From: an uncultured Desulfobacterales bacterium
GTDB taxonomy: Bacteria; Desulfobacterota; Desulfobacteria; Desulfobacterales; JAHEIW01
Reading direction: 5' to 3'
Length of the DNA: 29,823 nucleotides
Assembly: GCA_964545505.1 (NCBI GenBank)
Contig: CAZJHF010000004.1
Span: 1 to 29,823, forward strand
Shown: in pieces, positions 1 through 29,823 of the stretch
Layout: every line of letters begins with the position of its first letter
How positions within the stretch are numbered: the stretch's first letter is position 1
Position numbers and translations under genes: made by a program
The notes under the pieces: generated by a model
The model's input: the letters and a program-made list of their open reading frames with translations, nothing else
The model's database searches: none
Told to the model about the DNA's origin: nothing

Positions 1-1
1 C

Positions 2-874
2 GAATTCCCGGAATTAAATCTGCTAAAACGCGGCAAGGTTCGAGATGTTTATGATCTGGACACGTATCTGTTGATGATTGCAACCGACCGTATATCTGCA
101 TTCGATGTCGTCATGCCGGATCCGGTTCCGGATAAAGGCACCATTTTAACCCAGATTTCATTGTTCTGGTTTGATGTCATGCAGCCGCTTGTTCAAAATC
201 ATGTTATTGCCAGCGATGTCGAGCAGTATCCATCCGTTTGCGGGCCGTATGCAGATGTTTTGCGGGGCCGCAGTATGCTGGTTAAAAAAGCCCAGCCGCT
301 GCCGATTGAATGCATTGTTCGTGGCTATATTTCAGGCTCGGGATGGAAAGAGTATTGTGAGACAGGAGCCGTTTGCGGGATATCATTACCACAGGGATTG
401 AAAGAATCTGAGCAATTGCCCGAGCCCATTTTCACACCATCCACCAAAGCGGATCTTGGTGAACATGATATCAATATCGACTTTGACGAAGCGGCACGTC
501 TGATCGGCCGGGACCCGGCTGAAAAAATCAGGGACCTTAGTTTGGCAGTTTACAAAAAGGGCGCCGATCTGGCCGATGAACGCGACATCATCATTGCAGA
601 CACTAAATTTGAATTTGGTCAAATTGATGATGATATTATTCTGATTGACGAAATTTTAACACCGGATTCTTCGCGGTTTTGGCCGAAGGAGAGCTATCGC
701 CCGGGGGGGGCTCAAAAAAGCTATGATAAACAATTTGTTCGTGATTATTTAAATACATTGGATTGGGACAAAAAAGCACCCGGACCCGCCCTGCCCGAAA
801 CTGTCGTTTCAAAAACGCGTCAAAAATATCTGGATGCGCTAACCCAGCTGACCGGCAACAGTTATGGGCTCTAA
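2..874 (+). CDS. purC: Phosphoribosylaminoimidazole-succinocarboxamide (SAICAR) synthase, 5'-partial (start lies upstream of the window)
   Basis: The frame is open from base 2 ([19 protein letters not shown]...), upstream of the ORF-track start at 71. It contains [37 protein letters not shown] and [12 protein letters not shown], all characteristic of PurC. Confidence 0.97.
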
Positions 875-1874
875 ACCAGCTAATGGTCGCAAAAAAAGCA
901 AATCTATTGTGCCAGTTTCCGTAGCCCGTACGGATACGGTTTCACTGGCGGATATTGATACCCAGGATAGTACTTTTCGTATAACAACCCGCAGCCAGCT
1001 GGAAGATCTGCTGGACACGCTTCCGTCTTTTGGATTGCTGCATGAACCCGTATTGATCGAAAACACATCCGGTTACAGTGTTGTGTGCGGCTTTCGCCGG
1101 ATAGCCGCCTGCCGCCAGCTTCGGTGGAAATCGCTAAGCGCCAGAATCTTAACCGACGCCCAGGATCGTTTTCAAATAGCCCGGCTGGCCATTGCCGACA
1201 ACATTCTACAACGGCCGCTGAATTTGATCGAGACTTCCCGGGCTTTGAATCTGCTGATGGATACCAGCCAGGACCATCAACAGTTAAAAGAGGCGGCGCT
1301 GGTGCTGGGGTTGCCGGTCAATCCTGCTGTGGTTAAAAAACTTGAGCAGATCTGTCGACTTGAGATTCGCATTCAAGAAGGCATTCTTTCCGACACCATC
1401 AATTTGTCGATGGCCCTGGAACTTGGCAAAATGGATGCGCAGGATGCTGAAATGCTCGTAACGCTTTTCAACCGGCTTAAACTGGGGTTAAACAAGCAAA
1501 GGGAATTGCTCCTGTTCGTGACCGAGATTGCCAAACGCGAAGATATTTCCATCCGGCAATTAATTGCCGAACCACCGCTACAGGATATTCTGAAGAACAC
1601 GGATTTGGATCGTGCGACGCGACGCCAGCAAATAAGATCTATGTTGCGACAAAGAAGATATCCAGCCATCACCGAAGCCGAAGCGAATTATCAAAAGCAG
1701 GTCCGACAGCTCAAACTCGGCAAGCATATCCAGTTGCTTGCGCCCAGGGATTTTGAAGGCACCACTTATGCCCTGACACTGCATTTTAAAAATGAACAGG
1801 ACCTCGGTGATCTGAGTGCAAAGATTAATAAACTGCTCGAACATCCTGCCCTGGGAAAGATATTGAAGCACTAA
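864..1874 (+). CDS. ParB/Spo0J-like protein (ParB/Srx N-terminal domain plus HTH-like region), no adjacent parA
   Basis: GLLHEPV and [10 protein letters not shown] match the ParB GxxRxxA arginine patch, [13 protein letters not shown] resembles ENxxRxxLxxxE, and LVLGL...LEQICRL...[14 protein letters not shown] follows ParB HTH spacing. The ATG at 864 overlaps the purC stop; the exact start is uncertain. Confidence 0.8.
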
Positions 1875-1879
1875 ACAGC

Positions 1880-2983
1880 ATGCGAATATCAAAACTCTTT
1901 ATCGACCGGCAGGTCGCCGATCACCCTTTGACCCAATCCATCCAAGCGCGTTTGGATGTGCCTACGATTATTGTTCAAGATGCACGACAGGTGCACGAGA
2001 TGGTCGCATCGACAGCGGATCCTGTCCAAAGCGGGAAAGAAATTTTGTATTTATCCCGCAATCAGGGCGCATTTTTTAGACGCTGTCCGGGAACACGCAA
2101 CTATACATGCTGTGATTATCGCATACTGCACATCGGCACCTTTTGCTATATGGATTGTGCCTATTGTATCCTGCAGACCTATTTTCATCCGCCTGTCTTA
2201 GAGTATTTCGTTAATCATGAAGATCTTATTGCCGAACTCAACACCGTATTGGCGCAGAAAAGCATATTTCGAATCGGAACTGGTGAGTTTACCGACAGTA
2301 TGATCTGGACGTTGTGGACCGATGTCGTAAGGTTACTGGTCGACCGCTTTGCCGCTCAGCAGCACGCTGTCCTCGAGCTCAAAACCAAAACGACGGCCGT
2401 CGATCAACTGCAGGATCTAAATCACAATCGTAAGACTATTGCGGCCTGGTCATTAAACACCTCCAGGATTATCCGTACCGAAGAGCGCGGCACCGCCGGC
2501 CTTGCCGCCAGAATAGACGCGGCTGCCCGATGTGAGAAATGGGGCTATCCGCTGGCCTTTCACTTTGACCCGCTCATTATTTACGATGGCTGTGAGCAGG
2601 AGTACTTCCAAGTTATCGAAAATCTTTTTTCACGTCTGTCGGCCCAAAATATGGTCTGGATCAGCCTGGGGACTCTGCGATTCCCGCCAGCAATAAAACC
2701 ATTAATTCAGAAACGCTTTCCGGATTCAAAAATTGTGTATGCTGAAATCATCAGAGGTCGTGATGGAAAAATGCGGTACTTTAAACCGCTGCGCATTGAT
2801 CTGTATCGCAAAATCATCGAATGCATCCGGAATCATGCGCCGGATATCGTCGTTTATCTGTGTATGGAAGATGATGAGGTCTGGCAAAAAACACTGGGTT
2901 TTAAGCCCGATGATGTCGGCGGCCTTGCGCATATGCTGGACATGAGTGCAGCCCGGCTGTGCAATCTTAAACTCGGCGGATAA
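1880..2983 (+). CDS. Spore photoproduct lyase (SplB)-like radical SAM protein
   Basis: CxxxCxxC motif C89-YMD-C93-AY-C96 is followed by ILQTY (SplB: CHYCYLQT). Also RIGTGEFTDS, LELKTKT, WSLN and FHFDPLI. It begins 5 nt after the ParB-like stop. Confidence 0.85.
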   Translation: MRISKLFIDRQVADHPLTQSIQARLDVPTIIVQDARQVHEMVASTADPVQSGKEILYLSRNQGAFFRRCPGTRNYTCCDYRILHIGTFCYMDCAYCILQTYFHPPVLEYFVNHEDLIAELNTVLAQKSIFRIGTGEFTDSMIWTLWTDVVRLLVDRFAAQQHAVLELKTKTTAVDQLQDLNHNRKTIAAWSLNTSRIIRTEERGTAGLAARIDAAARCEKWGYPLAFHFDPLIIYDGCEQEYFQVIENLFSRLSAQNMVWISLGTLRFPPAIKPLIQKRFPDSKIVYAEIIRGRDGKMRYFKPLRIDLYRKIIECIRNHAPDIVVYLCMEDDEVWQKTLGFKPDDVGGLAHMLDMSAARLCNLKLGG

Positions 2984-2995
2984 GTGGCTGAGCCA

Positions 2996-3054
2996 GGTTA
3001 CAGTGTTCAGGTGTCAGTCCTTTTGATCGACCCTGACACCTGACACCTGAAACC
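2996..3054. repeat. Palindromic element A: 7-bp tandem-repeat arms (AGGTGTC / GACACCT family), 15-nt spacer
   Basis: Left arm ggttacagtgttcaggtgtcag (2996-3017) and right arm ctgacacctgacacctgaaacc (3033-3054) are inverted repeats at 18/22 positions. Confidence 0.9.
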
Positions 3055-3082
3055 ATTTATATTAACCGGAAGTCAGCGGCCA

Positions 3083-3739
3083 GTGATGAATAAAATGAAG
3101 ACCTATAAACGACTGACATTAATTTGCCTGCTGGTTGTGCTGATGGGTACCGCCTGTTCAGCCGATACCGATTATCGGGTGAAATGGGTTGCAGACGGCG
3201 ACACAATTGTGCTGACTGAAGGGTCGAAGGTGCGCTACATCGGCATTAATGCGCCTGAACTGCCGCGTAAAGACCATGTTGGCGAACCTTACGCTGCTGA
3301 GGCCAAGCGGTTCAATGCCCGGTTGGTCAACCAAAAAAGTGTACGCCTCGAATTCGACATCGAACCCAACGACCGCTTTGAAAGACGCCTGGCCTATGTT
3401 TTTTTAAAAGACGGCACCTTCGTTAACGCTGAAATGCTCTCAAATGGCTACGCTTATTTGCTGTATGTGCGGCCAAATGTGAAGTATCAGGCCAAGTTGC
3501 TTGCTACGCAGCAGGCGGCGATGTCGGCCAAAAAGGGCATCTGGTCCAAATGGCGCGAGCCGAGTGCAACCTATATCGGCAACAAAAGATCACGCCGCTT
3601 CCATCTGGCCACTTGCTCATCGGGCAAACGCATCAAGCCCAAAAACCGTATCATCTTTAAGAGAAAATGGGATGCATACTGGGAAGGCTACGCACCGGCA
3701 AAACCGTGCATGCCGGTGTTTACAATACCGCAGGATTAA
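3083..3739 (+). CDS. Thermonuclease (SNase-like) family protein with N-terminal signal/anchor and C-terminal Ada-type metal-binding-like domain
   Basis: VADGDTI, VRYIGINAPE, DRFERRLAYV, VNAEMLSNGYA and AKKGIW are SNase motifs. Hydrophobic N-terminus LTLICLLVVLMGTAC. C-terminal GNKRSRRFHLATC...GYAPAKPC. The start may be ATG 3086 or 3095. Confidence 0.9.
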   Translation: MMNKMKTYKRLTLICLLVVLMGTACSADTDYRVKWVADGDTIVLTEGSKVRYIGINAPELPRKDHVGEPYAAEAKRFNARLVNQKSVRLEFDIEPNDRFERRLAYVFLKDGTFVNAEMLSNGYAYLLYVRPNVKYQAKLLATQQAAMSAKKGIWSKWREPSATYIGNKRSRRFHLATCSSGKRIKPKNRIIFKRKWDAYWEGYAPAKPCMPVFTIPQD

Positions 3740-3748
3740 TATCGCTAA

Positions 3749-3844
3749 AATAATGGAATACTGGGATGATGGCATCTGAGTCGATCAATAATACAATTCT
3801 GTTACCCAATATTCCAGAATTCCAACATTCCAATCTTCCATACT
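3749..3844. repeat. Palindromic element B: 8-bp tandem-repeat arms (AATNNTGG / CCANNATT), 33-nt spacer
   Basis: Left: aataatgg aatactgg gatgatgg (3749-3772). Right: ccaatatt ccagaatt ccaacatt ccaatctt ccatact (3806-3844). Lies between the convergent nuclease and fusA genes. Confidence 0.85.
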
Positions 3845-3913
3845 AAACAGCTAACCCAAAGCAATGTTTGCTTCAAATCTGCTGAAAGTCCCTAAAGTTT
3901 TGATTACATTTGA

Positions 3914-5986
3914 CTATTCTTGGTTCCGCTTGGTTTCTTCGATAATTTTATCGGCGCTCTGAGCCGGGACCTCATCATAGTGAGAAAATTCCATCGTAAA
4001 CATTCCCCGTCCCCCGGTCATCGAACGCAAATCTGAAGCATAACTTAAGAACTCCGCCATGGGCACCTGGGCATTAATCACCTGATTTTTACCGGCATTG
4101 TCCATACCCAGGACTTTGCCGCGGCGGCCATTGAGGTCGCCCATGATATCGCCCATAAAGTCTTCCGGTGTGATCACCTGCACTTTCATGATGGGCTCAA
4201 GCAGGGTCGGCGTGGCACTCTCGATGGCCTTTTTAAATGCCAGTGAACCGGCAATCTTAAATGCCATTTCGGACGAATCCACCTGGTGATAGGAACCATC
4301 ATCCAGGGTTACTTTGAAGTCTACCGTCGGGAAACCGGCCAGCACACCTTTTTGAGCGGACTCAACGATGCCCTTTTCCACAGCCGGTATATACGTTTTG
4401 GGGATCACGCCGCCGACAATAGCATCCACAAATTCGAAACCTCTGCCGCGGGGCAGGGGTTCTATTTGAATCCAGCAGTCACCGTACTGGCCATGACCGC
4501 CGGTTTGCTTTTTATGCTTGCCCTGCACCCTGGCTTTGCCTTTTATGGTTTCACGGTAGGGAACTTTGGGTGTATTCAGCTGCGCTTCAACGTTAAACTT
4601 TCGCTTAAGTTTGTCCAGCGTCGTTTCAATATGGATCTGTCCCAACCCCGAGAGCAGGATTTCTTTTGTTTCGGAAATGCGATCCAGTTTGAGAGAAGGA
4701 TCTTCTTCCAGAAGCTTGGTTAAGGAAATAAAAATCTTATCTTCATCCCCTTTGGATTTTGCGCTCATGGCAAAAGAGATCAGGCTGGGAAGCGGCTCTG
4801 CGCAGGCATATTGAACTTTTCCACTGCTATCGCATAATGTATCGCCGGTGGCGGTTTCCTTTAATTTGGCTACGGCAACAATGGCTCCCGGACCGGCCCC
4901 GGTTGCTGCTTTTTGTTCCTTGCCGGCAATGGAAAGGAGTTGCGTAAAGCGTTCTTTTGTGTCCTTATTCGGGTTGTAAAAGGTACCATCGCTTCCCAGT
5001 TTACCGGAGACAACCCGGAATATGGTCAACCGACCCGCATAGGGATCCGCCAGCGTTTTGATCACATATCCCGAAAAGGGCTCATTTTCATCCGGTGCCT
5101 TTTCGATTTCGGTGCCGCTGTCCGGATCAACAGCTTTTATTGATCCGCGATCGATTGGAGAGGGCATGCTTGTAACGATAAAATCCATTAACAGATCGAT
5201 GCCGATATTTTTGGTCGCTGATCCGCAGATTACCGGCACGAAAGTGTGTGACAGCGTTCCGTTGCGCAAAGCGGCGTTTAATTCTTCATCCGATAGTGCT
5301 TCACCTTCAAGATATTTTTCAATTAAACTATCGTCAGCCTCGGCAATATTTTCAACCAGGGCCTCTCTTTCACTTTCCACCAAATCCTGCATGTCAGCAG
5401 GTATGTCTTCCTTTTTGGCCTTGCCGTCGGCAGCATAAATAAATGCCTGATTGCGAATCAGGTCGACAACACCTTTAAACTCAGATTCCGAACCGATGGG
5501 CAATTGCAAGATGATGGGTTTAGGTTCGAAGCTGACTTTGGCATCTTCAAATGTGCGGTTGAAATCAGCCCGCTCGCGGTCCAAGCGGTTGATGAAAATG
5601 ACGCAGGGCAAATCAAATTCTTTGGCAAATTCCCATGCCAGCTCTGTTTGGACCTTGACCCCATCAACAGCGTCCACAACGACCACGATACCATCGGCAG
5701 CCTGCATGCAGCTTTTGGTATCTGAGAAAAAATTTTGATCACCCGGGGTATCAATCAGGTTGATGGTATGATTTTTCCAGCTGAATTGGTGAAAACCACT
5801 GCTGATACTCGACTGGCGTTTAAGCTCTTCGGGCTCAAAATCCAAGGTTGAATTACCGTCATCAACGCTGCCCAACCGATTAACAACACCGGAATCATAC
5901 AACAACGCTTCTGCGAGCGATGTTTTGCCGGCGCCCCCATGACCTATCAGTGCGATGTTTCTGATACGCTCCGCCTTTTCACTCAT
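3914..5986 (-). CDS. fusA: Elongation factor G, divergent paralog (EF-G2/FusA2 type)
   Basis: GHGGAGKT (G1), DTPG (G3), NRLD (G4 variant), GSA (G5), domain IV KKQTGGHGQYG and GSYHQVDSSEMAFK, and SMTGGRG. 690 aa, outside an rpsL-rpsG-fusA-tuf context. Confidence 0.93.
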   Translation of the reverse strand: MSEKAERIRNIALIGHGGAGKTSLAEALLYDSGVVNRLGSVDDGNSTLDFEPEELKRQSSISSGFHQFSWKNHTINLIDTPGDQNFFSDTKSCMQAADGIVVVVDAVDGVKVQTELAWEFAKEFDLPCVIFINRLDRERADFNRTFEDAKVSFEPKPIILQLPIGSESEFKGVVDLIRNQAFIYAADGKAKKEDIPADMQDLVESEREALVENIAEADDSLIEKYLEGEALSDEELNAALRNGTLSHTFVPVICGSATKNIGIDLLMDFIVTSMPSPIDRGSIKAVDPDSGTEIEKAPDENEPFSGYVIKTLADPYAGRLTIFRVVSGKLGSDGTFYNPNKDTKERFTQLLSIAGKEQKAATGAGPGAIVAVAKLKETATGDTLCDSSGKVQYACAEPLPSLISFAMSAKSKGDEDKIFISLTKLLEEDPSLKLDRISETKEILLSGLGQIHIETTLDKLKRKFNVEAQLNTPKVPYRETIKGKARVQGKHKKQTGGHGQYGDCWIQIEPLPRGRGFEFVDAIVGGVIPKTYIPAVEKGIVESAQKGVLAGFPTVDFKVTLDDGSYHQVDSSEMAFKIAGSLAFKKAIESATPTLLEPIMKVQVITPEDFMGDIMGDLNGRRGKVLGMDNAGKNQVINAQVPMAEFLSYASDLRSMTGGRGMFTMEFSHYDEVPAQSADKIIEETKRNQE

Positions 5987-6132
5987 TATGGTACCTCTTT
6001 GTGTTGGTTTGTGACGAATAAATTTTTAAACGTGATTCAGTATCTTTTATCTTCGAAAAAATCAAGTCCAAAATAATCTGCAGTTCAATCTGAAATCAGA
6101 TCGCGCTCGACAAAACCGTCGGCCGGCGACGA

Positions 6133-6918
6133 TTACCCATCGCCGGGTTTATCAGAAAAATTTGATTCAGATAGATTGCTTTCCGGCCGCAGGAGCATAA
6201 AAAACTCACGATTGCCTTTTGGCCCGGCTACAGGGGAAGGATACACGGATTCGGGCTTAAGGTGCCGGCTGCGGAAATAATCTGCTAAATTTTGGATAAC
6301 CTGTTCATGCTGCTGCGGATCACGCACCACGCCACCTTTGCCAACCTGACCTTTACCGACTTCAAACTGCGGTTTGATCAAAGCCATGATCGAGGCATTG
6401 GGTTTCATAAACTGAATGACAGCCGGGACGATCATTTTCAGTGAAATGAAAGCGACATCAATGGTAATCAAATCGACGTGTTCCGGCAGAGCGTCTGCTT
6501 TCAGGTAGCGAGCATTGGTCCGCTCCATGACGATCACGCACGGGTTCTGGCGAATTTTCCAGGCCAGTTGCCCGTAACCGACATCTACAGCGTAAACCCG
6601 ATGGGCTCCATGCTGCAGAAGGCAATCGGTAAATCCGCCGGTGGATGCGCCTACATCCATGCATATGGCCGCGGTCACATCAACGGAAAAATGTTGCAAA
6701 GCGGCTGCAAGCTTAAGCCCGCCTCTGCTGACATACGCGATATCGCCACCTTTACATTCAATAGTATCCGAGGACGAAACTGAAAACCCGGGCTTATCCA
6801 CCCGTTGACCGTTGACAAAAACCTTTCCGGCCATAATCGTAGCCCGGGCGCGCTGACGACTGGCAAACCATCCCTTTTCAATAAGCATTAAGTCCAATCG
6901 GTGTTTTTTGGCAGACAC
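6133..6918 (-). CDS. tlyA: TlyA family rRNA 2'-O-methyltransferase (S4 domain plus FtsJ-like MTase)
   Basis: RLDLMLIEKG S4 start, YVSRGGLKL, DVGASTGGFTDCLLQHGA, VDVGYGQL, LIKPQFEVG and GPKGNREF. GTG start. Confidence 0.95.
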   Translation of the reverse strand: MSAKKHRLDLMLIEKGWFASRQRARATIMAGKVFVNGQRVDKPGFSVSSSDTIECKGGDIAYVSRGGLKLAAALQHFSVDVTAAICMDVGASTGGFTDCLLQHGAHRVYAVDVGYGQLAWKIRQNPCVIVMERTNARYLKADALPEHVDLITIDVAFISLKMIVPAVIQFMKPNASIMALIKPQFEVGKGQVGKGGVVRDPQQHEQVIQNLADYFRSRHLKPESVYPSPVAGPKGNREFFMLLRPESNLSESNFSDKPGDG

Positions 6919-6975
6919 AAGATCCTGATGGGAATTGCAATGAAAGCTGAAAACCTGTGTTTTGCATGCAGTTGC

Positions 6976-8898
6976 TTAAACGACCTGACGATTCGGCCAC
7001 CGGGTGTTCGAACTGGCAGCTGAGGCCAGCAACTGCTTGGTGCATTGGACAATGGCTTTGGCGTCCACACCGTATTTTGACCGCAAAACCGCCTGCGGAC
7101 CATGTTCGACGAATTTATCCGCAATGCCGATGCGTTCAAGCTGGAAACCGGTGACACCGGCGTCATAGAGCGCTTCTAAGACCGCACTGCCGAATCCGCC
7201 CTGCCGAATATTTTCCTCGACGGTAATGATGCGGGGGATCTTTTTGGCCCAATCGCTGATTAAATCGATGTCCAGGGGCTTTACAAATCGGCAGTTGATG
7301 ATTGTCGCTGATATGCCTTCCTGGGTCAACTCGGAATAGGCATCCAGGGCCTCACAAACGGATTGGCCAATGGCCAGGATCAGCACATCTTCACCTTCTT
7401 TGAGAATCTCGCCTTTTCCGATCTCCAGGGGCCGAATGGGGTTCTCGAGAATTACCCCGACACCGGATCCCCGGGGATACCGCAATGCTGTCGGCCCATC
7501 ATGTTCAAGGGCAGTTAGCAGCATCCGGCGCAGTTCGTTTTCGTCCTTCGGTGCCATGACCACCATGTTGGGTAAATTTCGCAAATAACATAAATCAAAA
7601 AGGCCATGATGGGTGGGCCCGTCTTCACCCACGATGCCACCGCGATCGAGGGCGAATACAACCGGCAGCGATTCAAGACAGACATCGTGCACAATCTGGT
7701 CGTAGGCGCGCTGTAAAAAAGTAGAGTAAATGGCCACCACCGGCTTGAGTCCCTCTGTGGCCAGGCCTGCGGCAAAAGTAACCCCATGTTGCTCGGCAAT
7801 TCCAACATCAAAGAATCTTTCCGGAAATCGTTTTGAAAATTGCCCTAAACCGGTACCCTCGGGCATCGCTGCTGTAACGGCGTTGATTTTTTCATCCGTC
7901 TCGGCCAGCTGAAGCATGGCATCGCCAAAAACCTGGGTATAGGACGGGTGCTGGCTGGCGATATCCAGGCAGTCGCCGGTTTCAACCTCAAAGCGGGTGC
8001 ACCCGTGAAAGTATACCGGATTTTCTTCAGCCGGCGGATATCCTTTGCCTTTCTGGGTGGAAACATGCAAGAGCACGGGCTCTTTGAGGACCTTAATATT
8101 GTTTAGAATATCAATCAAATGGTTTAATTTGTGCCCGTTAATGGGTCCGAAATATTCAAAATTAAACGCTTCAAACAGCATTCCGGGCGTCACGAATGCT
8201 TTCAGACTGTCTTCAGTTTTTTTGGCAACCTTATAAATGTCGTCACCAAATTTGGGCAGGGATTTCAAAAATTCTCCAAGTTCTTTGCGAAGCTCACGCA
8301 CTTTTTTACCGGAAAACTTGCGGCTCAAAAAAGAGGATAGGGCACCGACATTAGGCGAAATTGACATTTCATTGTCATTGAGGATGACCAGGAGGTTTTT
8401 GTCTTTGAGCGTGTCTCCGGCCTGATTGAGGCCCTCAAAGGCGATGCCGGCGGTCATCGATCCATCACCGATCACGGCAATCACCTTGGCATCTTCGTGC
8501 TTTAAATCCTTGGCACAGGCGATACCCAGGCTGGCGGATATCGATGTGCTGCTGTGGCCGGTGCTGAACGCATCGTATGCGCTTTCGCTACGGCGGGTAA
8601 ATCCGGATATACCCTCCAACTGTCGCAACGTATTGAATTGATCCCGTCGGCCAGTCAGCAATTTGTGCGCATAGGCCTGATGACCGACATCCCAGATGAC
8701 TTTTTCCCGCGGGGTATCAAACACATAATGAATCGCAATTGCCAGTTCGACGGCTCCCAGGCTGGGGGCCAGATGACCGCCAGTTTTCGAAACGACTTCA
8801 ACAATGGCTATTCGAATCTCTTCTGCGAGTACCGGAAGCTCGTCGCGGGACAGTTTCTTTAAATCCGCCGGTGAATTGATCTGTTCTAAGAGGCTCAA
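6976..8898 (-). CDS. dxs: 1-deoxy-D-xylulose-5-phosphate synthase
   Basis: [36 protein letters not shown]...NDNEMSI and DVGIAEQH. The true start is most likely TTG at 8898 ([10 protein letters not shown]), with GGAG 9 nt upstream; the ORF-track extension to 9099 runs inside ispA. Confidence 0.96.
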
Positions 8899-8923
8899 TG
8901 AATTTTTCTCCAATTTTGTGCGA

Positions 8924-9835
8924 TTAGCAATTTCTATGGCGAATGTAGCGCGCAATAGCTCGCAATGGTTCGGCTTTTTGATCAAAGGCATCCAGCGCGG
9001 CCAAAGAATTTTCGACCAGTTGATCGGCAAATGCTTTTGATTCCGCCAGGCCCAGCAGGGCAGGGTAAGTCGTTTTGTGGCGCTGCTCATCGGTGCCAAC
9101 GGCTTTACCCATTATTTCAGGGTCGCCCTCGACATTTAAAATATCATCTGTTACCTGAAAGGCAAGTCCTATATTTTGAGCATAGCGTTCAAACATTTGA
9201 ATCTGGTCCAAATTCACGCCCGCCAGTTCTGCTCCGCAACGGACGGAGGCTTCAATCAAAGCGCCGGTTTTCAAGCGGTGCATGGATTTCAGCTCCGCCA
9301 GGGTCAACGGTTTTTGTTCTGAAGCCATATCCAGCATCTGGCCCTGAATCATACCGCAATAACCGGCAGCGTGCGAAATGTGTTGAATCACGCGCAGCCA
9401 TTTGAAGGCCTGCTCCGGTTTGTTGACGGCAATGGATGACAGCATTTGAAAAGCCAGTGTCAGCAGGGCGTCTCCAGCCAAAATGGCGGTGGCTTCATCA
9501 AAAGCGTTATGGCAGGTGGGCTGACCTCTGCGCATGTCGTCATCGTCCATCGCCGGGAGATCATCGTGAATCAGCGAATAGGTATGGATCATTTCAAGGG
9601 CGCAGGCGGCCGGCAGGACCTCCTGTGAGTCGCCATCAATCGTTTCGGCTGCCGCCAGGCATAAAATGGGTCGAATACGTTTGCCACCGGCCAGCAGCGC
9701 ATAGGACATGGCTTGCAGCAGACGATCGGGCTCATCTGCCGTTTTAAGGATGGCTTCCAGGGCCTGATTGATCCGTTGAGCGTTGTGCGCAAGGTATGCC
9801 TTCAGGTCAAACATCTTTAAATCGTTATTCGTCAC
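8924..9835 (-). CDS. ispA: Polyprenyl (farnesyl/geranylgeranyl) diphosphate synthase
   Basis: GGKRIRP, first Asp-rich motif [29 protein letters not shown] and second motif FQVTDDIL. An alternative start is ATG 9814 (MFDLKAYL). Confidence 0.95.
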
Positions 9836-10067
9836 TCGATTCGCCTTGGGGCCTGAATGGCTTGGTAACCACCTGACCTTCGGTATTTTTTAGTAAAACA
9901 GAAACTTTTTTTTCTGTCTCGTCCAGCTTGGCCGAGCAAAACTGAGTCAGTTTTATGCCTTCTTCAAATTTTTTTATCGCCTTTTCCAGCGGCAGTTCAC
10001 CTTCCTCAAGCTCCTGCACAATGCGTTCAAGCTGTTTCATGGATTGTTCAAATGTTTTTTGGGCCAT
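9825..10067 (-). CDS. xseB: Exodeoxyribonuclease VII small subunit
   Basis: TFEQSMKQLERIVQELEEGELPLEKAIKKFEEGIKL motif, located between xseA and ispA. Confidence 0.96.
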   Translation of the reverse strand: MAQKTFEQSMKQLERIVQELEEGELPLEKAIKKFEEGIKLTQFCSAKLDETEKKVSVLLKNTEGQVVTKPFRPQGESSDE

Positions 10068-11430
10068 TTTTTAACTTTTCCTTTACCCTGCAAATCAGCG
10101 CGCCTCTGGATACGATGACCTCCAGTTCCTGATGGACCGCAACCGTTTCCGGATCCAACACAATTTTAGCCTGCGGTACGGTACGGGTGATACTATAACC
10201 GCGTTCTAAAATAGCAATGGGGTTCAATGCATCCAACCGGGCGTTTAATTCCCGCAGATGAGCCAATTTATTTTGTCTATTTTTATTATATAATTCAAAT
10301 AGCTTATCAAAGTTTTTATCAATTATCGCTTTAGAATTTTTAAGCCGGGATAGAGGACTATTCATCAACAACTTGTCCTGCCGCCATTGCAGCCGTTCGT
10401 TTTTGCGCGTCAAAATCGATCTAGTTTGACGGCTTAAACGCGCTGTAAGGTCATCCAATCGCAAGCGCCAATCCTGGGACTTTTTACGCGGGTCTGCAAG
10501 GCGTTTGGCCGTATCGAGCAGCGTGCGCCGCAAGCCCTCAATGCGGGTGATCATTCGATAGTGCAAATCAGCTGAAAAATTTTTAACAATTTGTAATAAT
10601 TCTTGTTTTACAGGTAATAGCAATTCAGCTGCTGCCGAGGGTGTTGGGGCTCTCAAATCTGCTACGAAATCGGCTATGGTGTAATCGGTTTCATGACCGA
10701 CAGCTGAAATGAGCGGTACATCGCAAGCGTAAATGGCGCGGGCGACCGTTTCGCTGTTAAAGGCCTGTAAGTCCTCCAAGGATCCGCCGCCCCGGGCTAA
10801 AATGGCTGCATCAAAGCCCGCCTGTTGATCGAGCAGGTCCAGGGCAGCCACGATTTCGTCTTCAGCACCATCGCCTTGAACCTTCACCGGCAATATCTGA
10901 ACATCTACGTTTGCATAGCGCCGTTCAAAAATAGTGAGGATATCGTGTACCACCGCACCGGCTGGCGAGGTGATCAGTGCAATTTTTTGCGGTAAAAACG
11001 GTATGGGCTGTTTATATTGATCCTCAAACAGGCCTTCTTGTGCCAGACCGGACTTCAATTTTTCATAAGCGATCTGCAGGGCGCCAATGCCTGAGGGCTC
11101 CATGTATTCCAAGATGATCTGGTAAGACCCGCGGGGTTCATAAACGCTCAGACGTCCCATTCCGGTAACGCGCATGCCATCTTCCGGTTCAAATTTCAGC
11201 TGACGCTGCTGACCGCGAAACATGACAGCCGTGATCTGTGAATCCGCATCTTTGAGGGTAAAATAAAAATGACCGGATAAAGGGGTCCGAAAATTTGAAA
11301 TTTCACCAACAATCCAAATGAATGGAAACGTTTCTTCAAGTAGCGCTTTAATTTGATCCGTGAGCTCTGAAACCGTGTAAATTTTACGGATCTGTTCTTT
11401 TTCTTCAAATTCGTCAAACAGGTCGTTCAT
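10048..11430 (-). CDS. xseA: Exodeoxyribonuclease VII large subunit
   Basis: YTVSEL, GEISNF...SGHFYFTLKD, ARGGGSLEDL, SAVGHETD, DLRAPTPSAAAE and LNPIAILERGYSI. Confidence 0.97.
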   Translation of the reverse strand: MNDLFDEFEEKEQIRKIYTVSELTDQIKALLEETFPFIWIVGEISNFRTPLSGHFYFTLKDADSQITAVMFRGQQRQLKFEPEDGMRVTGMGRLSVYEPRGSYQIILEYMEPSGIGALQIAYEKLKSGLAQEGLFEDQYKQPIPFLPQKIALITSPAGAVVHDILTIFERRYANVDVQILPVKVQGDGAEDEIVAALDLLDQQAGFDAAILARGGGSLEDLQAFNSETVARAIYACDVPLISAVGHETDYTIADFVADLRAPTPSAAAELLLPVKQELLQIVKNFSADLHYRMITRIEGLRRTLLDTAKRLADPRKKSQDWRLRLDDLTARLSRQTRSILTRKNERLQWRQDKLLMNSPLSRLKNSKAIIDKNFDKLFELYNKNRQNKLAHLRELNARLDALNPIAILERGYSITRTVPQAKIVLDPETVAVHQELEVIVSRGALICRVKEKLKNGPKNI

Positions 11431-11600
11431 GGGGTTATGATTTCAGCGGTCATTTTTACATTGTCGATAGATTGCCGGACAATGGGCTTTTTTATTTTAT
11501 TCAACGTCCGATAAGTTATATTATGTAAACTTTTAGCCAAGCCTGCGCCAGTGCCCGGTTTTTGAGACCCATATTTGGCCACATCGCCCTTTTGCAGCCC

Positions 11601-11870
11601 TCAGTGAGACCCGTATTTCTCAAGCAATTCCCGAACGGCTGGTATAATGTACAGGTCTTCATGCGGTCTGTTCGCCAGTTGCGTGGCCAGGATTTGGGTT
11701 TTTTCAGCAATAGACTTGTGTTTGTCCATAACAAACATCTGTTGGCCCCGGACTTTGCAGAAACCGCTTTTGACCTTGAAACCTGTCGTTTTCAGGTTCT
11801 GCTCTGAAACCGTTATCTGCAATCGCTCGGCCAAGTCTATCAGTTCTTGATACAATTGATCGGGTTTCAT
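11601..11870 (-). CDS. Small hypothetical protein (89 aa)
   Basis: Compact ATG-started ORF with globular composition, in the same orientation as and directly upstream of xseA, filling an otherwise empty gap. Confidence 0.8.
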   Translation of the reverse strand: MKPDQLYQELIDLAERLQITVSEQNLKTTGFKVKSGFCKVRGQQMFVMDKHKSIAEKTQILATQLANRPHEDLYIIPAVRELLEKYGSH

Positions 11871-11890
11871 TTTTTAAGATACAGCAAGTC

Positions 11891-11918
11891 TTGAAAATGG
11901 CGTCTGATGTGTTATTAT
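11891..11918 (+). promoter_or_regulatory. Putative sigma70 promoter of the BI-1/YccA gene
   Basis: TTGAAA (11891-11896), 16-nt spacer, TG-n-TATTAT extended -10 (11913-11918). RBS AGGAGG at 11943-11948. Confidence 0.5.
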
Positions 11919-11954
11919 GTATTTTCAACAAACTAAACCATTAGGAGGCCATAA

Positions 11955-12656
11955 ATGCAACCCATATCAACAAATCAGACCCAAGTCCAGGTCCGTGTAA
12001 ATGATTTTATACGCAGTGTTTACAACTGGATGGCAATTGGCCTGGCGCTGACCGGTCTGGTGGCGTTTTATATTGCCAACACCCCCGAGCTTTTAGCGCT
12101 TATTTTTCGTAATCAGATGCTTTTTTTCGGCCTTATCATTGCTGAACTGGCCCTGGTATTTGTAATCAGCGCCCGCATTCAGCGCATGCAAGCATCAACC
12201 GCCACCGGGTTGTTTATCCTGTATTCAGTTTTAAACGGTGTAACCCTTTCGTTTGTCTTTCTGATTTACACCCGTGCTTCCATTGCATCAACTTTTTTTG
12301 TTTGCGCGGCCACTTTTGTGGCCTGCAGCATCTATGGCTGGACCACAAAACGCGATTTGACGTCCATGGGCGGCTTTTTGATGATGGGCCTCATTGGCAT
12401 TATTATCGCTTCGGTGGTCAATATATTCGTTCGCAGCTCTGCCATGCACATGATCATCAGCTATATCGGGGTGCTGGTTTTTGTCGGTCTGACTGCCTAT
12501 GATACCCAGAATCTTAAAGCCATGGCTGTCTCGCAACCGGCAGATGTTGGTGCCAGCGCCGTGCGCAAAGGCGCCATTTTGGGGGCCTTGAAACTGTATC
12601 TGGACTTTATCAACCTGTTTCTGATGTTGCTGCGCATACTCGGCAACCGCGAATAA
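11955..12656 (+). CDS. Bax inhibitor-1/YccA (YbhL-like) family membrane protein
   Basis: About seven hydrophobic segments, with FIRSVYNWM, YGWTTKRDLTSMG, GLTAYDTQNLK and ALKLYLDFINLFL. Strong RBS. Confidence 0.93.
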   Translation: MQPISTNQTQVQVRVNDFIRSVYNWMAIGLALTGLVAFYIANTPELLALIFRNQMLFFGLIIAELALVFVISARIQRMQASTATGLFILYSVLNGVTLSFVFLIYTRASIASTFFVCAATFVACSIYGWTTKRDLTSMGGFLMMGLIGIIIASVVNIFVRSSAMHMIISYIGVLVFVGLTAYDTQNLKAMAVSQPADVGASAVRKGAILGALKLYLDFINLFLMLLRILGNRE

Positions 12657-12692
12657 TTGCCGTCTAAAAACGGCTACTATCAAATAGTTTTA

Positions 12693-12771
12693 ACCACAGA
12701 GCCCACAGAGATCACAGAGAATTTTATAAAGTTGGTTTTTCGATCTCTGCGGGCTCTGTGTTCTCTGTGAA
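12693..12771. repeat. Palindromic element C: 9-bp tandem-repeat arms (NNCACAGAG / CTCTGYGNN), 25-nt spacer
   Basis: Left: accacagag cccacagag atcacagag (12693-12719). Right: ctctgcggg ctctgtgtt ctctgtgaa (12745-12771). Lies between convergent genes and ends 5 nt from the glmM stop. Confidence 0.9.
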
Positions 12772-12776
12772 AAATT

Positions 12777-14135
12777 CTAGCCCAGGGTGGTTTTGACGAC
12801 GTCGGCGATTTGCTGGCAGTAAGCCCGGGTCTCTTCTTCGCGGGGTCCCTCAACCATAACCCGGCACAGCGGCTGTGTCCCTGAATAACGCACCAGCACC
12901 CTGCCCTTGTCGCCCAGCTGTGCCTCCACCGCGCGTATCACTTCCATGAGCTGCGGTACGCTTTCAATCTCAGGCTTATGTTGAACGTCCATATTCAGCA
13001 GAACCTGCGGCAATACGGTCATGACGCGACGCAATTCCGATAGTTTCTTTTTCTCATCGCGCATGCTATCCATCAAGCGGATGGCCGTCAGCATGCCATC
13101 TCCGGTGGTATGCCGGTCGAGAAATATCATATGGCCGGAATCTTCACCACCGATAACGGCGTCCCTGGCACGCATCTGTTCCAGGACATAACGATCACCC
13201 ACTGCGGTCATTATATGATCAATACCCATATCCTTGAGTGCCAGGCGCAATCCCAGATTGCTCATGACGGTGCTGATCACCAGATTATTTCGCAACAGAC
13301 CCTTACGCTTTAAATTGCGGGCACAAATCGCCAGGGTGCGATCGCCGCTGACCACCTGCCCCTGCTCATCGACGGCCACCAAACGGTCACCATCGCCGTC
13401 AAAGGCCAGCCCGACATCGGCTTTTTGGGTCAGAACCCTGTCGATTAACCCATCAGGGTGCTCTGAACCGCAATCCGCGTTGATATTACGACCGTTGGGT
13501 TCAATGCTGATGGCTTCAACCGCAGCACCCAGATCGCGAAATAATCGGGGGGCCATTGCATAGGTTGCGCCATTGGAACAATCCAAAACAACCTTCATCC
13601 CGTTAAATGGCGTTGGGCCCGGCAGGCTGTTTTTCAGAAATTCAAGGTAACGTTCAGATGCATCTGTCAACCGTTTCACCTTGCCTCTGATGCGCTGGTT
13701 TTTGCCGGCTGGGTCTGGGTCACCCTGGCTTTCGGCCTGCATGAGGCCTTCAATCTCATCTTCCTTGGCATCTGGAAGCTTGTATCCATCAGCATCGAAT
13801 AATTTAATGCCATTGTCGGTATACGGATTATGCGAGGCTGAAATCACAATACCGGCCGCAGCATCACCGCCTGCTACCAGACAGGCAATGGCCGGTGTGG
13901 ATATGATGCCGGCCAGAAACACATCGGCACCAACGGAACAGATACCGTCTGCCAGCGCTTTTTCGATCATCGTGCCGGACTGACGCGTATCTTTGCCAAT
14001 GATAATTTTCGTTTGACGGACGGGTCTGTGAAAAAAAGAGGCCATCGCCCGGCCGACCTGATAAGACCCTTCGGCAGTTAACGGATATTCGTTGGCGACG
14101 CCCCGGATACCATCGGTGCCAAATAGTCTACCCAT
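12777..14135 (-). CDS. glmM: Phosphoglucosamine mutase
   Basis: LFGTDGIRG, phosphoserine loop ISASHNP...NGIK, metal loop FDGDGDR, VGDRYV, GGEDSGH and VRYSGTQPLCRVMVEG. Confidence 0.95.
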   Translation of the reverse strand: MGRLFGTDGIRGVANEYPLTAEGSYQVGRAMASFFHRPVRQTKIIIGKDTRQSGTMIEKALADGICSVGADVFLAGIISTPAIACLVAGGDAAAGIVISASHNPYTDNGIKLFDADGYKLPDAKEDEIEGLMQAESQGDPDPAGKNQRIRGKVKRLTDASERYLEFLKNSLPGPTPFNGMKVVLDCSNGATYAMAPRLFRDLGAAVEAISIEPNGRNINADCGSEHPDGLIDRVLTQKADVGLAFDGDGDRLVAVDEQGQVVSGDRTLAICARNLKRKGLLRNNLVISTVMSNLGLRLALKDMGIDHIMTAVGDRYVLEQMRARDAVIGGEDSGHMIFLDRHTTGDGMLTAIRLMDSMRDEKKKLSELRRVMTVLPQVLLNMDVQHKPEIESVPQLMEVIRAVEAQLGDKGRVLVRYSGTQPLCRVMVEGPREEETRAYCQQIADVVKTTLG

Positions 14136-14246
14136 TGGTTACCTCAATAGTCTGTAAGGAGTTACGGTAATGGTCTAAAACGGCTGAATACCGCATTGCA
14201 GGACAATTCAATCCAAGTCCCCCCCCTGGTGAATGTAAGGCAATCC

Positions 14247-15494
14247 TTATTTGAAAGACGGAATGATAGTTAAGGCACTCTTGACTATATGATCAACGAT
14301 CGCCTGGAGCCAGGCAGTCGCCAAATCGCCTTCGGATTTCGATAACTGCTGGATGACCGCGATGTAATCCAGGCCGCTTTTTTTGATGCCCTTGTGAACG
14401 GCCTCCAGAAAAGCATCCCGGTTGCTTACATCTGTGCTGATGTTCTGATAGGAGCCAAATAAATCCGCTAGCTGCGTCCAATTGGCGATGAGTTCCTGAC
14501 GTCGTTTTGTGTTGAGAGATGTTGATGCAGCCCGGCCATTCGGCGGCTGGGACGAATCATCATCATTTTTAAAGCAGAAACCCTCAAGGCGATTAATGCG
14601 TTCTGATATCGCCCAATTGAGTTTTTCTTTGAGCCCGGCCAGCACCAACTCCGAGAAATTCTCTGAAATAAACTGGCTGCGAACGTGGCAATACCACTGA
14701 TATAAAGCGATCAGATTGGCAATGTAAACCAGATTGTTGACAACTGTGCGGCGATCATTTCCGATTTTGCCGGACTGATATGACACATTGCCTTCTTTGG
14801 CTGATCCGCCGAGTATGAGGCGCCCGGGTCGGTGTTCATCTATGCGTAAGATCGTTCCGGCAGCCACCGTGGTTCCGTAAGTCAGCCGGCAGGGGCCCAC
14901 CAGCCCTCCCTGCCCGCCTAAGAATATGGGGGGCTGATTGATCAGGACCCCCTGGGGCACATCGCCGATCAAAGAGGCCGTCGCTTTATCCTGATTGGGG
15001 GTAAAGTTAAAATGGATATAAGAACTGCCGACTTCACTGTGATTCTTGCGGTTGGTACCACCGGCCATCAGGCAGTCACAAAAATTGATCAAACTACCAA
15101 GGGTAACAAATGGAAAAAGAATCGTGTGCTTGGTGCCGACGGTGTGGGCGATACTGGCCTGTTCTTCGAAAATACTGGCTTCACGCACGTGTGCGCCCGG
15201 CCCGGCCTTGGATTTTGCCAGAAAAACGGCCTTTTCAAAAAAGCCGCCCTTCAACTCAACGCCGGCACCCATCTGGCAATCTTTAACCGTGGCCGGCCCT
15301 TCGAACCCGATTTTCACGTTCCGGGAAATAACGGTGGAGTCACCGAAAATTTTAGACCCGGCGTAAAGCACGACGCCGTCTGCACAAATATGGTCTACGT
15401 TGACTTCTTCGCCGATTTGAATGCTATGCGGGCAGTCAATCCGAACCCCTTTCTCGATCAGCTGGTGTACTTTTGATTTTTTGGAAGGCGTCAT
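14247..15494 (-). CDS. GlmU-like left-handed beta-helix (hexapeptide) protein lacking the uridyltransferase domain
   Basis: The N-terminus (QLIEKGVRIDCPHSIQI) corresponds to the GlmU linker/LbH start. GPGAHVRE, VGTKHT, GSLINFCD, HFNFTPNQDKAT and LVGPCRLTYGTTVAAGT parallel the GlmU C-terminal domain. No GxGxRx(6)K nucleotidyltransferase motif is present. Confidence 0.75.
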   Translation of the reverse strand: MTPSKKSKVHQLIEKGVRIDCPHSIQIGEEVNVDHICADGVVLYAGSKIFGDSTVISRNVKIGFEGPATVKDCQMGAGVELKGGFFEKAVFLAKSKAGPGAHVREASIFEEQASIAHTVGTKHTILFPFVTLGSLINFCDCLMAGGTNRKNHSEVGSSYIHFNFTPNQDKATASLIGDVPQGVLINQPPIFLGGQGGLVGPCRLTYGTTVAAGTILRIDEHRPGRLILGGSAKEGNVSYQSGKIGNDRRTVVNNLVYIANLIALYQWYCHVRSQFISENFSELVLAGLKEKLNWAISERINRLEGFCFKNDDDSSQPPNGRAASTSLNTKRRQELIANWTQLADLFGSYQNISTDVSNRDAFLEAVHKGIKKSGLDYIAVIQQLSKSEGDLATAWLQAIVDHIVKSALTIIPSFK

Positions 15495-15550
15495 CGCGCA
15501 ACCTCAATCCGGATGGGTCTTTACTGCAAATATACCAAATGGCCACGGCG

Positions 15551-17236
15551 CTAGAGCGTGGCCTTATCTTTTTGTCTGACCTGTTCCTTAATTCGTTGAA
15601 TGTGCCCGCGCCCCAGACCTTTTACTTCGCATCCGAGTTCAAAATATCGGCGAATTTTTTTATCATCCAGAATACCAAAACAATCGATGATTGCAGCGGG
15701 ACGGCCAATCAACTCTACGACCGCCTCGGGTTCAAGTTCCAGGTATTCCTGATGGCGAACGGCAAAAATGACGGCATCAGCAAACGACAGTACTTGTGAC
15801 AGGTCGCTTTCAACCTGGATTTCATCCAACCGATCCTGATTGCGGAAAAAACGACTCATTGAATGATTCGGTCCCGGATAGGTATCCTGTTTTTCAAGTT
15901 CCCACCAGCGTTTGACATAGGGGTCATTAACAGCGATTTCAGCGCCCATTTCAGCTAATTTGCGAACGATGATCTCCGAGCCGCTATAGCGTGTATCGCC
16001 CACACCTTCACGATAGGCTGCCCCTAATAAGACAACCTTTGATGCCGCGACAATTTTACCCATGTTGCGCAACGCATCCCGCACCAGTTGTGGTACCCGC
16101 AATGAACGCGAGTCGTTGATATCGATGGCTGCCGGTGTGATTTTAAATACATTGTCTTCAAATCCCATCAGGGTATGGTACGCCCACACCCCCAGGCCGC
16201 CGTCTTTGGGCAAGCAATAGCCACCAATACCCGGGCCGGGGAAAATTATATTGGAGTGGGTCGGCCGGACCTTAATAGCTTCAATTACCTTGATCAGATC
16301 CACCCCATTGCGTTCGGCAAAAACACTCCATTCATCCAGAAAAGCCAGCAGCGTGGCCCGAAAAGAATTTTCCACGATTTTGCAGGTTTCACTTTCAATC
16401 GGCCGATCCAACACCGTCAGCGGATATTGTTCGACATTTAATATTTCCGATAAAAACTCGCGCACGCGTTTTCGCGCCCTTTCGTTGATGCCGCTGCATA
16501 CCCGCCAGAAATCACGTACCGAGGCAACATAATTACGACCCGGCATAACGCGTTCAAAGGAATGGGATAAAAGGGGCTCTGTGTCGGTCAAGCCTCTTTT
16601 TTCAAATGCCTTCTTAACGATGGGATAGGCCACATATTCCGTTGTGCCTGGTGGTACGGTGGTTTCAATTAAAACAAGACACTCGGGGCTGATCTTTTCG
16701 CCGATAATTTTCAGACTGTCTTCAAGCGCCGCAATATCGGCATGACCCTGTCGGACGTTGCCGAAGGTTTCCTTAAAATAGTCGCATTGCACATCCACAA
16801 CGACCACATCGGCCAGACGCAGCGCATCAAAGGTATAGGTGGCGATCAATGTTTTTTTCTGCTTGACGCAACGTTCGATCAGAGGGGCGACTTCGGGGTC
16901 TTCAGCTTCGACCGGTGCAATGCCTCTGTTAATATAAGGTATTTTCCAGTACGATCGCGTTGACGGTCGCTGCATGCCAATGACAAATTTGCTGGGGTTG
17001 CCTTCCGCATCAACCGAATCGGCCACAACACCGGCCATCACGGCCCCGACAAAGCCTACCCCCATCACCACGACGATCTCCCTGCCCTTCAAGCGCTCCT
17101 CTTCAACACGGCGCTGGAGATTTTTAAATTCTTTTTGATAGTCTTTTTCATCAGGAAGTTTGAAAATCTCGCCACGCGGGCAAACTGAAACCGGTTCATC
17201 GCTACGCGTATTCTGCTGCTGTTTTGAAACCTGCAT
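15551..17236 (-). CDS. Nucleotide-sugar dehydrogenase (UDP-glucose/GDP-mannose/UDP-HexNAc dehydrogenase family)
   Basis: Rossmann GVGFVG, IETTVPPGTT, KIVEN, catalytic-Cys loop GPGIGGYCLPKD, and LGAAYR...GDTRYS. ATG 17236 is preferred over 17242 because GGAG lies 7 nt upstream. Confidence 0.9.
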   Translation of the reverse strand: MQVSKQQQNTRSDEPVSVCPRGEIFKLPDEKDYQKEFKNLQRRVEEERLKGREIVVVMGVGFVGAVMAGVVADSVDAEGNPSKFVIGMQRPSTRSYWKIPYINRGIAPVEAEDPEVAPLIERCVKQKKTLIATYTFDALRLADVVVVDVQCDYFKETFGNVRQGHADIAALEDSLKIIGEKISPECLVLIETTVPPGTTEYVAYPIVKKAFEKRGLTDTEPLLSHSFERVMPGRNYVASVRDFWRVCSGINERARKRVREFLSEILNVEQYPLTVLDRPIESETCKIVENSFRATLLAFLDEWSVFAERNGVDLIKVIEAIKVRPTHSNIIFPGPGIGGYCLPKDGGLGVWAYHTLMGFEDNVFKITPAAIDINDSRSLRVPQLVRDALRNMGKIVAASKVVLLGAAYREGVGDTRYSGSEIIVRKLAEMGAEIAVNDPYVKRWWELEKQDTYPGPNHSMSRFFRNQDRLDEIQVESDLSQVLSFADAVIFAVRHQEYLELEPEAVVELIGRPAAIIDCFGILDDKKIRRYFELGCEVKGLGRGHIQRIKEQVRQKDKATL

Positions 17237-17530
17237 AAACATTCTCCGTTCACGGTTTAAAGGACTAAATTTAATGGGTATGTGAATAAATTGCCAACGT
17301 TTTTTGAGATTCTAACATAAGCAATTCATAAAGCAAAGATAAATTGCATTTGACGGGCAAGAATGCCATTCTTTTGATTGTTTAAAAACGAAGTTATTTC
17401 AATATGTTATAAGATATATTTGTTTTTTGTTATTGAAAGACCGCCCAAGTTATGATCTAATATGAACAGCTGGTTTCAATTGATAGGAAAGTTGTAATGG
17501 CCTAATTGACTGAGAAAGGAAGCGAGTTTA

Positions 17531-17926
17531 ATGGCACGCATACTGATTATTGATGACGAATCTCAGATTCGATCGATGCTTCGATTGATGCTGGAAAGGG
17601 TCGGCTATGAGGTTATTGAGGCCGCCGACGGTATGGACGGGATCAGGCAATACCGAGATAATCCAGCTGATCTGATCATCACTGATCTGATAATGCCGAA
17701 TAAAGACGGCATTGGCATGATCATCGAACTTAAAAAAGAGTTTCCCAAGGTGAAAATAATCGCCATGTCCGGCGGCGGCGTAAACCGACCCGAGGGCTAT
17801 CTGGATGGTGCCAAAAAACTGGGCGCCACACGTACGCTGACAAAACCGATTGATCGAGATGAAATGATTGACGCTGTAACGGAGACCCTAAAAGCCGACG
17901 CGGCTTCTGCTGAGCCGCCAGTTTGA
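17531..17926 (+). CDS. Stand-alone CheY-like response regulator
   Basis: ILIIDDE, phospho-acceptor LIITDLIMP, IIAMSG and conserved TKP. No output domain. Confidence 0.93.
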   Translation: MARILIIDDESQIRSMLRLMLERVGYEVIEAADGMDGIRQYRDNPADLIITDLIMPNKDGIGMIIELKKEFPKVKIIAMSGGGVNRPEGYLDGAKKLGATRTLTKPIDRDEMIDAVTETLKADAASAEPPV

Positions 17927-18140
17927 TGTCGCCGGCCGCTTTTCGAAGTACTTCCATTCGCGTTACAGTTGATGAAGTTAAAACAAGCCAAACAACCGCA
18001 AAATAGTTTTGTGTTTTTAGGTCGCGACCATATTCCCAATATATTTCAAAAACGGTTGCCGGCAGTTATGGGGGTTGAAGTTCTGCCCGGCAGCCTCACC
18101 TGCTTATTACCAACTCCACTGTCAGCCGGCAACAACCGTA

Positions 18141-18170
18141 TTGTCCTTGCAGATTTTTCCGGATTATACT
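18141..18170 (+). promoter_or_regulatory. Possible sigma70 promoter of the 18235 gene
   Basis: TTGTCC (18141-18146), 18-nt spacer, TATACT (18165-18170). RBS GGAGG at 18221-18225. Confidence 0.4.
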
Positions 18171-18234
18171 AAACTCTCATGCAGACATTTGAAATGCAGG
18201 GCTGCACCTGCCGTGTAGTCGGAGGATATCTAAA

Positions 18235-19173
18235 GTGAAAGCATTTACCATCATATTTGGCCTGACCTTCTTGCTGCCGCAATTGGGCAAAGCCGATATC
18301 ATTTTTTTTAAAGATGGGATGAGAACCGTTTGTCAGGAAAAAGCCTGGGAAGAAGGCCAGGAAGTTAAATGTGAATATGAAGGCACGGTATTGAGCTATC
18401 AAAAAAAAGATGTCCTCCGCATTCAGGAAATAAGAACCCCTAAAAAGACACCGCCTGCTAAACCCATAAAAGCACCTGAACAGCCGGTGGCAGAGACCGA
18501 AAAAAAGACACCGCCCGCTAAACCCATAAAAACACCTGAAAAATCGGCGGCAGAGACCGAAAAAAAGACGCTGCCTGCTAAACCGATAAAAACCTCTGAA
18601 CAGCCGGCCACAGACGTGGTAACGCCTACTGCTGATATCAAGGTATCTGGTTCAAAGCCGAAACCAGACGAAAAGAAACATTTAAAAGCCCCGCCGGTTC
18701 AGCCAACCAGCGTCTCCAACATAACAGGGCTTGAATTTTATAACCCGCGAAGACCGCAGAAATACTGGACCAGCGCTGTTTCCAAACACATAACCTTTAA
18801 AGAGGCCGTTGCGGCCCTGGCCAAACAGTATGATCGCAGCCCCGACTGGATTCAGCAGCACATGGGCGAAACCAATAATCTCGAAGAAATTCATCAGAAT
18901 CTGGCCCGCGACAAATTAAACGCAGCGGTTGAAACGAAGGTGCAGACCCCAAAAAATGTATCCGATACCCTTTTTTACAACCCGCGAAGACCGCACAAAT
19001 ACTGGACCAGCGCGACGGCAAAACACAAAACCTTAAAGGAAGCCGTGAGTGCATTATCGGCGGAGTACGATCGTTCGCAGCAGTGGGTTGAGCAATACAT
19101 GGGAGCGTCGAATCATCTGGACGAAATTCATCAAAACTTGAAAAAACAAAAATTATCGGAATCATCACCTTAA
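18235..19173 (+). CDS. Exported hypothetical protein with Pro/Lys-rich 20-aa tandem repeats and a duplicated C-terminal domain
   Basis: GTG start 9 nt after GGAGG, signal-peptide-like N-terminus MKAFTIIFGLTFLLPQLGKA, and internal repeats visible at both DNA and protein level. Confidence 0.88.
   Translation: MKAFTIIFGLTFLLPQLGKADIIFFKDGMRTVCQEKAWEEGQEVKCEYEGTVLSYQKKDVLRIQEIRTPKKTPPAKPIKAPEQPVAETEKKTPPAKPIKTPEKSAAETEKKTLPAKPIKTSEQPATDVVTPTADIKVSGSKPKPDEKKHLKAPPVQPTSVSNITGLEFYNPRRPQKYWTSAVSKHITFKEAVAALAKQYDRSPDWIQQHMGETNNLEEIHQNLARDKLNAAVETKVQTPKNVSDTLFYNPRRPHKYWTSATAKHKTLKEAVSALSAEYDRSQQWVEQYMGASNHLDEIHQNLKKQKLSESSP
18442..18614 (+). repeat. 60-bp coding tandem repeat, about 2.9 copies (KKTPPAKPIKxxEQxxAETE)
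   Basis: Units begin aaaaagac at 18442, 18502 and 18562 with near-identical sequence. Confidence 0.95.
18736..19152 (+). repeat. Internal duplication of a 60-aa domain (18736-18915 and 18973-19152)
   Basis: FYNPRRPQKYWTS...EIHQNL versus FYNPRRPHKYWTS...EIHQNL; 39/60 residues identical by manual count, offset 237 nt. Confidence 0.95.
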
Positions 19174-19295
19174 AGGCTGATACGGGGTCGGCATTGGCCT
19201 TGATATTTGCCCTAAGACGATCACCAAGGCGCCTGGTGCCGTTTTCTGGCATACGGCAGGGGCTTTTCGGCATCTTCAATACCAAAGGCCGAATA

Positions 19296-19324
19296 TTGAC
19301 AATTCAGCTATTTTCCTGTACGAT
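19296..19324 (+). promoter_or_regulatory. Putative strong sigma70 promoter upstream of the two-TM gene
   Basis: Perfect TTGACA (19296-19301), 17-nt spacer, TACGAT (19319-19324). Confidence 0.7.
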
Positions 19325-19392
19325 TTGATTAAATTATATTGTAATATAGACTATTTATAAAATATAGGAGTATTGTTTTATCGCAGCGGCTT

Positions 19393-19983
19393 TTGCTGGT
19401 TGCGATTTTTTTGAAAGGGCCAGCGTTTATGATATCTTTTAATCGCGATGTAGTTGCACTCGTTCGGATTATTGCAAGCTGCTTGACAGCCGGGTTCCTG
19501 ATTTTCTTCATATCCTCTTTATCCGGTGAGGACCTGATTAAAAACAACAGCACCGTAGCTGATTTAGACCGGATATTAGCCGAAATTAATGTTGAATTGG
19601 ATAGCGGCATCGAAGACCGTATCCGGCAGCTGGGAGAAGTCCCTGCTATCAATCCTTACAAAAAATTCTACTGTGCTGAGCTTGCAAAAGAAATTCATGA
19701 GGTCTCCTATCTCACCGAAAAACAAAAAATCCTTTTTGACGCATACAATGTTCGCGATTTCGAAAACAAATCAAAGCGTCTGGTTTCTTATTCAGAAACA
19801 GCGAATATGGACGCCCTGATGAATGAGCTGGAAATCGTAAAAAGAGAACTGAAAAATTCTGTTAACCTGATTGATAAAAGGCGCAAGAAGCTCGTTCGCC
19901 AGAGGACAGCCTATATTATCCTCTTTTTCGTGCTCTGGATCGCCATCTATTTCTATTATAGCCGCGGGTTTTTGAAACGATAG
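19393..19983 (+). CDS. Hypothetical membrane protein: two terminal TM helices enclosing a helical soluble domain
   Basis: Hydrophobic segments VVALVRIIASCLTAGFLIFFISSL and AYIILFFVLWIAIYFYY. The start may be ATG 19429. Confidence 0.8.
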   Translation: MLVAIFLKGPAFMISFNRDVVALVRIIASCLTAGFLIFFISSLSGEDLIKNNSTVADLDRILAEINVELDSGIEDRIRQLGEVPAINPYKKFYCAELAKEIHEVSYLTEKQKILFDAYNVRDFENKSKRLVSYSETANMDALMNELEIVKRELKNSVNLIDKRRKKLVRQRTAYIILFFVLWIAIYFYYSRGFLKR

Positions 19984-20078
19984 GCCTCCTGTAAATTTTT
20001 CAAACACTTTGTTGAAAATAACAACATTTCCATAGCTCGGTTTGCTGTTGCCAATCGGGTAGTTGAAGCAGATTCGCT

Positions 20079-21635
20079 ATGTATCAATCATTTTACAATC
20101 TGAAAATTAAGCCGTTTCAAATTACGACGGATCCCAAATTCCTCTGGCTCGGTGAGAAGCATAAAGAAGCCCTGGCCACTCTCAAGTACGGCGTCCTTGA
20201 AAACAAAGGGTTCCTCTTGCTCACCGGTGATGTGGGCACCGGCAAAACCGTTTTGATCCACGGCTTGATGAAGATTATCGATGTGTCTGCTATAGTGGCT
20301 GCCATCCCGGATCCCGGACTCAGCAGTATTGATTTTTTTAACTTTTTATCTGAAGAGTTTGGGATGAACCGGCGCTTTGATAGCAAGGGCGCTTTTCTGA
20401 TTCATCTAAAGCACTTTCTTTACAAGGCTTCTTCCGAAAACAAAAAGGTCCTGCTGGTTATTGATGAAGCCCAGAGGCTAAACCACGAGTTGATCGAGCA
20501 AATCCGGCTTTTGTCAAACATCGAGATGGATAACCGTAAATTGATCAACATTTTTTTTGTCGGGCAAAGCGAATTTAATAAAATGCTCAGCGAGGAACGT
20601 CACAGAGCGGTTCGGCAAAGAATTAGCGTTAGCTATCATATCGACCCACTGACCGAGCAGGAAACCCGCCAGTATATCAATCATCGCCTCAATGTTGCCG
20701 GCTGCAAAAAAGAACTTTTTAAATCCGAAGCCGTGCGCAGAATTTATTCATTTTCCCACGGCTATCCTCGACTGATTAATATCATCTGCGACCACGCCTT
20801 GCTTACCGGCTATTCCAGCGGAAAAAAAGTTATCGATGCAGGTGTCATCTTGGAGTGTGAAAAAGAGCTTAGAATCCCCACCGACCAGTCGATGACGCAG
20901 GATAAGAAAACCGAAATTTTTGAGCTCAAGGAAGAAAATCCCTTTAATGTGCTTCAGAATCAATCTACGGGAAAGCGCTTCGGATATATTGCAGTTATTG
21001 TTTTGCTGCTCCTGGCAATCGGTTATTTCTTATTTACGATGCAATCGACGGACGAACCCCGCTGGAAAATGGAGGAAATCGCGCCGCAATCCTATGACTC
21101 CCCGACGTTAAAAGCCAAAGAGGCTTTCGTTCCAGGCGTCGTCGGTGAACAAGCCGCTGAAAAAGATCAACCGAAGCGCAAGCGCTTTGATGAGCAGGCC
21201 ATTGAAGGCAAAAAAATCGAAACATCCAAACAGTCGAACTCGCAGGGTCAAACAGAAGGCGCCACAACAATTCCTAAGGTCAAGCCATTTCCAGATCGAA
21301 AAATCATTATTTACTTCAACCACAACTCCAACGATCTACCCGAACAGGCTTACGAAATGCTTGACCGCATTGCCGGCTTTATGGTCAGCAACCCGGATGC
21401 CATCATCAATATCAGCGGCTATACGGATTCATCCGGTGCCTATAGTTATAATATGAGCGTTTCTCAATTTAGGGCCAACATGGTCAAAGGCTATCTGGTG
21501 GGCAAAGGCGTTGATCCTTTTAAGATCGAAGCGCTCGGACTGGGCCCCAAGAATCCGATTGCCAGCAATACGACTGAAAAAGGCCGCCAAACAAACCGCC
21601 GGGTGGAAATTGAGTTGAATATCGACAAACCCTAG
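20079..21635 (+). CDS. ExeA/GspA-like AAA ATPase with TM helix and C-terminal OmpA-like peptidoglycan-binding domain
   Basis: YQSFYNLKIKPF N-terminus, Walker A GDVGTGKT, Walker B LLVIDEAQ, GYPRLINIICDHALL and TM IAVIVLLLLAIGYFLF. OmpA-type C-terminus: IYFNHNS...GYTDSSG...N...S..RA..V..YL...NRRVEI. Confidence 0.9.
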   Translation: MYQSFYNLKIKPFQITTDPKFLWLGEKHKEALATLKYGVLENKGFLLLTGDVGTGKTVLIHGLMKIIDVSAIVAAIPDPGLSSIDFFNFLSEEFGMNRRFDSKGAFLIHLKHFLYKASSENKKVLLVIDEAQRLNHELIEQIRLLSNIEMDNRKLINIFFVGQSEFNKMLSEERHRAVRQRISVSYHIDPLTEQETRQYINHRLNVAGCKKELFKSEAVRRIYSFSHGYPRLINIICDHALLTGYSSGKKVIDAGVILECEKELRIPTDQSMTQDKKTEIFELKEENPFNVLQNQSTGKRFGYIAVIVLLLLAIGYFLFTMQSTDEPRWKMEEIAPQSYDSPTLKAKEAFVPGVVGEQAAEKDQPKRKRFDEQAIEGKKIETSKQSNSQGQTEGATTIPKVKPFPDRKIIIYFNHNSNDLPEQAYEMLDRIAGFMVSNPDAIINISGYTDSSGAYSYNMSVSQFRANMVKGYLVGKGVDPFKIEALGLGPKNPIASNTTEKGRQTNRRVEIELNIDKP

Positions 21636-21692
21636 CCAGGCCTCTCCATTTAAAAATAATGTTCAATCGGTGCGCTCTTCAAAAATTTTTCT

Positions 21693-21814
21693 GGTTGCCC
21701 GATTTAGCCCGTTGAGCCGGATAAGCCGGCCGAAAATTCCCGTCGCTAGACTTGTGCGCGTTAAAAAGCCTGTTTGCTGACCGCTAAACGGGCTAACGGG
21801 TAACGGGCTCAACC
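21693..21814. repeat. Palindromic element D: 7-10-bp degenerate tandem-repeat arms (AGCCCGTT / AACGGGCT core), 51-nt spacer
   Basis: Left: ggttgcccgatttagcccgttgagccggataagccgg (21693-21729). Right: ccgctaaacgggctaacgggtaacgggctcaacc (21781-21814). Lies between convergent genes and touches the NUDIX stop codon. Confidence 0.75.
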
Positions 21815-22269
21815 TAATGATGTGTGCCGAAGCCGAACTTGGTTTTCAATAATTGCAATGTCGTAGAATTTACCGCGAGGCCGTTAATTTCCTCGGCAGA
21901 TACCCAGCGCGCCTCGACAGCATCATCTCCCGCCGACAATTCTCCGGAAACATATTCAGCCGATAGGTCAATAATGACGTAATGAAAGCGAATGCTTTCG
22001 CTTTCATCCCGTTCGATAACATCGAAAATGTAAATGGGTCTGGCAGCTCGAATTCGAATTCCGGTTTCTTCCAGAATTTCTCTTTCAGCCGCCTGCTGCA
22101 GCGTTTCGCCGATTTCTACGCTTCCGCCGGGAATCGCCCAGAGATTTTTGGCTGGCGCTTGTCCGCGGCGAATGAGCAAAACCCGATCTTCCCGGAACAC
22201 CACGGCACCCACAGCCACCCTGGGATGATCAGGATATTCATTGCTGGGTTTCGATCGGTGCTTTTTCAA
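21814..22269 (-). CDS. NUDIX hydrolase (ADP-ribose pyrophosphatase-like)
   Basis: Complete Nudix box GGSVEIGETLQQAAEREILEETG, with YPDHPRVAVGAVV and HYVIID. Confidence 0.93.
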   Translation of the reverse strand: MKKHRSKPSNEYPDHPRVAVGAVVFREDRVLLIRRGQAPAKNLWAIPGGSVEIGETLQQAAEREILEETGIRIRAARPIYIFDVIERDESESIRFHYVIIDLSAEYVSGELSAGDDAVEARWVSAEEINGLAVNSTTLQLLKTKFGFGTHH

Positions 22270-22301
22270 TATTTTAAAATTCCTTCTTTATTACTGATTT
22301 T

Positions 22302-22418
22302 AGGTGTCAGGTGTCAGTGTTCAGGTGTCAGCAAAAGGAAAATGAAGATGACAATATTAGCTAGATTAAGCCTTCTGTCCCATGTTCCCTGACACCTGAC
22401 ACCCGATACCTGAAACCT
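22302..22418. repeat. Palindromic element E: same 7-bp family as element A, 30-nt arms, 57-nt spacer
   Basis: Left: aggtgtc aggtgtc agtgttc aggtgtc ag (22302-22331). Right: ctgacac ctgacac ccgatac ctgaaac ct (22389-22418). Confidence 0.92.
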
Positions 22419-22480
22419 TGTGATGTTAGATCTGCGCACTTGAATATTTACTCTATTGTGATGGTCTCTGGTCAAAAATT

Positions 22481-23620
22481 TTATTCTTCGTATCTGATCC
22501 GATAAATAACGCCAGCCTTGTCATCGGATACGAGCAGCGATCCATCAGTCATGACAACAAGATCCACCGGTCTTCCCCAGGCCTTGTCACCCTGGAGCCA
22601 GCCTTCGGCAAATATTTCATAGCGGGGCCGCCGGTTTTCGTCAAAGAGCGCCATGGTGATACGGTAGCCGATCGGAACACTGCGATTCCACGATCCGTGT
22701 TCGGCCATAAAAATCTGATGGCGGTACGCGGGTGGGAACATGCCGCCCGTGTAAAATTTCATGCCCAGGGGCGCAACATGTGGTCCCAGCTTTAATGCCG
22801 GTGGTGAAAATTCCGCACAGTTGCGCCGGTTGCCATATTGAGGATCCGGTATATCCCCGGCATGGCAATAGGGAAAACCGAAATGCAAACCCTTTTTTGA
22901 CGCAAGATGCAGGGTATCCGGCGGCAGTTCATCGCCCATCCAGTCTCTGCCATTGTTGGTAAACCACAGCTCTTTAGTTAGCGGATGCCAGTCAAACCCC
23001 ACGGTGTTGCGGATCCCGTTGGCAAAGATTTCAAGGCCGCTGCCGTCAAGCTGCATGCGCATGATGCTGGCGTAGCGCGGATCCGCTTTTTGGCAAATGT
23101 TGCAGGGCGCCCCGATCGGCACATAGAGCATGCCATCCGGTCCAATGGCGATATATTTCCAACCGTGATTTTTGTCCGTTGGGAAATCCCCACGGATGAC
23201 AATGGCCTTGGGCGCCGTATTCAGATGCTGTTCAATGTTGTCATAACGCAGCAGGCGATTGACTTCGGCAACATAAAGCGACCCGTTTTTAAACGCTACA
23301 CCGTTGGGCATATTCAATCCCTTTGCCAGGGTGATGACTGCATCGGCGCGAAAATCACCATTTTGATCCAGCACGGCATAGACTTTGCCGGCTTTGCGCG
23401 TTCCAACAAAAAGGGTTCCAGTCGGGCTCAGCACCATAGAACGCGCATTGGGAACATTGCTCGCATACAGCTCAATTTTAAAGCCCGCTGGCAGCGATAC
23501 CTGTTCGAGGGGGATATCGGCTTTTCCGCCGGCCGCATCTCCCATGGTGCCCATTAACAACAAAATCATAACCGGCAACAGACATTTCATCGCAAACAGC
23601 CATTGTTTCATTTCCGGCAA
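22481..23620 (-). CDS. Exported PQQ-dependent sugar/sorbosone dehydrogenase family (beta-propeller) protein
   Basis: Signal-peptide-like N-terminus, LPAGFKIELYA, GLNMPNGVAF, HGWKYIAIGPDG, GAPCN, GIRNTVGFDWHP, HGSWNRS and GRPVD...DGSLLVSDD. Confidence 0.88.
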   Translation of the reverse strand: MPEMKQWLFAMKCLLPVMILLLMGTMGDAAGGKADIPLEQVSLPAGFKIELYASNVPNARSMVLSPTGTLFVGTRKAGKVYAVLDQNGDFRADAVITLAKGLNMPNGVAFKNGSLYVAEVNRLLRYDNIEQHLNTAPKAIVIRGDFPTDKNHGWKYIAIGPDGMLYVPIGAPCNICQKADPRYASIMRMQLDGSGLEIFANGIRNTVGFDWHPLTKELWFTNNGRDWMGDELPPDTLHLASKKGLHFGFPYCHAGDIPDPQYGNRRNCAEFSPPALKLGPHVAPLGMKFYTGGMFPPAYRHQIFMAEHGSWNRSVPIGYRITMALFDENRRPRYEIFAEGWLQGDKAWGRPVDLVVMTDGSLLVSDDKAGVIYRIRYEE

Positions 23621-23761
23621 GGCCTCCTTATATTATATCATGCAGTGCTCAGGTTAAATGAGATTTTCAGGCGCTCTAGAATCGTTCATAAAATAGACAC
23701 GAAATCTTCAGGTTCAATCTGTAAATTATTCAACATAGAAATGTTCAGTCGTCCCAGATTC

Positions 23762-23790
23762 TTGACACTTCTGGGCCAATGGCCTATTGT
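23762..23790 (+). promoter_or_regulatory. Putative sigma70 promoter of the aminotransferase-SprT pair
   Basis: TTGACA (23762-23767), 17-nt spacer, TATTGT (23785-23790). AAGGA RBS before ATG 23824. Confidence 0.6.
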
Positions 23791-23823
23791 CCATCGAACG
23801 TTTGAACACTAAAGGATACCGCA

Positions 23824-24966
23824 ATGAATTTTCAATCTAAATTGCCCGATCTCGAACTCACCATTTTCGCCGTCATGACGCAGTTGGCGATAAAGCACGA
23901 TGCCATTAACCTTTCCCAGGGATTTCCGGATTTCGATACCTACCCCGAGCTGATTTCACTGGTGGAAAAATACATGCGGCAGGGACACAATCAATATGCA
24001 CCCATGCAGGGCGTCATGCCTTTACGCGAGCGTATTGCCGAAAAAGCATACAACATGTATGGCGCTCGATACGACCCGTCAACCGAAATTACCGTAACCT
24101 CAGGTGCAACAGAATCGGTTTTTGCTGCCATTACTGCCGTCGTCAACAAAGATGATCAAGTCATTATTATCGAACCGGCCTATGATGCCTATGCTCCCGT
24201 TGTGCAACTCAACGGCGGCATTCCGGTTTATGTTCAACTAAAATTTCCGGACTACACCATCGATTGGGATGAATTTGAAAGGGTCGTTAACAGCAAAACC
24301 AAACTAATTATTTTAAATTATCCGCATAACCCCAGCGGCGCTGTTATGACAAAAGAAGATATCTCAAACCTCATCCGTATTACGGAAAACACCCAAACGT
24401 TCATTGTCAGTGATGAAGCCTATGAACACATTATTTTCGACGGCCGGCAACATGAAAGTATGGCCCGACACCCACAATTGGCCCAGCGCAGCTTTGTCAT
24501 CTGCTCTTTTGGCAAAACCTATCATACCACCGGATGGAAAATCGGCTACTGCCTGGCACCCGAGCCGCTTTCAGGCGAATTGCAAAAGATCCATCAATAT
24601 CTAACGTTTGCGTGCAATACGCCAATTCAAATGGCCTATGCTGAATTTATGGAAAATAAAGATCTGTATTTGAACCTGCCCGTTTTTTATCAGCAAAAGC
24701 GCGATTTTTTTTTAAGTCTGATCGAAAACTCCCGCTTCAGGCCCCTGACCTGCAAAGGAACGTACTACCAGATGCTGGATTATTCCCAGATTTCCGGCGA
24801 GACGGATCTCGACTTTGCCAGACGCTTGACCGTTGAGCACGGCGTGGCTGCCATCCCGCCCTCGGCGCTTTATCATCAAAAGGATGATCATAAGGTGCTG
24901 CGGTTCTGTTTTGCCAAAAAACGCGAAACCCTTGAAGACGCCGCTGAAAAATTATGCCGGATTTAA
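23824..24966 (+). CDS. PLP-dependent class I/II aminotransferase, methionine aminotransferase (YbdL)-like
   Basis: SKLPDLELTIFAVM, AINLSQGFPDF, NQYAPMQG, NYPHNPSG, SDEAYEH, PLP-lysine SFGKTYHTTGWKIG, and LRFCFAK. Confidence 0.9.
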   Translation: MNFQSKLPDLELTIFAVMTQLAIKHDAINLSQGFPDFDTYPELISLVEKYMRQGHNQYAPMQGVMPLRERIAEKAYNMYGARYDPSTEITVTSGATESVFAAITAVVNKDDQVIIIEPAYDAYAPVVQLNGGIPVYVQLKFPDYTIDWDEFERVVNSKTKLIILNYPHNPSGAVMTKEDISNLIRITENTQTFIVSDEAYEHIIFDGRQHESMARHPQLAQRSFVICSFGKTYHTTGWKIGYCLAPEPLSGELQKIHQYLTFACNTPIQMAYAEFMENKDLYLNLPVFYQQKRDFFLSLIENSRFRPLTCKGTYYQMLDYSQISGETDLDFARRLTVEHGVAAIPPSALYHQKDDHKVLRFCFAKKRETLEDAAEKLCRI

Positions 24967-26099
24967 AAAGAAAAAAGCGCATCCGATCGATAAAAAATAC
25001 GGCTCAGCAGGATCTGGAACGTGCCATTCTACATGGGATCGCCTGTGAATGGGAGGCAGCACGCCTTTGCCTCGAACCGGACAAACAGCCGCTGATCCGC
25101 AAACCGACATTTGCCCTGGCGGATTTAAAAAGCCAGTGGGCGAATTGGTCCGGGGACAAGCGTCAAATTACGATCAGCCGTCAGCTGGTGCTCAATTATC
25201 CCTGGGATTCGATTCGCGATGTGCTGCTGCATGAAATGGCCCATCAAATTGCAACCGAGTTATTTAATGGATTTGCCCAGCCACCGCATGGCCCCGCCTT
25301 CCGACAGGCCTGCGAACTGCTGCGTATTGATCCAGCGGCTTCGGGCGAATATCAACCATTACACGACCGTTTGATGATTGATCATTCAAGCATTTATGAT
25401 AAGCGCATGCTGCGTATCAAAAAACTGCTGGCCCTTGCGGAAAGCAAAAATCGTTTTGAGGCCGAAGCGGCCATGACCAAAGCCCATGAACTCATTGCCC
25501 GGTATAACATCGAACTCAACCACCACGAAGAAGAGCGCCAATTTTTAAGTATTTTTTTGGGCTCCCCTGCCCTGCGTCACCCCCGCGAAGATTACCATCT
25601 GGCCAATTTGCTGCAGGATTTTTATTTTGTCTGGGGCATCTGGGTGCCGGCATATGTGCTGCACAAAGGTAAAATGGGAAGGGTTTTAGAAATCAGCGGC
25701 AGAGCCCAAAATCTAAAAATGGCCGATTACGTCCATGACTTTATCCGCACGTTTATTGAAGCCCAGTGGTCGGCCTACAACCAGGATAGAAGCTTGAATC
25801 GCTATCGCAAAACCGATTTTGTGGTGGGCATCATCGCAGGATTCCGTGACAAACTGGAATCCAACGTCAACTACAGGAAGACATCGCCAAACCTGCTGGC
25901 CCTCATACGAGAAAAAGATCCCCAACTAAAAAAATACTACCAATTCAGGTATCCGCACACCGCTTCCATCCAAAGAGCAGGATCCCGGCAGGATGCCCGG
26001 GTTTTGAAGGACGGCAAGAAAGTGGGTCAAAAATTAATCATTGCCCAAGGCATTTCCGAACGCAAAACAGGAAAGCCACGTTTGATAGGCCGGAAATAA
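24954..26099 (+). CDS. SprT-like zinc metalloprotease fused to a DUF2786-like domain
   Basis: HEMAH zincin motif (25230-25244) with downstream PHGPAF third ligand, and DUF2786-like RIKKLLALAESKNRFEAEAAMTKAHELIARYNI. Overlaps the upstream gene by 13 nt. Confidence 0.82.
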   Translation: MPDLKRKKRIRSIKNTAQQDLERAILHGIACEWEAARLCLEPDKQPLIRKPTFALADLKSQWANWSGDKRQITISRQLVLNYPWDSIRDVLLHEMAHQIATELFNGFAQPPHGPAFRQACELLRIDPAASGEYQPLHDRLMIDHSSIYDKRMLRIKKLLALAESKNRFEAEAAMTKAHELIARYNIELNHHEEERQFLSIFLGSPALRHPREDYHLANLLQDFYFVWGIWVPAYVLHKGKMGRVLEISGRAQNLKMADYVHDFIRTFIEAQWSAYNQDRSLNRYRKTDFVVGIIAGFRDKLESNVNYRKTSPNLLALIREKDPQLKKYYQFRYPHTASIQRAGSRQDARVLKDGKKVGQKLIIAQGISERKTGKPRLIGRK

Positions 26100-26120
26100 G
26101 CATTAAGATGGCCGGGCTGA

Positions 26121-29100
26121 TCACGCATCCGGGTCTTTGGGTGCGACCGCTGAAGGTTTAGCTTCATCTGTACCGGTGGGTTCGGATACCACCCGCACGT
26201 TCAGCGGACCGGTTGCATCCAGGTGCACATCACGCTGCGGAAAAGATATCACGATACCGGCCTCAGCGAACTTTTGATTGATGGCCCTGTGCAGCTCTGT
26301 GGTGGTTGGGACCCGAACATCGATGGAACCCAGGTAAGCGCGCAGCAGCAACGTCAGGGAATTGTCTCCAAAACCCTCAAAGCTTGTAAGGGGTTGGGGG
26401 TCATCGAGGACATGTTCATGCTCTTCGGCCGCTTCTTGCATCAGCGCAAGGGCCTTGTCGACGTTGCTTCCATAAGCCACCCCGACTGTGATCACAATCC
26501 GCGTCGTCTGGTCGGACAGAGACCAGTTGAGCAGCCGGCCGGTGATGAACTCCTTGTTGGGCACCAGCAGCTCTTTACGGTCCCAGTTGCGGATGGTGGT
26601 GGCCCGGATGCGGATTTTGGTTACGACCCCATCGGTGGTGCCGATGGTGACAACATCACCGACGCGAATCGGACGCTCAAACAGGATGATCAGTCCGCAG
26701 ATGAAGTTGGCCACGATTTCCTGCAATCCAAAGCCAATGCCCACCCCCAGGGCGGCCACCAGCCACTGCAGACTCGACCAGCGAATACCCACGGTGTTCA
26801 AAGCAATCACAATTCCCACTGCGGTTAGGGTGTATCGGCAGATGGCAACGTAAGCATAGCGGGCGCCAGGGTCCATCGGCAATCGATTCAACAGAATCAT
26901 TTCGAGCAATCCCGGCAGATTCCGAACGGCGATAACGGTGATCGCAATCACAATAGCGGCAATGGCGATATTGGCCAGTGTGATTGTATTTAGCTGGGTG
27001 GCGCCGTCGACAACAGTAGTGTAGCTCCACAGTTTAATATTCTGCAAAAATCCAAAAGCCGGGAAAACCGGCTCCCAGATGGCCCACAATCCAACAAAGC
27101 CAAGGATGTAAATGACCGTTTTAAGAAGGGTGCGGGTCTGGTCATCAATGGTGCCCATGCCCATGGTGGATTCCATTATAGATGATGGATCTTCTCCGGT
27201 TGCAGGGGGCGCTGCGCCGGAATCGAGGTCGGATATCTTCTGTTTTTGTTGTTGCTGTGCTAAGCGGGCTTTTTTCAACGTCAGTTTGCGGCGCGTCAGC
27301 ATAAGAAACCTGAGCACCAGATCGTTTAAAACGATCAGACCGATGATCAGCACTACCTCTAAACGAATTAAATTACGGATTTCAATCGCTGAATAATAAT
27401 ACCCTTGAACCGCAAGATAGATAACCAACAAAGGTACAGCGACCACCAGCGGGTACCACACATATCGCAGCCGGACCAGCCAGCTTTTGGGATATTTCTG
27501 AATCAACACGGATGTCATTCCGCCCTTGAAGTGCAAAACCCGGGCACTAAATAAAGCGATGGCAGCAGCTAATCCAATAAGTGCGAATTTGGCAAGCGGG
27601 TCACTGGACTCGGTGTCGGGCACTGACTCCATGGCGGCCAGAAAGAAGTTGCATGTCAGGACGATCGGCATGATCCAGCTAAGATTACTTCTGAGAACTC
27701 GGCGGACAGGTTCAGACCAGCGAAAGTGCACCTGTGCCAGACCATTTTTGCGGCAGATATAGTATAGCAGATTTAGCCAGAGCAGGGCTTGAGCAACGGC
27801 AAGCAGACCACTGGCCATCGCCCGGGTAAAGGGTTGTACCTGTCGCAGGTTTAATATCACAATCGCAGGAAACGCCAGGATGAACGGCCAGACGATCGCC
27901 AGCAGGACGGTAAACCCCAGTGCTTTGAATGTCAGAGAGATTGAATCCTGCAACGGTTGCTGTTGCACGCGCGCATTGATATCCCTTATTTTTTGGCGTT
28001 CCCGCTGCCGGGCCACCGCCAGAATTAGCACCATGATAATTCCGAGGACCCAAAAAATCCCATCTTTTTGCAATGAAAGACTTACATCCCGGGATAATTG
28101 ACGCCAGGATGCCGGTTCGAAGAACCACCCGAAGGCAAACGTTAATCTGGGCAGGTCCGATGTGTTCAGGCGTTTTGAGCTGCGAATCCAGAGCAGATGG
28201 CGATCAAGCAATTCACCGAAATTTTTGGCTGTGCTGGCAATCTTTTGGGCGCTAAACTCGATATCCTGCATCAATTTGAAGATCCGGTTATAGCCGGATT
28301 TCAATCTTTCAACGATATCGATGCGATTGGCGATCAATTGCTGGATTTTTAAATCAAGTGACTGCCGGTCGACATCCGATAGATCGCCGACCGAACCCAT
28401 CAAGCGATTTAGCATGGCCTTGGGAGCTGAAAGTTTACGCAGCATTTGATCCAAAGCAATCTGCTTTTCGCTGATTTCGCTCATTCTACTCTGGCGGGCT
28501 TTGGAATCCTCGCTAAACAAATCTGCTGTCGGCAGATTTAGACGCTGTGTGCGCAACGCCAGTCCGATGGCTCCGGTTAATGCAGTTGTTTCAACTCTTT
28601 TCTTGGCAGTTTCAAAATCCGTTTCCAGTGCCTCTAGACGGGATTGATGTTCTTTATAGTTTCCGGTGAGTATCGCTTCTTCCTGGGTGATCTCTTCCAT
28701 CTCGGTACTCAGTTCAATGTTAATGTCAAACTGGTCCTGGAGAATCTTGGGTAGCTCGGGCGCCTCGATCATGGCCTCCTGGGCTTCCTTCCGGGATTGA
28801 ACAGCATCCTGGCGGCGACGTTTCTGAACTTCGGTCTGCCAGATGTTCAGTATTTTTGTGCGGCTCCCCACCGCTTTCTGAGCGACATCGCGCTCCAGGC
28901 TGAGCAATTCGGCCACCAGATTATGGCTGCGTTGGCGCAGCTCGTTCAATTTGCTCTCCGCTGTTAATTTTTCCCGTTCGGACTTGAGGCTTAGCACCTT
29001 GGCATAATTGCGTATATCGGTCTCGGTAACATCTGTTCGTTTTGCCAGTTCTGCTTGAATTTCATTGAGCCGGCTGGAGGCGGTCGCAAGCTGCTGAGGT

Positions 29101-29606
29101 GTTCGCTTAACGCTGTTCTTTTCCTCTGTTAAGCGCTCATTCCATTCTCGCAGCTTACTTTGCGCTTTGGCGAGCTCGGCATCTACCTGGTGGCGTCGCT
29201 GTTCAAGCTTTAAGGTGTCCATTTGTTGCGCTTGTTTTTCGACTTCTCCAGGTGTTGACAACGGTTTTTTCAGCTCAGCCCGCAACGATTTGATGCGCTC
29301 GGGGGCTGTCTGGATGAGCTGTGAGCGTTCACGTGTCGTTTTGTTGGCACCTTTAGCCAGAGTCAGATCGGCAATCGCCTGGTCTATATCCTTCAGGCTG
29401 TCAGCTTTAATCGCCGCATCGATATCGGTCATTTTTTCGACAAGCTGGCGCCTGGTTTTCAGTTCGTCGATCGCTATGTCTTCAGAAAGCGCAACCGTGT
29501 CCTTGGAAGATGTGCTCTGCTGCGCCTGAATCTCCGCTACCGTCGCCAGCAGTCCAATTAAAACAACCATCAGAAAGGCACCGGTCTTTTTTAAAAAGTG
29601 CTGCAT
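26121..29606 (-). CDS. MscK/KefA-like large mechanosensitive channel (MscS family)
   Basis: Signal peptide, long coiled-coil periplasmic region and multiple TM helices, followed by the MscS core ALGVGIGFGLQEIVANFICGLIILFERPIRVGD and VPNKEFIT. The true start is probably ATG 29606 (MQHFLKK) with AGGAG immediately upstream, not 29732. Confidence 0.93.
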   Translation of the reverse strand: MQHFLKKTGAFLMVVLIGLLATVAEIQAQQSTSSKDTVALSEDIAIDELKTRRQLVEKMTDIDAAIKADSLKDIDQAIADLTLAKGANKTTRERSQLIQTAPERIKSLRAELKKPLSTPGEVEKQAQQMDTLKLEQRRHQVDAELAKAQSKLREWNERLTEEKNSVKRTPQQLATASSRLNEIQAELAKRTDVTETDIRNYAKVLSLKSEREKLTAESKLNELRQRSHNLVAELLSLERDVAQKAVGSRTKILNIWQTEVQKRRRQDAVQSRKEAQEAMIEAPELPKILQDQFDINIELSTEMEEITQEEAILTGNYKEHQSRLEALETDFETAKKRVETTALTGAIGLALRTQRLNLPTADLFSEDSKARQSRMSEISEKQIALDQMLRKLSAPKAMLNRLMGSVGDLSDVDRQSLDLKIQQLIANRIDIVERLKSGYNRIFKLMQDIEFSAQKIASTAKNFGELLDRHLLWIRSSKRLNTSDLPRLTFAFGWFFEPASWRQLSRDVSLSLQKDGIFWVLGIIMVLILAVARQRERQKIRDINARVQQQPLQDSISLTFKALGFTVLLAIVWPFILAFPAIVILNLRQVQPFTRAMASGLLAVAQALLWLNLLYYICRKNGLAQVHFRWSEPVRRVLRSNLSWIMPIVLTCNFFLAAMESVPDTESSDPLAKFALIGLAAAIALFSARVLHFKGGMTSVLIQKYPKSWLVRLRYVWYPLVVAVPLLVIYLAVQGYYYSAIEIRNLIRLEVVLIIGLIVLNDLVLRFLMLTRRKLTLKKARLAQQQQKQKISDLDSGAAPPATGEDPSSIMESTMGMGTIDDQTRTLLKTVIYILGFVGLWAIWEPVFPAFGFLQNIKLWSYTTVVDGATQLNTITLANIAIAAIVIAITVIAVRNLPGLLEMILLNRLPMDPGARYAYVAICRYTLTAVGIVIALNTVGIRWSSLQWLVAALGVGIGFGLQEIVANFICGLIILFERPIRVGDVVTIGTTDGVVTKIRIRATTIRNWDRKELLVPNKEFITGRLLNWSLSDQTTRIVITVGVAYGSNVDKALALMQEAAEEHEHVLDDPQPLTSFEGFGDNSLTLLLRAYLGSIDVRVPTTTELHRAINQKFAEAGIVISFPQRDVHLDATGPLNVRVVSEPTGTDEAKPSAVAPKDPDA

Positions 29607-29823
29607 ATCTCTCCTTCGAACACAATTGCGGCAATGCTGTTCTATAATGAGTTGTTGAGGGGGACCGTTGAAAATCCTAAAAACTTTAATAGTAATAAAT
29701 GTGGATGTCAAACGAATCCGTTGAAAAGGCATTCATTCGGAGACAGAAAAGGCAGCCGATAGTAAAAAATGCTATTTTAGAATGAAATTCAGTTATTTAA
29801 AGTATAATAATCAAGTTATACTT

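Follow-up and report, generated by a model that had tools for sequence, protein, structure and literature searches.

A ParB-like gene beside an SPL-family radical SAM gene in Desulfobacterota: a recurrent chromosomal pair and its possible coupling on DNA

Introduction

Why should a ParB-like protein be encoded next to a relative of spore photoproduct (SP) lyase in a lineage that is not known for spores? The question is raised by a contig section of 29,823 nucleotides (hereafter, the window) from an uncultured Desulfobacterales bacterium (GCA_964545505.1 CAZJHF010000004.1:1-29823), in which the end of purC is followed by genes for a ParB-like protein (ParBL) and an SPL-family radical SAM protein (SPLL). 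Orphan ParB-fold proteins are recognised as common, and few of them have a known job. To our knowledge, SplB is the only member of the SPL family with a known function, homologues in non-sporeformers have none, and endospore formation is not expected in Desulfobacterota. A preliminary description of the locus had proposed that the two proteins form a two-component system, in which a ParB-type clamp loads or scans DNA for the enzyme. Here, we examine how often and in which surroundings the two genes occur together, what the proteins have retained from their better-known relatives, and which of the possible readings of the pair fits best.

Results

Layout of the locus

The three genes in question and the elements directly downstream are the following.

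1..874, + strand: 3' part of purC (SAICAR synthetase; Pfam SAICAR_synt, E 5e-71; NCBIfam PRK13961, 399 bits)
864..1874, + strand: ParBL, ParB-like open reading frame of 336 aa, ParB/Noc/KorB class; N-terminal domain of NTPase fold, helix-turn-helix (HTH) and family-specific C-terminal domain
1880..2983, + strand: SPLL, SPL-family radical SAM open reading frame of 367 aa (Pfam SPL PF20903, 105 bits)
3008..3049, no strand assigned: REP-like inverted repeat with GGTGTCA heptamers, directly 3' of the SPLL stop codon
3083..3739, + strand: exported SNase homologue, signal-peptide or lipoprotein-like (Pfam SNase, E 3.5e-23)

The 5' end of purC lies outside the window; its stop at 874 places the last 11 nt of the gene (864-874) within ParBL, and a spacer of 5 nt (1875-1879) separates ParBL from SPLL, exactly as had been described. 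Neither promoter-like nor terminator-like sites were found on the plus strand among purC, ParBL and SPLL, so the arrangement is compatible with co-transcription of all three. The inverted repeat behind SPLL, which has a second copy at 22301-22405, probably marks a transcript end or is a repeat element. All remaining genes of the window are of a housekeeping type (the exported SNase, EF-G, tlyA, dxs, ispA, xseA, glmM and others), and the closest relatives are Desulfobacterales MAGs. Since full-length homologues of both ParBL and SPLL number in the hundreds to thousands, a chance arrangement of open reading frames was dismissed.

The pair recurs in different genomic surroundings

The neighbourhood of ParBL was sampled in 160 related loci, 124 of which are informative for the downstream gene. 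In 53 of these 124, SPLL lies downstream of ParBL in the same orientation; after dereplication, this applies to 47 of 99 clusters (90% identity), 19 of 58 (70%) and 7 of 22 (50%). The two genes are immediately adjacent in 31 loci distributed over seven ParBL lineages of no more than 50% identity, direct adjacency thus covering 7 clusters at that level. The flanking genes of the pair fall into at least three unrelated sets: the Desulfobacterales purC block, a Syntrophales-type clpPX/GH57/Rho_N/GT2 block (10/10 informative loci) and, in locus L078, a 2-hydroxyacid dehydrogenase together with a PNP-like gene. In loci L045 and L056 the two genes have stayed together, with SPLL followed by a flank other than the SNase/EF-G block. 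Identities among the ParBL proteins of the Syntrophales-type loci, L078, L045, L056 and L062, and between these and the window clade, are 22-35% (the L045-L056 pair excluded).

ParBL and SPLL are a real gene pair: they are neighbours far more often than by chance, in several deep lineages and amid differing flanking genes. The adjacency is probably ancestral. Rare adjacency, or grouping of ParBL with a chromosomal ParB that has its parA, had been named beforehand as findings that would speak against the pairing; with 53 of 124 loci from several deep lineages, neither was encountered. What did not hold is an obligate partnership. Approximately half to two thirds of the ParBL lineages have no SPLL downstream, a TetR-family gene is inserted between ParBL and SPLL in 19 loci, and in 49 others a TetR gene comes after ParBL and the flank contains no SPLL. 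Conversely, six SPLL-centred look-ups revealed no upstream ParBL in four of five distinct contexts, where SNase and EF-G are the steadier neighbours. Fusions of the two proteins, which had been suggested as a further sign of coupling, were absent from the top 150 of the ~1460 representative ParBL clusters, all being 203-351 aa long.

Upstream, purC precedes ParBL, mostly abutting or overlapping it, in 69/69 non-Syntrophales genome loci having upstream sequence and in 59/60 metagenome loci, the latter scanned with a 10-sequence alignment of the SGFRR clade. The retention of this link has two sides: it is near-universal in Desulfobacterales and missing from Syntrophales-type loci and from L078. 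The purC-ParBL link is an order-specific operon habit, confined to Desulfobacterales. Downstream of SPLL, the SNase gene is the steadiest neighbour in the same order. SNase homologues retain the N-terminal hydrophobic signal, and this conserved signal peptide ruled out the exported protein as a third member of the module; it probably stands outside any intracellular ParBL-SPLL system. Because the SNase is exported, its adjacency to SPLL illustrates that conserved adjacency in this region need not imply a shared intracellular function.

It is quite possible that ParBL and SPLL are neighbours without a common task, ParBL being part of a purC block and SPLL part of an SPLL-SNase-EF-G-tlyA-dxs block, the two blocks just happening to abut in the lineage of the window. 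ParBL would in that case be an orphan ParB with a Noc-like or nucleoid-associated, cell-cycle or regulatory role, and SPLL an independent enzyme. The essentially universal purC-ParBL link in Desulfobacterales fits such an arrangement, as do the SPLL-SNase/EF-G link, which holds with or without ParBL (L082, L164-L167, Desulfobacterales), the ParBL-SPLL junction, which is disrupted or split by TetR more often than the others, the lack of fusions among the 150 representatives, and the conserved placement of SPLL beside a gene for an exported protein. It does not readily account for an adjacency that outlasts reshuffled surroundings, as seen in all ten informative Syntrophales-type loci and in L078, L045, L056 and L062.

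A phage or mobile-element origin was rejected, as searches with motif patterns gave no relatives of ParBL or SPLL in viral contigs. The PADLOC defence models include neither family, SPLL has no PHROG match either, and our literature search returned no paper linking ParB with an SPL or radical SAM enzyme.

ParBL, an orphan of the ParB/Noc/KorB class

The ParBL family, uncharacterised to date, comprises ~1460 clusters at 50% identity. Residues ~20-228 align with the N-terminal and HTH domains of Noc/ParB in a profile comparison against the PDB (E 4e-12). The AF2 model (pLDDT 87.9) retrieved Noc, ParB and KorB in Foldseek (E 6e-8, prob 1.0, ~200 aligned columns), with KorB (8qa9) among the top structural matches at TMt 0.51-0.52. 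Pfam ParB_N reached 21.6 bits, below its gathering score of 26.3. The following elements were located.

1089..1100, + strand: GFRR, residues 76-79, counterpart of the ParB GERRxR arginine patch
1197..1214, + strand: DNILQR, residues 112-117, counterpart of ParB box III ENLQR
1221..1463, + strand: HTH DNA-binding region, residues ~120-200, from profile alignment to Noc/Spo0J DNA-binding domains and from Foldseek
1452..1871, + strand: C-terminal domain, residues 197-336, six helices followed by a two-strand, two-helix end

The arginine patch reads GFRRIA against GERRxR, which leaves the Gly and two Arg in place and replaces Glu by Phe and the third Arg by Ala. This is the rule in the family, GFRR being found in 369 of 389 members and GERR in 0/389. 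GFRR, N113 and R117 are invariant in an alignment of both ParBL subfamilies (~25% mutual identity); the Syntrophales subfamily is missing the box I Arg in that alignment and lacks the N-terminal extension altogether. The HTH region includes the ParB-type '...L.LP..IQ..I...' segment. Alignments to Noc/ParB bear out the G-x-R-R part of the arginine patch and the HTH-like region reported at the outset. The C-terminal domain is kept in both subfamilies, with the motifs LKLG.N..RE.L, RRYP and FEG. Modelled alone, it was predicted with confidence (AF2 pLDDT 89), and nothing in the PDB resembled it significantly (best hit at E 1.4, prob 0.11), so its fold offers no functional clue.

The absence of parA, initially noted for the window, extends well beyond it. 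A parA-type Walker A motif (KGGxGK[ST]) was present near ParBL in 1/160 loci; neither this motif nor an origin-region gene was found in the window, and the ParA-activating motif (LG[RK]GL / GLGxG) occurs in 0/389 family members. Judged by these motifs, ParBL is a true orphan ParB-like protein without a ParA partner. The only perfect 16-bp palindrome of the window (CGGCAATTAATTGCCG, 1554-1569) was considered as a candidate parS. It lies inside ParBL, where it codes for RQLIAE, and was rejected as it is lost even in a 94%-identical relative.

A ParB fold with an HTH, no ParA partner and KorB among the best structural matches could equally describe a KorB/VirB-type transcriptional regulator of the operon that includes SPLL, so that the link between the genes would be regulatory only; CTP-dependent regulators of this class are known (PMC10770331, PMC11790492). 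We consider this improbable. The ParBL gene is situated inside the transcription unit, downstream of purC, many genomes keep ParBL without SPLL nearby, and no conserved operator-like or parS-like palindrome was found at the ParBL locus in the window and its relatives.

SPLL belongs to the SPL family and differs from SplB at key positions

SPLL was matched to the Geobacillus SP lyase structures with E values of 4e-19 (single sequence) and 7e-31 (profile). Its most conserved segments are listed below.

2084..2113, + strand: SPLL segment invariant in 148/148 sequences
2144..2167, + strand: radical SAM motif CX3CX2C (C89, C93, C96), from the sequence and the SP lyase alignments
2276..2287, + strand: GTGE, residues 133-136, invariant in 148/148 sequences

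Y95 is the kept equivalent of SplB Tyr96. The position of SplB Tyr98 is taken by I97 (Ile in 84 and Val in 64 of the 148 sequences), and E136 occupies that of the H-donor Cys140 in alignments to the 4FHG (C140S) and 4RH0 chains. Besides the cluster ligands, five extra cysteines are conserved among the 148 sequences, four of them invariant and C218 in 147/148; this amounts to eight conserved cysteines versus four in SplB. C69, C77 and C78, all invariant, are placed upstream of the cluster motif in a region that does not align with SP lyase. R299-Y300 is likewise invariant, in a C-terminal third not alignable to SP lyase by sequence. Neither the N-terminal nor the C-terminal third could be aligned with SP lyase by sequence, so that counterparts of the clostridial Cys and of the Arg-Tyr hairpin were not located. 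The subfamily is marked by the signature CPGT-x4-CC, GTGE[FL][TS]DS and ELKTK. By these sequence criteria, SPLL is an SPL-family radical SAM enzyme and no SplB orthologue: the original SPL-like assignment was right (105 bits), and the Glu for Cys140 and a score of 119.9 bits on the SplB equivalog model TIGR04070 (cut-off 400) set SPLL apart from SplB.

SPLL might still be a genuine SP-type lyase of non-sporulating anaerobes, mending SP-like thymine dimers, for example after desiccation, and using an upstream Cys as H-donor, with ParBL irrelevant to its work. The SPL fold and motif and the retained Tyr96 equivalent are in line with this, C69, C77 and C78 lie near the place of the alternative H-donor Cys of clostridial SplB (Cys77, instead of the Bacillus-type Cys140; PMC3467042), and R299-Y300 could correspond to Arg304-Tyr305 at the tip of the lesion-flipping beta-hairpin of SplB, both in unaligned regions. 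The Glu at the Cys140 position, the shortfall on TIGR04070 (120 bits against 400), twice the number of conserved cysteines and hosts from Desulfobacterota MAGs, for which sporulation is not expected on taxonomic grounds, all point the other way and leave this reading with little probability.

A role of the pair in purine or nucleotide metabolism, at which the purC link had seemed to hint, is very improbable and largely refuted by the neighbourhood data: purC does overlap ParBL in nearly all Desulfobacterales loci, but the surroundings of the pair contain no purC in L078 and the Syntrophales-type loci, which deprives the link of its value as a pointer to a purine substrate, other purine genes are not conserved nearby, and the ParB fold and HTH suggest DNA.

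Discussion

A possible DNA-targeting partner for a radical SAM enzyme

Functional coupling of this chromosomal Desulfobacterota pair, with ParBL directing SPLL to DNA or activating it, is in our opinion plausible, and we favour it tentatively. ParBL would be a ParA-independent member of the ParB/Noc/KorB class, which probably dimerises and contacts DNA via its HTH region, and its N-terminal ParB fold may act as a nucleotide-gated switch. As nearly all ParBL members have Phe in place of the GERR Glu, nucleotide binding would be expected, with slow hydrolysis or none; nucleotide specificity is not predictable from sequence, according to a recent preprint (bioRxiv 10.1101/2025.10.10.680097). SPLL is predicted to carry out SAM-dependent radical chemistry on nucleic acid. 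The canonical GGE-like motif at the site of the H-donor Cys, the lack of Tyr98 and the five extra cysteines suggest a substrate other than the classical spore photoproduct, which is most likely not what the enzyme acts on, and the additional cysteines may provide a second metal site or radical-relay residues. By analogy with ParB176-5mYOX176, DpdB-DpdA and KorB-KorA, ParBL could target or activate SPLL on double-stranded DNA. The gene arrangement, folds, motifs and neighbourhood statistics are observations; nucleotide binding, clamp behaviour, DNA binding, a DNA substrate and physical or functional coupling are inferred from them. The most specific form of this proposal, in which ParBL is a nucleotide-gated clamp, locked or slow owing to Phe in place of the catalytic Glu, that brings a radical SAM enzyme with two metal sites to the chromosomal dsDNA of non-sporulating anaerobes or activates it there, is speculative and somewhat unlikely to be correct as it stands.

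If it were true, it would be the first ParB-dependent radical SAM system for DNA repair or modification, and would give a first function to a core-genome orphan ParB family of ~1460 clusters. Cooperation of ParBL and SPLL in any form would carry the use of a ParB clamp as an enzyme accessory beyond phage and defence islands to core chromosomes and to radical SAM chemistry, would offer the first functional handle on a large Desulfobacterota protein family, and would suggest that bacteria of anoxic sediments have a DNA lesion or modification of their own. Should the two proteins work independently, the analysis still leaves two uncharacterised families that are well delimited and recognisable by clear signatures.

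Comparison with known systems

ParBL shares with chromosomal ParB, Noc and KorB the N-terminal ParB fold and HTH (~200 aligned residues), the G-x-R-R patch and N...R box, and a similar length and order of domains (N-terminal, DNA-binding, C-terminal). It departs from canonical ParB in having GFRR instead of GERR and Ala for the third Arg, in lacking the ParA-activating motif and a neighbouring parA, and in its housekeeping context free of origin-region genes, where its gene is predicted to be co-transcribed with purC and no parS-like site was found at its locus. Scores are correspondingly below the cut-offs of TIGR00180 (parB_part; 37 bits, cut-off 58.45) and the Noc model TIGR04285 (44.9 bits, cut-off 315), and the C-terminal 140 residues have no PDB match.

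SPLL resembles SplB (TIGR04070; PDB 4FHC-4FHG) in the CX3CX2C motif, membership of the Pfam SPL family, an alignable stretch of residues 79-290 and the Tyr96 equivalent. Differences are Glu for Cys140, Ile/Val for Tyr98, five additional conserved cysteines, and the hosts, which for SplB are endospore formers with SASP-bound A-form DNA and for SPLL are Desulfobacterota (Desulfobacterales and Syntrophales-type MAGs). It is comparable to TIGR03886 ('lyase_spl_fam') as an uncharacterised SplB relative outside endospore formers, but matches this model weakly (41 bits, cut-off 437.55) and has a subfamily signature of its own.

Two systems provide precedents for ParB-fold partners of DNA enzymes. The phage T-dioxygenase 5mYOX176 needs the adjacently encoded ParB176 for activity on dsDNA, and both the N-terminal and C-terminal domains of ParB176 are required (PMC13229309); in 7-deazaguanine modification, the ParB-fold NTPase DpdB is required for the base-modifying DpdA to act on DNA (PMC10164549). 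The ParBs of the 5mYOX176 system are phage-encoded and have no DNA-binding domain, and the enzyme is an Fe(II)/2OG dioxygenase, whereas ParBL possesses an HTH, resides in a core-chromosomal context and is joined by a radical SAM enzyme. DpdB carries a DGQQR motif, ends in a helical domain resembling that of SspE and is encoded in a restriction-modification island; in ParBL the motif is GFRR, an HTH is present, the C-terminal domain is of another kind, and no defence context was found. With no occurrence in viral contigs or PADLOC, the mobile-element, phage or defence-island setting of both precedents is missing for ParBL-SPLL, whose flanks are housekeeping genes. The adjacency of genes that characterises the precedents is seen here in 53/124 loci and is not universal. 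Like 5mYOX176 and ParB176, the Desulfobacterota pair places a ParB-fold gene beside that of a putative DNA-acting enzyme.

Gene arrangement in the window

The genes for the ParB-like protein (ParBL) and the SPL-family radical SAM protein (SPLL) follow purC, and the overlap and spacing of the preliminary description, which was right in all checkable details, are exact by ORF coordinates.

Window start to stop at 874, + strand: 3' part of purC, reading frame open at the window edge
864-1874, + strand: ParBL ORF, 336 codons, 11-nt overlap with purC
1880-2983, + strand: SPLL ORF, 367 codons, 5-nt spacer after ParBL
3008-3049: REP-like hairpin, downstream of SPLL

No promoter-like or terminator-like sites were found on the + strand between the three genes. 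The remaining window is ordinary chromosome, with genes for an exported SNase, EF-G, tlyA, dxs, ispA, xseA, glmM, a sugar dehydrogenase, an AAA+OmpA protein, a NUDIX protein, an aminotransferase, an SprT-like protein and MscK. The closest relatives are Desulfobacterales MAGs, in agreement with the host type suggested earlier, and no parA-type Walker A motif exists within the window, also as described.

REP-like inverted repeats with tandem GGTGTCA/TGACACC heptamers occupy two intergenic regions (3008-3049 and 22301-22405); CAGGTGTCAG has 9 matches at ≤1 mismatch against 0.89 expected. A Y1_Tnp (IS200/RAYT-like) ORF abuts the SPLL stop in Syntrophales-type loci. The sole perfect 16-bp palindrome of the window, CGGCAATTAATTGCCG (1554-1569, within the ParBL gene), is not conserved in relatives. 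GC content is lower (0.42-0.47) across 17000-21700, and the AT skew is pronounced at 18-19 kb; ORFs 18235-19173 and 19393-19983, beside the AAA_22+OmpA protein (20079-21635), lack Pfam matches, as does 14247-15494.

The ParBL family

ParBL scores below threshold with Pfam ParB_N (21.6 vs 26.3 bits) and falls far short of the NCBIfam cut-offs for ParB and Noc. In a family-profile alignment, residues ~20-228 correspond to the N-terminal and HTH domains of Noc/ParB (E 4e-12), which bears out the HTH region noted before, and the AF2 model (pLDDT 87.9) matches Noc, ParB and KorB over ~200 columns (E 6e-8, probability 1.0). The conserved C-terminal 140 residues are modelled confidently (pLDDT 89); this domain has no match in the PDB (best E 1.4).

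GFRRIA, the arginine patch described earlier, occupies the place of GERRxR. GFRR is present in 369 of 389 family members, GERR and the ParA-activating motif LG[RK]GL in none of the 389. Box III reads DNxLQR with N113 and R117 invariant, and the box I Arg is kept in the Desulfobacterales subfamily only. In Caulobacter and Myxococcus ParB, mutation of the Glu of GERR impairs CTP hydrolysis, so the Phe found there in nearly all ParBLs points to a switch that hydrolyses slowly or not at all. That the Gly and two Arg matter for CTP binding is documented (PMC12207404).

An exhaustive profile search (50% identity, E ≤1e-30) gave 1460 representative clusters, most of them <45% identical to anything in the sampled loci. 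The best 150 of these 1460 are all of 203-351 aa, with full-length coverage except for one 203-aa fragment, and fusion proteins, a proposed sign of partnership, were absent among them. Only one of 160 loci, L020, has a ParA/MinD-type Walker A (KGGVGKT) ORF near the ParBL gene, ~600 nt downstream (~7480 onward).

The SPLL family

The SPL-likeness described previously holds: SPLL scores 105 bits with Pfam SPL and retains CX3CX2C and the Tyr96 equivalent. The SplB equivalog model gives 120 bits versus 400 required. Residues 79-290 are alignable with Geobacillus SP lyase, while no alignment was obtained for the N- and C-terminal thirds. At the SplB Tyr98 position SPLL has Ile/Val, and in place of the H-donor Cys140 it has Glu, which belongs to a GGE-like GTGE motif. 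Eight cysteines (C69, C77, C78, C89, C93, C96, C218 and C328) are invariant or nearly so in 148 sequences, against only four conserved in SP lyases (PMC3467042). Within the parts not aligned with SP lyase, C69, C77 and C78 could be counterparts of the upstream Cys of clostridial SplB, and the invariant R299-Y300 could be that of the Arg304-Tyr305 hairpin. Judged from the alignment, the scores and the conserved cysteines, SPLL represents a highly conserved SPL-fold subfamily of its own and does not belong to the SplB orthologues.

Conservation of the gene neighbourhood

We analysed 80 loci from a genome scan (family alignment) and 80 from a metagenome scan (alignment of a different, SGFRR clade), all retrieved via short exact peptide patterns and phylogenetically non-independent. 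A purC homologue, abutting or overlapping ParBL in most cases, precedes it in 69/69 non-Syntrophales genome loci with upstream sequence and in 59/60 metagenome loci; the purC linkage is thus retained there and absent from Syntrophales-type loci, where clpP, clpX, a GH57 enzyme, a Rho_N protein and a GT2 glycosyltransferase lie upstream. Of 124 informative loci, 53 carry SPLL downstream of ParBL in the same orientation.

Genes following ParBL in the informative loci
SPLL within 300 nt: 31 loci
TetR-family gene, then SPLL: 19 loci
Other ORF, then SPLL: 3 loci
TetR (usually with acyl-CoA synthetase and symporter), without SPLL, which could sit just past some of these stretches given flanks of 5-6 kb: 49 loci
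Something else: 22 loci

SPLL downstream of ParBL, by ParBL clusters
90% identity: 47/99
70% identity: 19/58
50% identity: 7/22

All seven SPLL-bearing 50% clusters contain directly adjacent pairs, whose ParBLs are only 22-35% identical between lineages: the window clade, L045/L056, L062, the Syntrophales-type clade (adjacent in 10/10 informative loci) and L078. At least three mutually unrelated sets of flanking genes surround them, and L045 and L056 retain the pair with the usual block downstream of SPLL missing. In L078, from a MAG whose Eubacteriales label is doubtful, a very divergent ParBL (2093-3073; 27% identity to that of the window, GWKR for GFRR) is followed by SPLL 71 nt downstream.

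Seen from SPLL (six look-ups), four of the five distinct contexts lacked an upstream ParBL. In most, the genes after SPLL are those of the exported SNase and the EF-G/tlyA/dxs block; one has DUF294, RNase_T and NucS/YhcG-like nuclease flanks. There (L163:834-7112), a 729-aa RNase_T exonuclease-domain protein precedes a cNMP/CBS/DUF294 protein, SPLL begins 4 nt past the latter and a NucS_C/YhcG_C-like nuclease follows, a nucleic-acid-flavoured context without ParBL.

The SNase homologue (window 3083-3739; L082:7104-7739; L164:6080-6769; L166:6104-6742) is the steadiest SPLL neighbour in Desulfobacterales, its gene sometimes overlapping the SPLL stop. Its signal peptide (with lipobox-like LMGTAC in the window copy) and C-terminal tail RFH..C...W..F..C..C are conserved; PADLOC gives a domain-level match, 'SNc+LTD'. 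ParBL and SPLL themselves have no relatives among defence-system models, and the motif patterns used found none in viral contigs.

A TetR-family regulator (e.g., L021:9453-10082) is the commonest gene directly after ParBL in Desulfobacterales (68/124 informative loci), followed by either SPLL or an acyl/acetyl-CoA synthetase and a sodium:solute symporter. Before purC-ParBL in this order lies a conserved same-strand trio of a Ras/Arf-like small GTPase, a DUF4388 (PatA_N)+cNMP-binding protein and a PilZ protein (L001:2573-4948 and equivalents, i.e., upstream of the window's start), with uvrC and mdh still further upstream. Together these genes may form one long operon.

A possible functional partnership

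The data are explained most simply if ParBL and SPLL were adjacent ancestrally in Desulfobacterota and the pair was kept in several deep branches as its surroundings were reshuffled; in many Desulfobacterales the pair would have been interrupted or divided between a purC-ParBL and an SPLL-SNase-EF-G block. Frequent separation indicates that co-transcription is dispensable, and retention over such distances is expected of functionally linked genes. Together these favour, tentatively, a functional partnership in which ParBL would bind DNA in a nucleotide-gated manner and target SPLL to, or activate it on, dsDNA. The module proposed in the preliminary description gains support from the deep lineages with adjacent genes and is weakened by SPLL occurring without ParBL. 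Published analogues are ParB176 with 5mYOX176 (PMC13229309) and DpdB with DpdA (PMC10164549); the discussion of PMC13229309 also mentions the KorB-KorA clamp.

The main rival, two syntenic blocks juxtaposed with no shared function, agrees with the separate blocks and sits poorly with the deep retention of the pair; we consider it only slightly less probable than the partnership. Lesser alternatives are a purely regulatory, KorB/VirB-like role of ParBL, with KorB among its structural matches, and a true lyase of the SP type with no connection to ParBL, which the shared fold would allow and the altered H-donor position disfavours. A purine-related role or substrate, earlier suggested by the purC link, is largely excluded because pairs outside Desulfobacterales have no purC beside them.

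Comparison with known systems

Our literature search found no paper connecting ParB with an SPL/radical SAM enzyme, and a large recent survey of orphan ParB-fold proteins mentions no such partner (bioRxiv 10.1101/2025.10.10.680097). ParBL differs from partition ParB in several respects: it lacks a ParA and the ParA-activating motif, scores below threshold, keeps the arginine patch only in part and ends in an unrelated C-terminal domain. It falls outside that group and is predicted to work in a ParB/Noc/KorB-class manner. SPLL has the SP-lyase fold in common with SplB but differs at Cys140 and Tyr98 and in equivalog score. A ParBL-SPLL coupling, if real, would belong to an already known kind, in which a ParB-fold protein assists an enzyme that acts on DNA.

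Follow-up and report, generated by a model that had tools for sequence, protein, structure and literature searches.

Five intergenic elements (E1-E5) are present in a housekeeping region of a Desulfobacterales bacterium, here termed the window (the whole 29,823-nucleotide stretch that was analysed), and all are built on one design, in which a variable spacer separates two arrays of a 7-9-nt unit that face each other. We lean towards the view that they are ORF-less copies of four dispersed, non-autonomous, IVS/MITE-like palindromic families, or 'tandemly inverted short repeats'. The two arms were found to be kept complementary and the units of one element to evolve in concert, whole elements were gained, lost and replaced at the 3' junctions of genes faster than the flanking proteins diverge, and heptamer arms enclosed an Avd-like four-helix-bundle gene (PF05635/TIGR02436), with internal-deletion intermediates. 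This gene type also occurs in 23S rRNA intervening sequences. The architecture itself is already known from Geobacter metallireducens and Xanthomonas.

Anatomy of the five elements

The coordinates of E1-E5 were confirmed by direct reading of the window sequence (Table 1), and this reading agreed with the original prediction on both the repeat periods (7, 7, 8, 9 and about 7-10 nt) and the spacer range (15-57 nt). The six best inverted repeats of the whole window (I1-I6), together with I10 and I15, all fell in E1, E3, E4 or E5, while seven of 16 TRF arrays lay inside the five elements, which make up about 1.6% of the window. A strict detector, which called an element only where an exact 6-mer and, no more than 400 nt away, its reverse complement were each present as two tandem copies, found two elements in the window (E3 and E5) against 0.01 per shuffled window (200 shuffles); the null of a second, alignment-based detector was 0.025. 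Since all five were present and unchanged in an independent second assembly (L001; 99.57% identical, 77 SNPs), they are not assembly artefacts. Coordinates, repeat finders, shuffle controls and second assembly agree that the predicted tandem-plus-inverted elements are real. None of them matched an Rfam family.

Table 1. Positions of the arms and spacers of E1-E5 in the window.
Feature	Positions	Units or length	Support
E1 left arm	2996..3017	CAGGTGT-family heptamers, ggttacagtgttcaggtgtcag	inverted repeat I4
E1 spacer	3018..3032	15 nt	
E1 right arm	3033..3054	(CCTGACA) x3.3, ctgacacctgacacctgaaacc	inverted-repeat and tandem-repeat finders
E2 left arm	3752..3775	decayed TGGAATnn 8-mers, aatggaatactgggatgatggcat	better-kept orthologues L508, L130
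E2 spacer	3776..3805	30 nt	
E2 right arm	3806..3844	ATTCCAnn 8-mers, ~4 units	TRF period 8, 3.5 copies; family also in L052, L086, L114
E3 left arm	12693..12720	three CACAGAG cores, 9-nt period	I6, I10; TRF; 28 nt identical in L126, L129
E3 spacer	12721..12741	21 nt	
E3 right arm	12742..12771	CTCTGTG/CTCTGCG cores, 9-nt period	
E4 left arm	21693..21729	AGCCCGTT/AGCCGG units (AGCCCGTTn), ggttgcccgatttagcccgttgagccggataagccgg	I15; orthologue in L122
E4 spacer	21730..21782	53 nt	
E4 right arm	21783..21814	AACGGGCT units (AACGGGCTn), ends on Nudix stop codon	TRF period 7-8
E5 left arm	22302..22331	AGGTGTC AGGTGTC AGTGTTC AGGTGTC AG	I1; TRF; 30 nt identical in L004, L118
E5 spacer	22332..22388	57 nt	
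E5 right arm	22389..22418	CTGACAC CTGACAC CCGATAC CTGAAAC CT	inverted-repeat finder, TRF

Strong RNA hairpins were predicted for E1 (-26.9 kcal/mol, folding z-score -4.7), for E3, with a 20-bp stem (-36.4 and -37.3 kcal/mol; z -6.3 and -7.6), and for E5 (-51.5 kcal/mol on the transcribed (-) strand, z -7.1; second E5 z of -7.05). Folding z-scores were weaker for E2 (-2.5, -0.8) and E4 (-2.6, -2.4). These two are weak alone and are validated by better-kept orthologues and family members, in L508 and L130 for E2 and in L122 and L033 for E4, the terminal GGGCTCAACC of the E4 right arm recurring in L033. T-tract terminators were tried as an explanation of E1-E5 and ruled out, the elements having no T-tract and consensus terminators being no commoner in the window than in shuffles.

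Position and turnover at orthologous junctions

As had been predicted, all five elements lie just behind stop codons and three of the five at convergent junctions. E1 begins 13 nt past the stop codon of an SPL-like gene, with the next start codon 28 nt after it, and E5 is separated by 62 nt from the GSDH-like stop before it and by 32 nt from the Nudix start after it. The convergent junctions of SNase and fusA, Bax1-I and glmM, and AAA-OmpA and Nudix are filled by E2, E3 and E4, respectively, E4 abutting the Nudix stop.

In relatives 73-88% identical, the element at an orthologous junction was kept, lost or swapped for one of another family; the comparison of presence and absence that had been proposed therefore showed turnover, and not conservation in all relatives in the manner of ordinary terminators. 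Between glmM and Bax1-I, the CACAGAG element of the window was shared with L126 and L129, an element of the 9-mer CGCAGATTA occupied L128, L130 and L131, L120 and L122-L124 had other palindromes, L127 had a simple hairpin, and L121 and L125 (61 nt) had no element. Some arrays at this junction look grown from local sequence, with one unit in L122, 1.5 in L120 and three in L128, and this graded unit number fits slippage in situ. The junction from SPL to SNase carried CAGGTGT, CAGTTGT, CTGGCTN or CAGA[A/T]GA units (the last in L130), or else a solo or decayed arm; that of SNase and fusA carried TGGAAT, CTGGCTG or CAGGTGT; and that of AAA-OmpA and Nudix carried AGCCCGTT, CGCAAAGnn or direct repeats only. 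The families had been called unrelated, which holds for their sequences, but several junction variants are CAGnnnn heptamers with a single position changed. Neither a transposase nor a target-site duplication turned up, nor did a clean pair of empty and filled sites, and mobility is therefore read from distribution only.

Dispersal and polarity of the unit families

All four unit families recurred at other, non-orthologous sites and in other genomes. The motifs are thus not confined to this locus, and the recurrence supports the predicted class of dispersed, non-autonomous palindromic repeats. The heptamer unit is present twice in the window (E1 and E5), and a scan of one genome per species gave at least 118 loci. 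CAGGTGT palindromes occurred in at least eight phyla, on several contigs per MAG, the heptamer hosts including Desulfobacterota, Acidobacteriota, Planctomycetota, Gemmatimonadota, Chloroflexota, Armatimonadota, Verrucomicrobiota, Bacteroidota and Cyanobacteria. TGGAATnn palindromes were found at three further loci (Table 1), AGCCCGTT-type arms also in L033 and L117, and (CACAGAGnn)3 at more than 120 IMG/VR loci, with full palindromes including L407 and L410.

Forward CACAGAG arrays preceded their inverted counterpart in 43 cases, and the reverse order was never seen; among the heptamer matches listed, (AGGTGTC)n was followed by (GACACCT)n within a few hundred nt at 44 loci, against 6 in the reverse order. 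Such fixed polarity argues for copying and against independent origins. In many family members the arms were homogenised to different variants, as with GGTTTCA opposite TGACACC, which gives T/C mismatches, and many arrays were solo, without an inverted partner; pairing is therefore not always maintained.

Association with a four-helix-bundle gene

Every four-helix-bundle gene (PF05635/TIGR02436) examined had flanking heptamer arms, the link resting on one Gemmatimonadota locus (four distinct orthologues) and five Desulfobacterota loci and concerning the heptamer family only. In L082, a TIGR02436 protein (E 2.6e-28) is encoded between (CAGGTGT)5 and (ACACCTG)4, and its orthologues between ychF and H+-PPase in Gemmatimonadota all have heptamer arms, in which the unit differs (GGGAGAT, GGTGGAA, GAGGTGT). 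Within each of these elements the arms were complementary at 30/32, 27/29, 22/23 and 18/18 positions, whereas across orthologues only 4-16 positions paired, with the exception of 24/28 for two units one base apart. The Gemmatimonadota unit keeps its position over 64-91% protein identity and thus behaves like a resident gene, not a recent insertion.

In the Desulfobacterota, CAGGTGT/CAGGTTT arms surround the gene in L163, L164 and L165, which were found through the protein. Together with L055 and L086, these loci form a decay series of frameshifted full-length gene, internal deletion, N-terminal-only and C-terminal-only fragment, and support a continuation of the series to ORF-less palindromes such as E1 and E5, which would be its end point. 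Similar arms had been predicted to flank GxxExxY and four-helix-bundle genes; the latter was verified at the PF05635/TIGR02436 loci, while no GxxExxY gene turned up between arms across about 4.2 Mb of loci, searched without a dedicated model. Likewise, the suggestion that the elements are empty forms stands, through the decay series, for the heptamer family including E1 and E5, and does not extend to the 8-mer, 9-mer and AGCCCGTT families (E2-E4), for which no cargo gene was found. The E5 spacer had no significant similarity to the interiors of four-helix-bundle elements (p ~0.2-0.9), and the window held no remnant of the gene.

Proposed origin and rival explanations

E1 and E5 may thus represent the fully deleted, MITE-like form of the four-helix-bundle unit, and E2-E4 may be analogous elements whose full-length forms were not found. 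Replication slippage and arm-to-arm copying, by template switching within the palindrome, would allow arrays to grow, shrink and homogenise. On transcripts, the arms could pair into a 20-30-bp stem, like the RNase III-cut stem of the Coxiella 23S rRNA intervening sequence, which would make an element tolerable in transcribed intergenic DNA at little cost. A resident element might serve, or be tolerated, as a 3'-end or inter-cistronic hairpin, and by analogy it might also be a target of RNase III. Of 42 co-directional elements, the sense strand folded better in 24 and the antisense in 18 (p 0.21), and this lack of bias gives no direct sign of RNA-level selection.

It is unlikely that the elements are ordinary lineage-specific 3' hairpins, acting as factor-independent or bidirectional terminators or as mRNA stabilisers and growing in place by stem slippage, with no copying between sites. 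Such hairpins would account for the position of all five past stop codons and of three at convergent junctions, for some hairpin at the matching junctions of nearly every relative, and for the CGCAGATTA array, which appears to have grown from one to three units out of a conserved 'tctgcggataa' motif at that site; according to Mrazek (2007), cited in PMC4679880, no long simple-sequence repeats of bacteria are commoner than heptamers, which have been ascribed to polymerase slippage. However, the T-tract is missing, the same units, and even arms identical over 28-30 nt, recur at non-orthologous sites and in different phyla, CACAGAG polarity is fixed, and heptamer arms are found around a gene and around its deletion derivatives. 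The wider sample, with gap types of 42, 11 and 7, the 42 being co-directional, was moreover mostly not convergent.

Host-selected RNA signals, as opposed to selfish DNA, are likewise improbable. These would be RNase III 'punctuation' between cistrons, or UTR arrays binding ribosomes or RNA-binding proteins, and families would be shared because hosts and their phages use common machinery. IMG/VR contigs do frequently carry (CACAGAGnn)3 and its GGAGG-containing sister CACGGAGnn, several per contig and often as solo arrays in forward orientation, with a start codon a few to tens of nt further on; TAACTGA direct repeats immediately before start codons have been interpreted likewise (PMC4679880), E1 and E5 closely precede start codons, and heptamer-repeat hairpins are RNase III substrates in Coxiella and H. 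influenzae. Yet solo arrays lay toward a gene start in 56 cases against 30 facing a gene end, at a median distance of 75 nt (crude gene calls), E2-E4 between convergent genes have no downstream start codon, the close relatives L121 and L125 have element-free junctions, and the decay series of the enclosed gene resembles degeneration, not regulation. We regard as very unlikely that the arrays are binding sites for nucleoid or global regulator proteins, acting as double-stranded DNA and not via arm pairing, as proposed for the four classes of paired repeats in G. metallireducens (IHF/HU-type; PMC2700814). Solo arrays, often imperfect arm complementarity and folding without strand bias would fit, but at least 10 unit sequences in this syntenic region across close relatives are too many for dedicated proteins, and the orthologous four-helix-bundle locus changes its unit freely and keeps arm complementarity, which is the signature of pairing and not that of a recognition sequence fixed for a protein.

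Comparison with known systems

In G. metallireducens, tandem repeats of 8, 8/9 and 7 nt form 24, 21 and 8 opposite-strand pairs, respectively (Aklujkar et al. 2009, PMC2700814). As here, several families share a genome (classes 1-3; GTTGCTYN, TCTCCGTS[Y], MTYCTGA), with 3-5 tandem 7-, 8- or 9-nt units in multi-copy, mostly intergenic opposite-strand pairs at variable distance, and a sister species has a different sequence at a matching junction. In contrast, the unit sequences are others, the authors read them as 'global regulator binding sites', and that paper reports no four-helix-bundle link, orthologous-site comparison over many relatives or cross-phylum distribution. Xanthomonas has 70-75 inverted pairs per genome of convergent GGGAATC heptamers (Rehm et al. 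2015, PMC4692102), also intergenic, in which length and sequence vary between close species and the single or paired type is kept; unlike ours they are G-rich, were studied as G-quadruplex formers, have one dominant unit per genome and belong to a gammaproteobacterial host.

REP/BIME (REPIN) sequences and bacterial MITEs resemble E1-E5 as short, non-coding palindromes that exist in multiple copies between genes, often directly behind one, with nested insertions and a presence that varies between relatives. However, the arms here are tandem micro-repeats and not a single imperfect palindrome, they have no GTAG head, no transposase partner or target-site duplications were seen, and in the one type of 'full-length' form that was found, the enclosed gene is that of a four-helix bundle and not of a transposase. 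Cyanobacterial STRR and Beggiatoaceae TAACTGA repeats (PMC4679880) are also intergenic tandem heptamers, many of them CAGnnnn or its complement, common to unrelated phyla and with no known vector, but they are almost always direct arrays (an inverted partner in one of 170 sets) sited just upstream of start codons.

Two RNase III-cut hairpins are counted as precedents for the IVS/MITE-like reading. In the H. influenzae hmw1A 5'-UTR a tandem heptamer array likewise forms an arm of a long RNA hairpin, and the expansion or contraction of the repeats depends on RNase III as well (PMC12721329); the array occupies one arm only, in a single-locus phase-variation switch and not a dispersed family. [quoted passage not shown] 2016, PMC4990558). 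That sequence lies inside helix 45 of 23S rRNA and not between protein genes, whereas the window copies are ORF-less and RNase III cutting would be presumed. Its heptamer, read as CAGATGA, corresponds to the CAGA[A/T]GA unit between SPL and SNase in L130.

Five palindromes with tandemly repeated arms

Five intergenic elements with a tandem arm, a unique 15-57 nt spacer and an inverted arm had been predicted from sequence alone, and this architecture was confirmed by direct reading, by repeat finders and by comparison with shuffles. In all five (E1-E5), a left arm of 3-4 tandem units was followed by the spacer and then by the inverted tandem array. The elements measured 59-122 bp and contained no ORF; TRF assigned them periods of 7, 8, 9, 7-8 and 7, with 3.0-4.4 copies. 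Four unit families were thus present within 30 kb, the heptamer family twice. These same elements were the top-scoring inverted repeats of the 29.8-kb window and held 7 of its 16 tandem arrays. A strict signature, defined as two tandem copies of a 6-mer and, no more than 400 nt away, two tandem copies of its reverse complement, occurred twice in the window as against 0.01 times per shuffled window. Both automatic detectors were specific but missed E1, E2 and E4, and their counts are therefore lower bounds.

The stem was perfect over 20 bp in E3, about 30 bp long in E5 and 22 bp at 82% in E1, and the folding energies of these three lay well below those of shuffles (z -4.7 to -7.6); for E2 and E4 the difference was only weak. 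Since orthologues or family members of E2 and E4 are better preserved elsewhere, the two were considered decayed copies and not noise. A second assembly (L001), 99.57% identical to the window, carried all five elements unaltered; it also differed from the window within the Nudix gene, and the sole indel was 8 bp at about position 19264, in the hyp312-hyp196 gap just past a canonical-looking terminator, the one such terminator in the window.

Repeat elements and other features with coordinates (L numbers denote loci or contigs fetched from other genomes or IMG/VR)
Feature	Source	Position	Description	Spacer
E1	window	2996-3054	heptamer CAGGTGT, variants CAGTGTT/CAGGTTT	15 nt
E2	window	3749-3844	8-mer TGGAATnn, left arm decayed	30 nt
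E3	window	12693-12771	9-mer, core CACAGAG	21 nt
E4	window	21693-21814	AGCCCGTTn unit	53 nt
E5	window	22302-22418	heptamer CAGGTGT, variants CAGTGTT/CAGGTTT	57 nt
Longest dxs ORF	window	6976-9099	TTG start	
ispA	window	8924-9835		
Inverted repeat	window	18055-18133	23 nt, 74% complementary, arms not tandem-repeated	33 nt
hyp312 ORF	window	18235-19173	312 aa, no Pfam match	
Tandem repeat	window	18442-18608	60 bp, 2.8 copies, 85% match, inside the 312-aa ORF	
Canonical-looking terminator	window	19222-19240	CACCAAGGCGCCTGGTG then T-run	
GSDH-like / PVC-type haem-binding-like gene	window	22481-23620		
Extended SPL-like ORF	L509	1100-1206	runs through decayed right arm gcaacgggcaaccgacaacggaaaacggac	
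CACAGAGnn/CACGGAGnn arrays	L409	9556-13341	viral contig	
E3 orthologue	L126	8114-8276	nested palindrome GCACGCCCGCC...GGCGGGCGGG	
Nested palindrome	L106	2828-3132	REP-like GGAGCGGCTTCCAGCCGCGAT...ATCGCGGCTGGAAGCCGCTCC between CAGGTGT arms	
REP-like palindrome	L131	5658-5829	L106 type	
Multiply nested palindromes	L002	1104-1365, 6733-6997	CAGGTGT arms	

The window is a syntenic housekeeping region. Its genes run purC, ParB-like, SPL-like radical-SAM, SNase, fusA, FtsJ-type methyltransferase, dxs, ispA, xseBA, Bax1-I, glmM, UDP-sugar dehydrogenase, response regulator, AAA-OmpA, Nudix, GSDH-like, two aminotransferase genes and an ORF of 1203 aa. A Desulfobacterales label is attached to close SNase homologues. 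E1 and E5 lie in co-directional gaps, shortly after a stop codon, and E2, E3 and E4 occupy the three convergent gaps with room for an element. In a wider sample, 42 elements lay in co-directional, 11 in convergent and 7 in divergent gaps, against a background of 364, 126 and 127; that is, convergent junctions were not enriched in this sample and divergent gaps were only about two-fold depleted.

The region has other features as well. The tabulated 23-nt inverted repeat lies between the response-regulator gene and the 312-aa ORF. No other protein of the region is as poorly conserved in relatives as the product of this ORF (48-68% identity). The longest dxs ORF shares 176 nt with ispA; the dxs gene call of the related contig is 669 aa, and the dxs start in the window is therefore probably further downstream.

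Dispersal of the unit families

The heptamer family (CAGGTGT/AGGTGTC units, including E1 and E5) was sought with AGGTGTCAGGTGTCAG in one genome per species, and at least 118 loci were found. This raw count means little, because chance alone should, by our own arithmetic, give some hundreds of occurrences of a 16-mer in 596 Gb. At at least 44 heptamer loci, however, the inverted array followed within tens to hundreds of nt, with the polarity seen in the window. These paired loci came from Desulfobacterota, Acidobacteriota, Planctomycetota, Gemmatimonadota, Chloroflexota, Armatimonadota, Verrucomicrobiota, Bacteroidota and Cyanobacteria; in Desulfobacterota they were found in many MAGs, on several contigs each. 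The 30-nt left arm of E5 was identical in two other MAGs (L004 and L118). A period-agnostic search of 0.86 Mb of heptamer loci returned 114 tandem-plus-inverted pairs; ACACCTG-related heptamers dominated, as the choice of loci would lead one to expect, and about 40 other units were present.

The other families were also dispersed. TGGAATnn palindromes sharing the inner motif CCCAATATTCCA were present at three loci (L052, L086 and L114), and a further locus, L033, had AGCCCGTT arms with the end GGGCTCAACC as in the window family. The (CACAGAGnn)3 array, for which essentially no chance matches are expected given its 21 specified bases, was found in more than 120 IMG/VR loci, two of which (L407 and L410) held full palindromes with the ends AACCACAGAG...CTCTGTGGTT of E3. 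The polarity counts were 43 to 0 in the CACAGAG family and 44 to 6 in the heptamer family. Together with a sister unit, CACGGAGnn, which contains GGAGG, (CACAGAGnn)3 occurred many times per viral contig (IMG/VR loci L386-L505, for instance L409 and L387), often as solo arrays in forward orientation, with a start codon following after a few to some tens of nt. A role of these solo arrays as strict 5'-UTR elements was rejected, their orientation being only 56 to 30 in favour at a median distance of 75 nt, on crude gene calls. A scan of viral contigs with TGGAATAATGGAATG gave mostly AT-rich chance matches and was uninformative.

Turnover at orthologous junctions

A GlmM-anchored protein scan yielded twelve syntenic relatives (73-85% identity), and SNase homologues gave four more (80-88%). 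The relatives keep the gene order, except for the GSDH-like gene next to E5, while the elements are not conserved. Some sites that are empty in the window hold elements in relatives: ATTGGTTTA 9-mers and another CGCAGATTA copy at glmM-hyp415.

Elements at orthologous gene junctions of the window and its relatives
Junction	Element	Found in
glmM-Bax1-I	E3 type; 28-nt left arm identical, spacers differ	window, L126, L129
glmM-Bax1-I	CGCAGATTA 9-mer palindrome	L128, L130, L131
glmM-Bax1-I	other palindromes	L120, L122-L124
glmM-Bax1-I	simple hairpin	L127
glmM-Bax1-I	none	L121, L125 (61 nt)
SPL-SNase	CAGGTGT	window, L127 (117-nt spacer)
SPL-SNase	CAGTTGT	L122, L508
SPL-SNase	CTGGCTN	L506
SPL-SNase	CAGA[A/T]GA	L130
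SPL-SNase	solo right arm	L507
SPL-SNase	decayed arm within SPL reading frame	L509
SNase-fusA	TGGAAT	window, L508, L130
SNase-fusA	CTGGCTG	L122, L506, L509
SNase-fusA	CAGGTGT	L127, L507
AAA-OmpA-Nudix	E4 type	window, L122
AAA-OmpA-Nudix	CGCAAAGnn 9-mer palindrome	L127, L129
AAA-OmpA-Nudix	direct repeats only	L128

The unit families at these junctions do not track protein similarity. It had been envisaged that the motifs might occur nowhere else, or might be held in place in all relatives like ordinary terminators; the junction comparison spoke against both, as the motifs recur elsewhere and their positions are not conserved in all relatives. These data show dispersed elements of fixed polarity that undergo gain, loss and replacement.

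The GSDH-like gene was absent from all four relatives that cover the region (L122, L127, L128 and L129), in which Nudix and the first aminotransferase gene are direct divergent neighbours. One of them, L127, has a solo CAGGTGT array at the corresponding place upstream of Nudix, and in L128 the Nudix-aminotransferase gap holds one solo TGGAAT arm and one solo CTGACACC arm. In the relative L509, the SPL-like ORF is 12 codons longer, runs through a decayed right arm and ends 5 nt before the SNase start, and is thus a case of an element remnant turned coding sequence.

A four-helix-bundle gene between heptamer arms

Two heptamer loci had long, coding spacers. A TIGR02436/PF05635 protein (E 2.6e-28) was encoded between (CAGGTGT)5 and (ACACCTG)4 in a Gemmatimonadaceae locus, L082, and a 40-aa N-terminal fragment of a four-helix-bundle protein lay between the heptamer arms of L055. 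Homologues of the L082 protein were orthologues at one locus, between ychF and an H+-pyrophosphatase gene, and every one was flanked by heptamer arrays, the units of which differed (CAGGTGT, GAGGTGT, GGGAGAT and GGTGGAA). Within each element the arms paired over 30/32, 27/29, 22/23 and 18/18 positions, whereas across orthologues only 4-16 nt paired, the exception (24/28) involving two units that differ at one base. Judged from these alignments, the arms of the L082-type elements are in concerted, compensatory evolution, and it is probably arm-to-arm pairing that is maintained, a point for which this comparison is our strongest evidence. The arms are shown to be complementary and co-evolving, with homogenisation of the units inside each element.

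The L055 fragment had short proteins as homologues; for two of them the source supplied a name or an organism, namely four helix bundle protein and Deltaproteobacteria. Three loci (L163, L164 and L165) were fetched via these homologues, selected without regard to repeats, and all three had CAGGTGT/CAGGTTT arms. The four-helix-bundle gene is full-length and frameshifted in L163 and L164; L165 has an internal deletion of 68 aa, with the stop codon inside unit 1 of the right arm; in L086 only the C-terminal part is left, and in L055 only the N-terminal part. These five loci appear to make a decay series ending in ORF-less palindromes like E1 and E5. One of the families has a gene between its arms and degenerates through internal deletion. 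In the window no PF05635 gene remnant or PF05635-like segment was found, and local alignment of the E5 spacer with the interiors of the four-helix-bundle elements was not significant against shuffles; E1 and E5 are accordingly assigned by their shared arms and not by spacer homology. Only 8 nt abutting the right arm were alike (CATGTTCC in E5, CATGTTTC in the final codons of the L165 and L086 gene), and these were not relied on.

No cargo gene was found for the other three families (E2, E3 and E4 types). Array pairs 150-2500 nt apart mostly enclosed ordinary genes between two separate elements; among these genes none resembling GxxExxY was noticed, in screens without a dedicated profile. A DUF559 gene in the locus L099 was rejected as cargo, as complementary arrays do not flank it. 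Thus, of the original prediction of a non-autonomous class related to units with a four-helix-bundle or GxxExxY gene, the dispersed palindromic class, its turnover and the four-helix-bundle gene within heptamer arms (L082, L163-L165) held up, and cargo for the other three families did not.

Comparison with known classes

Inverted pairs of tandem 7-9-nt repeats have so far been unexplained single-genome curiosities. In Geobacter metallireducens, Aklujkar et al. described four classes of 'global regulator binding sites' with 3-5 tandem 7-, 8- or 9-nt units, mostly in opposite-strand pairs at variable distance, one of them between proB and proA, where the G. sulfurreducens sequence differs (PMC2700814); in Xanthomonas there are 70-75 convergent GGGAATC array pairs per genome (Rehm et al., PMC4692102). 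E1-E5 displayed all three hallmarks of such tandemly inverted short repeats (Aklujkar 2009, Rehm 2015), and are additions to a previously noticed but never explained kind. They have at least three tandem units of 7-9 nt, a complementary array not far away on the opposite strand, and several intergenic families, which also recur in relatives and other Desulfobacterales. Solo heptamer arrays are common to several phyla, with no known vector (PMC4679880).

With regard to other classes, E1-E5 have the terminal inverted repeats and the lack of coding capacity at 50-500 bp expected of a MITE. An origin from a transposase-encoding autonomous element was rejected: a deletion series is present, but the enclosed gene is PF05635 and not a known transposase. 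No direct repeats were evident as target-site duplications at the borders of E1, E5, L163, L165 and L004, where no clean empty/filled pair defines the borders. As in 23S rRNA intervening sequences (IVSs), terminal inverted repeats can form a stem of at least 20 bp (E1, E3 and E5); a PF05635/TIGR02436 ORF is enclosed in relatives of the E1/E5 family (L163, L164, L165, L055, L086 and L082) and not in the window, and E1-E5 sit between protein-coding genes rather than in 23S helix 25 or 45. REP/BIME (REPIN) elements were rejected because the arms are tandem arrays and not a single 20-40-nt imperfect palindrome, and because GTAG is absent from the arm ends. Integron attC sites were likewise rejected, there being no core sites (GTTRRRY/RYYYAAC) in the arms and the neighbours being syntenic housekeeping genes. 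None of the five was called an intrinsic (Rho-independent) terminator by a consensus scan, the counts of which equalled those of shuffles; their loops span 15-57 nt, and neither strand has a T-run after any of them. Rfam gave no match in the window at E <= 1, and no tRNAs.

Possible origin and rival explanations

We infer that the elements are IVS- or MITE-like units, selfish or semi-domesticated. Their arrays would change through slippage and arm-to-arm template switching, and the stem would form in RNA as a substrate of RNase III. If cut in this way, insertion into transcribed intergenic DNA would be harmless and would yield a 3'-end or inter-cistronic hairpin. In many copies the arms are mismatched or missing. 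The Coxiella 23S IVS carries an S23p (PF05635-type) ORF after tandem GACAGAT heptamers of strain-variable number, and RNase III cleaves the 28-bp stem at its ends (PMC4990558); in H. influenzae, RNase III cuts a heptamer-repeat hairpin and is required for the change in repeat number (PMC12721329). PF05635 is similar to Avd, which serves diversity-generating retroelements as accessory protein (PMC10053308). A published tie between paired arrays and PF05635 genes was not found, within incomplete literature coverage and with database family descriptions outside the search.

There is an appreciable probability that the elements are ordinary 3' hairpins grown in place, and the position of all five behind stop codons has to be set beside the fixed polarity, which suggests that whole elements were copied and did not arise independently many times. 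Arrays of DNA-binding sites, as the Geobacter repeats were named, have an appreciable probability as well; against this stands the pairing between arms that the L082 orthologues seem to maintain. Host-selected RNA signals likewise keep an appreciable probability. As for selection on the sense-strand RNA, sense and antisense folding energies showed no bias over 42 co-directional elements (p 0.21, with crude gene calls and low power).

A more far-reaching reading, which we hold to be rather unlikely, is that the palindromes are the footprint of one pan-bacterial mobile-unit class around an Avd-like PF05635 protein, the same units giving 23S IVSs when in rRNA. The arms would pair in the transcript, RNase III would process the stem, and the pentameric nucleic-acid-binding protein would help to place copies of the unit at further hairpin-forming sites, possibly aided by a reverse transcriptase in trans as for Avd in diversity-generating retroelements; the ORF-less E1-E5 would be parasites or relics. 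Speculatively, the number of units that is typical of an arm, 3-5, would reflect binding as a multimer.

The tandem-inverted design is common in Desulfobacterales and in at least seven other phyla, and its turnover at fixed gene junctions is about as rapid as the divergence of species. The PF05635 gene, the function of which, and its presence in rRNA IVSs, have been puzzling since the 1990s, is linked to at least one of the families; this link and the wide distribution lift the elements above a routine repeat family. Should the link be general, the origin of IVSs, the role of stand-alone Avd-like proteins and the sharing of heptamers across phyla would become one testable problem. The elements also break assemblies, mimic terminators in annotation and can lengthen ORFs (as in L509), and recognising them would help annotation of uncultured lineages.

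Palindromes within palindromes

Palindromes seem, from several loci, to insert into palindromes. In the E3 orthologue of L126, a 37-nt GC-rich palindrome is inserted in the third unit of the right arm; another relative, L120, has related palindromes (CACGCCCGCC). The L126 insertion resembles the small dispersed repeats reported to nest in cyanobacterial hairpins (Elhai 2008). A REP-like palindrome is nested between the heptamer arms of L106, a Desulfosarcina MAG locus, and one of the same type stands alone at hyp415-UDPGDH in a relative of the window (L131). In a Terriglobia MAG (L002), CAGGTGT arms surround further inverted heptamer arrays (CAGAAGT, CAGTTGN), giving 260-nt Russian-doll palindromes.

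What the first reader, a model, noticed from the sequence alone, without database searches (positions are those of the whole stretch)
14247..15494. Half-GlmU with the catalytic histidine replaced: a pseudo-enzyme or new acyltransferase chemistry
Seen: the protein starts at the GlmU linker, has no nucleotidyltransferase domain, and ends in a long helical extension of about 170 aa. An ungapped by-eye alignment to E. coli GlmU maps R333/E349/K351/H363/Y366 to R104/G120/K122/S134/N137 (offsets +16, +18, +30, +33 preserved), and N386/K392 to N163/K170. Established: R333, K351 and K392 bind the sugar-1-phosphate, while H363 (assisted by E349) is the catalytic base. Inference: phosphosugar binding is retained but the canonical catalytic dyad is lost. 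It could be a GlcN-1-P sensor or channelling partner of GlmM, or use another base such as H117 or H161 on a different substrate.
Basis: partly seen in the sequence, partly recalled or inferred. Interest (0 to 1): 0.6.

Follow-up and report, generated by a model that had tools for sequence, protein, structure and literature searches.

The report
Stand-alone GlmU-like acetyltransferase beside glmM
This gene most likely encodes the missing acetyl-transfer half of the cell-wall precursor enzyme GlmU, as a separate and much-altered protein, in sulfate-reducer-type bacteria whose own GlmU has lost that half.

Summary

No alignment puts a His at E. coli H363. The candidates there are S134, F138 or D140, and E349 aligns with Gly.

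The pseudo-enzyme reading is unlikely.
- This genome has only a 247-aa uridylyltransferase half of GlmU, next to atpC.
- Of 33 complete relatives that carry the family, 29 lack full-length GlmU.
- glmM lies directly downstream in about 75-80% of species.
- Natural fusions join the family to truncated GlmU, GlmM and a galactokinase-like sugar kinase.
- 27 of 36 invariant residues lie in the canonical active-site coils.

Best reading (about 0.7): a stand-alone GlcN-1-P N-acetyltransferase with a relocated or carboxylate base (D140, E154 or H161). That is a candidate for the "unidentified acetyltransferase" flagged in a 2026 preprint.

First-stage readers noted the same family in at least six other genomes of this scan. 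No activity has been tested.

The parts
14247..15494 (-). 415-aa ORF (P0001): stand-alone GlmU-C-like LbH protein with a helical C-terminal domain
   Evidence: ORF list and translation. At least 8000 homologues in the 90%-clustered database, many named 'protein GlmU' by NCBI. 671 clusters at 50% identity.
14799..15446 (-). Left-handed beta-helix domain (aa 17-232), preceded by a linker helix (aa 8-15)
14892..15203 (-). Predicted active-site coils (aa 98-201) holding most of the family's invariant residues: R104, E110, E111, K122, S134, N137, C139, D140, H152, E154, S157, H161, N163, K170, S174, G193, G194
   Evidence: Family alignments A1 and A3. 27 of 36 invariant columns fall in aa 104-207. 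The stretch aligns with GlmU 327-412, the acetyltransferase site.
14265..14756 (-). C-terminal all-helical domain (aa 247-410) with invariant R272, R299 and L396; no recognised family
12777..14135 (-). glmM (phosphoglucosamine mutase), 111 nt downstream on the same strand; it makes the proposed substrate GlcN-1-P
   Evidence: TIGR01455 561 bits against a cut-off of 447.55. glmM lies directly downstream of the homologue in 26 of 33 phylum genomes and in 56 of 75 species loci.
15551..17242 (-). 563-aa NDP-sugar dehydrogenase, 56 nt upstream on the same strand; probably co-transcribed here but not a conserved partner
   Evidence: TIGR03026 187 bits, plus the three UDPG_MGDP_dh Pfam domains. It lies upstream only in the 5 closest of 73 loci with room to see it. 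No terminator-like site lies in either intergenic gap.

Best explanation
P0001 is a stand-alone glucosamine-1-phosphate N-acetyltransferase. [quoted passage not shown]

Proposed pathway:
1. GlmM, the next gene, makes GlcN-1-P.
2. P0001 transfers acetyl from acetyl-CoA to the 2-amino group, presumably as an LbH trimer.
3. The 247-aa GlmU N-half, encoded after atpC on another contig, uridylylates GlcNAc-1-P.

Shown here:
- homology and a shared fold with the GlmU acetyltransferase domain;
- retention of the phosphate-binding R/K/N/K set and of the CoA-side coil;
- the split glmU;
- complementary distribution with full-length GlmU;
- synteny with glmM, and domain fusions.

Inferred:
- the activity itself;
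- the trimer;
- the catalytic base, which is not the canonical His. Candidates are invariant D140 (at H363 in the profile alignment), invariant E154 (at N377) and invariant H161 (at T384, two residues before N163=N386);
- a role for the helical domain (invariant R272, R299) in closing the CoA site, in place of GlmU's C-terminal arm.

For: 2. Binding residues. R104=R333, K122=K351, N163=N386 and K170~K392 are invariant in 34/34 members. The CoA-side motif FLGG...VGP matches GlmU FVGS...VAP.

3. Split glmU in this genome. No match reaches the TIGR01173 cut-off. A 247-aa ORF matches model positions 2-239 at 284 bits, directly after atpC, which is the position glmU holds in E. coli.

4. Complementary distribution.
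- In 200 genomes of the phylum at >=90% completeness, 33 carry the family. Only 4 of those have full-length GlmU, and two of the four have 6-7% contamination. About 106 of the 167 genomes without the family have full-length GlmU.
- Within one genus (g14), G048 and G144 have the family plus a truncated GlmU, while G007 and G083 lack the family and have full-length GlmU. Family f8 shows the same contrast.
- Five further genomes with the family lack full-length GlmU, and four of them show the N-half alone, among them MAGs named Desulfosudis oleivorans and Desulfonema limicola.

5. Synteny. glmM is directly downstream on the same strand in 26/33 and 56/75 cases. In Syntrophales a giant GlmS-like gene takes that place.

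6. Natural fusions.
- P0166 (750 aa) = GlmU model positions 2-340 + this family.
- P0272 (914 aa) = this family + a complete GlmM.
- P0273 (840 aa) = a galactokinase-like GHMP kinase + this family.
- P0274-P0280 (about 1160-1240 aa) = this family + a PGM/PMM-like domain.

7. Constraint. 27 of 36 invariant columns lie in aa 104-207.

8. Literature. A 2026 preprint notes that species with only the N-terminal GlmU domain imply 'an unidentified acetyltransferase'.
Against: - No activity has been measured for any member of the family.
- The canonical catalytic pair is absent in every alignment register: H363 falls on S134, F138 or D140, and E349 on Gly. S405 falls on Gly194. The chemistry must therefore differ in detail from GlmU.
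- Four of 33 genomes, plus 2 of 10 in a second phylum, carry both the family and a full-length GlmU, so the replacement is not strict.
- Several lineages with an N-only or truncated GlmU have no member of this family. The family is therefore not the universal solution.
- In more distant members the glmM linkage is lost.
- The window's genome is only 82% complete.
Confidence: 0.7

Rival explanations
1. It is an active LbH acyltransferase, but not the housekeeping GlcN-1-P N-acetyltransferase. It might act on another hexosamine phosphate or nucleotide sugar (GalN-1-P, UDP-GlcN, GlcN-6-P), or use another acyl-CoA, for a lineage-specific glycan.
For: - The catalytic residues differ from GlmU, and the pocket carries extra invariant residues (E111, S134, N137, C139, D140, E154, H161).
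- In this window it follows an NDP-sugar dehydrogenase.
- One fusion partner is a galactokinase-like kinase whose sugar is unknown.
- Some genomes keep a full-length GlmU as well.
Against: - The dehydrogenase linkage is limited to the 5 closest relatives.
- The conserved neighbours and fusion partners are GlmM, GlmS-like and truncated GlmU, that is, the core UDP-GlcNAc route.
- Genomes with the family mostly have no other detectable GlmU C-domain, although UDP-GlcNAc is needed for peptidoglycan and lipid A.
Confidence: 0.15
2. It is a catalytically dead GlmU-C look-alike. It would bind GlcN-1-P or acetyl-CoA and regulate or scaffold GlmM/GlmS.
For: - The canonical His/Glu pair is absent and the Ser405 equivalent is Gly.
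- Linkage and even fusion with GlmM would also fit a partner protein.
- A large extra helical domain of unknown role is present.
Against: - This leaves the genomes without any acetyltransferase for an essential step.
- Fusions to truncated GlmU and to a sugar-1-kinase fit consecutive enzymes better than a regulator.
- The invariant polar residues D140, E154, H161, S157 and N163 line the homologous reaction centre.
- From my own knowledge, LbH N-acetyltransferases without a His base exist.
Confidence: 0.08
3. Assembly artefact: the MAG is incomplete, a normal full-length glmU lies in the missing 18%, and this gene is a redundant paralogue.
For: Completeness is 82% in 372 contigs. A few relatives carry both genes.
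Against: - The 247-aa N-half is an intact ORF in the ancestral atpC-glmU position.
- The same truncated forms recur in relatives that are 96-100% complete, including closed genomes.
Confidence: 0.05

Closest known systems
C-terminal acetyltransferase domain of bifunctional GlmU (E. coli b3730; PDB 2oi6, 4aaw, 3st8; TIGR01173)
   Same: - It starts at the same linker helix.
- R333/K351/N386/K392 equivalents are conserved.
- The CoA-side coil motif is conserved.
- The pathway context is the same (glmM, glmS, the glmU N-half).
   Different: - No nucleotidyltransferase domain.
- Only 46.5 bits to the family model, and about 24% identity.
- 25 extra residues in loops.
- H363 aligns with Asp, Ser or Phe, E349 with Gly, N377 with Glu and S405 with Gly.
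- GlmU's short C-terminal arm is replaced by a 165-aa helical domain.
Naturally or artificially split GlmU: engineered fragments of Pompeo et al. 2001 (as cited in PMC4358021), and stand-alone canonical C-halves in other lineages
   Same: - The two GlmU activities work on separate polypeptides. GlmU-Tr331 and the C-terminal fragment are each active.
- Family f15 of this phylum carries a separate canonical C-half of about 250-280 aa, matching model positions 204-445.
- The 2026 preprint reports N-only and C-only GlmU forms.
   Different: Those C-halves are ordinary GlmU sequence (about 290 bits to the model) with His363 intact. P0001 is a distinct and much more diverged family with its own extra domain, so this is not a simple gene fission.
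LbH sugar N-acetyltransferases that have a C-terminal helical part and lack a His base (QdtC, PDB 3fs8/3fsb; also WlbB). The mechanism is recalled from my own knowledge (Thoden & Holden).
   Different: QdtC acts on dTDP-amino sugars. Identity is only 13-14%, and its helical part is much smaller. GlmU matches are clearly better.

Membership tests
Bifunctional GlmU (TIGR01173 equivalog) | N-terminal nucleotidyltransferase domain | tested here: not met
   No NTP_transferase match. The GlmU models match only from position about 238 onward.
Bifunctional GlmU (TIGR01173 equivalog) | Score above the curated cut-off | tested here: not met
   46.5 bits against 366.85.
GlmU acetyltransferase domain (function: GlcN-1-P N-acetyltransferase) | Homologous LbH domain of the GlmU type | tested here: met
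   [not shown]
GlmU acetyltransferase domain (function: GlcN-1-P N-acetyltransferase) | Sugar-phosphate binding residues R333, K351, N386, K392 | tested here: met
   R104, K122, N163 and K170 are invariant. K170 matches K392 only within a one-residue gap shift.
GlmU acetyltransferase domain (function: GlcN-1-P N-acetyltransferase) | Catalytic His363 with Glu349 (key catalytic residues E348/H362 in S. aureus/S. pneumoniae numbering, PMC11947611) | tested here: not met
   H363 aligns with D140 (hhalign), F138 (phmmer) or S134 (ungapped). E349 aligns with G120. This is a sequence-level result; a residue-level 3D superposition was not available.
GlmU acetyltransferase domain (function: GlcN-1-P N-acetyltransferase) | Thioester-carbonyl contacts: Ser405 side chain and Ala380 backbone | tested here: inconclusive
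   S405 aligns with G194 and A380 with S157, both invariant. The backbone contacts could be kept.
GlmU acetyltransferase domain (function: GlcN-1-P N-acetyltransferase) | Homotrimer with active sites between subunits | not testable with these tools
   No residue-level or oligomer model was obtained.
GlmU acetyltransferase domain (function: GlcN-1-P N-acetyltransferase) | Acetyl-CoA-dependent acetylation of GlcN-1-P | not testable with these tools
   This needs an enzyme assay or complementation.
DUF4954 / DUF6819 (Pfam PF16314 / PF20683) | Match to the Pfam models | tested here: not met
   No Pfam match, even at E<=10, for the whole protein or for aa 243-415. The only link is a language-model feature similarity of 0.85, which is a lead only.

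The most novel reading that the evidence does not exclude
This family is the 'unidentified acetyltransferase' of bacteria that keep only the uridylyltransferase half of GlmU. The evidence is for Desulfobacterales and Syntrophales, with relatives in further phyla and in planctomycete-type multi-domain fusions. It would catalyse GlcN-1-P acetylation with a non-canonical base (Asp140, Glu154 or His161 instead of His363/Glu349). A new helical domain would complete the acetyl-CoA site.
Probability: 0.5. Interest if true: 0.65.

Novelty: new variant of a known kind. Interest (0 to 1): 0.58.

Why it matters
UDP-GlcNAc is the entry point to peptidoglycan and lipid A. GlmU is usually treated as universal and essential in bacteria, and it is an antibiotic target.

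A 2026 preprint (10.64898/2026.06.23.733835) points out that species with only the N-terminal GlmU domain must have an unidentified acetyltransferase. This family is a concrete, testable candidate for a large group of anaerobes: at least 584 species genomes and 671 clusters at 50% identity.

It also corrects current database names. The names 'UDP-GlcNAc diphosphorylase' and 'protein GlmU' are given to a protein that has no diphosphorylase domain.

If the protein is active, it shows that the GlmU-type pocket can work without the His363/Glu349 pair.

Tried and rejected
- Complex prediction: two copies of P0001 with CoA gave no verdict (score 0.30, mark 0.42). I draw no conclusion about oligomer state or CoA contacts from it.
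- Residue-level 3D mapping of H363: the structure tools return only ranges, and no coordinates reach the script box. I tried to settle the register from DSSP periodicity and from profile column scores. Both were inconclusive.
- One-coil register shift (H117=H363): this was an alternative hhalign hit at 44% probability. I rejected it as the main register because the structural alignment spans the same ranges, with the same identity, as the primary alignment, and because H117 is not invariant.
- DUF4954/DUF6819: suggested by the protein-atlas feature search. I could not test it, because no sequences of that family were on hand and there is no HMM match.
- The NDP-sugar dehydrogenase / GlmU-like / glmM trio as a new pathway: the dehydrogenase is upstream in only 5 of 73 loci.
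- Literature searches for a characterised member of this family found none.
- A profile search for the family in five Desulfobacterota lineages with truncated GlmU found nothing.

Full report
**What is there**

The finding's coordinates hold one ORF on the minus strand (15494 to 14247) of 415 aa, kept as P0001. Pfam finds no domain. NCBIfam gives only weak matches to GlmU models: aa 6-219 against model positions 238-427, 46.5 bits against a cut-off of 366.85.

Two genes flank it on the same strand.
- Upstream, 56 nt away, is a 563-aa NDP-sugar dehydrogenase.
- Downstream, 111 nt away, is glmM (TIGR01455, 561 bits).
- No terminator-like site lies in either gap.

**Fold and homology**

I built a 34-sequence family alignment (A1) and compared it with a GlmU alignment headed by E. 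coli GlmU (A2).
- hhalign gives probability 99.6% and E 1.4e-24, with aa 6-231 aligned to E. coli 241-441.
- AlphaFold2 on A1 gives pLDDT 90.6 and pTM 0.91. The model has a short helix (8-15), an LbH to about residue 230, and helices from 247 to 410.
- Foldseek's top 35 PDB hits are all GlmU.
- The span, aligned length and identity equal those of hhalign. So the 25 extra residues of P0001 are excursions from a common prism, not a register shift.

**The catalytic residues**

These pairs are well anchored:

| E. coli GlmU | P0001 |
|---|---|
| R333 | R104 |
| E349 | G120 |
| K351 | K122 |
| N377 | E154 |
| A380 | S157 |
| N386 | N163 |
| K392 | K170 (within one residue) |
| S405 | G194 |

Between K122 and E154, P0001 has six extra residues whose position cannot be fixed. 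Three registers are possible:

| Method | Residue at H363 | Note |
|---|---|---|
| hhalign | D140 | column score -3.4 |
| phmmer | F138 | |

The ungapped register keeps hydrophobic residues at the inward positions and puts the insertion in the variable loop 145-150. The hhalign register scores slightly better. I leave this open.

No register gives a His at 363 or an acid at 349. PMC11947611 names the equivalent E348/H362 as the key catalytic residues of S. aureus and S. pneumoniae GlmU.

Conservation across the family bears on which residue could be the base.
- In the wider family, which includes distant multi-domain forms (A3), the invariant polar residues are R104, E111, K122, S134, N137, C139, D140, E154, S157, H161, N163, K170 and S174.
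- H152 is invariant in the core family but is Phe in the planctomycete-type subgroup.
- H117 is Q, T or F in 3 of 34 members.
- The plausible bases are therefore D140, E154 or H161. That assignment is inference.

**Is it an enzyme that matters?**

The genome (an 82% complete MAG) has no full-length glmU. Its best match is a 247-aa ORF covering model positions 2-239 at 284 bits, directly after atpC. In E. coli, glmU sits in that same position.

I then searched 200 genomes of the same phylum, each at least 90% complete.
- 33 carry a P0001 homologue.
- Of those 33, only G130, G161, G169 and G190 have a full-length GlmU. G161 and G169 have 6-7% contamination. The others have forms cut at about model position 240 or 330, or nothing at E<=1e-30.
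- About 106 of the 167 genomes without the homologue have a full-length GlmU.
- The contrast recurs inside one genus. In g14, G048 and G144 have the homologue plus a truncated GlmU, while G007 and G083 have no homologue and a full-length GlmU. Family f8 shows the same pattern.

Five further genomes reached through other loci also lack full-length GlmU. Four of them show the N-half alone, among them MAGs named Desulfosudis oleivorans and Desulfonema limicola.

A second, small phylum of 41 genomes leans the same way but weakly: 2 of 10 with the homologue have full-length GlmU, against 13 of 31 without it. Related genomes are not independent, so I give no p-value.

**Gene neighbourhood and fusions**

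- glmM lies directly downstream on the same strand in 26 of 33 phylum genomes.
- The same holds in 56 of 75 species loci from the genome collection.
- In four Syntrophales loci, a GlmS-like ORF of about 1300 aa takes that place.
- The upstream dehydrogenase is found in only the five closest relatives. I therefore do not count it as part of the system.

Fused forms exist:

| Protein | Length | Architecture |
|---|---|---|
| P0166 | 750 aa | GlmU model positions 2-340, then this family |
| P0272 | 914 aa | this family, then a complete GlmM |
| P0273 | 840 aa | galactokinase-like GHMP kinase, then this family |
| P0274-P0280 | about 1160-1240 aa | this family, then a PGM/PMM-like domain; one is from Candidatus Uabimicrobium |

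Every partner makes or uses a hexosamine phosphate.

**Reading**

The most economical explanation is a stand-alone GlcN-1-P N-acetyltransferase that has taken over from the GlmU C-domain.
- The two GlmU activities are known to work on separate polypeptides (Pompeo et al. 2001, as used in PMC4358021).
- The 2026 preprint 10.64898/2026.06.23.733835 states that N-only GlmU species imply 'an unidentified acetyltransferase'.
- I found no paper that characterises this family.

A pseudo-enzyme would leave these genomes without an essential step. It also fits poorly with the fusions and with 27 of 36 invariant columns lying in aa 104-207.

What remains uncertain:
- the activity itself;
- the exact acceptor and acyl donor;
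- the base;
- the oligomer state;
- the role of the helical domain. Invariant R272 and R299 suggest, but do not show, a role at the CoA phosphates.

**Limits**

- The family is not the only solution. Several Desulfobacterota lineages with N-only or truncated GlmU have no member of it.
- One lineage (f15) has an ordinary stand-alone GlmU C-half.
- Some genomes carry both the family and a full-length GlmU.
- The complex prediction gave no verdict, and I do not use it.
- First-stage readers of this scan noted the same family in at least six other genomes: next to glmS, next to glmM, next to a giant GlmS-like gene, or next to a truncated glmU. I treated these notes as leads and re-tested only the glmM and GlmS-like linkages.

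Noticed in passing
own genome, contig C219 (L001:864-1607:+), outside the window: A stand-alone 247-aa GlmU uridylyltransferase half lies directly after atpC. This is the ancestral atp-glmU position seen in E. coli, and no LbH part follows it.
   Followed up: yes
genomes G013, G012, G015, G065, G026 (loci L035-L038): Other lineages of the phylum have an N-only or truncated GlmU, but have neither this family nor DUF4954. Where glmM was found (four of the five; none at E<=1e-60 in G012) it sits in the usual cdaA-cdaR(YbbR)-glmM operon. Their GlcN-1-P acetyltransferase remains unidentified.
   Followed up: partly
genomes G008, G084, G049, G175, G115 (e.g. L030, L031): One family of the phylum (f15) carries an ordinary GlmU C-half as a separate ORF of about 250-280 aa (model positions 204-445, about 290 bits). 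That is a true gene fission, unlike the diverged family studied here.
   Followed up: partly
proteins P0273 and P0274-P0280; loci L107, L108, L113, L114: Three unusual multi-domain relatives or neighbours turned up: a galactokinase-like kinase fused to this family; proteins of about 1160-1240 aa joining this family to a divergent PGM/PMM-like domain (one from Candidatus Uabimicrobium); and GlmS-like ORFs of about 1300 aa directly downstream in Syntrophales.
   Followed up: partly
P0001 aa 243-415 (window 14250-14768, minus strand): A language-model feature search links the helical domain to DUF6819/DUF4954 proteins of Bacteroidota and Spirochaetota (score 0.85, a lead only). The Bacteroides thetaiotaomicron control genome has DUF4954 and no canonical GlmU. 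Renzi et al. 2015 report that 30 of 45 Bacteroidetes genera have a monofunctional GlmU. DUF4954 may be an analogous missing acetyltransferase.
   Followed up: partly
window 15551-17242 (minus strand): The NDP-sugar dehydrogenase has 563 aa, about 150 more than the 413-position family model, which it matches over aa 57-510. It accompanies the GlmU-like gene only in the closest relatives.
   Followed up: partly
database names of homologues (atlas clusters): JGI and automatic cluster names call this family 'UDP-N-acetylglucosamine/UDP-N-acetylgalactosamine diphosphorylase' or 'pyrophosphorylase', yet it has no nucleotidyltransferase domain. Atlas clusters with the same full-length fold (TM 0.91) occur in Actinomycetota and Myxococcota.
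   Followed up: no
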